From: Candidatus Latescibacterota bacterium
GTDB lineage: Bacteria; Latescibacterota; UBA2968; GCA-2709665
Direction of reading: 5' to 3'
DNA length: 64,000 bases
NCBI GenBank assembly: GCA_965116875.1
Contig: OZ220733.1
Coordinates: 3,360,001 to 3,424,000 of the forward strand
In this document: positions 1 through 64,000 of the stretch, in pieces
How positions within the stretch are numbered: the stretch's first letter is position 1
Layout of the letters: each line of letters opens with the position of its first letter
Notes under the pieces: model-generated
Database searches by the model: none
What the model saw: the letters and a program-made list of their open reading frames with translations, nothing else
What the model was told of the DNA's origin: nothing
Program-made: the position numbers and the translations under genes

Positions 1-155
1 AGTTGGGACGTTTGTCGTCGGGTGCGGCCGCCAAGCTGGCCGGTATTCCCAAGCCATTGTTCCTGATGAAGTTAGATGACTACGGTGTTGATGCCTTCCA
101 TCTGACCGAGGAAGACATCCAGCAGGAGCTAGCCGGTGCCCGACGTCATCTGTAA
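1..155 (+). CDS. UPF0175-family antitoxin-like protein, 3' part (truncated by window edge)
   Basis: Manual translation from nt 3: LGRLSSGAAAKLAGIPKPLFLMKLDDYGVDAFHLTEEDIQQELAGARRHL*. The 'LSSG.AA.LAG' HTH-like pattern is typical of UPF0175. Confidence 0.75.
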   Translation, partial: LGRLSSGAAAKLAGIPKPLFLMKLDDYGVDAFHLTEEDIQQELAGARRHL

Positions 156-261
156 TTCGTCTCTTCTCCAGCACCTGCACCAGGACGACGTGTTGGAACT
201 CTTGCCCGCACTGGTCGAGCAGGTGTACATTCCGGAAGCAGTGGCTGCGAAGTTTCGATAG
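136..261 (+). pseudogene. Truncated DUF3368/PIN-like toxin remnant
   Basis: GTG overlapping the UPF0175 stop reads MPDVICNSSLLQHLHQDDVLELLPALVEQVYIPEAVAAKFR*, resembling the N-terminus of DUF3368 PIN proteins; stops after 41 aa. Confidence 0.6.
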
Positions 262-349
262 GGACGACGGCGAGATTTGCCGCTGCATGCCAGATAGAAT
301 TGCGCGCAGGCACGGCCGAGCCAAGCAAAGTCGAGCGAGGAGGTTTTCG

Positions 350-676
350 ATGCCGATAGACGATCAATACGTCAAGAACCTGCCGGACATCTACCGCGAT
401 ATTCTTGAGACGTATCCCCAGTTCAATTCGACGCGCATTGCCGGCGACGGGCTGGCATACCCATCGCTGTATTCGGCTCTGACAGATGAAAAGAAAGGGC
501 ACACCTTAGGTCAAATACAAAAGGCTTGTGAAAACATGGCTGATGTGGGTCTTATGGTGATCAAACATGATATATTCGCTTGTCCGACGCCGAAAGGGGA
601 AGAGTTGATTTCCGCAATTACCGGCCGCAGCGCGCCACCTGTCTCTGACGTTCCCCCTATCGAAGCCCCTCCATAG
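350..676 (+). CDS. Hypothetical protein (possible winged-helix)
   Basis: ATG at 350 after GAGGAGG; 108 aa with protein-like composition (track ORF 287..676). Confidence 0.6.
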   Translation: MPIDDQYVKNLPDIYRDILETYPQFNSTRIAGDGLAYPSLYSALTDEKKGHTLGQIQKACENMADVGLMVIKHDIFACPTPKGEELISAITGRSAPPVSDVPPIEAPP

Positions 677-737
677 ATGTGGAGTAGCCCCACGCAAGGC
701 TGACATTTGAGTTCGTTTCCTGTCCTGAATTTGCCAA

Positions 738-778
738 ACGAAAGAGCCGTCCATCAGCAATATGGACGGCTCTTTCGT
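738..778. terminator. Perfect hairpin between convergent genes, probable terminator
   Basis: acgaaagagccgtccat-N7-atggacggctctttcgt, followed by T-rich sequence. Confidence 0.6.
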
Positions 779-1083
779 ATTTTGCGTTGGGCTTTTACAG
801 CAAAATCTCTACGCAAAATGCGTGCATGTTGATTCGCGCTGTCTATACACGGAAGAACTTGAAATCCCCCCACCGCATCAGCCGTCGCCGGTCCCTTCGG
901 CATTTCCACAAGCTTGCTTCCACAGGCTAAACATAAGCACCGCAGGTGGGATCAGGGCAGCGCCATCGGCCCTTCTACAGAAATAGGGTACCGGCTCGCC
1001 TTCTGCGACTCCCCCGCAAGGGGGGAGTGATGCGGGCGTGCTGAATGCCCCTCCCTGATTTCCCAACTGCGTCTTTACCGTGA

Positions 1084-2025
1084 TCAAGGCACCTGCGCCC
1101 CGACTGTCTCCACGTAGACGGAGAACAGCGACTGGGAGCAGGTCATGAACAGCCGGTTCTTTTTGGCGCCGCCGAAGCAGAGGTTTGCGCAGGGGGCGGG
1201 CAGGTGGATCTTGCCGATGAGGGTGCCGTCCGGTGCGAAGCAGTGCACGCCGTCGTACCCGTCCCCGGCCCAGCATGCCCCCGCCCACAGGTTGCCGTCC
1301 ACATCGGTGCGGATGCCGTCCGCCGACGCGGGGTCCATGTCGGTGAATACGCGACCATTTGAAAGGCGGTCGCCATCCACGTCGAAAACCCGGATGTGGG
1401 CGGGATACTGGGGGCCGTCCGACCGCCCGGTATCGACAATGTAGAGCAGCGACTCATCCGGGCTGAAGCAGATGCCGTTTGGCCGCCGGAAGTCTCCCAC
1501 GACAACCGTCGCTTCACCGGTGTCCGGATCGAGGCGGTACACGTTGGTATGATTCTCGAATTCCGCCCGGTGTCCTTCATAGTTCATCAGAATGCCGTAA
1601 CCGGGGTCCGTAAACCAGATTGACCCGTCGGATCTGACCACAACGTCGTTCGGCGCATTCAACGGCTTTCCATCGTACCTATCCATCAGAACCGTGATCG
1701 AACCGTCGTATTCCGTCCTTGTGAGGCGCCGCGCATCGTGTTCGCACGACAACAGACGGCCCTCACGATCGCGTGTATTCCCGTTTGTGTTGTTCGATGG
1801 CTTGCGGAAGACCGAGACGTCCCCCGTCTCTTCTTCCCACTTGAGGATGCGGTTGTTGGGAATATCGCTGAACAGCAGATAGCGACCGTCTCCAAACCAC
1901 ACCGGGCCTTCCAGCCACCGGCCGCCCGTCCAGAGCATTTCGATCGCTGCGGTCCCGAGTTTGTACTTTGCAAAGCGTTCGTCCAGCACTTCGATGCGGC
2001 TGTCAGGATATCTCACAAGGTCCAT
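1084..2025 (-). CDS. SMP-30/gluconolactonase family protein
   Basis: EGPVW, NAPND, PNGICFSPDE and ADGIRTD motifs. Confidence 0.92.
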   Translation of the reverse strand: MDLVRYPDSRIEVLDERFAKYKLGTAAIEMLWTGGRWLEGPVWFGDGRYLLFSDIPNNRILKWEEETGDVSVFRKPSNNTNGNTRDREGRLLSCEHDARRLTRTEYDGSITVLMDRYDGKPLNAPNDVVVRSDGSIWFTDPGYGILMNYEGHRAEFENHTNVYRLDPDTGEATVVVGDFRRPNGICFSPDESLLYIVDTGRSDGPQYPAHIRVFDVDGDRLSNGRVFTDMDPASADGIRTDVDGNLWAGACWAGDGYDGVHCFAPDGTLIGKIHLPAPCANLCFGGAKKNRLFMTCSQSLFSVYVETVGAQVP

Positions 2026-2453
2026 CGTTCCCTTCCCTTCAAATCACCCGACGAGGTCGGGCATCCGGCGAGTGATCGCAGTATTGCAGAAGCATCCGGT
2101 CTGACCGCAGGATGCGGAAAAAACAGTCCACGGAATGGCTTGCAGCGCGTGCGGTTTTCGCGTAATCCGGAGGAAATGTACGTCGGCAAATTGCATCTTC
2201 GAAGCCGTCTTGTCAATGCCTTTACTGGAGGCCGGAATCTGGCAGTCACCCTGGTAAGGTCAGCGGCCGTAAAGGGCGCCGCACCTTGACAACTTTTCAG
2301 ACGCCCTTTATATTGAAATTTAGCAGCGGTAAAGGCTCCGGATAAGGCGATCATCGGTCAACTCGTGACGGGTTGCCTGCGTTTCCATCGAAGACGTGCT
2401 TCGATGGCCGGAACGAGTCTCCATGCGGCCGGTAAGGCCTGAAGATTTCCGAT

Positions 2454-3395
2454 ATGACAAAACGCCGTTATATTCGGGGACTGAATCTGGCAACCGTCCT
2501 CGTCTGTCTGTTTTCGCCCGATCAGACCAGGTGCGAGGAGGCGGGCGCCTCCCGTCAGGTGTACCAGGCGGTCAGCCGGCAGGAAATACTGGATGCGATG
2601 CGGCAGTCTGGCGATTACGACCCGACGGCGACGACGAACGGCGCACGTTTTCAATGGGAAGTGATTTTCCATCTCGCGCACCGGGCGTGGGAGCGTGACC
2701 CGCGGGGTGCGCCGCTCTTTATCGATTCGAAACACTGGTTTCGGGCGTTTATGGAGGCGACCGGACGCACGGAAGACGAAATGCCCCTCTACGCGAGGCT
2801 GGCCTACGAATACGAGCAGCACATGGACGTGGAATACAGAATGGATCGAGTGATTCGAAGCGTGATCGAAGGGCCGGCGCCGCGATTGGCGTTGAATGTC
2901 CGTATCTGGTGGGAAGAAAGGGAGGACAAGGCGGATGATTACTCATATCGGGATACGCTGTCAACCCCCACTCTCAAGATTACCATTCGTCGAATGATTT
3001 CGTACCGGCTGCTGGATCTTGGAGACTGGTACGTATGCGATAACATCAGGGGGCTCAGCGGACGTCCGACGTCCGGACTGCTGGGGTTGATCTTCCGGAT
3101 TATCGGCGATGGACGAATCGTACACTCCCGGATCGCAATTTCAGCCGACGGTCTCCAGATTGTCCGCGGGACGTCGAAGAAGGGGTTCATGGCAATGACA
3201 ACCACCGCGACGATTTATCCTGATGGAGAGATGATCAAGGATTTGCCGGATGGCCGGCCCGATTTGAAGGAGTTGAAGAAACGCATCAAGCAGACGCTGA
3301 AAGTTGAATACGTCGAACTACCAGAGGGCAAGTTTGAGATTCCTGTATATCCCGCAGGAAGAACATATGAGCCCATTCTTGGAGGGACCAGATGA
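2454..3395 (+). CDS. Hypothetical exported protein
   Basis: 313-aa ORF with signal-peptide-like N-terminus; stop overlaps the next start (ATGA). Confidence 0.7.
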   Translation: MTKRRYIRGLNLATVLVCLFSPDQTRCEEAGASRQVYQAVSRQEILDAMRQSGDYDPTATTNGARFQWEVIFHLAHRAWERDPRGAPLFIDSKHWFRAFMEATGRTEDEMPLYARLAYEYEQHMDVEYRMDRVIRSVIEGPAPRLALNVRIWWEEREDKADDYSYRDTLSTPTLKITIRRMISYRLLDLGDWYVCDNIRGLSGRPTSGLLGLIFRIIGDGRIVHSRIAISADGLQIVRGTSKKGFMAMTTTATIYPDGEMIKDLPDGRPDLKELKKRIKQTLKVEYVELPEGKFEIPVYPAGRTYEPILGGTR

Positions 3396-4222
3396 GCGAG
3401 CGTACAAGCGACGCAAGATATACGATGGGGCGCAGCAAGGGGGAAGAGGAGCGTTTGATACACCAGTCGCAGCTGTACGATGCGATCACCCGTCGTTTTC
3501 TGATTGAAGCGGGTGTCGTAAGCGGCATGCGGGTACTCGATATCGGCTCCGGTCCCGGCGACGTCTCTCTCACGGCGGCTGAACTGGTAGGTCCCGATGG
3601 GGCCGTCGTGGGCGTGGACGTCAATCCGGCCATCATCGACACCGCTCAGGACCGGGCGCGAGCGGCAGGCTTTTCAAACGTGGAATTCAAGGTGGGCGAC
3701 GCCCGGACGCTGGACGTGGGAAGCGACTTCGACGTGCTGATGGGCAGGCTCGTGCTGATGTATATGGGCGATCCTTCGGAAGCCCTCAGGGAGTTGTCAA
3801 CCCGGCTGCGACCGGGCGGAATCGTGGCGTTCCAGGAGGCAGATTTCAGCTACTATCGCAAGCAACCCGATACGCCCGTCGCGAATGATCTGATCGAATG
3901 GGCCATCTCTGTTTTCGAACGATCCGGTGCCCACACCGAAATGGGGATCAACCTGTACGGCGCGTTTGTAGACGCGGGACTGCCCGAGCCGGAAATGGAT
4001 CTCGCGGCGCCGGTTGGCGGGCCGGAGTACTGGACGGGGTACCGGTTCGTGGTGGAAGCATTTCGCAGCATGGTACCGCTCATCGAAGAATTCGGGTTGG
4101 CAACGGCAGAAGAGGTGGATCTGGATACGCTGGCAGACAGGCTCCGAAACGAGGTGGTGTCGACCAAACGCGCGTTCATGCTCCCTCCCCACGTGACCGC
4201 GTGGGCGGTGCTGCCGGGTTGA
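3392..4222 (+). CDS. Class I SAM-dependent methyltransferase
   Basis: VLDIGSGPG motif I; LRPGG motif. Confidence 0.92.
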   Translation: MSERTSDARYTMGRSKGEEERLIHQSQLYDAITRRFLIEAGVVSGMRVLDIGSGPGDVSLTAAELVGPDGAVVGVDVNPAIIDTAQDRARAAGFSNVEFKVGDARTLDVGSDFDVLMGRLVLMYMGDPSEALRELSTRLRPGGIVAFQEADFSYYRKQPDTPVANDLIEWAISVFERSGAHTEMGINLYGAFVDAGLPEPEMDLAAPVGGPEYWTGYRFVVEAFRSMVPLIEEFGLATAEEVDLDTLADRLRNEVVSTKRAFMLPPHVTAWAVLPG

Positions 4223-5498
4223 GCGAATTCCGGCCGCCGGCGCGGATGCCCTCTCTTTCGTCCACCCACTTCAGAATCACGCCTCCGGTTACGAACAAGA
4301 CAGCCACGATCGATATGCCGACGCGCTGGGACTGGAAGGCGCGGGTGAGTTCGCCGAGGACGAGAGGTCCCAGAAAAGCCGTGGCCTTGCCCGAAAAGGC
4401 GAATAGCCCGAAGAACTCGTTCTCCTTCTCAGGCGGCACAAACCGTCCGAGGAGCGAACGGCTGGCCGATTGGTTGGGACCCGCGAAGAAACCGGCCATG
4501 ATGCCGGAAATCCAGAAGACGGTCTTGCTGTGGGTGAAGACCGCCATCAGCGTCGCCAGGATGAGAAACACGAGGCTCACCTGAATGGTGCGTTTGCCGC
4601 CCAGTAGATCGTCCAGGAAACCCATCGCGAAGGCGCCGATTCCGGCCGCGACGTTCAGGACGATTCCGAAGACCATGATTTCGGTAAAACTGAATCCGAA
4701 CGTCCCCGCCGCGTAGATTCCGCCGAAGGAGAAGATTGTGATGAGTCCGTCGTTGTAAAACAGGCGGGCGATCAGCAGCTTGAGGATTTCCCTGTACTGA
4801 CCGGCTTCCCGAAACGTCCGGACGAGCTGGCGATACGAGAACGACAGGACTCCGCGCATCTGTGAGGCGCGGGTTTTCTTTTGCCTGACCCAGAGGAATA
4901 TCGGGATGCTGAAGACCGCGAACCAGGCGGCAACCAGCAGGTTGGTCGCGCGGATATTCGCGCCCGCCTCTTTCGTGAAACCGAACCAGGGCGTTTCCGG
5001 ACTCACAAAGCCGACCATCGCAATGGCCATTGCCAGGAGACCGCCAATATAGCCCAAGCCCCAGCCGTAACCGGATATGCGACCGATGTATTCCCTGGGC
5101 GCGATGTCCGGAAGAAAGGCATTGTAGAAGACGTTGCCCATTTCAAACGCGAAATTCGCCACGGCGAACCAGAGCAGCGCCTTCAAAACCTGGCCCGGCA
5201 ATGCCGTGTAAAGGCCGGTGGTGGCAACGACCGCAATCATCGTGGAGAGGAGGAGAAAACCCTTGCGGTAACCGCCCCTGTCCGCCACGGCGCCGGCCAA
5301 CGGCGAGACCAGCGCCACCGCGATGGCAGAAAAGGTGACGCCCCTGGACCAGAGCGTGGTGCCGACGATTTCGTCTGGCGCGAGGGATTTCACAAAGTAC
5401 GTGGAATAGATGAACGTGACCACGAGGGTGGTGAAGGCGGAGTTGGCAAAGTCGTACATCGCCCAGGATGCGATGGTTTTCTTGTCAATCCTGTTCAA
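4176..5498 (-). CDS. MFS transporter (UMF1/ATG22-like)
   Basis: SWAMYDFANSAF N-terminus, YNAFLP, SRSLLGR; about 12 hydrophobic segments. Confidence 0.9.
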   Translation of the reverse strand: MNRIDKKTIASWAMYDFANSAFTTLVVTFIYSTYFVKSLAPDEIVGTTLWSRGVTFSAIAVALVSPLAGAVADRGGYRKGFLLLSTMIAVVATTGLYTALPGQVLKALLWFAVANFAFEMGNVFYNAFLPDIAPREYIGRISGYGWGLGYIGGLLAMAIAMVGFVSPETPWFGFTKEAGANIRATNLLVAAWFAVFSIPIFLWVRQKKTRASQMRGVLSFSYRQLVRTFREAGQYREILKLLIARLFYNDGLITIFSFGGIYAAGTFGFSFTEIMVFGIVLNVAAGIGAFAMGFLDDLLGGKRTIQVSLVFLILATLMAVFTHSKTVFWISGIMAGFFAGPNQSASRSLLGRFVPPEKENEFFGLFAFSGKATAFLGPLVLGELTRAFQSQRVGISIVAVLFVTGGVILKWVDEREGIRAGGRNSLNPAAPPTRSRGEGA

Positions 5499-5522
5499 GA
5501 GCGAAGGATCCCCCTTTTATGC

Positions 5523-5550
5523 GCAAGGGCGACCGGCCGGTCGCCCTTGC
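5523..5550. repeat. REP-like perfect 28-bp palindrome
   Basis: gcaagggcgaccgg|ccggtcgcccttgc; shares the gggcgacc...ggtcgccc core with the repeats at 63783-63963. Confidence 0.7.
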
Positions 5551-5644
5551 ATAGAAAACAACCATATCTCTGTTGATCTCGCCCGGCAATATCGCTTGCC
5601 GGTTCAAGCTGACGGCAGATCGCGAACTGCTGACAGCTTTTCGC

Positions 5645-8599
5645 CTAGAAATCCGCTGTCAGTCCAACCGACACGAGGCGGCCGATCTCCGGGGCGCCGA
5701 CGAATTCGCGGTGTTTCTGGTTGAACATGTTGGAAGCGTTCACGACGAGCGCGACCGTTCCATCCGTAATCAGGGACGGCAGTTCGTACCTGACGTTTGT
5801 GTCGAAGACAAGGGAGGACTTGACGTCGCCAATGTAAACACCGGAGTTCATGGGAAATCCGCTGCGTCCGCGGAGACGGAAGCCAACCCGGACCCCGCGA
5901 TCCTGCATATTGGTCGTTGCGCCCAGAGTGAATTTGTTTCGAGGCGCGTTGAGTGCGATATCCGCAATGCCGCCCAGATTCTTGAAGAGGTCTTTGTTGA
6001 CGTGGGAGTAACTGCCCGAGAAGGTCCAGACGTCGTCGGCGTAGTAGGCAAAGCTGACGTCGAAGCCGTAGAAATCCACGTCGCCGAAGTTACGATAGGC
6101 CAACATGACCGCGTGGGGATCGGAAGCCTGAAGCGGTGAAACGGTGCCGAAGGGGATAAAGGCGGCGCCGTTGTCATTTGTGCCGGCCACGAAGAGGCGG
6201 GTGATTTCATCAACGGGCGTGTTGTTACCGTTGCCGCCCTGTTCCGGCATATCGAGGACGCCGAGCGCGACGGCCAGAAGCGCCGCGGACGGGTCCTGCA
6301 GGGCCTGTGCGACAGCGGCGGAAAGCGAGGCCGATAGCGCGTCGGGATCCAGGAAGACATTCGGCGTTTCCACGCGCAGCGGCGCCACGAAGTCGTGGGT
6401 GCGGGTACGATACACGTCAGCCGCCAGGGCGAAGCGATTCCCGAAGATCCCCTTGTAACCGAGTTCATAGGTTTCAGTGATCGTGGGCCTGATTTTTTCA
6501 ATATCCCGTATGGTGGAAGCGCCCAGGTCCGGAACCGGGTCGAAGGCCGACGTTGATGGATTCAGAACCCGGAGTGTGTTTCGGAGGCCGGGAAGGGTCT
6601 GCGGTATGATATTCTGAAAACCAGCCGCCAGCGCCTCCACCTGCGCGGCCGCCATGGCTGGAATCTGTTCCGCCGGGACCCCGGCCGCCGTGAGTTGCCC
6701 GGTGATCAGAGCCGTCGCAAGTTGCTTCAGATCTGGAAGGGCCGCGGCCATGACCGCGCTTCGACCGACTCCCCACATGACGTTGCTGAACCTCGCGTCG
6801 TTCATTCCAATCTGGTGTGAAGGCGAAAGGCCGATCACCTGGGCGAACGGCGACCGGAAAGTGGGTACGCCTCCGGCGTCGCGGCTCCATGTGAATCCAT
6901 TCTCGTTGCCCTGCGCGCGGACGTCGAAACTGGGGCTGAATCCCAGGACCGGCTGGAAGCCGCGACCCGTGCCGAAGGCGTCTCTGGCCTGGGCAAGGTC
7001 CAGAAAGAAGTTGCTTGTGGACGGTGTACTGAATGCTCTGTTGTACGTCAACCGTAAGGTCTGCAGGGGGTCGGGTTTGATCACAACGGCCCCACGGGGA
7101 GAGAAGACGCGCTCGTCGACGAGGTTGTGGTCGTCCAACCGGGCGGCCCCTAATATGGTGATCTTTTCGTTCAGGCTGATCTCGCCCTGCACGTAAGCCC
7201 CGAATTCGTCGATGTTGTCGCGGGTCTCATTGGATCCCGTTATGGTCCCGCCGGTATTCGGGCGCGTGAACAGGCCGTCCACCCCGTAGGTGATCCGGCT
7301 GCGGTCCTGCAGGCTCAGGCTATGCTGGGCCTGAAGGACGGTAAAGGTCGACGTGTCCACAATGGGGTCATTCGTACGGAGGAGCTTGGTATCCCCCGCG
7401 TCGCTGGCGTTGTGAAAGGCCTGAACGAAAACGTCCTTGAAGAGTACGCGGCCCTGCAGGAAGTAATTCGCCCACCCGTCGGCCTGGCCCGCGCCGATTC
7501 CCGTCATTTCAATGCTGTTGATCCGTGCGAAGCCCGTTGAAAAAATGCCCGTGAAGTCCTCGGTCGGGCGAACGTCGAGGCGCAATTCCCCGCTGATTCG
7601 GCTTGTGTCGTAGTCCCTGGGATTCCGGCCGCGCAGCCGCACTTCCTCCGGGTCTTCGTGTTCCCAGTCCGTTCCGGAAAAGTACTGACCGGAGAATTTG
7701 ACGCCTACTTTGTCCGTTGTGGCGGCGTGCCGGAAGGAGACCTTCCGCAGTTCGCGTTCGCCGCCCATCACGCTCACGGACGTGCCTTCGGAGCCAAAGG
7801 GGGAACGGGTAATGATGTGCATCACGCCGTTCGCGCTGTTGGGCCCGTAAAGCGCGGACCCGGGTCCCAGGACGACCTCGACACGGTCGACGTCGTGGTT
7901 CGTGACGGGAATGAAATGGTGGGCGTTGAACCGCAGGGAAGGTACGCGTGAGATCCGGTTGTCCACCAGGGTAAGCAGCGTTCCGGAAAAGACGTTGTTG
8001 AAGCCGCGCGCCACCGTGTTGGCCTGGAACAGCCCCGTCTGTGCGTTGTCCACGCCAGCAAGCCCCACGATGTAGTCCGCGGCACTCAGTCCGCGCTGAG
8101 TCTGGATTTCGTCTGTCCCGACAACCGCGACCGAAGCGGGAGCATCCAGGACCTTCTCCCGCCGTCGGGACGCGGAAACGATGATCTGGTCTCCGTAAAG
8201 TACCTCGACGTCCAGGTTGAAGTCGAGGTTGATCTCGCCGCCGCCGGTTATTCTGACATTGCTCCGGGTCACGGTCTCGTATCCGACGAAGGATGCGGAA
8301 ACCTGATAGACGCCGTCCGGAAGATTCCCCGCCACGTATATGCCGCTCTCGTCGGTAACCACGTTCATGGGAGAGGATAGTGTGGATCCCCGGACGATGA
8401 CGTTGGCGCCGAACAGGGGGTCGCCATCGTCGCCGGTGATCTGTCCCTTTATGGAACCCGCGCCCTGGGCGAAGGCGGATGTGACGCAGCACAGAAGCAG
8501 GGCGAGTACCGTTCTTGCGGATGACATAAACTGACTCCTTGCGTTTGACTTGCAGGTTTGCGGCTTGTATACGGTGGATGAAAGTTGATTGGAATGCAC
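5645..8599 (-). CDS. TonB-dependent outer-membrane receptor
   Basis: Carboxypeptidase-regulatory-like N-domain, plug motif RVEVVLGPGSALYG, C-terminal Phe. True start probably near 8527-8575. Confidence 0.93.
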   Translation of the reverse strand: MHSNQLSSTVYKPQTCKSNARSQFMSSARTVLALLLCCVTSAFAQGAGSIKGQITGDDGDPLFGANVIVRGSTLSSPMNVVTDESGIYVAGNLPDGVYQVSASFVGYETVTRSNVRITGGGEINLDFNLDVEVLYGDQIIVSASRRREKVLDAPASVAVVGTDEIQTQRGLSAADYIVGLAGVDNAQTGLFQANTVARGFNNVFSGTLLTLVDNRISRVPSLRFNAHHFIPVTNHDVDRVEVVLGPGSALYGPNSANGVMHIITRSPFGSEGTSVSVMGGERELRKVSFRHAATTDKVGVKFSGQYFSGTDWEHEDPEEVRLRGRNPRDYDTSRISGELRLDVRPTEDFTGIFSTGFARINSIEMTGIGAGQADGWANYFLQGRVLFKDVFVQAFHNASDAGDTKLLRTNDPIVDTSTFTVLQAQHSLSLQDRSRITYGVDGLFTRPNTGGTITGSNETRDNIDEFGAYVQGEISLNEKITILGAARLDDHNLVDERVFSPRGAVVIKPDPLQTLRLTYNRAFSTPSTSNFFLDLAQARDAFGTGRGFQPVLGFSPSFDVRAQGNENGFTWSRDAGGVPTFRSPFAQVIGLSPSHQIGMNDARFSNVMWGVGRSAVMAAALPDLKQLATALITGQLTAAGVPAEQIPAMAAAQVEALAAGFQNIIPQTLPGLRNTLRVLNPSTSAFDPVPDLGASTIRDIEKIRPTITETYELGYKGIFGNRFALAADVYRTRTHDFVAPLRVETPNVFLDPDALSASLSAAVAQALQDPSAALLAVALGVLDMPEQGGNGNNTPVDEITRLFVAGTNDNGAAFIPFGTVSPLQASDPHAVMLAYRNFGDVDFYGFDVSFAYYADDVWTFSGSYSHVNKDLFKNLGGIADIALNAPRNKFTLGATTNMQDRGVRVGFRLRGRSGFPMNSGVYIGDVKSSLVFDTNVRYELPSLITDGTVALVVNASNMFNQKHREFVGAPEIGRLVSVGLTADF

Positions 8600-8681
8600 T
8601 GGGGATTCCGGGATCTCCCGGCCGCGGGGAGAGTCCGCCGGCCGTCTCTTTCCCGATAGACCGTGCCGTCACCGCGGCAGG

Positions 8682-9260
8682 TTATACGGTCGTTATGCTG
8701 TCGTCCCTGTTCGGCGCGCGGGCGAGTTCCGCCCTGATCGCGCCCGCCAGTGGTTCGGCAGAAGCGAGATATTGGCGCGTACTCGAAAAGACGCCACCGC
8801 CGACCTGTTCACCGGGGAGCCTCGGTATCAACTGGAAGTGGAGATGGGAGAGCGGTCCGGAACACATCGTGACCTGGTACACTTTTTCGCATCCGGTAAC
8901 CGTTTTCAACGCGCGGGTCAGTCGTAGCATGACCGTCATCAACTCCGAACCGAACTCGTCGGATAGGCCGGCGATGTCCGGAACGTGCGGTTTGGCGATC
9001 AGGATCGTGTGGCCGAGGCCGCGCGGGTATTGCTCCAGGATCGCCAAACACCGCTCGTGTTGGAACAACTGTGCGCCGTCCGGGTTCGACGTTGCTTCAC
9101 CATCGGTGATCCAGTGACAGGTATGGCAAACCCCCTGCTCGATAAGCCGCTTCCATCCGCGGTTGCGCTCGGCGCGTTCGCGCGCTTCCTGCTCTGTGGC
9201 CGGCCGAATACAGTCTTTCAGTCCGACAAGATTTGGCGCCGCCGGTTTGAGGTCTCGCAT
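8682..9260 (-). CDS. HIT-family protein
   Basis: CxxC, GHTILI and HLHFQL (HxHxQ variant) motifs. Confidence 0.8.
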   Translation of the reverse strand: MRDLKPAAPNLVGLKDCIRPATEQEARERAERNRGWKRLIEQGVCHTCHWITDGEATSNPDGAQLFQHERCLAILEQYPRGLGHTILIAKPHVPDIAGLSDEFGSELMTVMLRLTRALKTVTGCEKVYQVTMCSGPLSHLHFQLIPRLPGEQVGGGVFSSTRQYLASAEPLAGAIRAELARAPNRDDSITTV

Positions 9261-9445
9261 TATTATTCAATCTATCGAGGATTGCTGCAGATATTTTTCA
9301 TTAATATAAAGGATTTATCTTTTTCCGCCTTAAAGAAACGGGATTTTTTGCAGATTGGGTTCGGGACGGCACCAAAAACGACTCGCTCGAGGCCGTGATA
9401 CGATGGCTCGTCTTCGCCTGCAGAGCGACTTTATCAATTGGACTG

Positions 9446-12400
9446 CTAAGGAACCGCGACTCTTCCCAGGTATTCCCTGAGTTTGGGCGGAACGTGCTTT
9501 CGAATCAGGCTCTTCTCCAGTTTCCAGGCCGTTTCCGCGTCGGGTTTCTTCTCGAAATGAATGGTTTTTCCTTCGTACCGGGCAACGGGTTCGCCGTCGC
9601 GATAGAGAATCCGGTTTCCGGGAGTCGCGGGTATGCGCTTGCCTGGCGTGACGATCCCCACGAGGTTAACCGGGTCGCAGGCGCTGACCGAAACGAGTTC
9701 GCCCTGTTTCTTCTCCCGTTTCAACGACCGGATGACGGTAATCGCCTCCGGGAGCGCGTACTGCTCTCCCCATCTCTCCACGAATCGTCCGCCCCGCACT
9801 TCGCCGCGGTCCTCCATCCGCCTCAATACCCGCACCAGGTCGCGCCAGGGCGGGATGCCGTTCTCCCTGGCCAGAACCCGTCTGAATACGACCCCGTACC
9901 GTTTCAGCAGGATCCGCGCGCATTGCTCGACATCGGCCTGATTGTCGATTTCGTTTTCGATCAGGGACCACCGGCCCGCCTGCTCCATACCGAAGACCGG
10001 CCCTCGATTCCTCCGGGATCGAACCTTGAATTTTTCCGGAATCAGAAGGGCGCGCAACCCGGCGAAACTGTCGCATGTCAGCATTCCCGCCGCAACAAGC
10101 TCGGCGATGGCGCTCTCGATCTCGCTCCTGAGCATTTTCGACCGGGAAAGGATGTCGTGGTAAAACAGCGCGCCACCGGCTTCCAGGCATTCGAGCACCC
10201 TTTGCGCGGACGGGGTCAGGACCGGCGCGCAGGCGTCTGAAGGCCGGAACGGCCAGGCCGTGAACGTGGTCCGGTTGCCCAGGGTAATCGGCGTCGTGCG
10301 GATGGGTGTGTTTCCCGCCCGGACGCTCTGTGTCCGGAGATAACGGCCCCACATGGTCTTACCCGACAGACAACAGGTATCCAGCCAGATATGGTCGTAA
10401 TCCTTGATCCGCGAAGGCAGGACGTCGCTCTCCCACGCGATGGCCGGACAGGAAAAGCCGTCGAGCTGATCCAGAACTTCATTGAGCGCCTGGGGGCCTT
10501 CCTTCCGGGTTCCTTCCGTCAGGCTGTGCCATCGGAGCAGAAACCGCACGTAATCCGACGAGGAAATGGGCTTGATCGCCCGCCGCAGCTTTTCAAGCGT
10601 ATATCGGTGGATGCGCGCGAGCAGTCGCCGTTCGCACCATTCCGTTTCCGCATCGGAAGGCAGGTCCGGCGAGAAGTGGCCTCTGATAGCGAACCCTTCT
10701 GCCTCCAATGCGAACAGCGCCTGGTCAATCCTGTTCCTGGAAAGGCCCATATCCGCTGCGATTCCGGACGCGGTCGCAGGCCCGAGTAGTTCGATTCGAC
10801 CTCTGACTACGTCTGTGAGCACCTCTTCCGGATCTTCCGACGGGAATTCGCGGATGGAGTCCGGTACCGCCGTTTCGATGCTCCTGACGGCATCCTCGTA
10901 CAGCACCTGGAACTGCGGGATCCGCTCGACGGCAATCCAGAGTTTCGGGCCGCCCTTCGGCTCGACGGGCGCGGCCTGACCGGATTCGACCAGCGATGCC
11001 AATAGCGGGATCCACGTCCCGTCGCCGCTCTCCGTCACTTCCTCGTCGGTCAGGAAGCCATGCATCACCAGGACGTCGTACAACTCGTCCGCGTCCGTGA
11101 CCGCGGGCCAGGCCTCCGCCTGTACCGCCTCTATTGCGCCCTTTTCGAGCTTGCCCAGCTTCCTGGCGTCTTCCGGCTCGAGCCGCCGGCGCGTTCTGAC
11201 GGCCTGGACTCGCCTTTCCTCCAGGGGCGCGTCATCCAGAAACGCATAGGGTCTCGCATTGAGGATGCCTTCGGACATGGGGGAGGGTTCGCGCATGTCG
11301 CGAGCCGACACTTCGATTTCACCGGAGTGGATCCGCTGGAGCAGGCGTTCGAGGGCCTCGACGTCCATCGCTTCGTGGAGGCAATCGTGAATGGTCTGGT
11401 ATACGAGGGGATGATCGGGCACCTCGCGGTCGCCCGGGATGTTTTCGAGGCAGGCGAGTTGATCGGGAAATACCAGGGCGAGCAGGTCTTCGGCATCGGA
11501 GCGCTGGATCTGTGGCGGGACCCTTTCTCCGCCCCGTCGTCTGAGCACCGCCAGCGCGGTTGAGGCGTTCCAGCGCCATCGCGCCTGAAACATCGGCGCA
11601 TCCAGCAGGGCCTGTACGAGGACTTCGCGAACCGTCCGGTCGTTCAGGTAATCTACCACTTCCTTGAGAGGAAAACTGTGCGTTGGACCCAGGGAAAGCA
11701 CCAGGCTCTCCTCGTTGGCGGCCGCCTGGAGTTCGAAATTGAACTTGCGGCAGAATCGTTTCCGAAGCGCGAGCCCCCACGCGCGGTTCAGCCGGTTGCC
11801 GAAGACCGAGTGTATGACCAGGTGCTGGTCTCCCACCTCGTCGAAGAATCGTTCGAGCACAACGTGATTCTGGGAAGGAACCAGATCCAGTGATGCTTTG
11901 GTCGCGGCCAGGTACGTGACCACCTGATCGGCTGCAACCGCGCTGACACCGACGTCGTCCGTCAGCCAGGCGACGGCCTCCCGCTTCCACACCTCCGACC
12001 CGTTGTCATCCAGTTCGTCCAGGTTCAGCCGGCCCGACACTTCCTCGCGGACCCGCGAGACCGCTGTTGAAAGTTCCGCGGACCGGCCCGGGGCTTCGCC
12101 GATCCAGAACGGCATCGTGGGCGGCAGACCGTCGGCGTCTTCAACGCGCACCTTTCCGGTTTCCACTTTGAGGATCCGCCAGGACGCCGTGCCGAGCTGG
12201 AAAATGTCTCCCGGCAGGCTCTCGACGGCGAAATCCTCGTGGACGGATCCGATCTGGACGCCCGAGGGTTCGAGGCGCACGTCGTAATCGAACTGGTCCG
12301 GGATGGTGCCTCCGGAGACGGTCGCGTTGAGACGTGCCCCCTTCCTGGCCCTCAACGTGCGTGTAACCGGGTTGAAGTGCAGATAAGACCTCCGGGTACC

Positions 12401-13777
12401 GCGCCTGAAGGTAAACCCTTCGACCAGCATCTGGACGACGCCGTTGAACTCTTTTCTACTCAAATCTCTGTAGATAAACGACTTGCGGAATACATCATAG
12501 AGCGTGTCCGCCGTGGCTTCCTCGCAGGAGACTTCCGCTACGATCTGTTGGGCAAGCACATCCAGCGGTTTCTCCGGAAAGGGAAGGGCATCCAGTTCCC
12601 CTCTACGGACGCTGTCCAGCAGCGCTACGGCTTCAACCAGTTCGTCTTTGGTGAGCGGGAATATCTTCCCTCGTGGCGTTCCCTCGAGCGTATGGCCGGA
12701 CCTGCCAACCCGCTGAAGCAGCGTGGCAATGGATTTGGGAGATCCGATCTGGATGACCAGATCGATGGCGCCCACGTCAATGCCCAGTTCCAGAGATCCG
12801 GTGGCCACCAGCGCCCTGAGCGTGCCCGCTTTCAGCCGTGTCTCCGCGTCCTGGCGCTTTTCGCGTGACATGCTCCCGTGGTGCGCCGAAACGACTTCCG
12901 GACCCAGACGCTCGGACAGATGGTGCGACAGGCGTTCGGTCATCGCCCGCGTGGGAACGAAGATCAGGGTGGTCTGGTGTTCGTTGACGGCATCTTCCAG
13001 GGACTGATGGATCTCTTCCCAGACCTCATTGGCCATCACCGCCGTGAGCGGAGATTCGGGCAGTTCGATCCGAAGTTCCAGTTCGCGCCGGTGACCGATA
13101 TTCAGGACTTCGCAGGACTCCGCGCCGCCGGTGAGAAAGCGCGCCATGCGATCGATGGGCTTCTGGGTGGCCGAGATGCCGATCCGGTGCAGCGGGTTCC
13201 GGGTGAGCCGCGCCAGCCGTTCCATGGAGATCGACAGGTGGGCGCCGCGTTTGTTGCCGGCAACCGCGTGGATTTCGTCCACGATGAGCGTGCCGGCGTT
13301 GCTCAGCATTTCCCGGCCGCCGTTGCTCGTCAGGAGAAGGTAGAGGGATTCGGGCGTGGTCACCAGGACGTGGGGCGGCGTCCTGACCATCTTTGCCCGT
13401 TCCGTGGTCGGCGTATCGCCCGTACGAACCATCGCGCGGACGTCGGCACTGGGGCAACCGCTCTGTTTCAGAAGCGCCTTGATGCCCTTGAGCGGAAGCT
13501 GCAGATTGCGATGGATATCGTTGCTCAGCGCCTTGAGTGGCGATACGTAGACGACCAGGGTCCGGTCCTCCAGGGTGCCGTTGAGACGCTGCTCGAACAG
13601 GTCGTTCAGCACCGCCAGAAATGCCGCGAGCGTTTTGCCCGATCCGGTTGGCGCGGACAGGAGCACGTTTCGCCGGTTCGCGATCTCGGGCCAGGCCAGG
13701 GACTGAATCTCGGACGGGCCGTTGAAATTCTGGTTAAACCACTGTCGAACAACGGGATGGAAGCTTTCCATGGGCAT
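9446..13777 (-). CDS. lhr: Lhr-type ATP-dependent SF2 helicase
   Basis: APTGSGKT, TTPESL, DEIH, SAT, HHGS, LELGID and QRVGRSGH motifs; long C-terminal winged-helix region; 1443 aa. Confidence 0.93.
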   Translation of the reverse strand: MPMESFHPVVRQWFNQNFNGPSEIQSLAWPEIANRRNVLLSAPTGSGKTLAAFLAVLNDLFEQRLNGTLEDRTLVVYVSPLKALSNDIHRNLQLPLKGIKALLKQSGCPSADVRAMVRTGDTPTTERAKMVRTPPHVLVTTPESLYLLLTSNGGREMLSNAGTLIVDEIHAVAGNKRGAHLSISMERLARLTRNPLHRIGISATQKPIDRMARFLTGGAESCEVLNIGHRRELELRIELPESPLTAVMANEVWEEIHQSLEDAVNEHQTTLIFVPTRAMTERLSHHLSERLGPEVVSAHHGSMSREKRQDAETRLKAGTLRALVATGSLELGIDVGAIDLVIQIGSPKSIATLLQRVGRSGHTLEGTPRGKIFPLTKDELVEAVALLDSVRRGELDALPFPEKPLDVLAQQIVAEVSCEEATADTLYDVFRKSFIYRDLSRKEFNGVVQMLVEGFTFRRGTRRSYLHFNPVTRTLRARKGARLNATVSGGTIPDQFDYDVRLEPSGVQIGSVHEDFAVESLPGDIFQLGTASWRILKVETGKVRVEDADGLPPTMPFWIGEAPGRSAELSTAVSRVREEVSGRLNLDELDDNGSEVWKREAVAWLTDDVGVSAVAADQVVTYLAATKASLDLVPSQNHVVLERFFDEVGDQHLVIHSVFGNRLNRAWGLALRKRFCRKFNFELQAAANEESLVLSLGPTHSFPLKEVVDYLNDRTVREVLVQALLDAPMFQARWRWNASTALAVLRRRGGERVPPQIQRSDAEDLLALVFPDQLACLENIPGDREVPDHPLVYQTIHDCLHEAMDVEALERLLQRIHSGEIEVSARDMREPSPMSEGILNARPYAFLDDAPLEERRVQAVRTRRRLEPEDARKLGKLEKGAIEAVQAEAWPAVTDADELYDVLVMHGFLTDEEVTESGDGTWIPLLASLVESGQAAPVEPKGGPKLWIAVERIPQFQVLYEDAVRSIETAVPDSIREFPSEDPEEVLTDVVRGRIELLGPATASGIAADMGLSRNRIDQALFALEAEGFAIRGHFSPDLPSDAETEWCERRLLARIHRYTLEKLRRAIKPISSSDYVRFLLRWHSLTEGTRKEGPQALNEVLDQLDGFSCPAIAWESDVLPSRIKDYDHIWLDTCCLSGKTMWGRYLRTQSVRAGNTPIRTTPITLGNRTTFTAWPFRPSDACAPVLTPSAQRVLECLEAGGALFYHDILSRSKMLRSEIESAIAELVAAGMLTCDSFAGLRALLIPEKFKVRSRRNRGPVFGMEQAGRWSLIENEIDNQADVEQCARILLKRYGVVFRRVLARENGIPPWRDLVRVLRRMEDRGEVRGGRFVERWGEQYALPEAITVIRSLKREKKQGELVSVSACDPVNLVGIVTPGKRIPATPGNRILYRDGEPVARYEGKTIHFEKKPDAETAWKLEKSLIRKHVPPKLREYLGRVAVP

Positions 13778-13935
13778 TTGGATTCCCTAATGGACGACAT
13801 CGCCAGACCTGCTTTGACGGCGCCGACGTTTATCCGTACCCGAATATAATGCGCATCCGTGCCAAACGCAAGGCGCCGGATTCAGAATTCCGACCCATTG
13901 TCGCGTCGATTCCGGGGCCGTTCATCCCTCTCGTT

Positions 13936-14685
13936 TCAGGGGCGGAACTCGTCCCAGCGGGTGATCGAATCCGCCCATTCTTCCCGTTCCCCCATCGGTC
14001 GGTCGAGCGAACGATCGAAGTATATCGCGTTCATGCCCATCGATCGTGGTCCATGGACGTCGTTGCGAAGATTGTCTCCGATGAACAGGACGTCGCCTGC
14101 CCTGTCGTCCGTGAGGCCGGCCCGGCACAGCGCCTCGCGATAGATCCCGGCGCCCGGCTTCCTGAATCCGATTTCGGCGCTGTCGATGACGAACTCGAAA
14201 TACTGCAACAGTCCGTGGTCTGCCAGCAGCCGTTCGGGCCATCCCGGCAAATAGAAATTCGAGACGACGCCCATTCGAACTTCGCCGCGCCACGCCGCCA
14301 GCATCGCCTCGACCCCGGGCGTCGGCCGGACCTGTTTCGGATACGACCTCTCGAATTCATCGACCATCTCTTGAACGAGACGATGAACGGGCATTCGACC
14401 CGCCTTTCCCGACGCGGCCAGAACATCCCTCAGACGGTCCGGCAGCAGCACCTCCCTCGAGTCGTCGCCGGTCAGCCGACTTCTCCTCCATTGGGAATAC
14501 GCATTCACGAAGTCGCGCGTCGCGGCGAAGTATCCCTCCCGGACAGGCAGGTCCAGAATCGGACTCAATCCGGATTCGTCGCCGGTTTCATCGAAATCGT
14601 CCAGAAGCGTATTGAAGCAATCGAAGAAGATCCATTTGGGTATCGATGCAGGCATGGAGTCGAAGAAGGCTGCCGCGGGGGTCAC
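13936..14685 (-). CDS. HAD-family hydrolase
   Basis: FFDCFNTL motif I variant, VSN, KP and IGDN..ND motifs. Confidence 0.88.
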   Translation of the reverse strand: MTPAAAFFDSMPASIPKWIFFDCFNTLLDDFDETGDESGLSPILDLPVREGYFAATRDFVNAYSQWRRSRLTGDDSREVLLPDRLRDVLAASGKAGRMPVHRLVQEMVDEFERSYPKQVRPTPGVEAMLAAWRGEVRMGVVSNFYLPGWPERLLADHGLLQYFEFVIDSAEIGFRKPGAGIYREALCRAGLTDDRAGDVLFIGDNLRNDVHGPRSMGMNAIYFDRSLDRPMGEREEWADSITRWDEFRP

Positions 14686-15455
14686 TCGCCGGGGTCGGAA
14701 TTTTCAAGGATCCAGCTTAGAACGGTATCCAAGCCTGCGAGATGCGCGGCCGTTCGCTGCGCCATCGGCCAGGCCGTGGGCGTCTCGAAGATCAGCACAT
14801 GGTCGGCATGGTAATGATACACGTACGGGACGATGCCGCCTGTGCCCCACGACGGCGCGACCCGGTAGACCCCCCGGGAGATGGGGATGTCGTTCTCATC
14901 GTCCTCCCCGTCCGGATCGATTGCGCCCACCTTCTCGACCTCCCGTACGATTGACGGCCCGACCCAGTTTTCATCGCGCCGCCCCTCGTACATGTAAAAG
15001 CCGGTGGCCTCCCAGTCCTCGTGGAAGTCCACGTACAGGTCGAAGCGCTTTCCTTCCAGTATCCGCCTGGCAACCTCGCCCTCCGGAACGCCGGACTCCG
15101 AAAATGAGCGGTTGATATCGTCACCCGCGCCGTTCTCCCTTTTGTTGTGGACGTATCCCCAGGGATTGACGCAGGGCAGAACGAGAAACGCAAAGTGCCG
15201 GCGCAGATCGGCCGGATTCCGCTCCAGGAACGCGAGGACCGTCTCGGGCCCCGCCGGCTCGTCTCCATGGACGCCGCCCGACAAAAGCACGTGTTTCCTG
15301 CCGCGGAGGTCGCCGCCCAAACGGATACAATAGATGGGATATCCGTCCACGAATCCGGCCGTTTCCATCTCCATTTCCGGCAGATCCAGGGCCTCAAGCC
15401 GCCGTGTCAATCGATCGAAGTCATGGTCTTTCATTTCTTGATCTTCCGGTTTCAA
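14682..15455 (-). CDS. M14-like metallopeptidase / succinylglutamate desuccinylase family
   Basis: GVHGDE, NPWG, DINR, DFHED and FET motifs. Confidence 0.88.
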   Translation of the reverse strand: MKPEDQEMKDHDFDRLTRRLEALDLPEMEMETAGFVDGYPIYCIRLGGDLRGRKHVLLSGGVHGDEPAGPETVLAFLERNPADLRRHFAFLVLPCVNPWGYVHNKRENGAGDDINRSFSESGVPEGEVARRILEGKRFDLYVDFHEDWEATGFYMYEGRRDENWVGPSIVREVEKVGAIDPDGEDDENDIPISRGVYRVAPSWGTGGIVPYVYHYHADHVLIFETPTAWPMAQRTAAHLAGLDTVLSWILENSDPGE

Positions 15456-15510
15456 AAATCAGCACAAGCAATGCGGGCATGCACAATGACCACGCGTTAT
15501 ATGGTTCATT

Positions 15511-15659
15511 GGAGCGAGGGCATCCTGCCCTCGACGGCTAGTTCGCGAGCCCCTGGCGCCATTATTCCAGATGTGGTATCGGATGGCTTGGAAGCAATTG
15601 GCCCTTGATGTGGATATCAATGGGTCACCTGCTATTCGAGGGCAGGATGCCCTCGCTCC
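15511..15659. repeat. Inverted REP pair (REPIN/BIME-like)
   Basis: 24-bp ggagcgagggcatcctgccctcga at 15511-15534 and its exact reverse complement at 15636-15659; a third copy lies at 63879-63901. Confidence 0.85.
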
Positions 15660-15744
15660 GGCACTGCTTTTCAAGATAGCCTGGAAAGGACGATCTTGGA
15701 CAGGTGTGACTGCAAGACACCGATGAACTCGTGTCGTACGACGG

Positions 15745-17400
15745 TCATGCAAGACTTCGGTAGCGCTCCAATGCCGTTCGTTCGAATTCCTTGCCTCTGA
15801 TTAGCTTCGATCCGTCCAATCTGACCAACTTGAACGCGCTATTCAGGCCTTTCGCATATTCCAGGTTCACGATGGTTTCCCCCGATGCCTGGATGGGCCT
15901 CCGGGCGGGAATCTTGTAGTTGCTGGACAGCTCGACCAGTTCATGAATCCGCGTGCGGTCCGAGATCAGAACCGGCGCCCAGCATTCGATCGCTCTGCCC
16001 AGCATCAGCGTTGCCAGGCGCGCCGATTCCGCGGGAAGCGCGTCCCACACATTCCAGATGATCGGTTTGCAGTCGGCCTGTTTCGCGCGGTCGATCACAC
16101 GAAAACACGCTGCGGCGTCGAGTATCTGGTCTTCAGGCACAATACCCACGTATACACGTCCGTGATCCGTCTCCAAATCACACCCTGGCTTTTCTACTGC
16201 ATGCCACTTCGACCGGCTCCAGACGGCCGGTCGTCCGTCGAACTGTCGAACGCGGATTGGCATCTTTGGTTCCGTCTTGGGCAGATCCTGCGGTCTCGGC
16301 GACGCGAGCTCATCGGCAGTTGGGACCTCATCCCACACCAGTTCCTCATCGACCATCCGCATGTCCAGTTCGACAATATAGATGGCGTCCGGATCCCTGC
16401 ACGCCGAGAGCGGTCGAGAGGTCCGATCTCCGGCTTTCCGCGCCACCATCTCGCGTCCATCCGGGGAGAACGCGAAGGGATGGGTGGATGACTTGCCCAA
16501 GTCTTCATGAAGTGTACAAATCGAGAACATCCGGTTCTCCACCGCCCTCAGACGCAGGACCGACGACCATTTGATTTCATTGACATTGCTAAAACTTGGA
16601 TTTATGTAGATTTGGGCGCCGCAGCCGGCGAGGGACCGGGGCAGCAGGCCCAAATAGTGGTCGTGGCAGATGGTCGCGCCGGCCCGCGCCCCGGCCAGAT
16701 CGAAGGTGGGAAGCATCGAGTCCGCCGTCCAAAGAGACCTCTCGAAGGCAACCGCGCCCGCTGAGGAATGCTTCACGTATACTCGCGAATGCCATCCATC
16801 GGGATCAATGCGAAGCAGGATCTGGTAGTAGCGTTCGGTTGAGTCGACGCGATTATCGGTCGCGCCGACCAGCAGCGTCGCATCCAGGTCCGCCGCAAGC
16901 TTTTTCAGCGATTTTATGGGTCTGGAATCGGATGCTTGAATGTACGCTTCCGGAAAGAGAACGAAATCTACGCTTTCGCCTGCAAACGAGGCATACGTCG
17001 GAAAGGCAGGCTTTTGGGCATTATGATTTACCTGAGGAAATACGAGCGCCGCTCGCAGTTTGGAAGGCTTTACAGCAGCGGAGGTTCTTCTAGTGGATTG
17101 GACAGGTCGGGAAGTGTCAGACCTGGAACGATTCGCACCACCGCACTTGCACTCAACGACGTCAAACTCGCGTTTCCTCAGAAAGCCATTGGACTCACCG
17201 CCGCCAGAGAATTCATACGAAGGAAGAAGCCGACCCGTTGCTATTTCGTGAGCCAACGCGACCGTGTACTTCGGTGGATAATGGTTGCCATCCTTTACCA
17301 GGCAGTAATGCCGCCCCTTCCTGCGCGGCGGAACTCCCTCAAGCATGATACGACAGATCGCTTTGTTCAAGTGCTCGCTTTTAATGCATCCCGGTATCAT
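15745..17400 (-). CDS. Carbon-nitrogen hydrolase (nitrilase fold) with N-terminal McrA/McrB-associated-like domain and unknown C-terminal domain
   Basis: FPE / YVKH / ICHD catalytic E-K-C triad; N-terminal YPPKY...FSGG..SN.FL motif. Confidence 0.75.
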   Translation of the reverse strand: MIPGCIKSEHLNKAICRIMLEGVPPRRKGRHYCLVKDGNHYPPKYTVALAHEIATGRLLPSYEFSGGGESNGFLRKREFDVVECKCGGANRSRSDTSRPVQSTRRTSAAVKPSKLRAALVFPQVNHNAQKPAFPTYASFAGESVDFVLFPEAYIQASDSRPIKSLKKLAADLDATLLVGATDNRVDSTERYYQILLRIDPDGWHSRVYVKHSSAGAVAFERSLWTADSMLPTFDLAGARAGATICHDHYLGLLPRSLAGCGAQIYINPSFSNVNEIKWSSVLRLRAVENRMFSICTLHEDLGKSSTHPFAFSPDGREMVARKAGDRTSRPLSACRDPDAIYIVELDMRMVDEELVWDEVPTADELASPRPQDLPKTEPKMPIRVRQFDGRPAVWSRSKWHAVEKPGCDLETDHGRVYVGIVPEDQILDAAACFRVIDRAKQADCKPIIWNVWDALPAESARLATLMLGRAIECWAPVLISDRTRIHELVELSSNYKIPARRPIQASGETIVNLEYAKGLNSAFKLVRLDGSKLIRGKEFERTALERYRSLA

Positions 17401-17540
17401 TGTCTTTCTCGCCCGAATAACTAACTGAAATAGAGATTTTTTATACTCCAGTTATTGTAAAATATTATAGTTACGCGATTCTTCGCTGAAACATACAGTC
17501 GCATTGGCCGTGACGCTACCTTTCATCGAACCCTTCACAG

Positions 17541-17685
17541 GGTGGAGCGGACATTCCTGTCTGCTCACGTACGTATTACCGATAGCCCGGGACGTAGAGG
17601 CAAGGCACAGACGTGCCATGGACGCGCGATGCCGCCTCCCGACAGATGGACAGCGAGGCGGGCAGACAGGAATGTCCGCCCCACC
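17541..17685. repeat. Inverted REP pair
   Basis: ggtggagcggacattcctgtctgctc (17541-17566) and gggcagacaggaatgtccgccccacc (17660-17685), 24/26 complementary. Confidence 0.85.
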
Positions 17686-17790
17686 TTCGGACAACCTTCC
17701 TCATCGGCGGGACAGGCCAATTGGTCAGCCGTCTCTGGCCTCGGGAACGGAGGCTTGTCACGCGCTTCGTTGTAGACATCCACTTGCGAA

Positions 17791-18630
17791 TCATGATTCT
17801 TGAGTCGTGAACCGTATCTCGTGATGGTCGTAGTCGCTCGTGATCGGAACCGGCTTCCCGTCCAAGAACGCCCATCTGCCCACGTCGCACGCGGATGCGC
17901 GGACGAAGCCGTTGATGTAGGATCGCCGGGGCCGGTCCGTCGTATTCGGCGATGAGCCGTGTACCGTGTACGACGTGAACATCAGCACGTCGCCGGGCAT
18001 CGCCTCGCACGGCACGGCTGCGGAGACGTCCACCTGCGACTCGACGCTCCCTTCGGCGTACCGTTTGACTTTCAAATTACCGAGTTTGTGGCTACCCGGA
18101 ATCACGTGCAGACAGCCGCTTGCGACGGTCGCTTCGTCCACCACGACGATGGTCTGCACATAGTTATTCACCTGATCGCGAAACGCTGGCGTGGGGCGCA
18201 CGTCCTGGTGCCATGGAAACTCGATCTTCCCGCCGGGCATCTTGAAATTGATCTGATTGATAAACTGCTTCAATGTCGTTCCGATCAGCGGCGCCAGGAG
18301 CGCGGGGAACCTGGGACTGTTGCGGACCTCTTCGAACGCCGGATGAATGAGGGACGGCCACTGGACCTTGCGCAGATATCGAACGGCGTCGGGCCCGGTC
18401 ATCGGTCCGGGCGTCTGCAGGTGGATATGCACGTCGTTCCGCCTGCCCTTGAGGATTTCATCCGGCAGGTCCGTCCGCGACGCCAGTTTAAAGATATAGT
18501 CGTAACCTTCTCGCAAACGGGAGATCTCATCCTGTCCGAACACGCCGCGAGCCACGTGATATCCCTGTTCTCTGAATGCCTCGACGTCATGATCGCTGAG
18601 CGTCATCATCGCGTTTCGTCTCTTTGGCAC
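17791..18630 (-). CDS. Phytanoyl-CoA dioxygenase (PhyH) family protein
   Basis: WHQD, GCLHVIPGSH and HGS.PN...RR motifs. Confidence 0.92.
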   Translation of the reverse strand: MPKRRNAMMTLSDHDVEAFREQGYHVARGVFGQDEISRLREGYDYIFKLASRTDLPDEILKGRRNDVHIHLQTPGPMTGPDAVRYLRKVQWPSLIHPAFEEVRNSPRFPALLAPLIGTTLKQFINQINFKMPGGKIEFPWHQDVRPTPAFRDQVNNYVQTIVVVDEATVASGCLHVIPGSHKLGNLKVKRYAEGSVESQVDVSAAVPCEAMPGDVLMFTSYTVHGSSPNTTDRPRRSYINGFVRASACDVGRWAFLDGKPVPITSDYDHHEIRFTTQES

Positions 18631-18984
18631 TGAATTACATCTTCGCGTGGATTCTGGCTGTCATCGCCCGCAGTTGTTCGTCTGTCAGACGTGTGGGCCT
18701 TACGTTGTCAAAGCGGACGCTACGGATTCACCTCGATTCGCGAATATTCGTGGACCTGAGTGTCGAATATATGCTGAAGAACAGAGGCGAATTGACGTCA
18801 AAGGTCCCGGATACCTGAAGTCACTGGACGTGAAGGTAAATTTCATCCATTCGAATGACCTCAAAACCCCGTTTTCGCACCGTCACCTTCTGTGCCTTTT
18901 GTGCTTTTTGTGGTAAATTAACGGTTGTTTTTTTTGAATTGAGGTTACCATGCACCCGTTTCGTGCAAAGCTCCACTGTATGGT

Positions 18985-19800
18985 CTATTCCAGTTCCGGC
19001 AGGTTCGACTGGTCGATGAGAACCTTGATCGAGCGTGGACGACGCGCAACCCGTGAGATGAAGCCCTGCTCTTCCAGTCTCTTGAGCATACTGTTTACGG
19101 ACGGCGCCGTAACGCCGAAATAGCGCTGGATATCGGCCTGGGCGGGCGGAATGCCGTTCACCTTGGTGTAGTAGTGAATGAAGGCCAGATATTGGCCCTG
19201 TCGATAGGTATAGGAGGTGTCAACTATGGAAGTGTAGAATTCGTCAATATCGAACTCATCCAGGTATTTGTTGACATTGTCGATGGGGAAGTATTCGGGG
19301 TCGAATTTACCGCCGATCCAGTCGACCATCGAGGTATGTTCCGGATGATCGCTGTCCGCCATGGCCTCGAGAAACTCTGCATATCCCGCGACTCCGCCCA
19401 CGTCTTCCGGCGGACAGGATCGCTCGCCCGCGAGACACACGGTTTTGAACTCCTCCTCTTCAGTTTCTTGGATGGCTTCGACTCTCACCTGATGCTCCCA
19501 ACTGTCTCCGAAATCGTATTCGTAGAGAAACTCGACGCCGACGAAGGGCGCCACCTGCTCCAGTGTGAACAATTCTTCTTCCTGCACGTCTTCACCAAGA
19601 TCGTCGAATTCCGGGTCGTACATCCCGTAACGGGTGTCGCCTATGCGAAACTCGTGGAGATGGGAGTTGGTCCACCCCATCGCGATCTGGATGTACAGGT
19701 GGAGGTCGTCCAGAGACCTCTGCCCGTCAACGAGGACTCGTCTCCAGATTGGCGGATCGATGTCGAGCATGGTAATCTTGAGTTGGTAGATCATGCACAC
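18985..19800 (-). CDS. pRiA4b ORF-3 family protein fused to a LexA/MarR-like winged HTH
   Basis: PPIWRR, GWTNSHLHEF, YEYDFGDSWEH and CPPEDVGG motifs; C-terminal RQGQYLAFI...FGVTAPSV..ML..LEEQGFI. Confidence 0.88.
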   Translation of the reverse strand: MCMIYQLKITMLDIDPPIWRRVLVDGQRSLDDLHLYIQIAMGWTNSHLHEFRIGDTRYGMYDPEFDDLGEDVQEEELFTLEQVAPFVGVEFLYEYDFGDSWEHQVRVEAIQETEEEEFKTVCLAGERSCPPEDVGGVAGYAEFLEAMADSDHPEHTSMVDWIGGKFDPEYFPIDNVNKYLDEFDIDEFYTSIVDTSYTYRQGQYLAFIHYYTKVNGIPPAQADIQRYFGVTAPSVNSMLKRLEEQGFISRVARRPRSIKVLIDQSNLPELE

Positions 19801-19817
19801 CCCCCTGCAGAGTGGGA

Positions 19818-20627
19818 TTATATTTGCTTTTTGGCCACCAGAAGGCCCGGTTGTTTCCGGATATGAATCGCACCTTTTCGTGCGATCTCCCCGTCCGCGA
19901 CTCGTTGAAGTTTCTGCAATTCCCCGGCGCTGAGCCGGTTGAACGATCTGAAGTAAGCGACCAACGGTCCGGATTCAGTGATCTGTAGAGCGTCTTCGTA
20001 CTTACGTAAACGCACGTCGGAGAACCATTCGTCAAGCTCCTGGCGGCCGCTTTCGAGGCTGAACCAGTCCGAGTTTCCCGCCTTGTCGGGGAATGCACTC
20101 GGATTCACCCTGCGTGCGAGTTCGGAGATGTTTTCCTTGTCGCCCCTGCCGTTCGCAGCCGCAAGGAAGTGTCCAGCCGGTCTCAATACCCGACGGATCT
20201 CCGAGAACGCCATGCTGCGGTCCGGCACGTGATAGAGCATGTGATTTGCAATAACGGCGTCAAATTCGCGGTCGCCGTACGGGATGGCCTGGACGTCGCA
20301 CACGACGAAGTCGAACGTCGCCTCAATCCTGAAGAGACGCTCTCTTGCTGCCCCGACCATACCGGGCGAGAAGTCGGAAAGCGTGACTTTCCAACGTGCA
20401 GGGATCCTATCCGCGTTGTGGGACCAGAGATAGCCCGGTCCGCAGCCGACCTCCAGGATCGTCCCGCCGGAAGGCGCCGTGAGTTGATCGAAGACCCACG
20501 GGTGCCAGCCGCGCCCGTTCGTGCTGAATCGCGCGTGGAGTTCGTATCTCGCATTGAGATTGGACGTATCTCCGTACTGGTGGCGTCGGAGATGGTCGCG
20601 GTCAGAATGTCGTGAGGACTTCGGCAT
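19818..20627 (-). CDS. Class I SAM-dependent methyltransferase
   Basis: LEVGCGPG, ANHMLYHVPD and RVLRP motifs. Confidence 0.9.
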   Translation of the reverse strand: MPKSSRHSDRDHLRRHQYGDTSNLNARYELHARFSTNGRGWHPWVFDQLTAPSGGTILEVGCGPGYLWSHNADRIPARWKVTLSDFSPGMVGAARERLFRIEATFDFVVCDVQAIPYGDREFDAVIANHMLYHVPDRSMAFSEIRRVLRPAGHFLAAANGRGDKENISELARRVNPSAFPDKAGNSDWFSLESGRQELDEWFSDVRLRKYEDALQITESGPLVAYFRSFNRLSAGELQKLQRVADGEIARKGAIHIRKQPGLLVAKKQI

Positions 20628-20681
20628 GGGTGTGTACGCCCGACCCCGGTCGATTGGCTGGAATGCCTTCCTGTTTGCGGG

Positions 20682-22433
20682 TTATTCCTCCGCGCCGCAT
20701 CGCCTGAGCAAAGCACCCATGTCTGTGATCTTCGTGTCGAGTCGGGCATATTCCTTATGACCCTGCGGATTCTCGCTCCAGGCCAGGGGCGTCGCCCAGG
20801 ACGCGCCTGCCAGATTCGGATCGGCGCCCGCTTCCAGCATGAACCTGGCGAGTTCGGGCCACTCGAATCGTACCGCCATTGCGAGCGGCGTGGACTGCCT
20901 CTCTCCGCCCAGCACGTTCAACTCTGCTCCGTGGTCAATGAGCTTTCGCGCGAACACGATACGGTCTTGCTCCGTGACGTGCCAGGTGATCTCTGCGGTC
21001 CAATGCAGGGGAGTGAGGCCGCCTTTCTTCTCGGGTGCGTTGGGATCGAACCCGTGTTCCAGAAGGCGTTCGAAGCAGGCGTAGAAGTGTTCGGCGCGGG
21101 CCTTACCGGGATTGCCCGGACAGCGTAGCCGCCACATCCGCATGGCCAGGCACAGAACCTCGTGCATTTCGCTTTCCGAAAAACCCGGATTCTGCGAAAG
21201 GCAGATTGCCACGAGGTCCGGGTGCCCGCCGTGGACGGCGCCCTTCAGAACGTCCTTTGCGCACGACGGATCGGAATTGACGAGCGCCGCGTCCACGGCA
21301 ATGTTGTCGCTGTTGGCGGCGTAGAATCCCGGCGCCACCCCGTCGTCGAAGCCGGGAAATGCGCCGTGTCGCAACAGCAGCTTTTCGATCGCGTCGTTCC
21401 CGTTCGCGATCGCCCAGTTCAGTGCATTGCCGGAGGCGTCCATCACGGTATGCGCCGATGCTCCGTTCTCCAGCAGCAGCGTTGCCATCTCCAGATCATC
21501 ATTGAGCGCCGCCGCGTGCAACGGGGCCCCTCGCTCGGCCACGGGATATCCCTCATACTTATCGTATGGCGTGTCCGGGTCCGCGCCCCGTTCCAGCAGG
21601 AGGCGCACGACTTCCAGGTGTCCCTTGTCGGCGGCGATCGAAATTGGATACGCGTCCATGCCCGGATAGTTACGACCCCAGTCGTTCACGGCTTCGGGAT
21701 CGGCATCGAGGATCCTGCGCGCGCCGTCGACGTCGCCGATCGCGCAGGCCGCCCACAGGTCGTATTCCGCTCCCCGTCCCAGCAGAATGCCGCCAATGAC
21801 CGGCCACAAAGGACTCGGCGGGGGGTCCCAACCCCGTTTGGGCCGTGGGCCAAGGGCGAGGTGGATCGGCTTCTTCCCGCGGGCATTTGTTCGATTCGGA
21901 TCGGCGCCCCGATCCAGAAGCTCCTGGACGATCTCGACGTGATGATTTTCCACCGCGACGTGAAGCGCCGTGTCGCCGCCACGGTTCACAGAGTGTACTC
22001 CGGAAGGGTCCGAGTCGAGCCGTTCCGCCAGGGCGTCGATTTCGCCTCTTTCGGCGGCCCGGCATAGAGCCGCGCCAGTCTCCGTCTCTCCGGACTGTCT
22101 CAAGCGCCACGCTTCCATAGCTTCGGCCACTTCGGTATGCCCGCTGTGCCGGGCCATGTCGATTGCCGACACCCGCTCCCGGTAGGTCACCCGGGTCGGG
22201 CTGGCGCCGGCCTCCAGAAGCAGCCGCAGCACCTCCAAATGACCCTCCCGGGCCGCGTAGTGAATGGCCTGATAGCCCTGCACACCGTCTCGCCGAGCGA
22301 GTTCGGGTTTCCGCTCCAGGATGGCCCGCACCTCGTTAACGTCGCCCTCGCGTGCCGCCTTGCAGATTTCCGCGACACCGGCGGATTCGCTATCCCGGAC
22401 CGGTCCGTTCCTCCTGGACGTCTTCTTCGTCAT
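20682..22433 (-). CDS. Ankyrin-repeat protein
   Basis: Multiple TALH/TPLH...LL..GADPN repeats; start MTKK at 22433 preferred (track ORF starts 22547). Confidence 0.9.
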   Translation of the reverse strand: MTKKTSRRNGPVRDSESAGVAEICKAAREGDVNEVRAILERKPELARRDGVQGYQAIHYAAREGHLEVLRLLLEAGASPTRVTYRERVSAIDMARHSGHTEVAEAMEAWRLRQSGETETGAALCRAAERGEIDALAERLDSDPSGVHSVNRGGDTALHVAVENHHVEIVQELLDRGADPNRTNARGKKPIHLALGPRPKRGWDPPPSPLWPVIGGILLGRGAEYDLWAACAIGDVDGARRILDADPEAVNDWGRNYPGMDAYPISIAADKGHLEVVRLLLERGADPDTPYDKYEGYPVAERGAPLHAAALNDDLEMATLLLENGASAHTVMDASGNALNWAIANGNDAIEKLLLRHGAFPGFDDGVAPGFYAANSDNIAVDAALVNSDPSCAKDVLKGAVHGGHPDLVAICLSQNPGFSESEMHEVLCLAMRMWRLRCPGNPGKARAEHFYACFERLLEHGFDPNAPEKKGGLTPLHWTAEITWHVTEQDRIVFARKLIDHGAELNVLGGERQSTPLAMAVRFEWPELARFMLEAGADPNLAGASWATPLAWSENPQGHKEYARLDTKITDMGALLRRCGAEE

Positions 22434-22716
22434 CGCGAACAGTTCCTTCTTTGGCCTTTTAACCTTGATTCGTAAGTTTTCGTGGACGTTAATTCGAATA
22501 TGTGCTAGTAAATAAAGGCGATTAGAAGGCGGATTACCAGGATACACCCGGTCACTGGAAGTGAACAGTTCCTCTCCCCGTGGCCCCTCAGATTCGGGTA
22601 GAAGGGAGACGGTAGAGGGGAGAGATTTCCTGCCTTATGGAGTTTCTTTTCCTGCCGGAGGCAAGAAGGAACAGAGTACCGGGCAAGGGTTTCTTCTACC
22701 GTCTACTATGTTAAAA

Positions 22717-23124
22717 GTCAAGAGAAAACGACCATATGTTGGCCTCAGATGCTGGGGTTACTCTACCATTATGCGTACCTATGCGACGCGTTCATTCCGA
22801 CACGCTCGACGAGCGTGTCGGAATGAACGAAATAAACGTCATTGAGGCCTGAATGGTTCCCTGCCGCACGACAGCAGTAGGGACCAGGCGTACGGTGTTC
22901 GCTGTTGGATGGCCTCAGATGCTGGGGCAACGCTACCAATCTACTATTCGTAGTCGCCTGGTGCAGGCGCTGACATGTCATTTATCCGGAGCCGTGCGAT
23001 AGGGGACGGGGCGTGCAAACTTCACTTACGTAGTACCCTGTGGGTCTACAAGACGGTAGGCGCCGTCCCCTGTACTCCGCGATCAAAAGCGGTGCGTGCG
23101 CAGGCATCTGTTGCGACCGTGTGT
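22717..23124 (-). ncRNA. Putative bridge/seek RNA, copy 1 (ends approximate)
   Basis: Non-coding region downstream of the recombinase; stem-internal loop-stem at 23001-23071 contains CUACCGUCU, identical to the target left half plus core. Confidence 0.8.
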
Positions 23125-24195
23125 TCACCCGGCGATGAGGCCCAGCTGATAGGGCTCTCCATTCAGCAGGATCCTGCGCATACGGCCCACCAGGATTCTG
23201 GCAACACCGACGATGGCGCGTTTGCCACCGGCACGCACCTTCAAGTGTTCGTATTTTTCCTGCATCGCGGGATCTTTCTCGATCAGGCGCCAGGCCGCCT
23301 GGGTAAGTAACGCACGTACAATGGGCTTTCCCTGGCGGGTGATGCGCCCGTGCCTCACGTGCTCGCCCGACGAGTGCTGGCCGGGCGTCAGCCCCACGTA
23401 GGCCGCCAGCGCATCTGCGTTCTTGAAGCGCGCCACATCCTGCAGTTCCAGGAGGATCTCCATGGCAGACAAGCATCCCACGCCCGGGATCGACGTCAGG
23501 ATCGCCACCCGATCCCGATACGTGTCTGTTTGCGCAAGCTCCCACAGCATTTTCGTCTGGCGCCCCACCAGTTCACACAGATCATCGTATTGTTCCAGCA
23601 TGTTCTCGAAGCTTTCCTGCGCACACGGCTCCCCCAGGTCCACACCACGCAGTGCGGTCACGAACTTGTCAGACCACGTCCCTCTGGATTCTTCGTGCAC
23701 ATACAAACCCATATACCGCAGTTCGGCCTTGATCCGTAGTTGTACACGCACCCGATCCTTGATGAACTGCCGGCGGCGACGACTCACTTGGCGGTGGCAC
23801 CGCTCTTCATGCGTCGGCACATAGATCGATGCCAGCAGGTCCGTCCTCAGATAATCCGCCAGCTTGAAGCTGTCGATGGAATCCGTCTTGACCCGATTCC
23901 CACTCTGGCTCGGGATCAGGCTCGGCGGCGTCACCGAAGCAGACACACCCATATCGACAAGAAAATCATATAACCAGAAACCGAAATAACCGGCTTCATA
24001 CACCGCAAAGATCTCTTTCGCTTCGCCATAACGACTCAACACCTTATCGATCGCCTCTGCTGTGCCTGCGATGCGATTGGAGAACAGTCGCAACCCATCC
24101 TCGTTGAGAATCGTCACGTGCCACTGCTTGAGATGCATGTCGATGCCCACGAAAAGATCCTTGCCATCCCACGCTTCAACGGTATACCTTGCCAT
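23125..24195 (-). CDS. IS110-family DEDD recombinase/transposase
   Basis: GIDMH, YEAG and KTD.ID (DEDD); IPGVG; GLTPGQHSSG catalytic-Ser loop; ATG at 24195 after AAGGAGG (track ORF starts 24237). Confidence 0.96.
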   Translation of the reverse strand: MARYTVEAWDGKDLFVGIDMHLKQWHVTILNEDGLRLFSNRIAGTAEAIDKVLSRYGEAKEIFAVYEAGYFGFWLYDFLVDMGVSASVTPPSLIPSQSGNRVKTDSIDSFKLADYLRTDLLASIYVPTHEERCHRQVSRRRRQFIKDRVRVQLRIKAELRYMGLYVHEESRGTWSDKFVTALRGVDLGEPCAQESFENMLEQYDDLCELVGRQTKMLWELAQTDTYRDRVAILTSIPGVGCLSAMEILLELQDVARFKNADALAAYVGLTPGQHSSGEHVRHGRITRQGKPIVRALLTQAAWRLIEKDPAMQEKYEHLKVRAGGKRAIVGVARILVGRMRRILLNGEPYQLGLIAG

Positions 24196-24296
24196 CACGA
24201 GCCTCCTTGTGAAAGTGTTTGTTACGGGCAAAGGCAAAGTATACTCTCACAAGCTGAGGCTCAACTCATTTTAACATAGTGACTTCCCTCTACCCT

Positions 24297-26696
24297 CTAC
24301 CCGCATTCAGGCCTTTTGTGGCCAATTTGACTGTAGTCTTTTTTCTGATTGAGGTTGTGCGGTGATCGGTTATCTGTGAGATCCGCGGTCTCCACCAGTT
24401 TCCACGTGTTTCCGCGATCCGGTGACATCATCAGCGAACGGCGGCTTTCCGGGTGGTCGTTCCTGTAGAACCAGTAGGTGGAGAAGTAGTCGTACGAGAG
24501 GAACAGCCGCCCGATGCGGTCTATAGTGAGCCGGTGGTAGAACACGCTGTATTCGGAGAACGGCGGCACGACGAGGACCCGGGGTTCCTGCCAGGCCCCT
24601 TCCGCGGGGCGATGCTGATGGGCCAGCGTCGCGTAGTTGCCGGCCGGGAAGTAGCTGGTGCCGTTCCACCAGAGTCTGAAGGCCGAATGCAGCGTGTCCT
24701 CCGGGTCGCAAACGAAGCCGATGTAGGTCTGCCGGGCGTCCGGCCATGCATCGCGGGGTTCCGTCCAGCCGGCGTCAGCCGTGTTCGAGCCCAGCGATCG
24801 TGCATACGGGAAGGGACATCCATGGGTTCCGGACAGCGCGTGCAGATAACCCCGGCTGTCCATGGTGATGCTGGGAGAATTGTGGATGTCGTTCGCGGGC
24901 GGACCGTAACCGACCAGTGCGGGCGCGCCCATCTGCCGCGTCTCCCTGTCGACGGTGGCGACGTACGTGGGCACGCCGGGGACGTCCTCGCCGGGGTCGG
25001 TCGCTTCGGCCCAGATGACGTTTACTCTGCCTTCTCTCGAGACAACCGAAGCGGGGATCCCGGAATGCTGGGAAAGGCCGATGCACCGATCGGAGACGAG
25101 TATCGGTTCGCCCAACGAAAGGCCGCGGGACGTCTTCTCGGGCAGGAAGAGCTCCAGGTCATTGACTTTTCGCCAGAACAGGCGCGCATCTTCCTCGGTG
25201 CGGGCGTAGCGGAGAACCGGAGGCGGTCCGTCACAGGAATTATGGCCGGTAAACCATTCGATATCGAAAGTACGCGGACAATCCTCTCTGCCGGGAATCG
25301 CGCATGCGGAGAAGGTGCGACCCTGGTCCGAGGAGTACAGCAGGTTGGGTTGACCGTTGACATTGGCTACAATATATAGTAGATTCTCCGAGTCGAAGGC
25401 AATCTTGGTGGATGCAGTTCCATCAGCGGCGTTGTCAATGCCGCGTACGGAACTTCCGAAGTCGGACTCGGTCCAGCGGCCGTCGCGCAAGGCGCTGATC
25501 CCTTTTTCGGTCCGTACGAATGGACGGTTTTCGAGATCGAAATAGATCTGGTTCTCTACGGGAAGATCGGGCACGAAACCGAACTGTGCGTTTTCATGTT
25601 CGTAGGGCTTCAATACCAGGGGCAGTCTGATGGGCCGCCGGACGGGTGAGGTTCCCGCCCTCAGCGTCAGCGTTGAATAGGTGGATATTTCCGGGTAGGT
25701 ATCGGACGTGGCCCTCAGCCGGCACGTAAGGACGTCATCTTCACCTGCCGAATCCGGCATGGCGTAACGGGCGGTGACGCGAGTGCGTTCCATTGGGCCC
25801 AGATCGACGGTGTCCGTGGAGAGCCGGACGGGGAGGGTGGATGCCCCGTCTGTTTCAGGCGTCAGCCGCACGGTTTGCGCCCTTTTGGAACTGTTTCTGA
25901 CGACGAAGTCGATCGCGCCGGACGCTCCGGCGCGGACGTACAGGTTTCGGTTGTAGGGTGTGAGCAGCCAGCGGCAGGCGTGGAGGGGGAAGAAGGATTC
26001 CGGGTTCGGGCTCCAGTACGACATGTTTACGTGGGGGTCGTCGTCGGACCAGCGCGTGACGCCGTCGACGTGGATAACGGCTTGCTGGACGGGCAGGTGG
26101 AGGCGCCAGGGCGTGGAACGGCGATCGTCTGCCGGAAACGTATGCGTGACGCGCCCGTTCCGGACCGCAAGGGTATCCACGGGGTTTCCGGCAGCATCGA
26201 ACACGGTCAGCGCTTCTACAGAATCGGGCAGGTCTTCGATTTCGACGTCGAACGTGCTCCGGGGTGGAAGAAAGCAAACGTTGCCGGGATGCTCCGGCGC
26301 GAGCAGGACGATGGGTTCCTGGTGCCTGGCGTCCTTGTGACCGCGGGACGTCTCGATGAGGTAATGCCTGCAGTTGGTCCGAAACGCCCAGACGATCTCC
26401 TCGCCGTACCGGTCATTAGATATCGTGATGTTGAGTTTGTAGATGCCTTTGTGGTTGACATGCGTCGACAACCGTGTATGTTGAACAGGGCCGTTGCCAT
26501 CGCCGGGACCGGAATCGGGAATCGTCACCTCCTGAATGACCCTTCGGTCCGGCGTAATCAGAAGCGCGCGCAGGTCCGTGCGGCGATTGTGGACGTTCCG
26601 GTCTCGTTTCTGCAGGTCAATGACAAGTTCACCGGGCTCGGCAAGAAAATACGCACCTCCCGCGCCGCCGATACCCCATCGAATCGTCGAATCCAT
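24297..26696 (-). CDS. BNR-repeat (sialidase-like propeller) protein
   Basis: YSSDQGRTF and SPDRGNTW Asp-boxes; DIHNSPSI..DS.GYLH motif; start MDST at 26696 preferred. Confidence 0.75.
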   Translation of the reverse strand: MDSTIRWGIGGAGGAYFLAEPGELVIDLQKRDRNVHNRRTDLRALLITPDRRVIQEVTIPDSGPGDGNGPVQHTRLSTHVNHKGIYKLNITISNDRYGEEIVWAFRTNCRHYLIETSRGHKDARHQEPIVLLAPEHPGNVCFLPPRSTFDVEIEDLPDSVEALTVFDAAGNPVDTLAVRNGRVTHTFPADDRRSTPWRLHLPVQQAVIHVDGVTRWSDDDPHVNMSYWSPNPESFFPLHACRWLLTPYNRNLYVRAGASGAIDFVVRNSSKRAQTVRLTPETDGASTLPVRLSTDTVDLGPMERTRVTARYAMPDSAGEDDVLTCRLRATSDTYPEISTYSTLTLRAGTSPVRRPIRLPLVLKPYEHENAQFGFVPDLPVENQIYFDLENRPFVRTEKGISALRDGRWTESDFGSSVRGIDNAADGTASTKIAFDSENLLYIVANVNGQPNLLYSSDQGRTFSACAIPGREDCPRTFDIEWFTGHNSCDGPPPVLRYARTEEDARLFWRKVNDLELFLPEKTSRGLSLGEPILVSDRCIGLSQHSGIPASVVSREGRVNVIWAEATDPGEDVPGVPTYVATVDRETRQMGAPALVGYGPPANDIHNSPSITMDSRGYLHALSGTHGCPFPYARSLGSNTADAGWTEPRDAWPDARQTYIGFVCDPEDTLHSAFRLWWNGTSYFPAGNYATLAHQHRPAEGAWQEPRVLVVPPFSEYSVFYHRLTIDRIGRLFLSYDYFSTYWFYRNDHPESRRSLMMSPDRGNTWKLVETADLTDNRSPHNLNQKKDYSQIGHKRPECG

Positions 26697-27011
26697 AGGT
26701 CTTCGCCTCTTGTTGGTGGTTGATCCCTCGCAGCTGGTACAAGTATAAGGTTGAGGGTCGTCAATTGAAACGAAAATAAGTCCGGGGCAGGGTCTGTGGA
26801 TCTGCATTTCGCAGACCGGCGCCCGGAGTGCGTTGCCCCGTCTGCTTCCGGACACAACGTTGGATTTTTGGAACGAAGAAGCGATCTGCGAAGTCGAAGA
26901 GCAATGAAGGTTTCACGCCTGGATGTTGGCTCTTCCATGGACGCTGCAGATTCACAACCCTGACGTAACCGGCCCGTAACACGAAAAATTATATTGTGCA
27001 GCTGATGTTTT

Positions 27012-27821
27012 TTGTCGCGGTTTGGTATATCTACCGTGAGGGGGGACAAGATGAAGTTCGTGCTGCATCGGTTTGAAGGATCCATCCTGTCAATTCTGGC
27101 CGCCCAGCGGGACAGACGCAAGCGCTTTCAACTGCTTCTTGAGGATCGACGGACCGGAATCCAGGTGGAAAAGCGGGACAAGAACCCGGAAGCGGACCTG
27201 AAACGGCGGTATCGACAGGTTCTCGGCCTTTCCTTCGCGCTTTCCGTAGCATTGCATGCCGGAATCGCCGTACTGTTTCCAACCCTGGATATTCAGGCTA
27301 CGACTTCCAAGCCGGACCAGATCGTGATTCATGTGGAGGACCTTCCCGAGACCCGGCAGATCACACGTCCGCCGCCGCCGCCCCGTCCCGCCCTGCCGAT
27401 CGAAACCGAAAGCGATGACGTACCGGACGACGTGACCATCGAGACGACCGATCTCGAATTGGAAGACGTGCCGGTGGATCTTCCACCGCCTCCGACGGCA
27501 GAGAATGAATCCATTCTCATCGAAGAGGAGGAAATCCTGGAAGTCTGGAAGGTGGAGCAGAAGCCCAGGCTGATCAGGCGGGCGATCCCTGATTATCCGG
27601 CGTTTGCACTGCGTGCCGGCCTGCAAGGATCGGTGATGTTGAAAGTGCTTCTTGGCCGGGACGGCAAAGCGGAGCAGATCCAGGTGCTGAAAGGCGAGGA
27701 GATCTTCCGGGCATCGGCCAGGGAAGCCGTGAGCAAGTTCCTGTTCGAACCGGCCCGCCAGAGCGACCGTCCGGTAAAGGTGTGGCTCGTAATTCCCATA
27801 CACTTCAAGCTGCAGGACTGA
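27012..27821 (+). CDS. tonB: Energy transducer TonB
   Basis: TM helix with SVALH, Pro-rich linker, C-domain YP..A..AGLQG.V and F.FEPA. Start uncertain. Confidence 0.85.
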   Translation: MSRFGISTVRGDKMKFVLHRFEGSILSILAAQRDRRKRFQLLLEDRRTGIQVEKRDKNPEADLKRRYRQVLGLSFALSVALHAGIAVLFPTLDIQATTSKPDQIVIHVEDLPETRQITRPPPPPRPALPIETESDDVPDDVTIETTDLELEDVPVDLPPPPTAENESILIEEEEILEVWKVEQKPRLIRRAIPDYPAFALRAGLQGSVMLKVLLGRDGKAEQIQVLKGEEIFRASAREAVSKFLFEPARQSDRPVKVWLVIPIHFKLQD

Positions 27822-28003
27822 GTCTGCGCGAAGTCCGAATTATTGCAAAATGGCGGAAAATCCGTTACATTCATTAATTGAATGCTGTGTCCCGAGAATG
27901 ACTTCCCCTTGCCATCCCTACTCTGTTGTCACTCTTCTTTCCAGCAGAGACAACCGACAGCTCAATCAGAGATTCCTCAAGTTCACAATTGCAAACGTAA
28001 CCC

Positions 28004-29140
28004 ATGAGGTCAGCCTTGTTAACCAGGATCCGCAGTCTGTTCGTTTTCTCGCTCGTCGCTGCCGTGAGCTGGGGCTGCGTTGCAGATGGCCTGCCTGAAA
28101 AGATCGAGATCGGCGTCGCACTCCCGCTGACCGGCCCGCAGATCTTATACGGCGCGCCGGCGTGGGAAGGCATCCAGTTCGCCCTTGAAGAAATCAACGG
28201 TTCATCGATACTCGGGGGCTCAAGCATCGAGTTCATCAGGGAGGATTCGCGAGGCACGGTTGATGCCGCCACGAAAGCGTTCAATAAACTTATCAAAGAG
28301 GACAGTGTGTCCGTCATCCTAGGTCCCGGTATCTCCACCGTGGCGAAGGAGGTGTTTCCGATCGCTCAACAGAGCGAGGTCCTGGCTTTAAGTCCGACAT
28401 CGACCGCCGTCGGACTGAGCGCGATCGGCGACTATATCTTCCGCACGGGCCTCAACGTTGGTACGCTCGCTCCAGGCGCCGTCAAGGGTACGAAGGAGAA
28501 ACTGGGGTATCGAAGAGTGGCGATTATGGTCGATTCGACCGACGTGTATTCCCGCAGCCTGGACGAGGAATTGCGCAACGCCCTGGCCGAGAACGAGGTC
28601 CAGATTCTGACAAGGGAGACTTTTGCAACGGGCGACACCTCATTTTCCGACCAGCTGAGCAGAATAATGGCTTTGAAGCCCCATGCCGTGTTTGTCTCGT
28701 GTCTGGCGGCGGAAATGATTCAAGTTCTGGTCAACGCCCACGAGGTTGGGATCCCTTCAACGATTCCTATGATCATACCTGAACTGTCCCTGGCCGAAGT
28801 TAAGAAAGCGGGCGACGCCGCCGAGGGCGCGATTTCCGTATTGAGTTGGGCAAGCAACGCTTCCACACCCGGGAACCAGGCCTTCGTTGAAAATTACATC
28901 GCCAGGTACGGCTACGAACCGCATCCCTGGGGCGCGATTTCTTACGTCTCGCTGCTTGTTCTCGCCAACGCAATCGCGGAAACCGGATCGATGGACGCCA
29001 GTGAAATCAAACGCGCGATGATCAATACCCGGGAGGTTGATACGATTCTGGGGCGTTTCTCGTTCAATCCCGATGGCGACGCGGTTTACAATCCCATTGT
29101 GCTGAAGGTGCGGAACGGTACCTTTGAAGTCTTCAAGTAA
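28004..29140 (+). CDS. Branched-chain amino acid ABC substrate-binding lipoprotein (LivK-like)
   Basis: IGVALPLTG, EDSRG, YIFRT and GRFSFNPDGD motifs; lipobox-like SWGC. Confidence 0.9.
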   Translation: MRSALLTRIRSLFVFSLVAAVSWGCVADGLPEKIEIGVALPLTGPQILYGAPAWEGIQFALEEINGSSILGGSSIEFIREDSRGTVDAATKAFNKLIKEDSVSVILGPGISTVAKEVFPIAQQSEVLALSPTSTAVGLSAIGDYIFRTGLNVGTLAPGAVKGTKEKLGYRRVAIMVDSTDVYSRSLDEELRNALAENEVQILTRETFATGDTSFSDQLSRIMALKPHAVFVSCLAAEMIQVLVNAHEVGIPSTIPMIIPELSLAEVKKAGDAAEGAISVLSWASNASTPGNQAFVENYIARYGYEPHPWGAISYVSLLVLANAIAETGSMDASEIKRAMINTREVDTILGRFSFNPDGDAVYNPIVLKVRNGTFEVFK

Positions 29141-29277
29141 GCCAATCGATGGCCCCTGCTGAGACATTGAGCACGGAGGTCCTTTTCCCGGATATACTTG
29201 ATAATTTCAGTCTATCTGGAACTCTTGTACTTATAGATCTGAAATAGCCCGTTTAATCAGGGACTCGTACATGCGAA

Positions 29278-29305
29278 GGGCGCCGGATTTTCCGGCGCCC
29301 CTTTT
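29278..29305 (+). terminator. Rho-independent terminator
   Basis: gggcgccgga-ttt-tccggcgccc followed by ctttt. Confidence 0.65.
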
Positions 29306-29494
29306 CGTGTCGCCTATATGGACGCAGGAGTGCAGCCCGTTACACGCCGTTCTACATTGCGCCCATGTGGCATCTGTAGGGGTCTGCCTGCTGACGACGG
29401 CGAGGCAGGCAACCCTTGTGGTTGACCGTATCATTGCGCGGATATCGCCGGTTCACTTCGCCAGGCCCTATCGTTAACCGGGTTTGGCTGACCG

Positions 29495-30580
29495 CTAACA
29501 ACGGATAGCTGACAGCTTTTTCTTGAGAAACGCGTACGCGATTTCCCGCTGCGCGTCGGCGAAGCCGTGGCCTTCTTCGTGCAGGACCTGTCGGAAATTG
29601 TCTTTGACACCATATAGTGAAAAGACGCGTGAGACCGATTCGCCCATGCGCGCCAGAACCGGGCGCGTGAGATGGGTTTCCTCGCTGCTGTACTGAAAAT
29701 CGTTGAGCGCGGTAATGTGCATGATGGCGCGGGGCGCGGCCAGCGCCAGGTATTCGTGGACCTCGATCGGAAAGGGCTTGCCGGTCTGACAGTACGGCCT
29801 CAGGTAGGGGCGGCCCACCCACCAGCCGGTGCGCGCATGGTTGAAAGGGTTTTTGGAAAACCGGACGGGCCAGTCGCCGCAACTCGCCACGCCGGCCAGG
29901 ACGCGCGGCTCGAGCGCCATCGCGTGGATGGTGATCCCGCCCCCCTGGGAATGGCCGATGGATCCGATGCGCCCGGCGTCCGCCTCCGGAATGGTTTCGA
30001 GGAGGTCGACGGCCCGGCTCACGTCACACAGATCCTTGCCGCGGATGGACCACTCGGGGAACTTCTCGTAAAAGGGCGCGGTGTCGAAGTCGCGCAGGCC
30101 CTCGTATTTCCGTTCGTTGGCGCTCAACAGGTCGTACGAAAGCGTGACGAAGCCGCGCCGGACCAGATGAAGCGCATACGCGCGGTCCTGCCCCTTCTCA
30201 GTGGGATCGTTTCCGATAACCTGCTCTCTCCCGTACGGCGTGGTGGGATGGATGCAGAGTACGGCGGGCGCCTTTCCGTTCAATCCCGCGGGGATGAGCG
30301 CGTCGGCGACGATGCGTTCATCCGGCCCCACGTTGTACGCGATGCTTCGCTTGACGTGGTCGCCGTGTTCGAATTCCGAGACGATTTCGGCGTCCAGCGG
30401 GCACGTCTCCACGGGGCCTCGGCCCAGGGTCTGACGGAAGATGGTCCGAAGCGCGTCCGCTTTCGTCTCCCATTCTTCCACGGTGTCGATCCTGCCGATG
30501 TGCGACGCCCCGCCGCCCATCGTGAGGCCGTCTCCGCCTTTTCGAATTTCCAGAAGGTCGTCGAACGAGACGTCGGTCAT
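29495..30580 (-). CDS. Alpha/beta hydrolase (dienelactone hydrolase-like)
   Basis: GHSQGG nucleophile elbow, LAAPRA and C-terminal GH motif. Confidence 0.88.
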   Translation of the reverse strand: MTDVSFDDLLEIRKGGDGLTMGGGASHIGRIDTVEEWETKADALRTIFRQTLGRGPVETCPLDAEIVSEFEHGDHVKRSIAYNVGPDERIVADALIPAGLNGKAPAVLCIHPTTPYGREQVIGNDPTEKGQDRAYALHLVRRGFVTLSYDLLSANERKYEGLRDFDTAPFYEKFPEWSIRGKDLCDVSRAVDLLETIPEADAGRIGSIGHSQGGGITIHAMALEPRVLAGVASCGDWPVRFSKNPFNHARTGWWVGRPYLRPYCQTGKPFPIEVHEYLALAAPRAIMHITALNDFQYSSEETHLTRPVLARMGESVSRVFSLYGVKDNFRQVLHEEGHGFADAQREIAYAFLKKKLSAIRC

Positions 30581-30755
30581 TTCAGGTCTCCGTTTACGTG
30601 CGCATGCGCGATGGGGAATCACGCAACATGGATGGACAGGATAGACAGGATGAAAGGTACCCGGCGGGTGTCTGCCTGCGCATCATAGCCTCCAATATAA
30701 GCAACAGACTGTCCGGCAAAAACAACTTGAACGAGCGCTTAACCCTGCCGCCCAA

Positions 30756-31183
30756 ACCTCTCTACACGGCCCGTTGCAAAGCGATCAGCGGTCAGCCGTC
30801 AGCTAAAGGCGAAAGGCAAAAGCAACCCCTCACCACCCCGCAGACCTCTCTCCCCGGCCCGTCGCAAAGCAATCAGCGGTCAGCCGTCAGCTAAAGGCGA
30901 AAGGCAAAAGCAACCCCCTCCGCCCAGCCCCGCCGACCTCTCTCCCCGGCCCTCTCTCCTAAAGGAAAGAGGGAGAAAGGCCAGGTTTCGCGTGCTGGTC
31001 ATTAATAGACATTCTGATTGACAAGGAAGCGCCGCCGGTTTTCCGCTTTCCTCAGCAATCTGCTTCCATTCGATTCTTGCGAGAGTCCGATTGCAGAAGT
31101 GACAGATGTCAAAGTTACCGCTACTTCTTCCTTTTTCATTCTTCCTTCTTCCTTCCTTCAGGAAGGGGGGTAGGGGGTAGGTC
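30756..31183. repeat. Composite repeat block (tandem ~87-92-bp units plus REP-like hairpins)
   Basis: acctctct...ggccc starts at 30756, 30843 and 30935; two copies of atcagcggtcagccgtcagctaaaggcgaaaggcaaaagcaacc; block repeated at 32909-33178. Confidence 0.85.
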
Positions 31184-31312
31184 GGAAGGGCGGGTAGACG
31201 TGAGACGGAAGACGTGAGAGATTGCCTGCCTTGTCAGGTTTCTTCTCCTGCCGGAGGCAAGAAGGAATAGAGTATCGGGCAAGGGCTTCTTCTACCGTCT
31301 ACTATGTTAAAA

Positions 31313-31720
31313 GTCAAGAGAAAACGACCATATGTTGGCCTCAGATGCTGGGGTTACTCTACCATTATGCGTACCTATGCGACGCGTTCATTCCGACACG
31401 CTCGACGAGCGTGTCGGAATGAACGAAATAAACGTCATTGAGGCCTGAATGGTTCCCTGCCGCACGACAGCAGTAGGGACCAGGCGTACGGTGTTCGCTG
31501 TTGGATGGCCTCAGATGCTGGGGCAACGCTACCAATCTACTATTCGTAGTCGCCTGGTGCAGGCGCTGACATGTCATTTATCCGGAGCCGTGCGATAGGG
31601 GACGGGGCGTGCAAACTTCACTTACGTAGTACCCTGTGGGTCTACAAGACGGTAGGCGCCGTCCCCTGTACTCCGCGATCAAAAGCGGTGCGTGCGCAGG
31701 CATCTGTTGCGACCGTGTGT
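31313..31720 (-). ncRNA. Putative bridge/seek RNA, copy 2
   Basis: No difference seen from the copy 1 non-coding region. Confidence 0.8.
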
Positions 31721-32791
31721 TCACCCGGCGATGAGGCCCAGCTGATAGGGCTCTCCATTCAGCAGGATCCTGCGCATACGGCCCACCAGGATTCTGGCAA
31801 CACCGACGATGGCGCGTTTGCCACCGGCACGCACCTTCAAGTGTTCGTATTTTTTCTGCATCGCGGGATCTTTCTCGATCAGGCGCCAGGCCGCCTGGGT
31901 AAGTAACGCACGTACAATGGGCTTTCCCTGGCGGGTGATGCGCCCGTGCCTCACGTGCTCGCCCGACGAGTGCTGGCCGGGCGTCAGCCCCACGTAGGCC
32001 GCCAGCGCATCTGCGTTCTTGAAGCGCGCCACATCCTGCAGTTCCAGGAGGATCTCCATGGCAGACAAGCATCCCACGCCCGGGATCGACGTCAGGATCG
32101 CCACCCGATCCCGATACGTGTCTGTTTGCGCAAGCTCCCACAGCATTTTCGTCTGGCGCCCCACCAGTTCACACAGATCATCGTATTGTTCCAGCATGTT
32201 CTCGAAGCTTTCCTGCGCACACGGCTCCCCCAGGTCCACACCACGCAGTGCGGTCACGAACTTGTCAGACCACGTCCCTCTGGATTCTTCGTGCACATAC
32301 AAACCCATATACCGCAGTTCGGCCTTGATCCGTAGTTGTACACGCACCCGATCCTTGATGAACTGCCGGCGGCGACGACTCACTTGGCGGTGGCACCGCT
32401 CTTCATGCGTCGGCACATAGATCGATGCCAGCAGGTCCGTCCTCAGATAATCCGCCAGCTTGAAGCTGTCGATGGGATCCGTCTTGACCCGATTCCCACT
32501 CTGGCTCGGGATCAGGCTCGGCGGCGTCACCGAAGCAGACACACCCATATCGACAAGAAAATCATATAACCAGAAACCGAAATAACCGGCTTCATACACC
32601 GCAAAGATCTCTTTCGCTTCGCCATAACGACTCAACACCTTATCGATCGCCTCTGCTGTGCCTGCGATGCGATTGGAGAACAGTCGCAACCCATCCTCGT
32701 TGAGAATCGTCACGTGCCACTGCTTGAGATGCATGTCGATGCCCACGAAAAGATCCTTGCCATCCCACGCTTCAACGGTATACCTTGCCAT
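31721..32791 (-). CDS. IS110-family DEDD recombinase/transposase
   Basis: As copy 1; variants KTDPID and MQKKYE. Confidence 0.96.
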   Translation of the reverse strand: MARYTVEAWDGKDLFVGIDMHLKQWHVTILNEDGLRLFSNRIAGTAEAIDKVLSRYGEAKEIFAVYEAGYFGFWLYDFLVDMGVSASVTPPSLIPSQSGNRVKTDPIDSFKLADYLRTDLLASIYVPTHEERCHRQVSRRRRQFIKDRVRVQLRIKAELRYMGLYVHEESRGTWSDKFVTALRGVDLGEPCAQESFENMLEQYDDLCELVGRQTKMLWELAQTDTYRDRVAILTSIPGVGCLSAMEILLELQDVARFKNADALAAYVGLTPGQHSSGEHVRHGRITRQGKPIVRALLTQAAWRLIEKDPAMQKKYEHLKVRAGGKRAIVGVARILVGRMRRILLNGEPYQLGLIAG

Positions 32792-32908
32792 CACGAGCCT
32801 CCTTGTGAAAGTGTTTGTTACGGGCAAAGGCAAAGTATACTCTCACAAGCTGAGGCTCAACTCATTTTAACATAGTGACTTCCCTCTGCCGTCTCCCCGC
32901 ATTTCGGC

Positions 32909-33178
32909 GACCTCTCTCCCCGGCCCGTCGCAAAGCCATCAGCGGTCAGCCGTCAGCTAAAGACGAAAAGCAAAAGCAACCGCGCCCCACCTCCCCGCAG
33001 ACCTCTCTCCCCGGCCCTCTCTCCCACCGGGAGAGAGGGAGGATAAACAGGTTTCGCGTGCCGGTCATTGATAGACACTCTGATTGAAAGGAAATTGCCA
33101 CCCGGCACATTTGTATGCCCAGGACATCAACCCATCGCCGTTCCCCCTTCCTGCAGGAAGGGGGTTAGGGGGTAGGTC
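32909..33178. repeat. Second copy of the composite repeat block
   Basis: Homologous to 30843-31021 and 31151-31183 (caggtttcgcgtgc.ggtcatt.atagaca.tctgattga; caggaagggg..tagggggtaggtc). Confidence 0.85.
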
Positions 33179-33483
33179 TCGCGCCATAGTCGTTTTTCCA
33201 TTCCAGCGACCGGGGGTATGGGGGTTCTTCCGCGCATAAGAAAAAGGACGACGAAGAAAAGTGAGTATTGATTTGTAGCGATTGCTTGTCATATCGACTT
33301 TATTTATATATATTTTATCCTGTATTTCATCATAATCGACAAGATATCTTTACGTCATTCCGTCAATAGAACCTGTCGAGACATGATCCACCAATATCAG
33401 GATGCCCCCGCTCCCGGGAATGCCAACCACACCCGCCCCAGGTCGGTTTCTGTCCGGGACAGCATTTTCTGCAAAAGGAGAAC

Positions 33484-33825
33484 GTGAATGTGATTCTGAT
33501 CAAACTCGAAGACATGATGTGGCGGCGGAGAATCCGCAGCATCTCCCGGCTTGCGCGTCTTGCGGGGCTGTCTCGGCAGACGGTGGATGCACTGTACAAT
33601 CGGCCGAACCGGGTGAAGGGGTTTCGGCTGGAGACGCTGGAAGGGCTCTGCCGCGCGTTGGATTGCCGGATCGAAGACCTGATCGAATACGTGCCTGAAA
33701 CGCATCCGGAGGCGCCGCCTCGGATCGGGGAGGCAGGCGAGGGGGATCCCGATTCAGATCTCGCCGGTGTTGTCGGTGCGGGGTCGACGCCCGAAGTCGC
33801 GCAGCCTGTGCCTCCATCTCAATGA
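33484..33825 (+). CDS. XRE/Cro-C1 HTH transcriptional regulator
   Basis: LARLAGLSRQTV...LETLEGLCRALDCRIEDLIEY; AAGGAG RBS; AT-rich upstream region. Confidence 0.9.
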   Translation: MNVILIKLEDMMWRRRIRSISRLARLAGLSRQTVDALYNRPNRVKGFRLETLEGLCRALDCRIEDLIEYVPETHPEAPPRIGEAGEGDPDSDLAGVVGAGSTPEVAQPVPPSQ

Positions 33826-33966
33826 AGGTACGGGGGTCCCAATACAGTAAAAGGCGCCCCCTGCATTGAGCTCAATGCAAGCAGCACAAGCAGGACAACG
33901 GCTCAGGGAGCGGCTCAGGTCGCGGGTGCAGGGCGTTTGAAATCTTGAACGGTCGGAGGTGAAGTT

Positions 33967-35523
33967 GTGCTTCAGGTGCATGATCTACGGGTTGCCTACG
34001 GAGCTGTACCCATTCTGGACGGCATTTCGTTCAGCCTGCACGGCGGCGAGGCGGTCGCGCTCGTGGGTGCGAACGGATGCGGCAAGACCACGTTGGTGAA
34101 ATGCCTTATCGGGGAAATCACGGACTTCGAGGGCGAAGTCGCGGTTGACAGGTCCGTCACACCCGTCTGCGTACCCCAGGAAAGCCCGGTTGACCTGGAC
34201 GGGTCGGCGATGGAGCGCGCGCTCTCGTTCGACGCTGAGTTGGCTCGGCTCTACAAAGGCATCCGGAACGGGCGGCACGAGTTCTATCAGGACTACTACG
34301 AGTCGGGCGGGTTCGCGCGGGAAGACAGGATTCGAGCTTATGCCGCGAATTTCGGAGTGGAAACGGAACAGGGGTACAGGAGCATGTCCCGCGGGCAGCA
34401 GAGAAAGGTGGACCTGGCGGGCGTGCTGGCGCAGGATGCGGATCTGATGCTGTTCGACGAACCGCTCAACTATCTGGACATCAGGGGGATCACGGCGTTC
34501 GAGGAGGCCATCGGTCTCGCAAAACGCCGTGGGAGTGCCGTTTTGATCGTGAGTCACGACCGGGAGCTGATCGACAACGTCGCGGATCGTACGATTTACC
34601 TGGAGCGGGGGAGCATGTTCTCGGTCCGGGGCGGCTATTCCAACGCGCTGGAGCACAGGGCGCAGGATTTCCACGGACGGAAGGAACGAGCCAGGGCGCT
34701 GAGGAAGAAGATCTCCAGCCTGCAGGAGGCCATGCGCCGGCGTATGGCATGGGGGGCGAGCCGGGAGAACGAGACGAAGGATTCGTCAAGCCGTCGTCTG
34801 GCCGCAAAGGTGACGAAGGGCGGGAAGGTGATGGAGCGGCGTCTGGAACGGCACAGGGCCGCATTGGACGAGGAGAAACCCTGGATCGAAAAGAAAATCA
34901 GGTTGAATTTCCCGCCCTATGACGTGGACCGGCGGCTCGTGGCGAGGATGGAGTCGGCAGGCAGGCGGATGGGCGGCAACCCGGTCCTCGAGGCCCTGGA
35001 CCTCGTTGTGGAGACCGGGGACCGGATTGCGCTGATGGGTCCGAACGGGGCCGGAAAGACCACGCTCCTGAACGTGATGACGGGGAAGCTGCCGCCCGAC
35101 TCGGGCGCAGTCTACTTCAATTCACATGCGCGGGTGGGGTATCTGACGCAGGGCCTGGACGGGTTTTACGACCGGGAGATCTTTCTGGAAAATTTCATCG
35201 GTGACGATCACGTGGAAAGCGAGGTGCGCCAGTACCTCGGCGCAGCCAGACTGAAGGCCGACAAGGTGGTCCGGCCGGTACGTACGCTGAGTTACGGCGA
35301 GCGGATGCGCGGCGCCATCGTGAAGATGATTCTGAAACGGATGGAGTTTCTGGTCCTGGACGAGCCCACGACGCACCTGGACATCGAGTCCGTGGAGGTG
35401 CTGGAGGGTCTGCTGGAGACGTTTCCCGGCGGATTCCTCGTCGTCAGCCATGACCGGCGACTGATTTCCAGCGTAGCGGATGAGGTATTTGTCCTGGCGG
35501 ATGGGCGGCTGGAAAGGTTGTAG
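33967..35523 (+). CDS. ABC-F family ATP-binding protein
   Basis: Two ABC domains (GANGCGKT/FDEPLNYLD; GPNGAGKT/LDEPTTHLD), helical linker, no TM segments. Confidence 0.9.
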   Translation: MLQVHDLRVAYGAVPILDGISFSLHGGEAVALVGANGCGKTTLVKCLIGEITDFEGEVAVDRSVTPVCVPQESPVDLDGSAMERALSFDAELARLYKGIRNGRHEFYQDYYESGGFAREDRIRAYAANFGVETEQGYRSMSRGQQRKVDLAGVLAQDADLMLFDEPLNYLDIRGITAFEEAIGLAKRRGSAVLIVSHDRELIDNVADRTIYLERGSMFSVRGGYSNALEHRAQDFHGRKERARALRKKISSLQEAMRRRMAWGASRENETKDSSSRRLAAKVTKGGKVMERRLERHRAALDEEKPWIEKKIRLNFPPYDVDRRLVARMESAGRRMGGNPVLEALDLVVETGDRIALMGPNGAGKTTLLNVMTGKLPPDSGAVYFNSHARVGYLTQGLDGFYDREIFLENFIGDDHVESEVRQYLGAARLKADKVVRPVRTLSYGERMRGAIVKMILKRMEFLVLDEPTTHLDIESVEVLEGLLETFPGGFLVVSHDRRLISSVADEVFVLADGRLERL

Positions 35524-35533
35524 CGGATGACAC

Positions 35534-36679
35534 CTATTGAGGGTCGATATTCCAGAGATAGATGGGTTTGCCCGTATTGTCAATATAACCGCAATTCCGG
35601 TCTCCCATAACCGGCGCAACGCCGTTGTTGAACGGCCAGCAGGTGTTGAATTGGGGTTCGGCAATGGTGTCGCCCGATTGATTGATGTATCCCCATTTAC
35701 CCTCTACCCTGACCGCGGCGATACCTTCGGAGAAGTGCTCGACCTGTTCGTAACGAGGCGGCACCGCAAACGCCCCGGATCTGTCGATAAAACCGAATCG
35801 TTCCCCGATTCGTGCGCCCGCGAGCCCTTCACTGAAGGGGTGGGCTTCGTCGAATTTCAGGGGGATGACGAACTTCCCGGTTTCGTCGATATATCCCTGT
35901 TTGTCGCCTATGCCCACGCGTCCAAGGCCCTCGACAAAGCCCAGGGCTCTCTCGAATTGGGGCGGGATGATCATTTCCCCGTTTTTGTCGATGTACCCGA
36001 ACTTCCCGTCCTTCTTCGCGGCGTACGGCGCAGTGAATTCAAAGGGTGTGTGAGGCACGGCGGGTTCTCCTTTTTGCGGTTGTTTCGATGTTGGAGATGG
36101 AATGGCTGCCGGCGATATGGCATCTTCGTCGGGCGTGAACTGGAAATCGGCGAAGGTCCGTTCGAGTTGAGTACGTACCTTGCGTTTGGCTCTGAGTATG
36201 CGCATCGTAAGGGCCTTGTAAGAAAGGCCGTGGATTTTTTGCAGGTCCGCATACGGGATCTCGTCCAGATAGTGGGATTTGAGCAGGTCGCGTTCCAGTG
36301 CGGGCAGTCTGTCAATTGCGGAAATGGCTCTACCAACCGTCTCGTCTCGAATCAGCCGTGCTTCGGCGGACTGTTCGTTGGCGGGTTCCTCAGGGGTGAG
36401 GGGCCGTGAACCGGGTTGTCTGAGGCGTAGCCGGTTCCGGCATTCGTTACGGGCAATTTGACGAAGCCACGCCTCGAAACGCTCGGGCTGTCTCAGTGAA
36501 GCCAGGTTCTGATACGCCTTGAGAAAGACGTCCTGAACGACTTCCCGGGCATCTTCGGGATTTCTCATCCAACGGAGCGATTGGGAGTAAACGGACGCCT
36601 GGTGCTTGCGAATGAGTTGCTCGAGCGCTCGCGAATCACCCGTCAGAATCTGTTGGATCAGGTGCGCGTCATTGTTCAT
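35534..36679 (-). CDS. ECF sigma-70 factor fused to WG-repeat domain
   Basis: EVVQDVFLKAY and FEAWL..IARN (sigma region 2), region 4; then GYID..G...IP..F....F.EG repeats. Confidence 0.9.
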   Translation of the reverse strand: MNNDAHLIQQILTGDSRALEQLIRKHQASVYSQSLRWMRNPEDAREVVQDVFLKAYQNLASLRQPERFEAWLRQIARNECRNRLRLRQPGSRPLTPEEPANEQSAEARLIRDETVGRAISAIDRLPALERDLLKSHYLDEIPYADLQKIHGLSYKALTMRILRAKRKVRTQLERTFADFQFTPDEDAISPAAIPSPTSKQPQKGEPAVPHTPFEFTAPYAAKKDGKFGYIDKNGEMIIPPQFERALGFVEGLGRVGIGDKQGYIDETGKFVIPLKFDEAHPFSEGLAGARIGERFGFIDRSGAFAVPPRYEQVEHFSEGIAAVRVEGKWGYINQSGDTIAEPQFNTCWPFNNGVAPVMGDRNCGYIDNTGKPIYLWNIDPQ

Positions 36680-36846
36680 AATAATGCCTCTTTATAGAGT
36701 TAGACACTCGAACGAGGTATTTTCTTCATGCAATATGCCTGAAATATAACGAAACGCCGGTTGAATCTTCGTGCCATGCAGGTGGATCCCCGACCGATTC
36801 AGAAAAAACCGACCGGGGGGCGATCGGAATACCATAACAGGATGCA

Positions 36847-37863
36847 ATGAAAGTCATCTATTCACCGGGCCACGGACGCCATGCGCCGCGCGATCAGTTC
36901 ATCGGCGGCGGGCTGAGACCGAATCCGGAAATCCCGGCGCGGGCCGAGGCGATTCTGCGCGCGATTCAGGGCACGTACGAAGTGCTGCCGCCGCGGACGT
37001 TCACAATGGATGCCATCCGGGCCGTCCACGACGCGGGCTATCTGCGCTTCCTGGAGCACGTCCACGCGGCGTGGGTGGATCGGGGTGGAGGCGGCGAGAC
37101 CGGCCTGATCCCCGACACGTTCGCGTCGCGCGCGTCGTCCCGCAGGCCCCGCGACCTCGTGCACCAGGCGGGGTACTATTGCTTCGAGACGCAGACGCCG
37201 ATACTGGAGCACACCTTCGCGGCGGCGCGCGAGGCCGCGTACTGCGCGCTGACCGGCGCGGCGATGCTGCTGGAGGGCGAGACTTCGGTCTACGCGCTCT
37301 GCCGTCCTCCCGGGCATCACGCGGCGGGCGACCTCTACGGCGGCTACTGCTACCTGAACCATGCCGCGGCCGCGGCGAAACATCTCAGCGAATGCGGGCG
37401 CGTGGCCGTGCTGGACGTGGACTATCACCACGGGAACGGGACGCAGTCGATCTTCTACGGCTCGGACGCGGTTCTGTTCGCATCCATCCACGCGCATCCG
37501 GACTTCGAGTATCCCTGGTTCAGCGGACACGCGGATGAGACCGGTACGGGCGCCGGGCTCGGGCTGAACGTGAATCTGCCCCTTTCCTCCGGCACGGGTG
37601 AAACGAGGTATCTGGAGACGCTGGACCGGGCCCTGAACGACGTGGAACGGTTCGCGCCCGCCTTCCTGGTGGTTTCGCTGGGCGTGGACGCGTGCCGGAA
37701 AGACCCGCTGGGCAAGTTCGACTTGCCGGTCGCCGCATTCGAGACCATTGGACGAAGGCTCGCCAGGGCGGAACTTCCAACGCTGCTGGTGCAGGAGGGC
37801 GGTTACGACCTGGACAGCGTTGGCGCGTGTGTGCAGAATGTGCTTGATGCGTTTGGGCGTTAG
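36847..37863 (+). CDS. Histone deacetylase family / acetylpolyamine amidohydrolase-like
   Basis: RPPGHHA, GYCYLN, DVDYHHGNGTQ and QEGGY motifs. Confidence 0.93.
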   Translation: MKVIYSPGHGRHAPRDQFIGGGLRPNPEIPARAEAILRAIQGTYEVLPPRTFTMDAIRAVHDAGYLRFLEHVHAAWVDRGGGGETGLIPDTFASRASSRRPRDLVHQAGYYCFETQTPILEHTFAAAREAAYCALTGAAMLLEGETSVYALCRPPGHHAAGDLYGGYCYLNHAAAAAKHLSECGRVAVLDVDYHHGNGTQSIFYGSDAVLFASIHAHPDFEYPWFSGHADETGTGAGLGLNVNLPLSSGTGETRYLETLDRALNDVERFAPAFLVVSLGVDACRKDPLGKFDLPVAAFETIGRRLARAELPTLLVQEGGYDLDSVGACVQNVLDAFGR

Positions 37864-37950
37864 GCGTTAATTGTCCGTCCTGACAATTGCGACGGGAACG
37901 CGCGATTTCGGCGCTGTCGCATCGTTGATATCCACGGCCGCCGGCGAAAG

Positions 37951-38706
37951 GTGGAAGACATGATTCTCGCTGAAATGACGTCCCCCGAGATCGACGCATT
38001 GCCGCGGGATATCGTGGTACTGATACCCGTGGCTTCGTGCGAGCAGCACAGCCTGCACCTGCCCGTGTTTACGGACAGTCTGATCGGCGGCGAAGTGGCC
38101 AGGCGGGTGCACGAGCGCTGCCCGGACGACGTACTCGTGCTGCCGGTGCAGTGGCTGGGATACTCCCGGCATCACATCCGCTATCCCGGAACGGTCAGCG
38201 CCGTTTCCGAAACGCATCTGCTCCTGATGATGGACATCGTAGCGTCGATGGTGGGGCACGGGTTCCGGAAGATCCTGATTCAGAACAGCCACGGCGGCAA
38301 CGGCGCGAATGTCTCCGTACTGCTGCAGCGGTTGATGGACCGGTACCCCGACGACGGGTTGGAGTTCTACTCGCGCTGGGCGTGGGCCTCCGGCGAAGAG
38401 CTGGACAAAATACGCCAACTGGGATCGGGAGGGTCCGGGCACGCCGGCGAAACGGAGACGTCCATGATCCTTGCGCTCCGTCCCGATCTCGTGCGCACCG
38501 ACCGGCTGGACGCCGACGGCGAGCGTGACGGCATGCGGGTGCCGGGGGTGACGTCCTACTACCGTTTCGATCAGCGCACGCGGCACGGCGGCGTTGGCGA
38601 CCCCACGGCGGCAAACGCGGAGGCCGGCGAGAGGATGCTGGACGCTTCCGCGGATGAGGTGGCCGAACACGTGAAGCAGATCCGGGACCTGAAGCCGTTC
38701 GCCTGA
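37951..38706 (+). CDS. Creatininase family protein
   Basis: EQHS.HLP..TD, NSHGGN and HAGETETS motifs. Confidence 0.92.
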   Translation: MEDMILAEMTSPEIDALPRDIVVLIPVASCEQHSLHLPVFTDSLIGGEVARRVHERCPDDVLVLPVQWLGYSRHHIRYPGTVSAVSETHLLLMMDIVASMVGHGFRKILIQNSHGGNGANVSVLLQRLMDRYPDDGLEFYSRWAWASGEELDKIRQLGSGGSGHAGETETSMILALRPDLVRTDRLDADGERDGMRVPGVTSYYRFDQRTRHGGVGDPTAANAEAGERMLDASADEVAEHVKQIRDLKPFA

Positions 38707-38812
38707 ATGGCTGAATTGGCGCCGGGCCTTGTTTGAAACGGCCGCCCACGCCATTGTCCGATGCGAACGACAGTCAGACACGAAACGTCGAAGGAACTAC
38801 GGAGGTTTTCGC

Positions 38813-39604
38813 ATGCGCAGAAACAAACTGAGTGAGCTGTTGAAGGCGGACAAGCCGAGCATTGGGACCCACGTGCACAGCCCATGGCCGACCGTAATGG
38901 AGCTCGTGGGGCTTACCGGAATGTACGACTACGTGGAATACGTGTCGGAATACGCGCCGTACGACCTGCATACGTTCGAGAACCTCGCCAGGGCGATCGA
39001 ACTCAACGATATGTCGTCCATGATCAAAGTGGAGCAGGAACCCAGATCCCACCTGGCTTCGCGCGCGATCGGCGCGGGCATACAGAATGTGCTTTTCGCC
39101 GACGTGCGGAACGTCTCAGACGCCCGCGAGTGCGTGACTGCAGTGCGCGCCGAAACGCCGAAGACGGGCGGACAGCACGGGGCGAGCATGCGACGCAACA
39201 TGGGGTTCGGGATGGCGGGCGGCCTGCCGGAGTTCGTGGATGCCATGGAAGACGTGGTCATCGCCATTATGATTGAAAAAGCGCCGGCGGTGGAGAATCT
39301 GGAGGCGATCCTGGCCGTGGGCGGCCTGGATATGGTACAGTTCGGCCCGGGAGACTTTTCGATGAGTATCGGCCATCCGGGTGAATACGGAAACGAGAGG
39401 GTCAGGGAGGCGGAGAAATTCGTCATCGAGACGTCATTGAAAATGGGCGTTGCGCCGCGGGCGGAGATCAACGCGCCGGACCAGGCGAAGCGCTATCTGG
39501 ATATGGGCGTGAAACACTTCTGCATCGGTACGGACGTCAGTATTTTGATGGACTGGTTCCGCACAAATGGTGAGGAAATGCGGCGGGTGCTGGACGGCGC
39601 GTAA
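38813..39604 (+). CDS. HpcH/HpaI aldolase family protein
   Basis: IMIEK..AVENLEAIL and FGPGDFSMSIG; GGAGG RBS. Confidence 0.88.
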   Translation: MRRNKLSELLKADKPSIGTHVHSPWPTVMELVGLTGMYDYVEYVSEYAPYDLHTFENLARAIELNDMSSMIKVEQEPRSHLASRAIGAGIQNVLFADVRNVSDARECVTAVRAETPKTGGQHGASMRRNMGFGMAGGLPEFVDAMEDVVIAIMIEKAPAVENLEAILAVGGLDMVQFGPGDFSMSIGHPGEYGNERVREAEKFVIETSLKMGVAPRAEINAPDQAKRYLDMGVKHFCIGTDVSILMDWFRTNGEEMRRVLDGA

Positions 39605-39697
39605 TGGTGGATACGGTTCGCGGGCGATACACCAGGCAGTACCCATTCAACAGGTCTGCAGCCGGTGCGTTGCGGGCCGGAGGGAGGCGAGATACTG

Positions 39698-40753
39698 ATG
39701 GCAACGGAATCAACCGATAACGGCCGGTCGGACCCTCACGGTCTCTGGGACAAGGACAGCCCCCGCATGCACGTGGGTACGCAGCGGTTCGACACAACGG
39801 ACGAGCACCTGGCGTTTCTCGCGCGCCACGGCGTGAACAATATGGCCGCAAACGACATCACCTTCCACCGCGACCGGGGCTGGGATGCGGAGGAGCTTGC
39901 GGCAAAGCGCGAAAAGTGCGCTTCCTACGGCGTGGACCTGGAGATGGTGGCGCTGCCTCTTCATCAGTTCAACGAAGACGGTGGATCGGTGCCCAACTAC
40001 ATGCTGGGGAATTGGAAGAAGGGAGAGAAGGAGATCGATCGCGTATGCAGGATGGTGCGGGCGACTTCCGAAGCAGGGATTCCCGCCATCAAGTATTTCC
40101 TGTGCGAAATGGAGAACCAGCGAACGGAAAGCGTTCCTCCCGGCCGCGGGGGCGTCCGGTATTCCACCTGGGATCTCTCGAAGGCAGACGCCGATACGCC
40201 GCGGTACGACAAACCCGTGACCGCCGAAGAGAACTGGGAACGTGTCACGTTTTTCCTGGAGCGCGTAATTCCCGTTGCGGAGGAGTGCAAGGTCCGTATG
40301 GCCTGCCATCCCTGCGACCCGTGGTTGCCGCCGGGATACAAAGGCGTGGACCGGGTCCTGGGCGGGGCCGAGGGTTTCAAGCGGTTTATCGAAATCTGTC
40401 CCAGTCCGTATCACGGCCTGAATCTCTGCCTGGGCTGCATGGCCGAGAGTGTGGAGGATCCCGCCACGGAGGTACCGGACATCATCCGCTATTTCGGCGA
40501 ACGGAAGAAGATCCACCTGATCCACTATCGGAATATCTTCGGCGGCCGCAACAGGTTCCAGGAAGTTTGGCCCGACGAGGGCGACATGAACATGTACACG
40601 CTGATGCAGGCGCTGAAAGACGTCGGATATCCGCACATGGTCGTGCCGGACCACGCCCCGGGCCACGGCGCGCCGGGGAGTTTCGAACAGGCGTTCGCCT
40701 TTCAGTTCGGCTATATCAAGGCGATGATGCAGGCCGTGCTCTCCCCGGCGTGA
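39698..40753 (+). CDS. Mannonate dehydratase (UxuA)-like protein
   Basis: FLERVIPVAEE, HPCDP, IHYRN, DEGD and PDH.P motifs. Confidence 0.85.
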   Translation: MATESTDNGRSDPHGLWDKDSPRMHVGTQRFDTTDEHLAFLARHGVNNMAANDITFHRDRGWDAEELAAKREKCASYGVDLEMVALPLHQFNEDGGSVPNYMLGNWKKGEKEIDRVCRMVRATSEAGIPAIKYFLCEMENQRTESVPPGRGGVRYSTWDLSKADADTPRYDKPVTAEENWERVTFFLERVIPVAEECKVRMACHPCDPWLPPGYKGVDRVLGGAEGFKRFIEICPSPYHGLNLCLGCMAESVEDPATEVPDIIRYFGERKKIHLIHYRNIFGGRNRFQEVWPDEGDMNMYTLMQALKDVGYPHMVVPDHAPGHGAPGSFEQAFAFQFGYIKAMMQAVLSPA

Positions 40754-40861
40754 GCGCTCGCGTGTGTTTGCGAATCCAGTTGCGCAGTCCGATACGCCCC
40801 GCGAGCGGGCGCATGAGAGACAATCTTCGACGGCGGAAAAACGCGCGTCTCCGGAGTCGAG

Positions 40862-41203
40862 ATGAAGTTCGATACGAGCCTGTTTGACCAGGCACTCAGG
40901 AAACGAAGAGAGAAGCGAAGCCGCGAGAGAAGGGAATGCCTGGATACGGTTACGGGGACCCTCCACCGTGTCCGGAGTCAATACGACATTCGCGAGGCGT
41001 ACGTAACGGGTTCACTTATCGTCGAGTATCGATGGAATGAGGATTCCGACGTGGACGTGGCCGTCGGCGGTTGTTCAGGATCCGTCCTCGACGTCATGAA
41101 GGCGCTGGAAGATGCCACCGGAAAGGTTGTGGATGTCATCGATCTGGACGCCCATCCAAATCCTGGCGCCGTCAGGGACAGGGGATTGACGGTCTATGGA
41201 TGA
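40862..41203 (+). CDS. Minimal nucleotidyltransferase (MNT) antitoxin
   Basis: GS...SDVDVAV and VDVIDLD motifs. Confidence 0.88.
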   Translation: MKFDTSLFDQALRKRREKRSRERRECLDTVTGTLHRVRSQYDIREAYVTGSLIVEYRWNEDSDVDVAVGGCSGSVLDVMKALEDATGKVVDVIDLDAHPNPGAVRDRGLTVYG

Positions 41204-41657
41204 AGCCGGGATTGCCATACTGAAGGCTGAAGTCGATTCGCGCCAGCGTGATATCGATGCCATTTACGATCGGATCGAAAACAGACGGGGAACATTCCGT
41301 GAATCGGTCGAAGGCGTCGACAGTATGGCCTATCAGATTCACAACCTCTATTCCGCTTTTGAGCAACTCTTTGAGACGGTTGCGCGTTTTTTCGAAAACC
41401 GCCTTGAGGAGGAGCGGTATCACGTCGACCTCCTGCGCCGAATGCGGCTTGATATCGACGGCGTCAGACCTGCCCTGGTATCCGACGAAGCCTTCGTTCT
41501 GCTGGATGAGTTGCGTCGATTCAGGCATCTGTTCAGGCACGCGTACACAGTCGACATGAAGCCGGAAAACCTTGCGGATCTTCTCTCGAAGGCCGAACGG
41601 TTGAGACCGGTTCACCTCCGGGATGTGGCGGAATTCCTGGGTCGGATAGCGCGATAG
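41196..41657 (+). CDS. HEPN (HepT-like) ribonuclease toxin
   Basis: HNLYSAFE and LDELRRFRHLFRHAY (R-x4-H) motifs; overlaps the MNT gene. Confidence 0.88.
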   Translation: MDEAGIAILKAEVDSRQRDIDAIYDRIENRRGTFRESVEGVDSMAYQIHNLYSAFEQLFETVARFFENRLEEERYHVDLLRRMRLDIDGVRPALVSDEAFVLLDELRRFRHLFRHAYTVDMKPENLADLLSKAERLRPVHLRDVAEFLGRIAR

Positions 41658-41671
41658 GAAGCGTCGTTCGG

Positions 41672-42523
41672 ATGCACGCGCGCGTGGGCGACCGCAGGGT
41701 GCAATTGAGGATATGTCATGTGGAGGACGCGGTGAGTTTGTTTTCACTGGAAGGACGTGTCGCGCTGGTGACGGGCGCGGGCCGGGGGATCGGGCAGGGC
41801 GTTGTGAAGGGCCTCGCGGCTCACGGCGCCAGGTGCGTTTGCGCGGCCAGGACCCGCTCCCAGTTGGAGGAAACCGCAGCGGCGATCCGGGCGGCGGGAG
41901 GCGACGCGCTGGCCGTGGAAATGGATATGGCAGACCTGGAGGGTGTTAAGCGCGGCGTGGAAACGACCCTTGACCACTATGGCCAGATCGACATTCTGGT
42001 GAACAACGCCGGGATGAACGTCCGGCAGCCGCTGGAAGAGGTCACCGAGGAACATTACGACCGGATTATGGCTGTCAATCTGAAGGGACTCTTTTTCCTG
42101 ACACGGATGGCCGCCGAACATATGATCCCGCGGAAACAGGGCAAGATCATCAACATCGGCTCCCTGACCACGGGAGTCGCCCTGCACGGCGTGTCGGTCT
42201 ATACGGCCACCAAGGGCGCCGTCGGACAGTTGACGAAGGCGCAGGCGCTGGAGCTGGGCCCGCATCATATCCAGGTGAACGCGATCTGTCCCGGTTTCAT
42301 TCTGACGCCGCTCACCGAAAAGCTGTGGTCCGACCCGACGATGCGGGCGTGGGGCGAGGGCCGGACTCCGGCCGGGCGGCTGGGCGTACCGGACGACCTG
42401 GTGGGAACCGCCGTGTTTCTGGCATCCGCGGCTTCGGACTACGTAACCGGCCAGCACATCTACGTGGACGGCGGCTTCATGGCCGGCGAGAAGTGGCCGC
42501 TGCCGCCGAAGGCGGGTCAATAG
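41672..42523 (+). CDS. SDR oxidoreductase (gluconate 5-dehydrogenase-like)
   Basis: TGAGRGIG, NNAG and YTATK motifs; real start probably near 41732. Confidence 0.92.
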   Translation: MHARVGDRRVQLRICHVEDAVSLFSLEGRVALVTGAGRGIGQGVVKGLAAHGARCVCAARTRSQLEETAAAIRAAGGDALAVEMDMADLEGVKRGVETTLDHYGQIDILVNNAGMNVRQPLEEVTEEHYDRIMAVNLKGLFFLTRMAAEHMIPRKQGKIINIGSLTTGVALHGVSVYTATKGAVGQLTKAQALELGPHHIQVNAICPGFILTPLTEKLWSDPTMRAWGEGRTPAGRLGVPDDLVGTAVFLASAASDYVTGQHIYVDGGFMAGEKWPLPPKAGQ

Positions 42524-43174
42524 ATGGATGCCGACAGGCTTGAGCAACAGATCGCCTTTATCCTCGAGGTCGACAAGCTGAAGCAGGTGCTCCGGCGGAC
42601 GTACCTGATGGACGGTAAACGACGGGAGAACAGTGCGGAGCATTCGTGGCACCTGGCCGTGATGGCCGTACTGCTGTTGGAATACGCACGAGAAGAGGTG
42701 GATCTCGCGAGAGTTGTGAAAATGCTGCTGCTTCACGACGTCGTTGAGATTGACGCCGGAGATACCTTCGCCTACGACGAGGCGGCCCACGCCGACAAGA
42801 ACGAAAGGGAGCGGCGCGCCGCCGAGCGGATCTTCAACCTGCTTCCGGCCGAAATGGCGGGAGAGGTGTTCGCGTTGTGGGAGGAATTCGAGGCGGGCGC
42901 GACGCCCGAGGCGAAATACGCCGAAGCGTTGGACCGGTTTCAGCCGATCCTGCTGAACCACGGATCAGGCGGGATCGCGTGGCGGGAGCACGGAATCAGT
43001 TCGGAGCAGGTGATTGCGCGGAATCGACATATCGAATTGGGGGCGCCTGCCCTGTGGACGTACGTCCGCGGGTTGATCGACCGGGCCGAGAGCGCGGGTA
43101 CCTTGCGTCGGGAGCGTGATCGTGCGGAAGGCGAACGCCCCCCGGTCGGGCGGGACAGGACGGGACAGACCTGA
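42524..43174 (+). CDS. HD-domain hydrolase
   Basis: ENSAEHSWH, LHDVVEIDAGD and LWEEFE motifs. Confidence 0.92.
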   Translation: MDADRLEQQIAFILEVDKLKQVLRRTYLMDGKRRENSAEHSWHLAVMAVLLLEYAREEVDLARVVKMLLLHDVVEIDAGDTFAYDEAAHADKNERERRAAERIFNLLPAEMAGEVFALWEEFEAGATPEAKYAEALDRFQPILLNHGSGGIAWREHGISSEQVIARNRHIELGAPALWTYVRGLIDRAESAGTLRRERDRAEGERPPVGRDRTGQT

Positions 43175-43189
43175 CAGGAGGATCGGGAT

Positions 43190-44251
43190 ATGACACAACA
43201 GCAGATGGAATCGATGTGGTTTTACGTGGGCGGCGCCGGAATCTCGGTCTACCGTCTGGACCTTTCCACCGGGGACCTGGCGCACCGGAGTACGGTTTCG
43301 GAAGTGAAGAATCCTTCATTCCAGGCCATCCATCCGTCGAATCGGTTCCTTTACTCTGTAGCGGAAGTCAACGACGGCGGCGCGATATACGCGTTTGCGA
43401 TCGATCCGTCCACGGGTGCGTTGCGCTCGCTGAACCATCAGTCCTGCATGGGCGCGGGTCCCTGCCACGTGAGCGTGGACGCAACCGGACGAGTCGTGCT
43501 GGCGGCCAACTATTCCAGCGGCGGCGTGTCGGCGCTGCCCATCATGGAAGACGGCAGCCTGGGCGAGGCCACTTCCTTCTTTCAGCACGAGGGTTCCAGC
43601 GTGAATCCGGGCAGGCAGCAGGGGCCGCACGCGCATTCCATCACCATCGATCCTGGCAATCGATTCGCCGTCTCGGCAGATCTGGGAATCGATAAAGTGC
43701 TGGTGTACCGGCTGGATGCGGAGAAGCAGACGATAACGCCCAACGATCCGCCATGGGTGGACGTTCAGGCGGGCGCCGGACCCAGGCACTTCGCGTTTCA
43801 TCCCAACCGGAAACACGCCTATCTGATCAACGAGCTGGACAATACGGTCGTGGCGTACGCGTACGATGAAGATCGCGGGATCCTGGAGACCGAGCAGGTG
43901 ATTTCCACGTTACCCTCGGAATTCACCGATACCAGCTATTGCGCGGATATCCACGTGTCGTCGGACGGCCGCTTCGTGTACGGCTCGAACCGGGGGCACG
44001 ACAGCATCGTAATCTTCGAAGTCGACTCCGGTACCGGGAGGCTCTCGATTGTGGACTACGAATCAACCCGGGGCGAGTTTCCGCGCAATTTCGCGCTGGA
44101 TCCTTCGAGGCGGTTCCTGTTCGCCGCCAACCAGAATACGGACAATATCGTCACGTACCGGATCGACGCTCAGTCGGGGAGACTCACCGCGACCGGCCAT
44201 CAGGTGGAGACTCCGCAGCCGGTGTGCATCAACATGATCCCTGCCGGATAA
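43190..44251 (+). CDS. 6-phosphogluconolactonase-type lactonase (beta-propeller)
   Basis: ANY, HAH, DLGID, GPRH, SNRGHD and PRNF motifs. Confidence 0.92.
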   Translation: MTQQQMESMWFYVGGAGISVYRLDLSTGDLAHRSTVSEVKNPSFQAIHPSNRFLYSVAEVNDGGAIYAFAIDPSTGALRSLNHQSCMGAGPCHVSVDATGRVVLAANYSSGGVSALPIMEDGSLGEATSFFQHEGSSVNPGRQQGPHAHSITIDPGNRFAVSADLGIDKVLVYRLDAEKQTITPNDPPWVDVQAGAGPRHFAFHPNRKHAYLINELDNTVVAYAYDEDRGILETEQVISTLPSEFTDTSYCADIHVSSDGRFVYGSNRGHDSIVIFEVDSGTGRLSIVDYESTRGEFPRNFALDPSRRFLFAANQNTDNIVTYRIDAQSGRLTATGHQVETPQPVCINMIPAG

Positions 44252-44431
44252 CGGTCCGCGAGCCTTACGTACCGATGCCTCACGCCTTGAATTCCCTTTT
44301 CTGGCTGAGGCATTTTCTGTATATACGGTTGAGTCGGTTGCACCGTTGTGGTTAGATTCCGATCGGGACCGGTCCCTTGAGTGATTGAGACACTTCCGCG
44401 TCGGCCGTGTGAATCGATCTCTCAGGAATGA

Positions 44432-46006
44432 GTGTTGCCCATGAACATCGGCATGCTGCTCACGAAATCCGCGCGCACGTATCCGCGGAACCTGGCCGTG
44501 GCGTGCGGTCCCATGCGATGGACCTACGCCCGGTTCAACGAACGCGTGAACCGCCTGGCGCACGCGTTTCTCAGGCTCGGCGTCCGCCGCGGCGACCACG
44601 TCGCCATTCTCATGCAGAACCTCCCCGAAATGCTGGAGTCCATGTTCGCCTGCTTCAAGACCGGCGCCGCGGCCGTGCCGATCAATTTCCGCCTGCATCC
44701 CAATGAATACGCGTTCGTCATCGATCATTCGGAATCCGAACTGGTTGTTATCTCTTCCGAATTCAACGCGCCGATTTCGCGGATCAGGGATCGCCTGCCC
44801 CGTGTCAGGCACGTCGTCACCCTGGCGGACGCAAGCGAGGGAACACTCGACTATGAGACGTTGATTCGCGCCGAAAGCGCCGGATTCGAAGATGCGGACG
44901 TGGATCCCGGTGACGTGGCCTGGGTGTTCTACACCTCCGGAACCACGGCCCAGCCCAAGGGTGCGCTCCTGACGCACCGCAATCTGCTGGCGATGACGAT
45001 GAACTTCTATTCGGACATCTGCCAGGGCTTCGGTCCGGAGGATGTGGCCCTCCACGCGGCGCCCCTGTCGCACGGAAGCGGCCTGTATGCCCTGCCCAAC
45101 GTCGGCAAGGCGGCGGCGAACATAATCCCGGAGACTGTTTCGTTCGATGTCGAAAGGGTCCTGGAGGCGATTGAGAATTACCGGGTCACGAACATGTTCG
45201 CGGCGCCGACGATGGTCAAACGGATGGCCGAAAGCCCCGCGCTGCAACGGTACGACCTTCGATCACTCAGAATACTCAACTATGGTGGCGGACCGATGCT
45301 GGCCGAAGACCTGCGGGTTGCCGTTGAAAAGCTGGGACCGTGCCTCGTGCAGCTGTACGGCCAGGGCGAATCTCCAATGACGATCACCTTCCTGCCACAC
45401 CGCGACCACGTCCTGAACGGCACCCCGCAACAGATGAAGCGCCTCAGTTCGGTGGGGTATGCGCGTACCGACGTCGAAATCAGGATCCTGGACGAAGAGG
45501 ACGACGAACTCCCGCCGGGAGACGTCGGCCAGATCGTGACGCGGTCCGACCTTGTCATGAAGGGATACTGGCGCAATCCCCAGGCCACCGCGGCCGCACT
45601 GAAAGGCGGCTGGCTTCATACAGGCGACGTGGGATATATGGACGAAAACGGCTACGTCTTCCTGCTCGACCGCTCCAAAGACCTGATCATCAGCGGCGGC
45701 GAGAACATCTACCCCCGCGAGATCGAAGAGGTGCTTATCCGGCATCCGGCCGTATTCGAGGTTGCGGTCATCGGCGTGCCCGATTCCGAGTGGGGAGAGG
45801 CCGTCAAGGCGGTCGTGGTCAAAACGCCCGGGCGCGACGTGTCCGGTGAGGATCTGATCGACTTCTGCAGGGGCAGGATCGCCAGCTTCAAGAAACCCGG
45901 TTCCGTGGATTTCGTCGACGAGCTGCCCAGGAACAACTACGGCAAGGTCGTCAAAAACGTGATCAGGGCGCCGTACTGGGGTGGAAGGGAAAGCAGGGTA
46001 ATCTAA
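44432..46006 (+). CDS. AMP-binding acyl-CoA synthetase
   Basis: YTSGTT..PKG, YGQGE, LHTGD and [10 protein letters not shown] motifs. Confidence 0.93.
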
Positions 46007-46032
46007 AGGAATACCCCGATGCGATTGGGGCC

Positions 46033-47316
46033 GTGTTGAGGCGGTATTCGATGGTCAGGAAACGTAAACTCGGACGTGGTGTTGCCATGGTGGGCGCCGG
46101 CATGTCTCCATTCGGCATGTTCCGGGAAAAGGACTCCACGGACCTGTTCGTGGACGCCTTTCGCGCGATGATCGCATCGGTGGACAAAGGCGTGGATCCC
46201 GGCGATATCGATGCGCTGTATATCGGCAATTTTACAAACGACTTCTTCGTGCGTCAGGCCCACTGGGGCGCCATCCTCGTCGACGCGCTGGGTCTGGTTC
46301 CCATACCGTCGACCCGCACGGAAGGCGCATGCGCCTCCAGCGCGATCGCCTTCCGCGAAGGCGTGTTCGCAATTGCGTCGGGATTTTACGATATGGTCCT
46401 GGTCGGCGGCGTGGAGGATATGTCGAAGCGCTCCACGGCCGACGTGGCGGAGGGCCTGGCGTCCGCGGCGGTACCCTGTGAGCGGAAGTCAGGCTTTACC
46501 TTTCCGGGCGTATTCGGGGCGATCGCAACGGCCTATTTCCACAGGTACGGGGCCACGCGCGAGCACCTGATGGACGTCACCATAAAAAGCCATGAGAACG
46601 CGCCGCTGAATCCGAAAGCGCAGTTCCGCGCTTCGATCGCCGATATTATGGAATCGAAGGTGGAGCGCGCGAAAGCGAACGGAAACCCGGTCCCCCCCTG
46701 GGCGGATGAAAAGGACTTCCTGCGCGACCCCGGCGTCAACCCGCCGGTCGCCTGGCCGATGCATCTGTTCGATTGCTGCCCCATCAGCGACGGCGCCGGC
46801 TGCATTCTGCTGGTGGGCGAAGAGATGGCCAGGGAATTTACAGACGATCCCCTCTACGTGGTGGGCCTCGGCCAGGGCAGCGGCAGGGGGCTCCATGCCG
46901 CGCCGGAATTGACGAGCTTCGAGGCCACGGGCCGGGCCGCACGGGAAGCCTATGACATGGCGGACCTCGGTCCCGCGGACATACAGTTCGCCGAGGTGCA
47001 CGATTGCTTTTCCATCGCGGAGATCCTGCACGTCGAGGATCTCGGCTTCTTCGGACCGGGCGAGGGATACAGGGCCGCAGGCGACGGCGCGACCCGGTTG
47101 GATGGGCCGAAGCCGATCAACACGTCGGGCGGGCTGAAATGCAAGGGGCATCCCGTGGGCGCGACGGGAATCGCGCAGTTGATCGAAGTATGGGAACAGC
47201 TGAGGCAACGGGCCGGCGGCAGGCAGGTGCCGAACGGCGATCTGCGGCTGGGCGCGGCCCATAACCTTGGGGGCACGGGCGGCACAAGTACGTTTACGAT
47301 CCTGGAAAGGCGATAG
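46033..47316 (+). CDS. SCP2-type thiolase domain protein
   Basis: EGACASS, HDCF and GHPVGATG motifs. Confidence 0.9.
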   Translation: MLRRYSMVRKRKLGRGVAMVGAGMSPFGMFREKDSTDLFVDAFRAMIASVDKGVDPGDIDALYIGNFTNDFFVRQAHWGAILVDALGLVPIPSTRTEGACASSAIAFREGVFAIASGFYDMVLVGGVEDMSKRSTADVAEGLASAAVPCERKSGFTFPGVFGAIATAYFHRYGATREHLMDVTIKSHENAPLNPKAQFRASIADIMESKVERAKANGNPVPPWADEKDFLRDPGVNPPVAWPMHLFDCCPISDGAGCILLVGEEMAREFTDDPLYVVGLGQGSGRGLHAAPELTSFEATGRAAREAYDMADLGPADIQFAEVHDCFSIAEILHVEDLGFFGPGEGYRAAGDGATRLDGPKPINTSGGLKCKGHPVGATGIAQLIEVWEQLRQRAGGRQVPNGDLRLGAAHNLGGTGGTSTFTILERR

Positions 47317-47319
47317 GAA

Positions 47320-47754
47320 GTGACAACCCCCCCGATCAGCGATTACGGGTTCGAAGCGTTCCTCGGCGAAGAAAAACTGATGGGATCGGCGTGCGCTCGA
47401 TGCGGGGACACGTGCGTTCCGCCGCGTCCGCTGTGCTCGGAGTGTCATCACACGGAAATGACGTGGATCCGGATGAAGGGCGCCGGCAGGCTCGTCGCCC
47501 TGACAAGCATATCCATAGGCCCGCCCGCCATGCAGATGGAGGGCTTCAATCGAAACAACCCGTATTGTACCGGCGTTGTCGAACTGGACGAGGGCCCGAG
47601 GGTCGTCGCCCGCATTGAAGACGTCGACGCGCGGAATCCGGAATCCATCGAGATCGGCATGCCGGTAACCGCGGTCTACCTGCATCGCGGCGAGGGCGAA
47701 GACCGTAAAACGCAGTTGGCCTTTCGGCCCGGATCCGCTGACGACATTAAATGA
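47320..47754 (+). CDS. DUF35 Zn-ribbon/OB-fold protein
   Basis: C..CG....PPR..C..C, VELDEG and IGMPV motifs; directly follows the thiolase. Confidence 0.9.
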   Translation: MTTPPISDYGFEAFLGEEKLMGSACARCGDTCVPPRPLCSECHHTEMTWIRMKGAGRLVALTSISIGPPAMQMEGFNRNNPYCTGVVELDEGPRVVARIEDVDARNPESIEIGMPVTAVYLHRGEGEDRKTQLAFRPGSADDIK

Positions 47755-47949
47755 AGGGAAACAATTGCGGCGGCCCGTACGCATGGTTATATTAGCACGT
47801 TTGTCTGTCCACAACGGGACCACGTTGTGCGTCTTCATACGGCGACGGGTTATGACGCGGCTCCGGGAATGGTCGTCAGACCGGCTGACGCCCGCGTTCC
47901 AAACGGGAGGGTCCCATCCCGGATCCGGCAAAAGAGGAGACATACGGAT

Positions 47950-49803
47950 ATGAGTCGGACACTCAAAGACCTGATGAACGAGAGCTTCACGGAGCACGCG
48001 GATCGGACCGCCGTGCGCGTTCTGAGGCAGTCCGATCAGCAGGGCGAACGGGGCTTGCGCTACGTTCCGATGACCTATGCGCAGCTCCGCGAACAACGGG
48101 ACCGGCTGGCCTCCGGACTGGCCCGCGCCGGTTACGCAAAGGGCGACCGCGTGGGGATACTGACGGACGGCGGCCTCGAGTCGGTGCTGATTTTCCTGGC
48201 GGCGGACATGCTGGGGTTGTCTTCCGTGCCGCTTTGCAACAAGCTTCCGGACGAGATTCTCAAATACATGATCGAGCATTCGGGCCTCGAGGTGCTCTTC
48301 CTGGACAGCAGGAGCCGCGAACAGGTGGATCGGGTGCTGCCGGGTCTGGCGAAGTCTCCGAAACTGATCCTCACCGAGGGCCAGTCCGACGACATCCGGT
48401 CGTTTTTCGCCCTGGTCCAGGACGGTGGCGAGGCGCCTCCTCCCGACGTGGAAATCTATCCGGACGACGAGTCGAAGGTGATCTACACATCGGGTTCGTC
48501 GGGCTTGCCCAAGGGCGTGGTGCAGACCCACCGCAACCTGGTGGACAACGTCAGGTCGGTATGGGACGGGATCTCTCTCCGTGAACAACCGGTTCTGTTC
48601 AAGTCCGCGCCGGACTACCATACCATGGGAATCCTGAATATCTATTATCCCCTGATGAAAGGCTGGACGCTGGATCTCGCGCGTTCGCCGGACCGGGTGC
48701 TGGTGGATATTCGCTATTCCGAGCCGCACGGCTTCCTCACGGTGCCCCTGATTCTGGACAAGGTTTACGGAAACGTGCGAAAGGAAATCGACGCCGGTGG
48801 ATTGAAGGGCCGGCTCGTGGGACGCGCGGTACGGGCCAAGCGAAACATCTCCAGGGGTACGTCTTCCGTCGGGGACCGGGCGGTGTACGGACTGATCGGA
48901 AAGAAGGTCGTCGCCGCGATAAAGGAAAAGCTGTCCCAGCGCGTGGGCGGACGGCTGGAACTTCTGATCGTGGGCTCGGCCAAGGCGGACCCGGAGGCGC
49001 TGGATTTCTTCCAGGACGTGCTGGATATCACCTCGCTCGAAGGGTACGGCACCACCGAGTGTTGTCCCCTGATCGCAGTCAATACGCTGGACGCCCAGAA
49101 GACCGGTACGGTAGGAAGGCCGCTGCAGGAGGTGAAGCTGATCACGGAGGAAGGCGAGGAAGTCGGGTCCGGAGATCCTGCCACGCACACGTACCGGGAC
49201 AGCAACGGAAAAGAGGGTGAACTCTGGGTGCACGGATCCCACGTCATGCGCAAGTATCTCAATGATCCCGATCGTACCGCGGAGACGCTGGTGACGGACG
49301 AGTCCGGTAAGACATGGTATCGGACGGGGGATCTGTTCAGCATCGACGGTGACGGGTACCTGACGTTTCGGGGACGCCTGGGCCGGCAGTTCAAACTGAG
49401 CAACGGGGAGTTCGTGAATCCCGAGTTGCTCGAGCGGCTGTACGCAAGGGTGCCCCTTGTCGAACACGTGATCATCTACGGCGATCAGAGCGGGTCCTTT
49501 CCCATGCCCGTTGTCACGGTAAACGTCGAGGAGGCGCGCACGCTGGCGGATTTCCAGGACCTTCCGGAGGACGATGACGCGGTGCGCAGGCATTCGGGCG
49601 TGGCGGATCGTTTGCGGGAACTCCTGCTGAACGAGGCGACCGCCGCCGGCCTGCCCGGACACGAGCGTCCCCAGAGGGTGCTGGTGCTGCCCGACGCGCT
49701 CAGCGAGGAGGCGGGTACGCTGACGCGGGGACTCAAGAAGGTCGTACCCGGAGCGATTCTGGAACAGTACCGTGACAGCGTCGAGGCGGCGTATTCCAGC
49801 TAA
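47950..49803 (+). CDS. Long-chain acyl-CoA synthetase
   Basis: YTSGSSGLPKG, EGYGTTE, WYRTGD and KLSNGE motifs; GAGGAG RBS. Confidence 0.9.
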   Translation: MSRTLKDLMNESFTEHADRTAVRVLRQSDQQGERGLRYVPMTYAQLREQRDRLASGLARAGYAKGDRVGILTDGGLESVLIFLAADMLGLSSVPLCNKLPDEILKYMIEHSGLEVLFLDSRSREQVDRVLPGLAKSPKLILTEGQSDDIRSFFALVQDGGEAPPPDVEIYPDDESKVIYTSGSSGLPKGVVQTHRNLVDNVRSVWDGISLREQPVLFKSAPDYHTMGILNIYYPLMKGWTLDLARSPDRVLVDIRYSEPHGFLTVPLILDKVYGNVRKEIDAGGLKGRLVGRAVRAKRNISRGTSSVGDRAVYGLIGKKVVAAIKEKLSQRVGGRLELLIVGSAKADPEALDFFQDVLDITSLEGYGTTECCPLIAVNTLDAQKTGTVGRPLQEVKLITEEGEEVGSGDPATHTYRDSNGKEGELWVHGSHVMRKYLNDPDRTAETLVTDESGKTWYRTGDLFSIDGDGYLTFRGRLGRQFKLSNGEFVNPELLERLYARVPLVEHVIIYGDQSGSFPMPVVTVNVEEARTLADFQDLPEDDDAVRRHSGVADRLRELLLNEATAAGLPGHERPQRVLVLPDALSEEAGTLTRGLKKVVPGAILEQYRDSVEAAYSS

Positions 49804-49845
49804 AGACACCCTGGTTCAGACGTTTCGTTTCTGTGGGGTTTACGT

Positions 49846-50889
49846 ATGCCGGTCTTTTCAGCGGCCGAACTGCATCGAATAGGTCGGGAGATCTACGAGC
49901 GCGCGGGCGCCACGTCCGAAGAAGCGGAGACGGTCGCGGGGCAATTGGTGGAGTCCAGCCTTTCCGGCCACGACTCGCATGGCATTCAGCGCCTGCCGCA
50001 GTACGTTGCGGGGGTGGCATCCGGACAGATCGTTCCCGGCGCGGTGGTCGAGGTGGAAAGGGAGACGCCCGCAACGGCCGTTTTGAACGGGAACTGGGGG
50101 TTCGGACACGTAACCGCGGTTGCCGCGATGAAGGTGGCGATCCGCAAGGCCCGGGAGGCCTCGGTGGGGATGGTCACGGTTCACCGGTGCAACCACGTCG
50201 GCCGGCTGGGCGCCTTTACGCCGCTTGCAGCGGAAGCGGACATGATCGGCATGCTCGCGAACAACGGACACGGGGCGGATCTGGCGATGCCCCCGTCGGG
50301 CGGGATCGGAAGAATACTCCCCGCGAACTGCCTCGCGGTGGCGTGTCCGTCCGGCGGCGATTTTCCAGTCGCGCTGGATTTCACAACCGCGGTGGCTGCC
50401 GGAGGCAAGGTTCGCGTGACTCTGGCGAAGGGCGAACGGATGCCGGACGGATGGATGATCGACCACGAGGGGTATCCGACGAACGATCCGCGGGTGTACA
50501 TGACGGAGCCGAAGGGCGCATTGCTGCCGTTCGGCGGGCCCGTGGCGCACAAGGGATACGGGCTGGCCTTCATGATCGACATTCTCTCGGGCGCCCTGTC
50601 ACCCGCCGGTTGTTCCCGCGAAAACTCCAAAGAGACGGGCAACGCGCTTTTTGTACAGGCCATCAATATTGAAGCATTTCAACCGCTCGAGGCGTTCAAG
50701 GCGGAGGTAAAGCGGTTCGTCGACTACGTGAAGTCTGCCGAACCGGCGCCCGGGTCGGACGAGGTGCTGGTTCCCGGAGAGCGTTCGCGGCGCACCCGGA
50801 AGGAGCGGTCAGAATCAGGCATTCCCGTACCGGACGCCACGTGGGAGCAGATTGTGGAGACAGGAAGGAAAGTGGGACTCGAACTGTAG
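49846..50889 (+). CDS. Ldh_2 (malate/L-lactate/ureidoglycolate dehydrogenase) family
   Basis: GHDSHG, HVGRLG, HKGYGL and VLVPGE motifs. Confidence 0.92.
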   Translation: MPVFSAAELHRIGREIYERAGATSEEAETVAGQLVESSLSGHDSHGIQRLPQYVAGVASGQIVPGAVVEVERETPATAVLNGNWGFGHVTAVAAMKVAIRKAREASVGMVTVHRCNHVGRLGAFTPLAAEADMIGMLANNGHGADLAMPPSGGIGRILPANCLAVACPSGGDFPVALDFTTAVAAGGKVRVTLAKGERMPDGWMIDHEGYPTNDPRVYMTEPKGALLPFGGPVAHKGYGLAFMIDILSGALSPAGCSRENSKETGNALFVQAINIEAFQPLEAFKAEVKRFVDYVKSAEPAPGSDEVLVPGERSRRTRKERSESGIPVPDATWEQIVETGRKVGLEL

Positions 50890-50901
50890 GAGGCACTGGA
50901 C

Positions 50902-52236
50902 GTGTCAGACAAAATACGATCTTTAGCCGAGGGCGCCCGGGCTGCGGCGCTGCAATTGAGCAATGCATCCGAAGAGGAACGCAACGCGGCGCTGGAGGCA
51001 ATCGCGCGGGGTCTGGAGGTCAACGCGGGCGCCATACTGGAGGCCAACCGGCGGGATCTCGAGGCGGCAGACGTGCTGCTTGCCGAGGGCAGGCTGACGG
51101 GCGCGCTGGTGGGGCGGCTGAAGGTGGATGACGTCAAGCTTCGCAGTGAAATCATCCGTGGCGTTCACAGCGTAAGATCACAGGCGGACCCCATCGGCCG
51201 GACGCTGGCGGCCACGGAGATGGATCGTGGACTGAACGTGTATAAAATATCGGTACCCATCGGTGTCCTGGGGATCGTGTTTGAGTCGCGGCCTGACGCG
51301 CTCGTGCAGATCGCCACGCTCTGCCTGAAGTCCGGCAATGCGGTCCTGCTCAAGGGGGGCAGCGAGGCGTTCCATACCAACCGCGCGCTGGCGAACATCC
51401 TCATCGCCTCCACACGCGGCCTGCCCGGCATACCGGACGGCTGGATGCATCTGATGGAGGCGCGTGAGGACGTGCAGGCCATGCTGGACCTGCACCACCT
51501 GATCGATCTCATCATCCCCCGGGGCGGCAACGAGCTGGTCCAGCACATTATGCGGAATACCCGGATTCCGGTGATGGGGCACGCCGACGGCATCTGCCAC
51601 GTGTACGTGGACGCGGCGGCGGACCTCGAGAAGGCGAAGCGGATCTGTCTGGATGCCAAGACCCAGTACCCCTCGGGGTGCAACGCGGTTGAGACACTGC
51701 TGGTTGACAGAGAGATCGCGGGTGAATTCCTGCCGGAAATGTTGGGAATTTACCGCAGTAACGGCGTTGAGGTGCGGGGGGACGGATTGACGCGTTCGCT
51801 GGCAGGAGGCGAGGTGGCCGCCGTGTCCGAGGAGGACTGGGCGACGGAATATCTCGATCTGGTGATCTCGGTCAAGGTCGTGAACGGCGTTCACGAAGCG
51901 GTCGATCACATCAACCGGTACAGCAGCAACCACACCGATGCGATTGTCACCGAAGACCGGGCGGCGGCGTCCAGGTTCCTGCGCGAGGTGGATTCCGCGT
52001 CCACGCTGCACAACGCGTCGACCCGGTTCGCCGACGGGTTCCGCTACGGTCTGGGCGCCGAGGTGGGGATCAGCACCAACCGGCTGCACAGCCGGGGTCC
52101 CGTAGGGCTCGAGGGGCTTGTCATCTACAAATACATCATCGAGGGCAACGGGCAGGTTGCGGGCGATTATCTCGGGGAAGACGCAAAGGCATTCACCCAT
52201 CGACACCTGGCCGAGGACTGGACGCCAGAAAGCTGA
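50902..52236 (+). CDS. proA: Gamma-glutamyl phosphate reductase
   Basis: FESRPD, KSGNA, CNAVET, NASTRFADG and GAEVGIST motifs. Confidence 0.96.
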   Translation: MSDKIRSLAEGARAAALQLSNASEEERNAALEAIARGLEVNAGAILEANRRDLEAADVLLAEGRLTGALVGRLKVDDVKLRSEIIRGVHSVRSQADPIGRTLAATEMDRGLNVYKISVPIGVLGIVFESRPDALVQIATLCLKSGNAVLLKGGSEAFHTNRALANILIASTRGLPGIPDGWMHLMEAREDVQAMLDLHHLIDLIIPRGGNELVQHIMRNTRIPVMGHADGICHVYVDAAADLEKAKRICLDAKTQYPSGCNAVETLLVDREIAGEFLPEMLGIYRSNGVEVRGDGLTRSLAGGEVAAVSEEDWATEYLDLVISVKVVNGVHEAVDHINRYSSNHTDAIVTEDRAAASRFLREVDSASTLHNASTRFADGFRYGLGAEVGISTNRLHSRGPVGLEGLVIYKYIIEGNGQVAGDYLGEDAKAFTHRHLAEDWTPES

Positions 52237-52411
52237 GAAGCTGTTTTAAAATTACCGGTGAGCTCCCGAGCGCGAGCGAAAAAGTGTCGGTCAAGGCGGG
52301 AAAATCCGCCCATATTTGTCTATACGGGTGGGTTTGACCAACGCCGACCGGCGCTTTTGCAGCCGCGCGAAGACCGCTGGGAATTTTAAGACAGCTTCGG
52401 AGGTCTTTTCA

Positions 52412-55297
52412 ATGAAATATGTTCTGCGGTTTCCGGTTCTGTTTTGCCTCGTCCTGTTCGGCGCCTGTGCCGCACCGCAAAAGGCGGCCCCGCCGGAGCC
52501 TGTTGCGCCGCCTCCCCCGCCGAAACTGCCGGTCGATCCGAATCTGACGCGTGGCAGGCTTCCCAACGGCATCCGGTATATCATCCGGGAGAACCAGCGG
52601 CCGGAGAACCGCGCCGAGTTGCGGCTGGTGGTGAACGCGGGTTCGATACTGGAAGACGAGGACCAGCAGGGCCTGGCTCATTTCGTGGAACATATGGCGT
52701 TCAACGGGACCCGGAATTTCCCGAAGCTGGACCTGGTGAATTACCTGGAATCGATCGGCATGCGGTTCGGGCCGGACCTGAACGCGTACACCAGTTTCGA
52801 CGAAACCGTGTACATGCTCCAGGTGCCCACGGACAGCGCGCTGATTGTGACACAGGCGTTTCAGATTCTGGAGGACTGGGCGTCGGGCATCCTGTTTGAG
52901 GCAGAGGAGATCGACAAGGAGCGAGGGGTGGTGATCGAGGAGTGGCGTCTGGGCCGGGGCGCGGGCGCACGGCTGCGGGACAAGCAGTTCCCGATCCTGC
53001 TCAAGGGCTCCCGCTATGCGGAAAGGCTGCCCATCGGGAAGAAGGCCGTGCTGGATACCTTCAGGCACGAGGCGGCGAAGCGGTTCTATCGCGAGTGGTA
53101 CCGCCCGGACCTGATGTCCGTCATCGCCGTGGGCGATTTTGAAACGGCATGGATCGAAGGGCTGATTCAGACGCATTTCGGGCGGATTCCCGCGGCGCGC
53201 CAACCCAGAAAGCGGACGCTGTATCCGCTGCCGGGGCACGAGGAGACCCTGTTCGCCATCGCCACCGATCCGGAGGCGACCAGAACGAACGTTTCCATCT
53301 ATTACAAGCAACCGGTTCGGGAACAGGACTCTGCCGGGGCCTACCGCCAGAACATCGTCGAGTCTCTGTACAACAGGATGCTGAGCGCCAGGTTGCGGGA
53401 AATGACAAAAAAACCCGACGCGCCGTTTCTGTTCGCGTACTCCAGCCAGGGTCGATTCATCCGGACAAGCGAGTTTTACCTGCAGGGCGCCGTCGTCAGA
53501 GAGGGTGGGATTCTGCGGGGGCTGGAGGCCGTACTCACGGAAGCCAGAAGGGTGCGCCTGCACGGGTTTACGCAGTCGGAACTGGAGCGTGAGAAAACCG
53601 AGGCGCTCCGCGGGATGGAGCGCGCTTACGCGGAGCGGGACAAGGTCCGTTCCCGCAGATATGCGTCGAAGTATATCCGGCATTTTCTATCGGGCGAGCC
53701 GATTCCGGGGATCGAGCATGAATACACGATGTTCCAGGAGATGGTCCCGGAAATCCGTCTGACCGAGGTGAACCGCCTCGCCGGCGAGTGGATCACCGGG
53801 CATAACCGCGTCGTTCTGGTCGACGGTCCGGAGAAGCAGGGCGTGACAATGCCCACCGAAGAGGAACTCACGGGGGTCATCGCGCGCGTCGACGAGATGG
53901 AGGTCGAGCCCTACGAAGACGCGGCCCTGGCCCGGCCGCTCGTCGAGACGCCGCCAACGCCCGGCGAAATCGTCGCGGAGAAGAAGATCGCCGAACTGGA
54001 CGTGACCGAATGGACGCTGTCGAACGGTGTGCGCGTCGTGCTGAAGCCGACTGATTTCAAAAACGACGAGGTGCTGTTTTCGGCATTCAGCCCGGGCGGA
54101 CTCGGGCTGGTTTCAGACGAGGACTATCTTGCAGGCGTTACCGCGTCTGCCGTCGTTCAGGAAGGGGGCCTGGGGAGCTTCAACGCGATCGGACTGGAGA
54201 AGAAGCTGGCAGGAAAGGTGGTGCGCGTATCACCCTGGATCCAGGGACTTCGCGAAGGGGTCAGGGGCAGCGCCTCACTGAAGGATCTGGAGACGATGTT
54301 TCAACTGGTCTACCTGACGTTCACTGCGCCGCGCAAGGATCCCGACGCGTTTCTGGCCTACGTGCAGCGCATCCGCGGATCGCTGGAAAACCGCAGCGCC
54401 AGCCCCGCGACAGCCTACGGCGATACGATTCAGGTAACGATGGCGCAGTACCATCACCGTGCGCGGGTCTGGTCGGAAGCGCTTCTGGAAGAAATGAATC
54501 TCGATCGTTCAATCGCGATCTACCGGGACCGGTTCGCCGACGCGAGCGATTTCACGTTCTTCTTCGTCGGCAACATCGAGCTGGAAGGCATCCGACCGCT
54601 GGTAAAGACGTATCTGGGCGGGCTGCCTGCGACGAGGCGAAACGAGTCGTGGCGCGACGTGGGTTTGCGGCCTCCCCGGGGAATTATTGAAAAAACCATC
54701 CACAGGGGCCTGGAACCCAAGAGCAGCAATCGGATCGTCTTCACCGGGCCCTTCGAATGGAGCCGCAGGAACCGTTACAACCTGGCGTCCACAATCGATG
54801 TACTCCGAATCAGGCTTCGTGAGGTTCTGAGAGAGGAAATGGGCGGGACCTATGGCGTGGGCGTGGGCGTGTCCACCTCCCGCTATCCCGAGCAGCGGTA
54901 CCGTATCCGGATCAGCTTCGGCTGCGCGCCCGACAGCGTCGAACAACTCACCCGGGCGGTTTTCGCCCAGATCGACAGTCTCAAGCAGTTCGGCGCATCG
55001 GATACGAATATCGAGAAGGTCCAGGAGGCGGACCGCCGCGCCCGGGAAGCTGCGTTGAAGGAGAACGGGTTCTGGCTGAGATCCCTTTCGTCCAACTACT
55101 GGCATGGCCTGGACCCCGTCGACATTCTGGCTTACGACGAACTGGTGAACGGACTCACGTCAGACGTTGTTCGGGACGCCGCGCGGAAGCATTTCAATAT
55201 GGAGAACTATGCGCGCTTCGTACTCTACCCGGAAACGACGGAGGACGGACCTCGGGACGGGGACACGGGTCCCCCGGACACCACCGACGGGCCCTGA
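52412..55297 (+). CDS. M16 zinc peptidase (PqqL-like), lipoprotein
   Basis: HFVEH inverted zinc motif, NAYTSFDET, lipobox FGAC. Confidence 0.93.
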   Translation: MKYVLRFPVLFCLVLFGACAAPQKAAPPEPVAPPPPPKLPVDPNLTRGRLPNGIRYIIRENQRPENRAELRLVVNAGSILEDEDQQGLAHFVEHMAFNGTRNFPKLDLVNYLESIGMRFGPDLNAYTSFDETVYMLQVPTDSALIVTQAFQILEDWASGILFEAEEIDKERGVVIEEWRLGRGAGARLRDKQFPILLKGSRYAERLPIGKKAVLDTFRHEAAKRFYREWYRPDLMSVIAVGDFETAWIEGLIQTHFGRIPAARQPRKRTLYPLPGHEETLFAIATDPEATRTNVSIYYKQPVREQDSAGAYRQNIVESLYNRMLSARLREMTKKPDAPFLFAYSSQGRFIRTSEFYLQGAVVREGGILRGLEAVLTEARRVRLHGFTQSELEREKTEALRGMERAYAERDKVRSRRYASKYIRHFLSGEPIPGIEHEYTMFQEMVPEIRLTEVNRLAGEWITGHNRVVLVDGPEKQGVTMPTEEELTGVIARVDEMEVEPYEDAALARPLVETPPTPGEIVAEKKIAELDVTEWTLSNGVRVVLKPTDFKNDEVLFSAFSPGGLGLVSDEDYLAGVTASAVVQEGGLGSFNAIGLEKKLAGKVVRVSPWIQGLREGVRGSASLKDLETMFQLVYLTFTAPRKDPDAFLAYVQRIRGSLENRSASPATAYGDTIQVTMAQYHHRARVWSEALLEEMNLDRSIAIYRDRFADASDFTFFFVGNIELEGIRPLVKTYLGGLPATRRNESWRDVGLRPPRGIIEKTIHRGLEPKSSNRIVFTGPFEWSRRNRYNLASTIDVLRIRLREVLREEMGGTYGVGVGVSTSRYPEQRYRIRISFGCAPDSVEQLTRAVFAQIDSLKQFGASDTNIEKVQEADRRAREAALKENGFWLRSLSSNYWHGLDPVDILAYDELVNGLTSDVVRDAARKHFNMENYARFVLYPETTEDGPRDGDTGPPDTTDGP

Positions 55298-55461
55298 CCG
55301 CCTTCGGGACCTCTACCCCGGCCCCACAGAAGCGGGTAGACGTTAGACGGGAGAGATTACCTGCCTTGTGAGGATTTCCTTCGCGCCGAAGGCAAGGAGG
55401 GAAAACATCCCGGGCAAGGATTTCTTCTACCGTCTCGCCTCTACCGTCTACTATGTTAAAA

Positions 55462-55869
55462 GTCAAGAGAAAACGACCATATGTTGGCCTCAGATGCTGG
55501 GGTTACTCTACCATTATGCGTACCTATGCGACGCGTTCATTCTGACACGCTCGTCGAGCGTGTCAGAATGAACGAAATAAACGTCATTGAGGCCTGAATG
55601 GTTCCCTGCCGCACGACAGCAGTAGGGACCAGGCGTACGGTGTTCTCTGTTGGATGGCCTCAGATGCTGGGGCAACGCTACCAATCTACTATTCGTAGTC
55701 GCCTGGTGCAGGCGCTGACATGTCATTTATCCGGAGCCGTGCGATAGGGGACGGGGCGTGCAAACTTCACTTACGTAGTACCCTGTGGGTCTACAAGACG
55801 GTAGGCGCCGTCCCCTGTACTCCGCGATCAAAAGCGGTGCGTGCGCAGGCATCTGTTGCGACCGTGTGT
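55462..55869 (-). ncRNA. Putative bridge/seek RNA, copy 3
   Basis: Same guide segments; compensatory pair change in the long hairpin. Confidence 0.8.
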
Positions 55870-56940
55870 TCACCCGGCGATGAGGCCCAGCTGATAGGGC
55901 TCTCCATTCAGCAGGATCCTGCGCATACGGCCCACCAGGATTCTGGCAACACCGACGATGGCGCGTTTGCCACCGGCACGCACCTTCAAGTGTTCGTATT
56001 TTTCCTGCATCGCGGGATCTTTCTCGATCAGGCGCCAGGCCGCCTGGGTAAGTAACGCACGTACAATGGGCTTTCCCTGGCGGGTGATGCGCCCGTGCCT
56101 CACGTGCTCGCCCGACGAGTGCTGGCCGGGCGTCAGCCCCACGTAGGCCGCCAGCGCATCTGCGTTCTTGAAGCGCGCCACATCCTGCAGTTCCAGGAGG
56201 ATCTCCATGGCAGACAAGCATCCCACGCCCGGGATCGACGTCAGGATCGCCACCCGATCCCGATACGTGTCTGTTTGCGCAAGCTCCCACAGCATTTTCG
56301 TCTGGCGCCCCACCAGTTCACACAGATCATCGTATTGTTCCAGCATGTTCTCGAAGCTTTCCTGCGCACACGGCTCCCCCAGGTCCACACCACGCAGTGC
56401 GGTCACGAACTTGTCAGACCACGTCCCTCTGGATTCTTCGTGCACATACAAACCCATATACCGCAGTTCGGCCTTGATCCGTAGTTGTACACGCACCCGA
56501 TCCTTGATGAACTGCCGGCGGCGACGACTCACCTGGCGGTGGCACCGCTCTTCATGCGTCGGCACATAGATCGATGTCAGAAGGCCTGTCCTCAGATAAT
56601 CCGCCAGCTTGAAGCTGTCGATGGGATCCGTCTTGACCCGATTCCCACTCTGGCTCGGGATCAGGCTCGGCGGCGTCACCGAAGCAGACACACCCATATC
56701 GACAAGAAAATCATATAACCAGAAACCGAAATAACCGGCTTCATACACCGCAAAGATCTCTTTCGCTTCGCCATAACGACTCAACACCTTATCGATCGCC
56801 TCTGCTGTGCCTGCGATGCGATTGGAGAACAGTCGCAACCCATCCTCGTTGAGAATCGTCACGTGCCACTGCTTGAGATGCATGTCGATGCCCACGAAAA
56901 GATCCTTGCCATCCCACGCTTCAACGGTATACCTTGCCAT
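55870..56940 (-). CDS. IS110-family DEDD recombinase/transposase
   Basis: As copy 1; variants KTDPID and RTGLLTS. Confidence 0.96.
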   Translation of the reverse strand: MARYTVEAWDGKDLFVGIDMHLKQWHVTILNEDGLRLFSNRIAGTAEAIDKVLSRYGEAKEIFAVYEAGYFGFWLYDFLVDMGVSASVTPPSLIPSQSGNRVKTDPIDSFKLADYLRTGLLTSIYVPTHEERCHRQVSRRRRQFIKDRVRVQLRIKAELRYMGLYVHEESRGTWSDKFVTALRGVDLGEPCAQESFENMLEQYDDLCELVGRQTKMLWELAQTDTYRDRVAILTSIPGVGCLSAMEILLELQDVARFKNADALAAYVGLTPGQHSSGEHVRHGRITRQGKPIVRALLTQAAWRLIEKDPAMQEKYEHLKVRAGGKRAIVGVARILVGRMRRILLNGEPYQLGLIAG

Positions 56941-57175
56941 CACGAGCCTCCTTGTGAAAGTGTTTGTTACGGGCAAAGGCAAAGTATACTCTCACAAGCT
57001 GAGGCTCAACTCATTTTAACATAGTGACTTCCCTCTTATCTCTACCCGCATTCCGGCTTTTTTGGCCAATATGTTTTTTTTCAATTGAGGTCTAATTGCA
57101 GCGAAGTCCCGGCGTGTCCAGATGCCGGGACTCGTCTTTGATGTGTGAACGCGATCGCTGACGGAGGGGCAATCG

Positions 57176-58210
57176 ATGGCGAGATTCGCACGGGCCGGGG
57201 ACGTAAAGACAGGGGTGGTCGGATACGGCGCGGCCTTCGATATGGGTCCGCGCCACCTGTCGGATATGCGGAAGGCGGGGATGACGCCCTGCGCGGTCGC
57301 GGAGACGGATCCGGAACGGCTGGACGCGGCGGGTCAGGATTTCCCCGGTATCGAATTGTATCCGACCGTCGGGGAGATGTTGAATACGTCGGCCGTGAAT
57401 CTGGTGGTGTTGATTACGCCGCACAATACCCACGCGGATCTGGCCCTGCAGTGCCTCCGTGGGGGACGCCACGTCATCAGCGAAAAGCCTATCGCCATTA
57501 CGACAGAAGAATGCGACGCCATGATTCGCGAAGCCGCTTCGCGGGACCTGCTGGTCACCGCGTACCATAACCGGCATTGGGACGGCTGTGTCCTGGAAGC
57601 GTTGAAGCATCTTCACGAGGAGAGGGCGATCGGCGAGATCTACCGCATCGACGCCCGGATCGGCGGATACGGTCATCCGGGGGACTGGTGGCGGAGCAGC
57701 CGGTCGATTTCCGGGGGCGTCATGTACGATTGGGGGGTACACCTGCTGGAGTACGGGCTCCAGATTATCCCCTCGGATATCGTCGAGGTCTCCGGGTTCG
57801 CAAAGACGGGCTTCTGGGCCGGCGAAACGCCGTGGAAAGACGATACGAACGAAGACGTGGCGTGCGCGGTGGTCCGGTTCGAAAACGGCGCGTGGCTGAG
57901 CCTGACGGTTTCCTCGCTCGAGAGCAATCCCAGACAGGGGCAACTGGAGATCTCGGGTACGGAAGGCAGTTATGTCTTCGACGGACGCAGCTACGAATTG
58001 ATCCGGCAGCAGGGAGACGATAAGGTGGTGACGAAGGGCGCCAACATGCCCAGTCGCTGGGAGGCGTTCTACGACAATATCGCCCGGCACCTGAGTGAAG
58101 ATGAAACCCTGGTGATTACGCCCGAATGGGCCAGGCGCCCGATCCACGTACTGGACCTCGCCGCGAAGAGCGCGAAACAGGGACAGGCGATGAAGGCCCG
58201 GTATAGATAG
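57176..58210 (+). CDS. Gfo/Idh/MocA oxidoreductase
   Basis: VVGYG, TPHNTH, EKP, HNRHWD and YDWGVH motifs. Confidence 0.93.
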   Translation: MARFARAGDVKTGVVGYGAAFDMGPRHLSDMRKAGMTPCAVAETDPERLDAAGQDFPGIELYPTVGEMLNTSAVNLVVLITPHNTHADLALQCLRGGRHVISEKPIAITTEECDAMIREAASRDLLVTAYHNRHWDGCVLEALKHLHEERAIGEIYRIDARIGGYGHPGDWWRSSRSISGGVMYDWGVHLLEYGLQIIPSDIVEVSGFAKTGFWAGETPWKDDTNEDVACAVVRFENGAWLSLTVSSLESNPRQGQLEISGTEGSYVFDGRSYELIRQQGDDKVVTKGANMPSRWEAFYDNIARHLSEDETLVITPEWARRPIHVLDLAAKSAKQGQAMKARYR

Positions 58211-58220
58211 GGGACCCGCG

Positions 58221-59543
58221 ATGAAGAAGGATACCCGGAACTCGTTCTGCACCGTCCCGTCGGTGCACCCGCCGCCCGACGTGACCCGCATGCAGGGTTA
58301 TGCCTCGCGACTGAGCGCATCGCCGGACGACAATATCGCGTTTCGGATGACCACGAATGCGCACACGTACGACGTGGCGTTCAAGCGTGTGGGCAAGACC
58401 GCTGTGGAGATCGGTGAGTTGAAGGGGATGCACGGAAGGATGCAAGCCTGTCCCGAGAGAGCGTGGGAAAACGGCTGCGACTGGGAGTCCGACTTTTTCT
58501 GGATTGTTCCGGAAGAAACCCGTTCCTGGATCTATACGGCGGAGTTTACGGATGAAAACGGCGTGAGGTTTCACGTACCGTTCGTCGTCAAACCCTATTT
58601 CCACCGGAAGGGTGACGTCGCGGTGCTTGCCTCCACGAATACGTGGAACGCATACAACGGATGGGGGGGCAAATCGGCCTACAGCGAGCCACAGCCCGTG
58701 ACGCTGAGCCTGGATCGTCCCATGCCCTCCGCGACCCCGGAAGGCGAGGGCAGAAGCCACCTGCTGAGGGCCGAGATGTGGATCCTGGACTGGATGGAGG
58801 CGTGCGGTTACGCGGTGGACGTCTATTCGGACCTCGATCTGCATCGGGGATGGGACTGGCTTGCCGATTACAGGGCTCTGGTGATCAATACGCACAGCGA
58901 ATACTGGTCCGGGCCGATGCGGGACCATCTGGATGCCTTTCTGGACTCGGGAGGGAGTCTGCTCTATCTGTCGGGAAACGGGGTTTACTGGAAGGTGACG
59001 TGGGATTCGACCTGCCGCATCATGGAAGTCCGCAAGGACGGGAAGCCGCATTACCAGAACGGCGAAGAGGGCGGGCTCTGGCGAAACCTGGGCCAGCCCG
59101 AGCACGCGGCGCTGGGTGTGGGCTATGTACGACCGGGATATATGACGTTTGCGCCCTATAAGGTCGAATCGGCCTCGCACTGGGTTTTCGAGGGTCTGGG
59201 ACTCGAGACCGGCGATCTGATCGGCCGGGAAGGCATCAACGGCGGCGCGGCAAGCGGTTGGGAGGCGGACCAGGTGCGGGAAGACTGGTCTCCCGAGAAT
59301 GTCACCGTGCTGGCGCGGGGAATCAACCCGCTGGACTTCATGGGTCCGGGAAAGACCGCGGTCTACCCGGACGAAAGATACGATTGGGATGGATCGGGCG
59401 GCGCTCACATGACGTATTACGACCATCCGGGCGGTGGCGGTGTCTTCTCGGTGGGGTCCATCGCCTTTGGAGGCAGCCTGGTCGTCGATCCGATTCTGCA
59501 GAGGACCGTGAGAAACGTGCTCGACCGGTTTCTCAGCCCATAA
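58221..59543 (+). CDS. N,N-dimethylformamidase beta-subunit family protein
   Basis: TNTWNAYN.WGG, HSEYWS, LSGNG.YW and GGGVFSVGS motifs. Confidence 0.85.
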   Translation: MKKDTRNSFCTVPSVHPPPDVTRMQGYASRLSASPDDNIAFRMTTNAHTYDVAFKRVGKTAVEIGELKGMHGRMQACPERAWENGCDWESDFFWIVPEETRSWIYTAEFTDENGVRFHVPFVVKPYFHRKGDVAVLASTNTWNAYNGWGGKSAYSEPQPVTLSLDRPMPSATPEGEGRSHLLRAEMWILDWMEACGYAVDVYSDLDLHRGWDWLADYRALVINTHSEYWSGPMRDHLDAFLDSGGSLLYLSGNGVYWKVTWDSTCRIMEVRKDGKPHYQNGEEGGLWRNLGQPEHAALGVGYVRPGYMTFAPYKVESASHWVFEGLGLETGDLIGREGINGGAASGWEADQVREDWSPENVTVLARGINPLDFMGPGKTAVYPDERYDWDGSGGAHMTYYDHPGGGGVFSVGSIAFGGSLVVDPILQRTVRNVLDRFLSP

Positions 59544-59554
59544 AAGGCGGGTCA

Positions 59555-60442
59555 ATGGAGGACGCAAAGATGACGGCGCGATACGATCTTCATCTGCACA
59601 CGTATTGGAGCTACGATGCCCTGGCGAGGCCGGAGAGCCATTTCAGACGCGCCAGGGAACTCGGGGTGGATTGCTTCACCATAACGGACCACCACGTGCT
59701 GGACTCGCTGCCGGAGGTGCTGGAGATCACTTCGGGCTATCCGGAGATACGGGTCGTACCCTCGGCTGAACTGACCATGACCACGTCGATCGGGTCTGTG
59801 GACCTGCTGTGCTATGGCTTTCCCGCGGAACTGCCCGCGTCGATGGTTCAGGTACTCGAGGCGTATCACGACTGGCAGCGGGACTACGGTTCGGCGATAT
59901 CGGCCGGTCTGCAGGCGATCGGACTGGATTTCTCCGATGCCGACCGGCTCGATCTGTTGAACTCGTACAGACCGTCGAAGACGATCGAGGTACAGGGAAA
60001 TACGCACGTCAAGGGCGGCGTCATCCAGCGGTACTGCGTGGAGCGGGGGTTTATCGACAGCATCGAGGACTATGGGGACCTGATGGCCAGCGCCGGCGCG
60101 GCGATCCGGTTTCCGCCGTACCCACACGTGAAGGATGCGATGCCGGCCGTCAAGGAGGCGGGCGCGCTGGTGGCGATCGCGCACCCGTTCGGCTATTTCA
60201 GGGAAGACGACGTGGAACGGATGGATGCGCTCCGCGTGGAATGTTCGCTGGACGGGATCGAGTGCGCCCACCCCAGCGTGCCGCCGGAGTTTACGGCGAA
60301 ATACCGGGAATATTGCGAACGCCACGGGATGTTCTCCACAGGCGGGTCCGATTGTCATACCGATGAGGACGTGGAGAAGGGTTTCGCCGGCCACGGAGGC
60401 CCGGATGAATGGCTGGACGAGTTTCTGAATCGGCTGGATTGA
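59555..60442 (+). CDS. PHP-domain protein
   Basis: DLHLHT..S.D, ITDH, AHP and GGSDCH motifs. Confidence 0.9.
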   Translation: MEDAKMTARYDLHLHTYWSYDALARPESHFRRARELGVDCFTITDHHVLDSLPEVLEITSGYPEIRVVPSAELTMTTSIGSVDLLCYGFPAELPASMVQVLEAYHDWQRDYGSAISAGLQAIGLDFSDADRLDLLNSYRPSKTIEVQGNTHVKGGVIQRYCVERGFIDSIEDYGDLMASAGAAIRFPPYPHVKDAMPAVKEAGALVAIAHPFGYFREDDVERMDALRVECSLDGIECAHPSVPPEFTAKYREYCERHGMFSTGGSDCHTDEDVEKGFAGHGGPDEWLDEFLNRLD

Positions 60443-60872
60443 GATGTCGTGTTGGCAGGAATGAAAAAGGGTCCGTTGTTAACACGTAGAAACCGCGAGC
60501 GCTTAATCGTAGCAATTTCCTCCCCTGTTACAGCGGAGTACGTTGTTACTTGCAAGTTGCTCCTAATAACAATCGCCCCGTCGCAGCCATTCAACGCTTC
60601 GACAACCTCACACGACGATGTAACGCATCGACCTTTTCTGGCATACCTCCAAAGTCAGGTGTTGTCGGCACCCCGCTACGGTTCCTTCAAAAACGACAGC
60701 TGCCGCGCAGTGAGCACGGCAGCTTTTCCTCATAAACAATGAACAACGGACGCCCTGGTTCATTCTATAAATTGCGACAAATTTGCTCCAGGATCCCGTT
60801 TTATCCCAACTGGCCTCAAATGGACAATCGGTCGCCAATAGGAGAAATTTTAATTGATGGCCTGTTTGCGCC

Positions 60873-61340
60873 TCAATCGGTTTTGTCTTCATCGAGCAAT
60901 AGAGATGAACCTGTGATCTGCGCCTCTTCACCGATAGGCAAATCAAACATGACTTCGTAACCTTCCTTGATTGAGATGCTTGACCATGCACCTATCTGGC
61001 TGCCGTTCGCCGTTGCTCTAATAAGATAACGACCTGATACATTGTTGCCTGACGCAACCTCTATACGCGCTTGACCGTTTTCATCGGTGGTTGCGGACCA
61101 TACATTATTGACGGCTTGCGTTGCTGCAGTACGGGAGAGTTCTATTCTTGTACTGCCCACCGGAATGTCGCGTTTTCGCACTGTAACGACCGCGATACCC
61201 CGTGGGGTGCTCTTGCTTTCCTGCATTGAGTTTACGTTTCTCCTGGTTATCTCTGGTTGCATCCAGGTACAGGATCCCTGACAAGAACCCAGCGATAACA
61301 TGATCAGGAGTGCTATTATTCTTCGTATATTCGTGAACAT
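60873..61340 (-). CDS. Hypothetical lipoprotein with beta-sandwich-like domain
   Basis: Signal peptide with LGSC lipobox; ATTDENGQA motif; GAGGAG RBS; lower-GC region. Confidence 0.6.
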   Translation of the reverse strand: MFTNIRRIIALLIMLSLGSCQGSCTWMQPEITRRNVNSMQESKSTPRGIAVVTVRKRDIPVGSTRIELSRTAATQAVNNVWSATTDENGQARIEVASGNNVSGRYLIRATANGSQIGAWSSISIKEGYEVMFDLPIGEEAQITGSSLLLDEDKTD

Positions 61341-62124
61341 TTTAACTCTCCTCAGAAGTAGACAAACCCACGATTGATACAGGTGGCGACTTTAGATGGG
61401 ATTATTCCAGAAAGCAGAACACTTTGCTAGCGTTTGAGTCACGTCAAACTGCCACTTGGGGAGGCTGACTGTCAACAATGAGAAAGTGAATGCATTGTGC
61501 TGTCAGTACTTCCAAATTGTTCGCCCGAAATTGACCGCGAGGCCATCGAATCCGTGTCGGAATTCTCCCGAATTATCCCTCTCCGAATCTCGGCGGCTCA
61601 CCGCATCGAAACTCACACAGCGGAAAATACAGGTTGAATCATGCGCGGCATCGAAACCCATCAACAAAAAACGCCTCAGAGAGCCTGCTGGAATTGTCTA
61701 CCCTGATTGAAATGGGTCACCAGGAATGTTTTGGATGAACTCGTTGGCCTTAACAAATATATCACCCCAAACTCAAAAAGATCAAGTCCTTAGTTTTGTT
61801 CTATCGTCCGAAATTTGTCCCAGAGTCCATAATGTCTGCTCAGAGTGTGATTACATAACAATCAGAATCTCCGGTCGCCGCGAATTCCGCTGTTGGTACA
61901 TCAGCATCTTTAACTCCATTTCTTCCGGATCCAGTACCTCGCGCAGGGGTACGGCACAGGTTGTCCTCTTTCCGGATACCAACCTCGATTCCGCATGTCC
62001 TGGCTTTTTTCGCTGAAATCCGGCCGGAAGTCCAACGGCGAATCGATGTTGAATGTCGAAGATACGTGAAGTCACAGGATGCGAGCAGTGCAGGAGCCCA
62101 ACGGATCGAACGTAATGCCGGGGA

Positions 62125-63768
62125 GTGCAATTGCCAATGAAAGCCTCCGATTTGTTTGTAAGAGCCCTTGAGGCAGAGGGCGTGGAATACATCTTCGCCA
62201 TCCCCGGCGAGGAGAACCTGGACCTGCTCGAGTCATTGCGCGAGTCGAGTATCCGCGTCATCGTCAACCGGCACGAACAGGCGGCGGGCTTCATGGCCGC
62301 CACGTACGGGCGTCTCACCGGCAAGACCGGGGTGTGCCTGTCCACTCTCGGGCCCGGGGCCACGAATTTCGTCACGGCGGCGGCGTACGCGCAACTGGGC
62401 GGCATGCCGCTGCTGATGATCACCGGGCAGAAGCCCATCAAGTCGAGCAAGCAGGGCCATTTCCAGATCGTAGACGTGGTTGAGATGATGCGGCCGCTGA
62501 CGAAGTACACCACCCGCATCGTCAGCGGCGCGACCATTCCGCCCCGGGTGCGGGAGGCGTTCCGCGTGGCGGAGGAGGAGCGGCCGGGAGCCGTACACCT
62601 GGAGTTGCCCGAAGACATCGCCGCGGAAGAGGCAGTGGCGCACCTCTATCCCGGGGATCGGGTGCGGCGACCGGTAGCGGAGGACAAGGCGGTCGCACGG
62701 GCCGTAGCGATGATTGAGGATGCTTGCCGGCCCCTTCTGCTGGTGGGGGCGGGCGCCAATCGCAAGCGCACGTCCAATATGCTGGTCCGGTTCATCGACA
62801 AAACGGGCATACCCTGGTTCAACACGCAGATGGGCAAGGGCGTTGTGGATGAACGCCATCCGCTGTACCTGGGGAACGCGGCCCTGTCTTCCGGCGACGC
62901 CATCCACTGCGCCATCGAGCGGGCCGACCTGATCATCAACGTGGGACACGACGTGGTTGAAAAGCCGCCCTTCCTGATGCAGGACGGCGGCCTGAATGTC
63001 ATCCACGTCAACTTTTCCTCGGCCGAGGTGGATCCCGTCTATTTCCCGCAACTCGAGGTGATCGGCGACATCGGCAACAGCCTCTGGCAGATCTACCGGA
63101 AGATCGAGCGCCAGCCCCACTGGTCGTTCGACTATTTCCTCAGGGTGAAGGCGTGGGCAGACGCGAAGCTGGCCGTCGGCGATGACGACGACCGTTTTCC
63201 GGTGCTCCCGCAGCGGTTGGTGGCCGACGTGAGGCGCGTGATGCCGGACGACGGCCTGATTGCCCTGGATAACGGTGTCTACAAGATTTGGTTCGCGCTT
63301 AACTATCGCGCCCACCAGCCGAATACGGTGTTGCTGGACAACGCCCTGGCAACCATGGGCGCGGGTCTGCCTTCCGCCATGGCGGCCAGCCTGCTGTACC
63401 CGGACCGCGACGTGGTGGCAATCTGCGGCGATGGCGGCTTCATGATGAATTCGCAGGAGCTGGAGACCGCCGTCCGGCTGGGCCTGAAACTTGTGACGCT
63501 GGTGCTGCGGGATAACGCCTACGGCATGATCAAGTGGAAGCAGGCCGATATGGGGCTGCCGGATTTCGGGCTGGATTACGGGAATCCGGATTTCGTGCGC
63601 TATGCCGAGAGCTACGGCGCCGCGGGGCACCGGCTGGAACGGACGGACGCGTTGGCCGGATTGCTGAAGCGTTGCCTCAAAGAAGGCGGCGTTCACCTGA
63701 TCGAGGTGCCGGTGGACTATTCGGGAAACCACAAGCTGCTGGATGGACAGTTGGTGTGTCCGTTGTAG
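62125..63768 (+). CDS. Acetolactate synthase large subunit-like ThDP enzyme
   Basis: PGEENL, RHEQAA, GPGATN, MGAGLP and GDGGF..N motifs. Confidence 0.93.
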   Translation: MQLPMKASDLFVRALEAEGVEYIFAIPGEENLDLLESLRESSIRVIVNRHEQAAGFMAATYGRLTGKTGVCLSTLGPGATNFVTAAAYAQLGGMPLLMITGQKPIKSSKQGHFQIVDVVEMMRPLTKYTTRIVSGATIPPRVREAFRVAEEERPGAVHLELPEDIAAEEAVAHLYPGDRVRRPVAEDKAVARAVAMIEDACRPLLLVGAGANRKRTSNMLVRFIDKTGIPWFNTQMGKGVVDERHPLYLGNAALSSGDAIHCAIERADLIINVGHDVVEKPPFLMQDGGLNVIHVNFSSAEVDPVYFPQLEVIGDIGNSLWQIYRKIERQPHWSFDYFLRVKAWADAKLAVGDDDDRFPVLPQRLVADVRRVMPDDGLIALDNGVYKIWFALNYRAHQPNTVLLDNALATMGAGLPSAMAASLLYPDRDVVAICGDGGFMMNSQELETAVRLGLKLVTLVLRDNAYGMIKWKQADMGLPDFGLDYGNPDFVRYAESYGAAGHRLERTDALAGLLKRCLKEGGVHLIEVPVDYSGNHKLLDGQLVCPL

Positions 63769-63782
63769 GTAGGACCGGCAGA

Positions 63783-63963
63783 CGGGCGACCACAAGGGTC
63801 GCCCCTGCAGATGGAATATCGGCGCGTGGAACATAAGCGCCTGGTTTGGTGATGGCAGCGCGGTCTTCTCGATTTCCAGGATCGAGGGCATCCTGCCCTC
63901 GTTGGCCGTTTCGCGAACGTGTTGGCTACCGTCAGGCGGGCGACCACAAGGGTCGCCCCTACA
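63783..63963. repeat. GTAG-type REP cluster
   Basis: cgggcgaccacaagggtcgcccct(g/a)ca at 63783-63809 and 63937-63963, enclosing a REP of the 15511 family. Confidence 0.85.
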
Positions 63964-64000
63964 TAGGAAATAAAGGTGCAAGGTTCCGGGATGGCAGCGT

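What the first reader, a model, noticed from the sequence alone, without database searches (positions are those of the whole stretch)
22595..57048. RNA-guided IS1111-type recombinase homing into one nucleotide of a hairpin repeat, three times in 35 kb
Seen: three 1580-bp copies in the same orientation, each with left junction ctaccgt-CT-actatg and right junction catagtga-CT-tccctct. The empty site reconstructs as CTACCGT-CT-TCCCTCT, always 19 bp from the end of a ~130-bp hairpin repeat whose copies are otherwise diverged. Knowledge: IS110/IS1111 DEDD recombinases use bridge/seek RNAs and a 2-nt core, and some target REPs. Inference: a complete, recently active programmable recombinase system (protein, RNA, donor and target all readable) specialised on a repeat family I do not recognise.
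Basis: partly seen in the sequence, partly recalled or inferred. Interest (0 to 1): 0.88.

Follow-up and report, generated by a model that had tools for sequence, protein, structure and literature searches.

The report
RNA-guided IS1111-type insertion sequence, six copies
A 1.58-kb mobile element that encodes its own guide RNA has inserted at exactly the same base of a host hairpin repeat three times in this window; it is a new, well-preserved example of the already known bridge/seek-RNA transposons, not a new kind of system.

Summary
Three 1578-bp copies, 99.4-100% identical, lie at 22705-24282, 31301-32878 and 55450-57027. Each has CT on both sides and sits at the same base of the 3' arm of a ~135-bp hairpin repeat. 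The element has the defining features of an IS1111-group insertion sequence. These are a DEDD/serine transposase (356 aa, minus strand), 12-bp subterminal inverted repeats, a 420-nt non-coding region downstream of the gene, and no target duplication.

I compared it with 26 related elements from other genomes. They share a two-loop RNA scaffold, and the loop bases match each element's own flanks: 18 of 27 cognate pairs against 9 of 700 non-cognate pairs for one guide, and 22 of 27 against 22 of 664 for the other. Here the guides read CUACCGU-CU (9/9 to the target) and AGUGA-AG (6/7).

The genome holds six copies. The other three sit in a second hairpin, CTCCCGT-CT-TCTCGC, and the two older ones carry the matching guide change (A to C).

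"Specialised on one repeat family" is only half right, and the novelty was overrated: this is a new member of a known kind.

The parts
22705..24282 (-). IS copy 1 (1578 bp), reference copy. Transposase orientation is the minus strand.
31301..32878 (-). IS copy 2, 99.87% identical to copy 1.
55450..57027 (-). IS copy 3, 99.37% identical to copy 1. A 14-nt duplication of the target arm lies just outside its low-coordinate end.
22703..22704 (.). Core dinucleotide CT (AG in the element's orientation) at the RE junction of copy 1. A second CT lies at 24283-24284. Empty sites have one CT.
23125..24195 (-). Transposase gene, 356 aa (ATG at 24195-24193, TGA at 23127-23125). D19, E67, D105, D108 and S276-G277 align with the catalytic residues of IS621.
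22705..23124 (-). 420-nt non-coding region downstream of the transposase gene (right end of the element).
22925..23063 (-). Bridge/seek-RNA core. It gives a full-length match to a covariance model built from 25 relatives only.
   Evidence: 41.3 bits, E 4.8e-11; exactly 6 hits in the genome, the 6 IS copies.
23051..23059 (-). Target guide 1 (5' side of the target loop): CUACCGU-CU, the reverse complement of core plus 7 nt of the flank beyond the right end. It matches the target 9/9.
   Evidence: The variant base at 23057 covaries with the target.
23020..23028 (-). Target guide 2 (3' side of the target loop): UAAGUGA-AG. AGUGAAG matches the flank beyond the left end plus core (AGGGAAG) 6/7.
22941..22947 (-). 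Donor guide (3' side of the donor loop): AUAGU-AG, the last 5 nt of the element plus core.
   Evidence: (the last base covaries with the RNA in 28 of 28 printed elements).
22976..22980 (-). Putative short donor guide on the 5' side of the donor loop (UGACA against TGA-CT of the left end). This is the weakest assignment.
   Evidence: Reading alignment. Inference.
24269..24280 (-). Subterminal inverted repeat at the left end (ACTATGTTAAAA in element orientation), 2 nt (TC) from the tip. Its partner is 22705-22716 (TTTTAACATAGT), flush with the right end.
22740..22909 (-). ~170-nt segment of the non-coding region that is absent from relatives. It ends in a ~40-nt imperfect duplicate of the sequence after the donor loop and contains a 41-nt perfect palindrome (22789-22829). 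Function unknown.
22575..22704 (+). Host hairpin repeat, 5' arm and centre, at copy 1. Its 3' arm continues at 24283-24304.

Best explanation
This is an autonomous insertion sequence of the IS1111 group of the IS110 family.

How it works, as read here. Its DEDD/serine recombinase is guided by an RNA transcribed from the 420-nt region downstream of the gene. The RNA has two internal loops.
- The target loop carries CUACCGU-CU on its 5' side. This pairs with one strand of core plus the flank beyond the right end. On its 3' side it carries (U)AAGUGA-AG, which pairs with the other strand of the flank beyond the left end plus core.
- The donor loop carries AUAGU-AG and a short UGAC, which read the joined ends of the excised circle.

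Recombination at the 2-nt core (AG in the element's orientation, CT on the window's plus strand) inserts the circle without a target duplication. In the circle, the joined ends assemble a -35 TTGACT / 17 nt / -10 TATGTT promoter upstream of the gene.

The 14-16-nt site specified by the guides occurs in the 3' arm of a genus-wide ~135-bp hairpin repeat, so the three window copies sit at the same base.

What is shown and what is inferred. Shown: the anatomy, the scaffold conservation, and the guide-target and guide-donor complementarity across relatives. Inferred: that the RNA is made, that it binds the protein and that it is required.
For: Protein
- Pfam PF01548 plus PF02371. NF033542 scores 216 bits against a cut-off of 140.
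- The alignment to IS621 places D19/E67/D105/D108 and S276-G277 on its DEDD motif and catalytic serine.
- All 6 genomic copies keep an intact 356-aa frame.

Anatomy
- 87 nt lie upstream of the gene and 420 nt downstream.
- The subterminal inverted repeats are 12 bp.
- CT lies at both junctions and only once in empty sites.

RNA
- RNAalifold on 27 elements gives two stem-loop-stem modules with 23 pairs, 11 of which have compensatory changes.
- A model built without this element hits it full-length at E 4.8e-11. In the whole genome it hits only the six copies.

Guides
- At fixed scaffold positions, guide 1 matches the cognate flank at >=8/9 in 18 of 27 elements, against 9 of 700 non-cognate pairings.
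- Guide 2 matches at >=6/7 in 22 of 27, against 22 of 664.
- The donor-guide base equals the last base of the element in all 28 printed elements: C, G or T.

Within the genome
- Copies B and F lie in CTCCCGT-CT sites and carry CUCCCGU-CU. Copies C, D and E lie in CTACCGT-CT sites and carry CUACCGU-CU.
- F also changes AAG to CGA in guide 2. With the U bulged this gives CGA(U)GA-AG, equal to the second family's CGAGA-AG.

Junction promoter
- Both hexamers are good in 20 of 28 elements, always with a 17-nt spacer.
- No promoter-like site was found inside the integrated copy.
- The same arrangement is described for IS110 elements (PMC11208160, passage seen).

Recency
- Copies A, C and D differ at 2-4 of 1578 positions, while the repeats around them are only 76-95% alike.
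Against: - Guide 2 of the window copies has one mismatch to its own target (AGUGAAG against AGGGAAG). Its loop is 1 nt longer than in most relatives.
- Copy A carries window-type guides but sits in a second-family site, with one mismatch in guide 1 and a poor guide 2.
- Copy B's guide 2 (UAAGUUG-AG) fits its site badly.
- In this element two pairs of the donor loop's inner stem are broken (UGUCA/CUACG; reading).
- The 5'-side donor guide is short and uncertain.
- 9 of 27 elements match at <8/9 for guide 1. These include single-copy loci whose flanks may have drifted.
- Nothing here shows the RNA itself, or transposition.
Confidence: 0.88

Rival explanations
1. The recombinase finds the site itself by recognising the hairpin structure or sequence of the repeat, as some REP-associated or single-strand transposases do. 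On this reading the downstream non-coding region is only a regulatory or terminator region.
For: Both target families are hairpins, and the insertion point is on the 3' arm in each (and the reading). Guide 2 is imperfect here, and copy A tolerates mismatches.
Against: Across 27 elements with unrelated targets, two fixed RNA positions spell the element's own flanks far more often than other elements' flanks. The donor guide tracks the element's last base in 28 of 28 printed elements. The guide base at 23057 changes together with the target.
Confidence: 0.04
2. The three window copies, and the six in the genome, were spread by recombination or duplication between repeat copies rather than by transposition. 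The identical junctions would then be inherited, not re-created.
For: All copies lie in repeats that could support homologous exchange. Copy A could be an older resident copy overwritten by gene conversion from a window-type copy.
Against: The repeat arms next to the copies are 76-95% alike while the IS copies are 99.4-100% alike. Sequence beyond the repeats is unrelated, at 0.23-0.31 identity. Conversion would have to stop exactly at both IS ends every time.
Confidence: 0.04
3. The element is a real IS1111-type IS but is no longer mobile in this host, for example because the ~170-nt insertion in its non-coding region or the guide-2 mismatch has disabled the RNA. The copies would be recent relics.
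For: The insertion is absent from all relatives examined. It duplicates ~40 nt after the donor loop without the AGUAG guide. Guide 2 is imperfect.
Against: All six copies, including the 89%-identical F, carry the insertion. The element therefore multiplied after acquiring it. Six of 6 reading frames are intact. Near-identical copies A, C and D imply very recent movement.
Confidence: 0.08

Closest known systems
IS1111-group elements with seekRNA (ISEc11, ISKpn4, ISPa11, ISPst6; Siddiquee et al. 2024, PMC11187229: abstract and sections 6, 9 and 13 read)
   Same: DEDD transposase with the GL-P----SG motif (GLTPGQHSSG here). Subterminal inverted repeats. A long non-coding region downstream of the gene. 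[quoted passage not shown] Each IS lineage has its own target.
   Different: The transposase is 356 aa, slightly above the 330-350 aa the paper gives for IS1111 transposases. It is at most about 40% identical to anything in the plasmid collection and 58% to the best genome hit. The non-coding region carries an extra ~170-nt segment. The RNA has not been observed.
IS621 bridge RNA system (IS110 group; Durrant et al. 2024 PMC11208160 and Hiraizumi et al. 2024 PMC11208158, passages read)
   Same: Two internal loops, each with two guides reading opposite strands around a CT core. A composite DEDD plus serine active site. A promoter re-formed across the circle junction. Discontiguous (bulged) guide pairing is documented there.
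   Different: In IS621 the RNA lies upstream of the gene and the inverted repeats are 2-3 bp. Here the RNA is downstream and the repeats are 12 bp. Protein similarity is remote (E 1.5e-11).
REP-targeting IS110-family elements (ISPpu9 in Pseudomonas putida, PMC12288879: search listing and abstract only; Tobes & Pareja 2006, seen only as a reference entry)
   Same: Multiple copies inserted at a fixed position of host extragenic palindromic repeats.
   Different: A different host repeat: ~135-bp heptad-rich palindromes of a genus seen in sponge and coral-reef metagenomes. A second hairpin family is also used. No orphan RNA copies were found, whereas the abstract describes solo ssr9 genes in P. 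putida.

Membership tests
IS110 family (DEDD transposases) | Transposase with an N-terminal DEDD RuvC-like domain (PF01548) and a C-terminal PF02371 domain carrying a conserved SG | tested here: met
   (E 3.5e-19 and 5.2e-27). (NF033542, 216 bits against a cut-off of 140). D19/E67/D105/D108 and S276-G277 align to the IS621 catalytic residues.
IS110 family (DEDD transposases) | Site-specific insertion without target-site duplication; a short core shared by donor and target | tested here: met
   CT flanks both ends in 6 of 6 copies. It occurs once in empty sites.
IS1111 group | Subterminal inverted repeats of 7-17 bp (criterion quoted in PMC11208160) | tested here: met
   12-bp perfect repeat ACTATGTTAAAA / TTTTAACATAGT, 2 nt and 0 nt from the tips.
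IS1111 group | Long non-coding region downstream of tnp (PMC11187229 section 6) | tested here: met
   420 nt downstream against 87 nt upstream.
IS1111 group | GL-P----S(T)G motif in the C-terminal domain (PMC11187229 section 6) | tested here: met
   GLTPGQHSSG at residues 268-277 (translation; invariant columns).
IS1111 group | Transposase branches inside the IS1111 clade of an ISfinder-wide tree | not tested
   No ISfinder reference set was available. Only remote hits to IS621 and ISCro4 in the PDB and <=40% identity to plasmid-borne IS110-family genes.
IS110 group proper (IS621-like) | Guide RNA in the long left end, upstream of tnp; inverted repeats absent or 2-3 bp | tested here: not met
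   The left end is 87 nt. The covariance-model hit lies downstream of the gene.
Bridge RNA / seekRNA | Conserved structured RNA with loops whose bases are complementary to both strands of the cognate target around the core | tested here: met
   18 of 27 against 9 of 700, and 22 of 27 against 22 of 664; 11 of 23 pairs with compensatory changes..
Bridge RNA / seekRNA | A loop complementary to the donor (joined ends) | tested here: met
   AUAG(x)AG follows the element's last base in 28 of 28 printed elements. The 5'-side donor guide is only tentative.
Bridge RNA / seekRNA | The RNA is expressed, binds the transposase and is required for and reprogrammes insertion | not testable with these tools
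   Needs RNA-seq, RIP and a recombination assay.

The most novel reading that the evidence does not exclude
The genome captures natural re-programming of a bridge/seek RNA. Two sub-lineages of one IS live side by side, 86-95% identical in protein, and each has both target guides tuned to a different host hairpin family. Guide 1 differs A/C. Guide 2 differs AAG/CGA and would be read with a bulged U. A third, very recent jump (copy A) shows a mismatch-tolerant crossover between the two niches. In addition, the ~170-nt segment unique to this element's non-coding region would be a functional add-on, for example a processing, termination or regulatory module, rather than junk.
Probability: 0.3. Interest if true: 0.5.

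Novelty: new member of a known kind. Interest (0 to 1): 0.36.

Why it matters
The element adds a complete IS1111-type system in which the recombinase, guide RNA, donor ends, target and empty sites can all be read from sequence. It comes from a lineage far from the cultured hosts studied so far: its best protein match to plasmid-borne relatives is at most about 40% identical.

The 27-element comparison gives a clean map of which RNA positions are programmable in this clade. One guide has 7 + 2 nt and the other 5 + 2 nt, with an AG/CT core and a conserved circle-junction promoter. That map could serve as a starting point for testing a new orthologue in genome engineering.

The co-resident guide variants offer a natural experiment on mismatch tolerance and retargeting. 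The element does not change what is known about how such elements work.

Tried and rejected
Rfam. A scan of 22000-25000 at E <= 1 found only a chance lncRNA match and no bridge-RNA family. This says nothing either way, because no such family may be curated.

Guide scoring. My first scoring by fixed MAFFT columns was out of register by 1 nt for most rows and gave meaningless low matches. I replaced it with a best ungapped match inside the same 16-18-column neighbourhood, applied identically to cognate and non-cognate pairs.

RNA evidence. In the one metatranscriptome laid (X20), contigs cover only 23759-24289, the 5' half of the gene and the left end. Nothing lies on the non-coding region. Contigs in an RNA library are not proof of transcription, so no conclusion on the RNA follows.

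Excision evidence. One X4 contig joins 22702 to 24283, skipping 1580 nt, with depth 2.9 and side 35. Two near-identical joints have sides of 20-25. At 90% likeness these may be other, empty copies of the repeat, so I do not count them as excision.

Second guide module. I asked whether the ~170-nt insert is a duplicated guide loop.
- The covariance model gives only a 2.4-bit local hit (E 0.67) on a hairpin at 22854-22886.
- Outside the ~40-nt duplicate, self-similarity is no better than shuffles: 79 of 300 reach it.
- A variable patch (AACAGCGAAC / AACAGAGAAC / AAAAGAGAAC / AGAAGGGAAU) does not track the target family.
This is not supported and remains unexplained.

Integron attC idea. The second target family clusters at 1.774-1.793 Mb. 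Of 9 ORFs scanned there, 5 carry FtsX permease domains (4 of them with MacB_PCD as well), 1 is MFS, 1 is BNR_4 and 2 have no hit. I found no integrase among them, did not search further, and dropped the idea.

Orthologous empty site. The best repeat matches in sister genomes (L077-L079) share only the repeat with this locus, not the flanks. They are therefore not orthologous alleles.

Other IS110-family genes in this genome. tblastn with this protein finds only the six copies.

Novelty limits.
- ISfinder could not be queried.
- Supplementary tables of PMC11208160 (predicted bridge RNAs for ISfinder entries) and of PMC11187229 were closed, and they might list a closer relative.
- My literature searches were only (seekRNA / IS1111 / bridge RNA / IS110).
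- I did not search the literature for the hairpin repeat family, and I make no claim that it is undescribed.

Full report
OBSERVATION

The window contains three direct copies of a 1578-bp element at 22705-24282, 31301-32878 and 55450-57027. Relative to the first they are 100, 99.87 and 99.37% identical. Each starts ACTATGTTAAAA, ends TTAACATAGTGA, and has CT immediately outside both ends.

Sequence next to the copies is similar only within a host repeat. Identity is 0.80-0.88 over the 25 nt to the right. It is random (0.23-0.31) a few hundred bases away on either side. The copies are therefore three separate insertions.

ANATOMY

The only long ORF inside the element is on the minus strand (23125-24195, 356 aa).
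- It carries Pfam DEDD_Tnp_IS110 and Transposase_20.
- It passes NCBIfam NF033542, 'IS110 family RNA-guided transposase', at 216 bits against a cut-off of 140.
- A phmmer alignment to the solved IS621 recombinase is remote (E 1.5e-11). It still lines up GID, YEAG, KTDSID and GLTPGQHSSG with the DEDD residues and the catalytic serine described for IS621 (passages of PMC11208158).

In the element's own orientation there are 87 nt before the gene and 420 nt after it. A perfect 12-bp inverted repeat lies 2 nt from the left tip and flush with the right tip.

The published marks of the IS1111 group, as opposed to the IS110 group proper, are subterminal repeats of 7-17 bp, a downstream non-coding region and the GL-P----SG motif (PMC11187229 section 6; PMC11208160 passage). 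This element has all three.

WHOLE GENOME

The window is G000:C1:3360001-3424000 of a single 5.45-Mb contig. BLAST, tblastn and the RNA model all find six copies and no more. They are the three window copies (C, D, E), two tandem copies at 1.774 and 1.776 Mb (A, B) and one at 5.315 Mb (F).
- All six reading frames are intact.
- A has the same protein as C. D differs from C by 2 residues, E by 3, B by 18 and F by 49.
- At the nucleotide level, A and D each differ from C at 2 positions, B is 95% identical and F is 89% identical.

TARGETS

Copies C, D and E sit in CTACCGT-CT-TCCCTCT. Copies A, B and F sit in a different sequence, CTCCCGT-CT-TCTCGCT (F: TCTGGCT).

The first site is on the 3' arm of an imperfect palindrome of about 135 bp, built from GTCTxCC-like heptads (folds).
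- A single-sequence nhmmer search gives about 165 hits to this core. It is often joined to an ~88-copy left module and a ~40-copy right module.
- At the homologous position the repeat is variable. Of 159 alignable rows, 11 read CTACCGTCTTC and 12 read CTCCCGTCTTC. The rest differ just after the CT.
- Genome-wide there are 15 CTACCGTCTTC sites and 53 CTCCCGTCTTC sites. Four are unoccupied exact 16-mers of the window-type site.

The repeat is a property of the genus. I found it in 12 of 12 other species genomes of the same genus and in 0 of 8 genomes of a second genus of the same order. The IS was not found in those 12 congeners with this protein query. The exception is a 153-nt left-end remnant, 95% identical, in G008, again next to a repeat arm.

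The second site lies in a short hairpin (GAGCGAAGA...TCTTCTCGCTC). This hairpin recurs between tandem MacB/FtsX-type permease paralogues at 1.77-1.79 Mb and at scattered places elsewhere.

THE RNA

A protein-profile scan of species-representative genomes returned 73 related loci, with 58% as the best identity. Most come from MAGs labelled Latescibacterota, Ignavibacteriota, Zixibacteria and various Desulfobacterota. Where both ends could be found, these elements share the ends AG|T(A/C)ACTATG ... CATAG(C/G/T)|AG but have quite different flanks.

Their downstream regions align to this one over about 140 nt. RNAalifold gives two similar modules, each an outer stem, an internal loop and an inner hairpin closed by UGUGG/CCACG. 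There are 23 pairs, and 11 show compensatory changes.

In the first module:
- The 5' loop strand is the reverse complement of core plus 7 nt of the flank beyond the right end.
- The 3' loop strand equals 5 nt of the flank beyond the left end plus core.

I scored these the same way for cognate and non-cognate pairs.
- The first guide matches at >=8/9 in 18 of 27 cognate pairs against 9 of 700 non-cognate pairs.
- The second matches at >=6/7 in 22 of 27 against 22 of 664.

In the second module the 3' strand reads AUAG(x)AG. The base x equals the last base of that element in all 28 printed elements. This is the donor loop.

This element fits the pattern. GGCG-C-CUACCGU-CU-UGUAG...CUACG-UAAGUGA-AG-UUUGC is the target loop, and ...ACUACGA-AUAGU-AG-AUUGG is the donor loop (coordinates checked). 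A covariance model built from 25 relatives without this element matches it end to end (41.3 bits, E 4.8e-11).

The architecture corresponds to the target- and donor-binding loops of bridge RNAs, and to the top- and bottom-strand matches of IS1111 seekRNAs (PMC11208160 passages; PMC11187229 section 9).

GUIDE-TARGET COVARIATION INSIDE THE GENOME

The third base of guide 1 (window 23057) is A in copies A, C, D and E, and C in B and F. The targets of C, D and E have A at that place, and those of B and F have C. Five of six copies are therefore matched.

The exception is A. It differs from C at only 2 of 1578 bases and lies 755 bp from B, with an empty second-family site between them. It is best read as a very recent insertion that tolerated one mismatch, although gene conversion of an older copy cannot be excluded.

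F also changes three adjacent bases of guide 2 (UAAGUGA-AG to UCGAUGA-AG). If the U is bulged this reads CGA-GA-AG, the consensus of the second target family. Discontiguous guide pairing is reported for IS621. B's guide 2 does not fit its site.

The C-variant of guide 1 is also present in contigs of two other metagenomic runs (place 23057).

EXPRESSION LOGIC

No sigma-70-like promoter is predicted inside the integrated copy. Joining the right end to the left end through the core would create TTGACT, 17 nt, then TATGTT. Both hexamers are good in 20 of 28 elements of the clade, always with a 17-nt spacer. A junction promoter in the circular form is described for IS110 elements. This step is inferred.

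OTHER SAMPLES

Contigs from a sponge metagenome, a coral-reef metagenome and a third coded organism's run carry the element and its flanks at 90-100% identity. In two of these runs a contig joins 22450 to 24360 with 13 other letters. Related strains therefore lack both the repeat cluster and the IS at this locus.

UNEXPLAINED

The non-coding region is about 185 nt longer than in the closest relatives. The extra part (about 22740-22909) ends in a ~40-nt imperfect duplicate of the sequence after the donor loop, minus the AGUAG guide. It contains a 41-nt perfect palindrome. All six copies have it.

VERDICT

The element is an unnamed member of a little-studied clade of the IS1111 group. The kind of system, including insertion into host palindromic repeats, is already known. 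I rate it a new member of a known kind, of moderate interest mainly as a clean natural data set on guide programming.

Noticed in passing
window 22575-22704 + 24283-24304; genome-wide: A ~135-bp imperfect palindromic repeat built from GTCTxCC-like heptads has about 165 nhmmer hits in this genome. It was found in 12 of 12 congeneric genomes searched and in 0 of 8 genomes of a neighbouring genus. I do not recognise the family and did not search the literature for it.
   Followed up: partly
window 22474-22547: A separate ~70-bp repeat module has about 88 copies in the genome and is often attached to the left of the hairpin repeat. It shows 5-20 times the contig depth of its surroundings in three metagenomic runs.
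   Followed up: no
window 22450-24360: In two other runs a contig joins 22450 directly to 24360 with 13 other letters. The whole repeat cluster (~330 bp) plus the IS is therefore an insertion/deletion polymorphism between related strains.
   Followed up: no
window 55422-55449: Just outside copy 3 the target arm carries a 14-nt tandem duplication (TCTACCGTCTCGCC followed by TCTACCGTCT). The origin is unknown, and slippage in the heptad repeats is possible.
   Followed up: no
window 22740-22909 (minus strand): A ~170-nt insertion in the IS non-coding region carries a 41-nt perfect palindrome (22789-22829) and a ~40-nt flanking duplication. It is present in all six copies and absent from relatives.
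   Followed up: partly
L074/L075 (G000:C1:1768001-1796000): Four tandem paralogous ~780-820-aa MacB_PCD/FtsX permease genes, plus a 284-aa FtsX-only ORF, are separated by copies of the second target hairpin. IS copies A and B lie at one end of this array, with an empty site between them.
   Followed up: partly
L084 (G008:C1:~848680-848830): A sister species holds only the first 153 nt of this IS, 95% identical, abutting a repeat arm ...GGTAGACGTA-AG. This is a remnant showing the element was once present there.
   Followed up: partly
window 20682-22430 (-) and 24297-26855 (-): The genes flanking copy 1 are a 582-aa ankyrin-repeat protein and an 852-aa protein with a BNR_4 domain.
   Followed up: no
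L032-L036, L039-L043, L003-L005/L009, L046/L048/L049: Related elements in Zixibacteria, Ignavibacteriota and other MAGs are also multi-copy. They sit in short palindromic host sequences, for example CCCACCCGCA-AG-CGGGTGGG and CAGGAA-AG-GATTCCTG. Hairpin targeting therefore seems common in this clade.
   Followed up: partly

Follow-up and report, generated by a model that had tools for sequence, protein, structure and literature searches.

A probable target-reading hairpin in the guide RNA of an IS1111-type insertion sequence from Latescibacterota

Is the 71-nt hairpin that follows a recombinase gene in the window (the whole 64,000-nucleotide stretch of a Candidatus Latescibacterota genome analysed here) the part of a guide RNA that reads the insertion site? 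An earlier note on this DNA had taken the two sides of the internal loop of this hairpin for guides matching the two halves of a target, in the layout of bridge RNAs. We find that the minus-strand element listed as copy c1 in Table 1 very probably belongs to the IS110 superfamily as an active-looking insertion sequence and follows the layout of the IS1111 group: a DEDD/serine recombinase gene lies between a short left end and a long right end, the latter encoding a two-loop bridge RNA/seekRNA in which the 71-nt hairpin would be the target-binding loop and a second loop would read the donor. Coordinates of all features are collected in Table 1.

Table 1. Features of the element, its predicted RNA and its insertion site (positions in the window)
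Feature	Position	Strand	Description
Insertion sequence copy c1	22705..24284	(-)	1580 bp including one AG core copy
Copy c2	31301..32880	(-)	RNA module 31514-31677
Copy c4	55450..57029	(-)	RNA module 55663-55826
Recombinase/transposase CDS	23125..24195	(-)	356 aa; ATG behind AGGAGG ribosome-binding site
Left subterminal inverted repeat	24269..24280		ACTATGTTAAAA in recombinase sense
Right subterminal inverted repeat	22705..22716		ACTATGTTAAAA on the plus strand
Target half-site plus core CTACCGT-CT	22696..22704	(+)	abuts the right end of the element
Core plus other half-site CT-TCCCT	24283..24289	(+)	abuts the left end of the element
Conserved RNA module	23081-22918	(-)	family alignment and covariance model
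Predicted target-binding loop	23001..23071	(-)	outer stem 23071-23063 with 23009-23001, internal loop, inner hairpin 23050-23029
Predicted 5' target guide CUACCGUCU	23051..23059	(-)	would pair with recombinase-sense core AG and right flank ACGGTAG
Predicted 3' target guide AGUGA+AG	23020..23026	(-)	would pair with the strand opposite the recombinase sense
Predicted second (donor-binding) loop	22936..22989	(-)	closing CCGG/UUGG, 5' side AUAAAUGACAUGUCA, inner hairpin 22970-22949, 3' side AAUAGUAG
Predicted 5' donor guide core UGAC	22977..22980	(-)	complementary to GTCA, left-end terminus AG-TCAC...
Predicted 3' donor guide AAUAGUAG	22941..22948	(-)	equals right-end terminus CATAGT plus core AG
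Candidate -35 TTGACT	22716..22721	(-)	would face TATGTT (24278-24273) across 17 nt in the circle

The protein encoded upstream of the hairpin is an IS110-type recombinase. It matches the Pfam families PF01548 (DEDD_Tnp_IS110, 3.5e-19) and PF02371 (Transposase_20, 5.2e-27), the DEDD RuvC-like domain being N-terminal and Transposase_20 C-terminal, as is the order in the IS110 superfamily, and it scores 216 bits against the NCBIfam model NF033542, 'IS110 family RNA-guided transposase', the cut-off of which is 140. Remote alignment reaches the solved transposases IS621 (8wt6, E 1.5e-11) and ISCro4 (E 1.9e-11). In the HMMER alignment with IS621, the pairs GIDM/GIDT, KTDSIDS/KTDTVDA and TPGQHSSG/TPRRYESG are in register, covering the GID, KTDxxD and SG positions. 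The protein also contains GLTPGQHSSG, which fits the GL-P----SG motif that PMC11187229 gives in the part cited here. Its closest identities are at most 41% to plasmid-borne IS110-family genes and at most 64% to metagenome relatives; the ISSso6 and ISEc45 families share about 29-31% identity with it. Relatives were found at 7 loci in species-representative genomes (46-53% identity) and at 38 loci in metagenome contigs (43-64%). Within the phylum of the window, 6 of 168 genomes have a match, counting the window's own, and none of the 14 other species of the same genus has a recombinase match.

The borders of the element could be set from its copies. The genome (5.45 Mb) holds six that are full length, at 100, 100, 100, 99, 95 (c5) and 89% (c6) identity, the first four being at least 99% alike; three lie in the window (c1, c2 and c4) and three elsewhere (c3, c5 and c6), and the recombinase frame is open in all six. 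Ends were placed where the flanks of the six aligned copies diverge, and uninterrupted paralogous sites give the same ends. In the recombinase sense, every copy reads [left flank]-AG-TCACTATGTTAAAATG ... CTTGACTTTTAACATAGT-AG-[right flank]. All that the two junctions have in common is the dinucleotide AG, or CT on the plus strand, so there is no target duplication beyond the crossover core. In c1, a left end of 89 nt and a right end of 420 nt enclose the recombinase gene; the right end holds an extra insert of about 165 nt. The subterminal inverted repeat is perfect over 12 bp, and TC and the core separate it from the left terminus. Both site classes are also represented in the genome by uninterrupted target 14-mers, four for one and nine for the other: the 14-mer AGGGAAGACGGTAG is found at four further places, and at one of these empty sites (near 3826258) both flanks resemble those of c1. 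The cluster of class B repeats, inspected by eye, displayed no obvious integron attC features.

The hairpin itself starts 54 nt past the recombinase stop codon, in the long 3' non-coding end. From 23071 to 23001 the minus strand reads AGGGGACGG-CGC-CUACCGUCU-UGUAGACCC-ACA-GGGUACUACG-UA-AGUGAAG-UUUGCACGCC-CCGUCCCCU, exactly as the earlier note had laid it out. RNAfold, the check named in that note, recovers a 9-bp outer stem, an internal loop and an inner hairpin at -29.3 kcal/mol; with a z-score of -2.58, and with 2 of 200 shuffles folding equally well, the fold is modest evidence taken alone. Relatives have a shorter 3' strand in the outer stem than this lineage does, and the conserved AG-UUUGC after the 3' guide is consequently left unpaired here. 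Both matches proposed for the loop were reproduced: CUACCGUCU (23059-23051), said to equal one target half plus core, is identical to plus-strand 22696-22704 at 9 of 9 positions, and AGUGAAG (23026-23020), said to be complementary to CTTCCCT, agrees with the reverse complement of that plus-strand heptamer (24283-24289) at 6 of 7. Seen in the recombinase sense, AGUGAAG parallels the left flank AGGGA followed by the core AG, again at 6 of 7. The note was also right that the left guide matches the target strand lying antisense to the recombinase gene. This is a published hallmark of the IS1111 group, accounted for by the guide order of that group, in which the complement of the top strand comes first (PMC11187229, in the part cited).

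The match to the flank must be read with care. In the window, the 9-mer CUACCGUCU occurs nine times, compared with 0.29 expected (none of 100 shuffles reaches nine): three occurrences are guides in copies of the element, three are flanks that abut it and three are copies of a host heptamer repeat. The target motif is a common genomic repeat, and a nearby match is not decisive alone. What is decisive for the guide reading is that in the window all three copies have the match directly at the element's border and that guide and flank co-vary across the family.

The RNA module is conserved well beyond this genome. We aligned 30 of 35 distinct regions downstream of related recombinase genes, leaving out a near-duplicate (L021, of L027), a region containing N (L024), one with a duplicated first loop that aligned badly (L037) and two extra partial anchors in L046. 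The first loop has the consensus GGGGnACGGCG-[variable]-CUGUG-hairpin-ACCACGU-[variable]-AG-UUUGCC..CCCC, which continues into the second loop as CCUCGGAU-nnAUUACAUGUGG-hairpin-ACCACGAAUAG-n-AGACUGG; across the 30 regions, the guide columns vary on an otherwise common scaffold. Four features emerge from RNAalifold: the first loop contributes its outer stem and the base of its inner hairpin, the second loop its inner hairpin, and a short closing stem is also recovered. Paired cells amount to 85.0%, compared with 73.0% in column shuffles (0 of 500 reach the observed value) and 36-47% when the partners are slid; because the sequences share ancestry, the shuffle figures here and the permutation figures below overstate independence, whereas the slid control is unaffected. 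The outer stem of the first loop is 90% paired, with compensatory changes at 9 of 11 pairs, and the base of its inner hairpin is 97.5% paired. A covariance model built from the alignment matches three times in the window and six times in the genome; all six matches lie inside copies of the element, so there are no solo RNA genes. Rfam gave no matches in the whole window at gathering thresholds, and on 22650-23200 it gave chance-level matches only (a 41-nt palindrome and a microRNA model); the RNA is without a curated Rfam family.

The second loop, judged by its bases, appears to read the element's own ends. It is kept in all 30 aligned relatives, and its inner hairpin carries compensatory changes. 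On its 3' side, the pattern AAUAG[N]AG equals the right-end terminus CATAG[N] plus the core: N agrees at 21 of 21 loci (9 C, 7 T and 5 G), counting those whose right end was located without the use of N. On its 5' side, U[N]AC is complementary to the left-end G-T[N]A, and its second base follows the variable base of AGT[N]AC at 21 loci out of 22; beyond that, the agreement of the 5' side with the left end is partial, the pairing covering about 4-5 nt. The candidate closing stem of the loop (UCGG/CUGG) is 99% paired and has no changes on both sides. A second candidate, which would enclose the first hairpin (columns 15-19 with 119-123), is 76.5% paired and has compensatory changes at three of its five pairs.

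These observations bear on a narrower view of the RNA, in which the first hairpin acts alone as a short seekRNA, the second loop is no part of the active RNA and the protein recognizes the ends of the element by their subterminal inverted repeats and flanks. In the cited part of PMC11187229, the RNA that mainly co-purified with IS1111 transposases is short (82-96 nt) and contains both target matches, longer forms being rarer, and here the shortness of the 5' donor guide (4-5 nt) and the lack of covariation in the closing stem of the second loop fit that view. It is hard to reconcile with the presence of the second loop in 30 of 30 relatives and with variable bases that follow the termini at 21 of 21 and 21 of 22 loci, which are difficult to explain without base-pairing to the donor; moreover, the predictions of Durrant et al. 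for IS1111 RNAs include nucleotides that bind the donor (PMC11208160, in the part cited). We regard the short form as unlikely and retain the two-loop RNA as the preferred reading.

If the first loop reads the target, its two sides should follow the flanks from one relative to the next, and they do. Guides were taken from fixed alignment columns and flanks were located from conserved end motifs; the counts cover loci with a contig reaching the flank, giving 24 distinct pairs on the right and 17 on the left. Compared with the reverse complement of the 7-nt right flank beyond the core, 5' guides match their own flank at a mean of 5.9 of 7 positions (n = 24; 8 pairs at 7/7 and 15 at 6/7 or better) and non-cognate flanks at 3.4 of 7, with 19 of 550 non-cognate pairs reaching 6/7 or better. 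For the 3' guide (the 5 nt before AG) and the 5-nt left flank, the means are 4.2 of 5 for cognate pairs (n = 17) and 1.2 of 5 for non-cognate pairs. No permutation was as good in 20,000, for either guide. Nine of the 24 cognate 5' guides agree with their flank at only 4-5 of 7 positions, which weighs against the reading. Individual relatives illustrate the fit: the guide AUGAUAUCU of one locus (L013) matches its own flank at 9/9 and its AUUGC-AG matches at 7/7, and UGUCAUCCU, from a genome of the same class (L027), matches at 9/9. One element is present at two sites (L062 and L064); its guide fits one of them only, and the guide of a related element (L057) suits the other.

A hairpin in this position might instead be a terminator, an attenuator or an mRNA-stabilizing stem-loop of the recombinase gene, its flank matches being incidental, and its G+C-rich composition and its location 54 nt past the stop codon would suit such a role. 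No U-run follows the stem, though, and the terminator scan makes no call. A structure of this kind would also not give internal-loop bases that change with the insertion site while the stems are maintained by compensatory changes, and we consider it very improbable. The bridge-RNA guide layout that the earlier note had recognized from the letters of a single locus is borne out by the adjoining IS110-family gene, by the compensatory stems in 30 relatives and by loop sides that follow the flanks. The hairpin can accordingly be described, from comparative sequence evidence, as a genuine target-binding loop of a new, unnamed IS1111-type element.

The copies within the genome repeat this correspondence at the scale of one nucleotide. 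Copies c1, c2 and c4 have the guide CUACCGUCU and abut AG-ACGGTAG; c5 and c6 have CUCCCGUCU and abut AG-ACGGGAG, so that a one-base difference between guides is matched by a one-base difference between targets. The exception is c3: its guide is of the ACGGTAG type, but its site, at 750 bp from c5, is of the ACGGGAG type. The two site classes sit in different surroundings: the ACGGTAG-class target AGGGA-AG-ACGGTAG is found within host heptamer arrays, and the site of c5 and c6 is a repeat of about 200 bp containing ...GAGA-AG-ACGGGAG. Free AGACGGTAG (ACGGTAG) sites number 159 in the genome, four of them with the left half AG.GA, and AGACGGGAG is present 245 times. All three ACGGTAG-class insertions are in the AG.GA left-half subclass (four free and three occupied sites), which speaks for a functional 3' guide in c1. 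The 3' guides of c5 (AGUUG-AG) and c6 (GAUGA-AG) match their own left flanks at 1 of 5 and 2 of 5 positions, and the c5 allele fits AG.TG-AG-ACGGGAG, of which there are 12 free sites. In all three alleles, the third base of the 3' guide is a U mismatched to the sites.

That the 9-mer match is a mere by-product of the host repeat, a piece of which the element picked up or happens to resemble, draws on these high counts of AGACGGTAG and AGACGGGAG and on the three 9-mers in the window that are neither guide nor abutting flank, and it is the least credible explanation of all, given that relatives in unrelated metagenomes and genomes have different guides matching their own flanks, that the register beside the core is fixed at all copies and that the one-base guide difference tracks the one-base target difference.

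Taken as a guide RNA with two loops, the module suggests a mechanism. The 5' side of the first loop (CUACCGU-CU) would pair with the recombinase-sense strand of the target, over the core AG and ACGGTAG, and the 3' side (AGUGA-AG) with the opposite strand of the other half-site and core, positioning the recombinase on the dinucleotide core of the 14-bp AGGGA-AG-ACGGTAG in the host heptamer-repeat element. By the mechanism published for this family, the insertion sequence would excise as a circle, the joined ends of which would be held by the second loop, with UGAC pairing to the left end and AAUAGUAG corresponding to the right end and core; the predicted circle junction is ...CATAGT-AG-TCACTATG.... 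The RNA would thereby bridge target and excised circle, with strands exchanged at the AG/CT core and no target duplication. End joining would also create a promoter-like pair facing the recombinase gene, formed by the candidate -35 in the right end and the left-end hexamer listed with it in Table 1. Right-end CTTGAC and left-end ACTATG(T/A)T recur among relatives, and junction promoters are described for the family in the cited part of PMC11187229; a promoter scan of the integrated element (22650-24350) found no sigma-70-like site. Production of the RNA, its binding to the recombinase, formation of the circle and activity of the junction promoter are all steps that we infer from the sequence.

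Two kinds of assembled reads were searched at this locus. One metatranscriptome run (X1), the only RNA library with the element, contained 26% of the sampled words; its contigs span only 23759-24289 and the flanking repeats and stop short of the RNA module, and such contigs cannot show transcription. A contig from a DNA run (X3) has a joint that skips exactly 1580 bases, from 22702 to 24283 (depth 2.9, side 35). We rejected its reading as an excision product: at 88% likeness, paralogous empty sites could yield such joints. Several other joints in DNA-run contigs have unrelated letters between them.

The pattern of guides and sites in the six copies lends itself to a historical interpretation, towards which we are nearly evenly disposed, leaning slightly against it. 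The copies may form a natural retargeting series, in which the older c6 and c5 carry CUCCCGUCU, a single C to A change produced CUACCGUCU, and four near-identical copies spread into the AGGGA-AG-ACGGTAG repeat. Copy c3 would then represent guidance in trans between diverged copies or a tolerated distal mismatch, and the 3' guide of c5 would have drifted towards a third site class.

Elements of this kind, RNA-guided and of IS1111 type, were described in 2024, and knowledge of the mechanism is left unchanged by the present example. What it offers is a target-binding loop that can be read straight from the raw sequence, and an IS1111-type guide-RNA subfamily of about 30 distinct members that share one scaffold with two matching internal loops. 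Natural covariation within this subfamily makes visible which loop bases probably read the target and which the donor, and its recombinases, orthologues distant from IS621 and ISCro4, offer starting material for programmable recombinases. With six copies, three guide alleles and two or three site classes, the genome amounts to a small natural experiment on one-base guide changes that may open insertion sites; were the retargeting series true, c3 would be a case of the guide RNA of one copy directing the circle of another or of tolerance to a distal mismatch.

Among known systems, the closest in organization is the IS1111 group. Durrant et al. (2024) describe IS1111-group elements as having long right ends and longer subterminal repeats (7-17 bp), and they predict a bridge RNA in 93.0% of the group, in the right end for the vast majority (PMC11208160, in the part cited). 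Siddiquee et al. (2024) present experiments in which the seekRNA of IS1111 members derives from the downstream non-coding region; in it, two segments match the target, the complement of the top strand lying 5' of the complement of the bottom strand, an order that is reversed in IS110/IS621 (PMC11187229, in the part cited). Here, the subterminal repeats are 12 bp, the longer non-coding end lies downstream and contains the predicted RNA (420 nt, compared with 89 nt upstream), and CUACCGUCU, complementary to the sense-strand AGACGGTAG, lies 5' of the sense-identical AGUGAAG. The module likewise has the parts expected of a bridge RNA or seekRNA: a structured internal loop matching both target strands, and a second loop matching the joined ends. 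The element thus displays every IS1111 layout feature examined, and its assignment to the group is one by layout.

In detail, the element resembles ISEc11, ISPa11, ISKpn4 and ISPst6 in its DEDD recombinase with GL-P----SG, its subterminal inverted repeats and its downstream end encoding an RNA (PMC11187229 and PMC11208160, in the parts cited). Like IS1111 seekRNAs, the predicted RNA has two short segments that match both target strands and overlap where insertion takes place, the complement of the top strand coming 5', and as in that group the target is site-specific and inside a host repeat (both from the cited part of PMC11187229). Unlike many IS1111 RNAs, for which the cited part of PMC11208160 places the donor nucleotides in a multiloop, the two loops here share one GUG-hairpin-ACCACG scaffold and are plain internal loops. 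The recombinase is also far from every named element compared, with the ceiling of 41% identity to plasmid-borne IS110-family genes. It shares with the IS621 bridge RNA (Durrant et al. 2024; 8wt6-8wt9) a target and a donor loop, 5' and 3' guides that read opposite strands and a shared dinucleotide core, which is CT/AG in both, and the two recombinases align through the serine-glycine position. It differs from IS621 in that its RNA is encoded 3' of the gene, by the right end instead of the left, in that the guide strand order is reversed relative to the gene, in its long inverted repeats (12 bp) and in a protein similarity that is remote (E 1.5e-11). Finally, it recalls by description ISPpu9 of Pseudomonas putida, a multi-copy IS110-family element that inserts in repetitive extragenic host sequence (REP) and has an RNA gene downstream of its transposase; ISPpu9 has additional solo copies of its RNA gene, whereas the RNA described here is found only inside the six copies of the insertion sequence (PMC12288879, in the part cited, for ISPpu9).

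The insertion target of c1, c2 and c4, the three copies of the IS1111-type insertion sequence that lie in the window, is a REP-like element built from short tandem heptamer arrays. These arrays, of the form AGA[CG]G[GT][GTA] (AGACGGT, AGACGGG, AGAGGGT and others), are abundant across the genome: 141 contain at least three heptamer units, compared with 1 for a reversed-motif control. They often form inverted arms flanking a central segment and are often followed by AGAAGAAAYCCTTGCCCGG; AGACGGTAG occurs 159 times in the genome and AGACGGGAG 245 times.

The second target class, GAGA-AG-ACGGGAG, is located in a separate repeat of about 200 bp, within which TCTTCGCTCCGCTNYGAATGACA is duplicated. 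This repeat forms a cluster of five free copies within 17 kb, adjoining the IS copies c3 and c5.

The 3' target guide, one of the two sides of the target-binding loop of the guide RNA, exists as three alleles in a single genome (AGUGA, AGUUG and GAUGA, each followed by AG). All three have U as the third base, which is a mismatch to the sites observed. In a contig from a DNA run of another organism (X4), which covers the entire element with 22 differences, positions 23022-23023 have the bases of the AGUUG allele. A second contig, 531 nt long and from a sponge metatranscriptome library (run X1), matches window 23759-24289 with 4 differences; it spans the element's left end, continues into the 5' part of the recombinase gene without covering the RNA module, and may derive from DNA carry-over.

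Compared with its relatives, the right ends of which are about 200-300 nt long, this element is longer by about 165 bases in the region that separates the RNA module from the terminus. Two copies of GGTAG.G...CCCCAGCATCTGAGGCC flank the additional sequence, and a perfect palindrome of 41 nt lies inside it (about 22789-22829). The additional sequence has the appearance of an insertion or a duplication within the right end.

Coordinates of target repeats, guide-bearing copies and RNA-module features
Feature	Location	Strand
Heptamer arrays, window examples	22588-22620, 24283-24303, 31196-31216, 43249-43257, 55427-55449	
Second-class target repeat sites	genome C1:1776037-1792912 (five sites); 964538, 3107094, 3536023, 4398698	
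Copies holding equivalents of window 23020-23026	c5, genome 1776392-1777970; c6, genome 5315225-5316803	
Extra stretch inside right end	window 22735-22935	minus
Tandem first-loop-like units, L037 and L068	about 60-330 nt past recombinase stop	
Further donor-loop anchors, L046	L046:1139-1331 and 4063-4255	

At two of the loci with related recombinases (L037 and L068), the donor loop is preceded by a tandem pair of first-loop-like units that share one 5' guide. A third (L046) holds a full element and two further donor-loop anchors, one of which is a partial copy that has the donor-loop region and downstream sequence in common with the full element. Finally, the metagenome contigs L062 and L064 carry one element, with an identical RNA module, at two sites. 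The flank at one site fits the element's own 5' guide, and that at the other fits the guide of the related L057 element. This pattern hints at cross-guidance or at a change of guide after insertion, and it parallels copy c3, which has an ACGGTAG-type guide yet is located in an ACGGGAG-type site.
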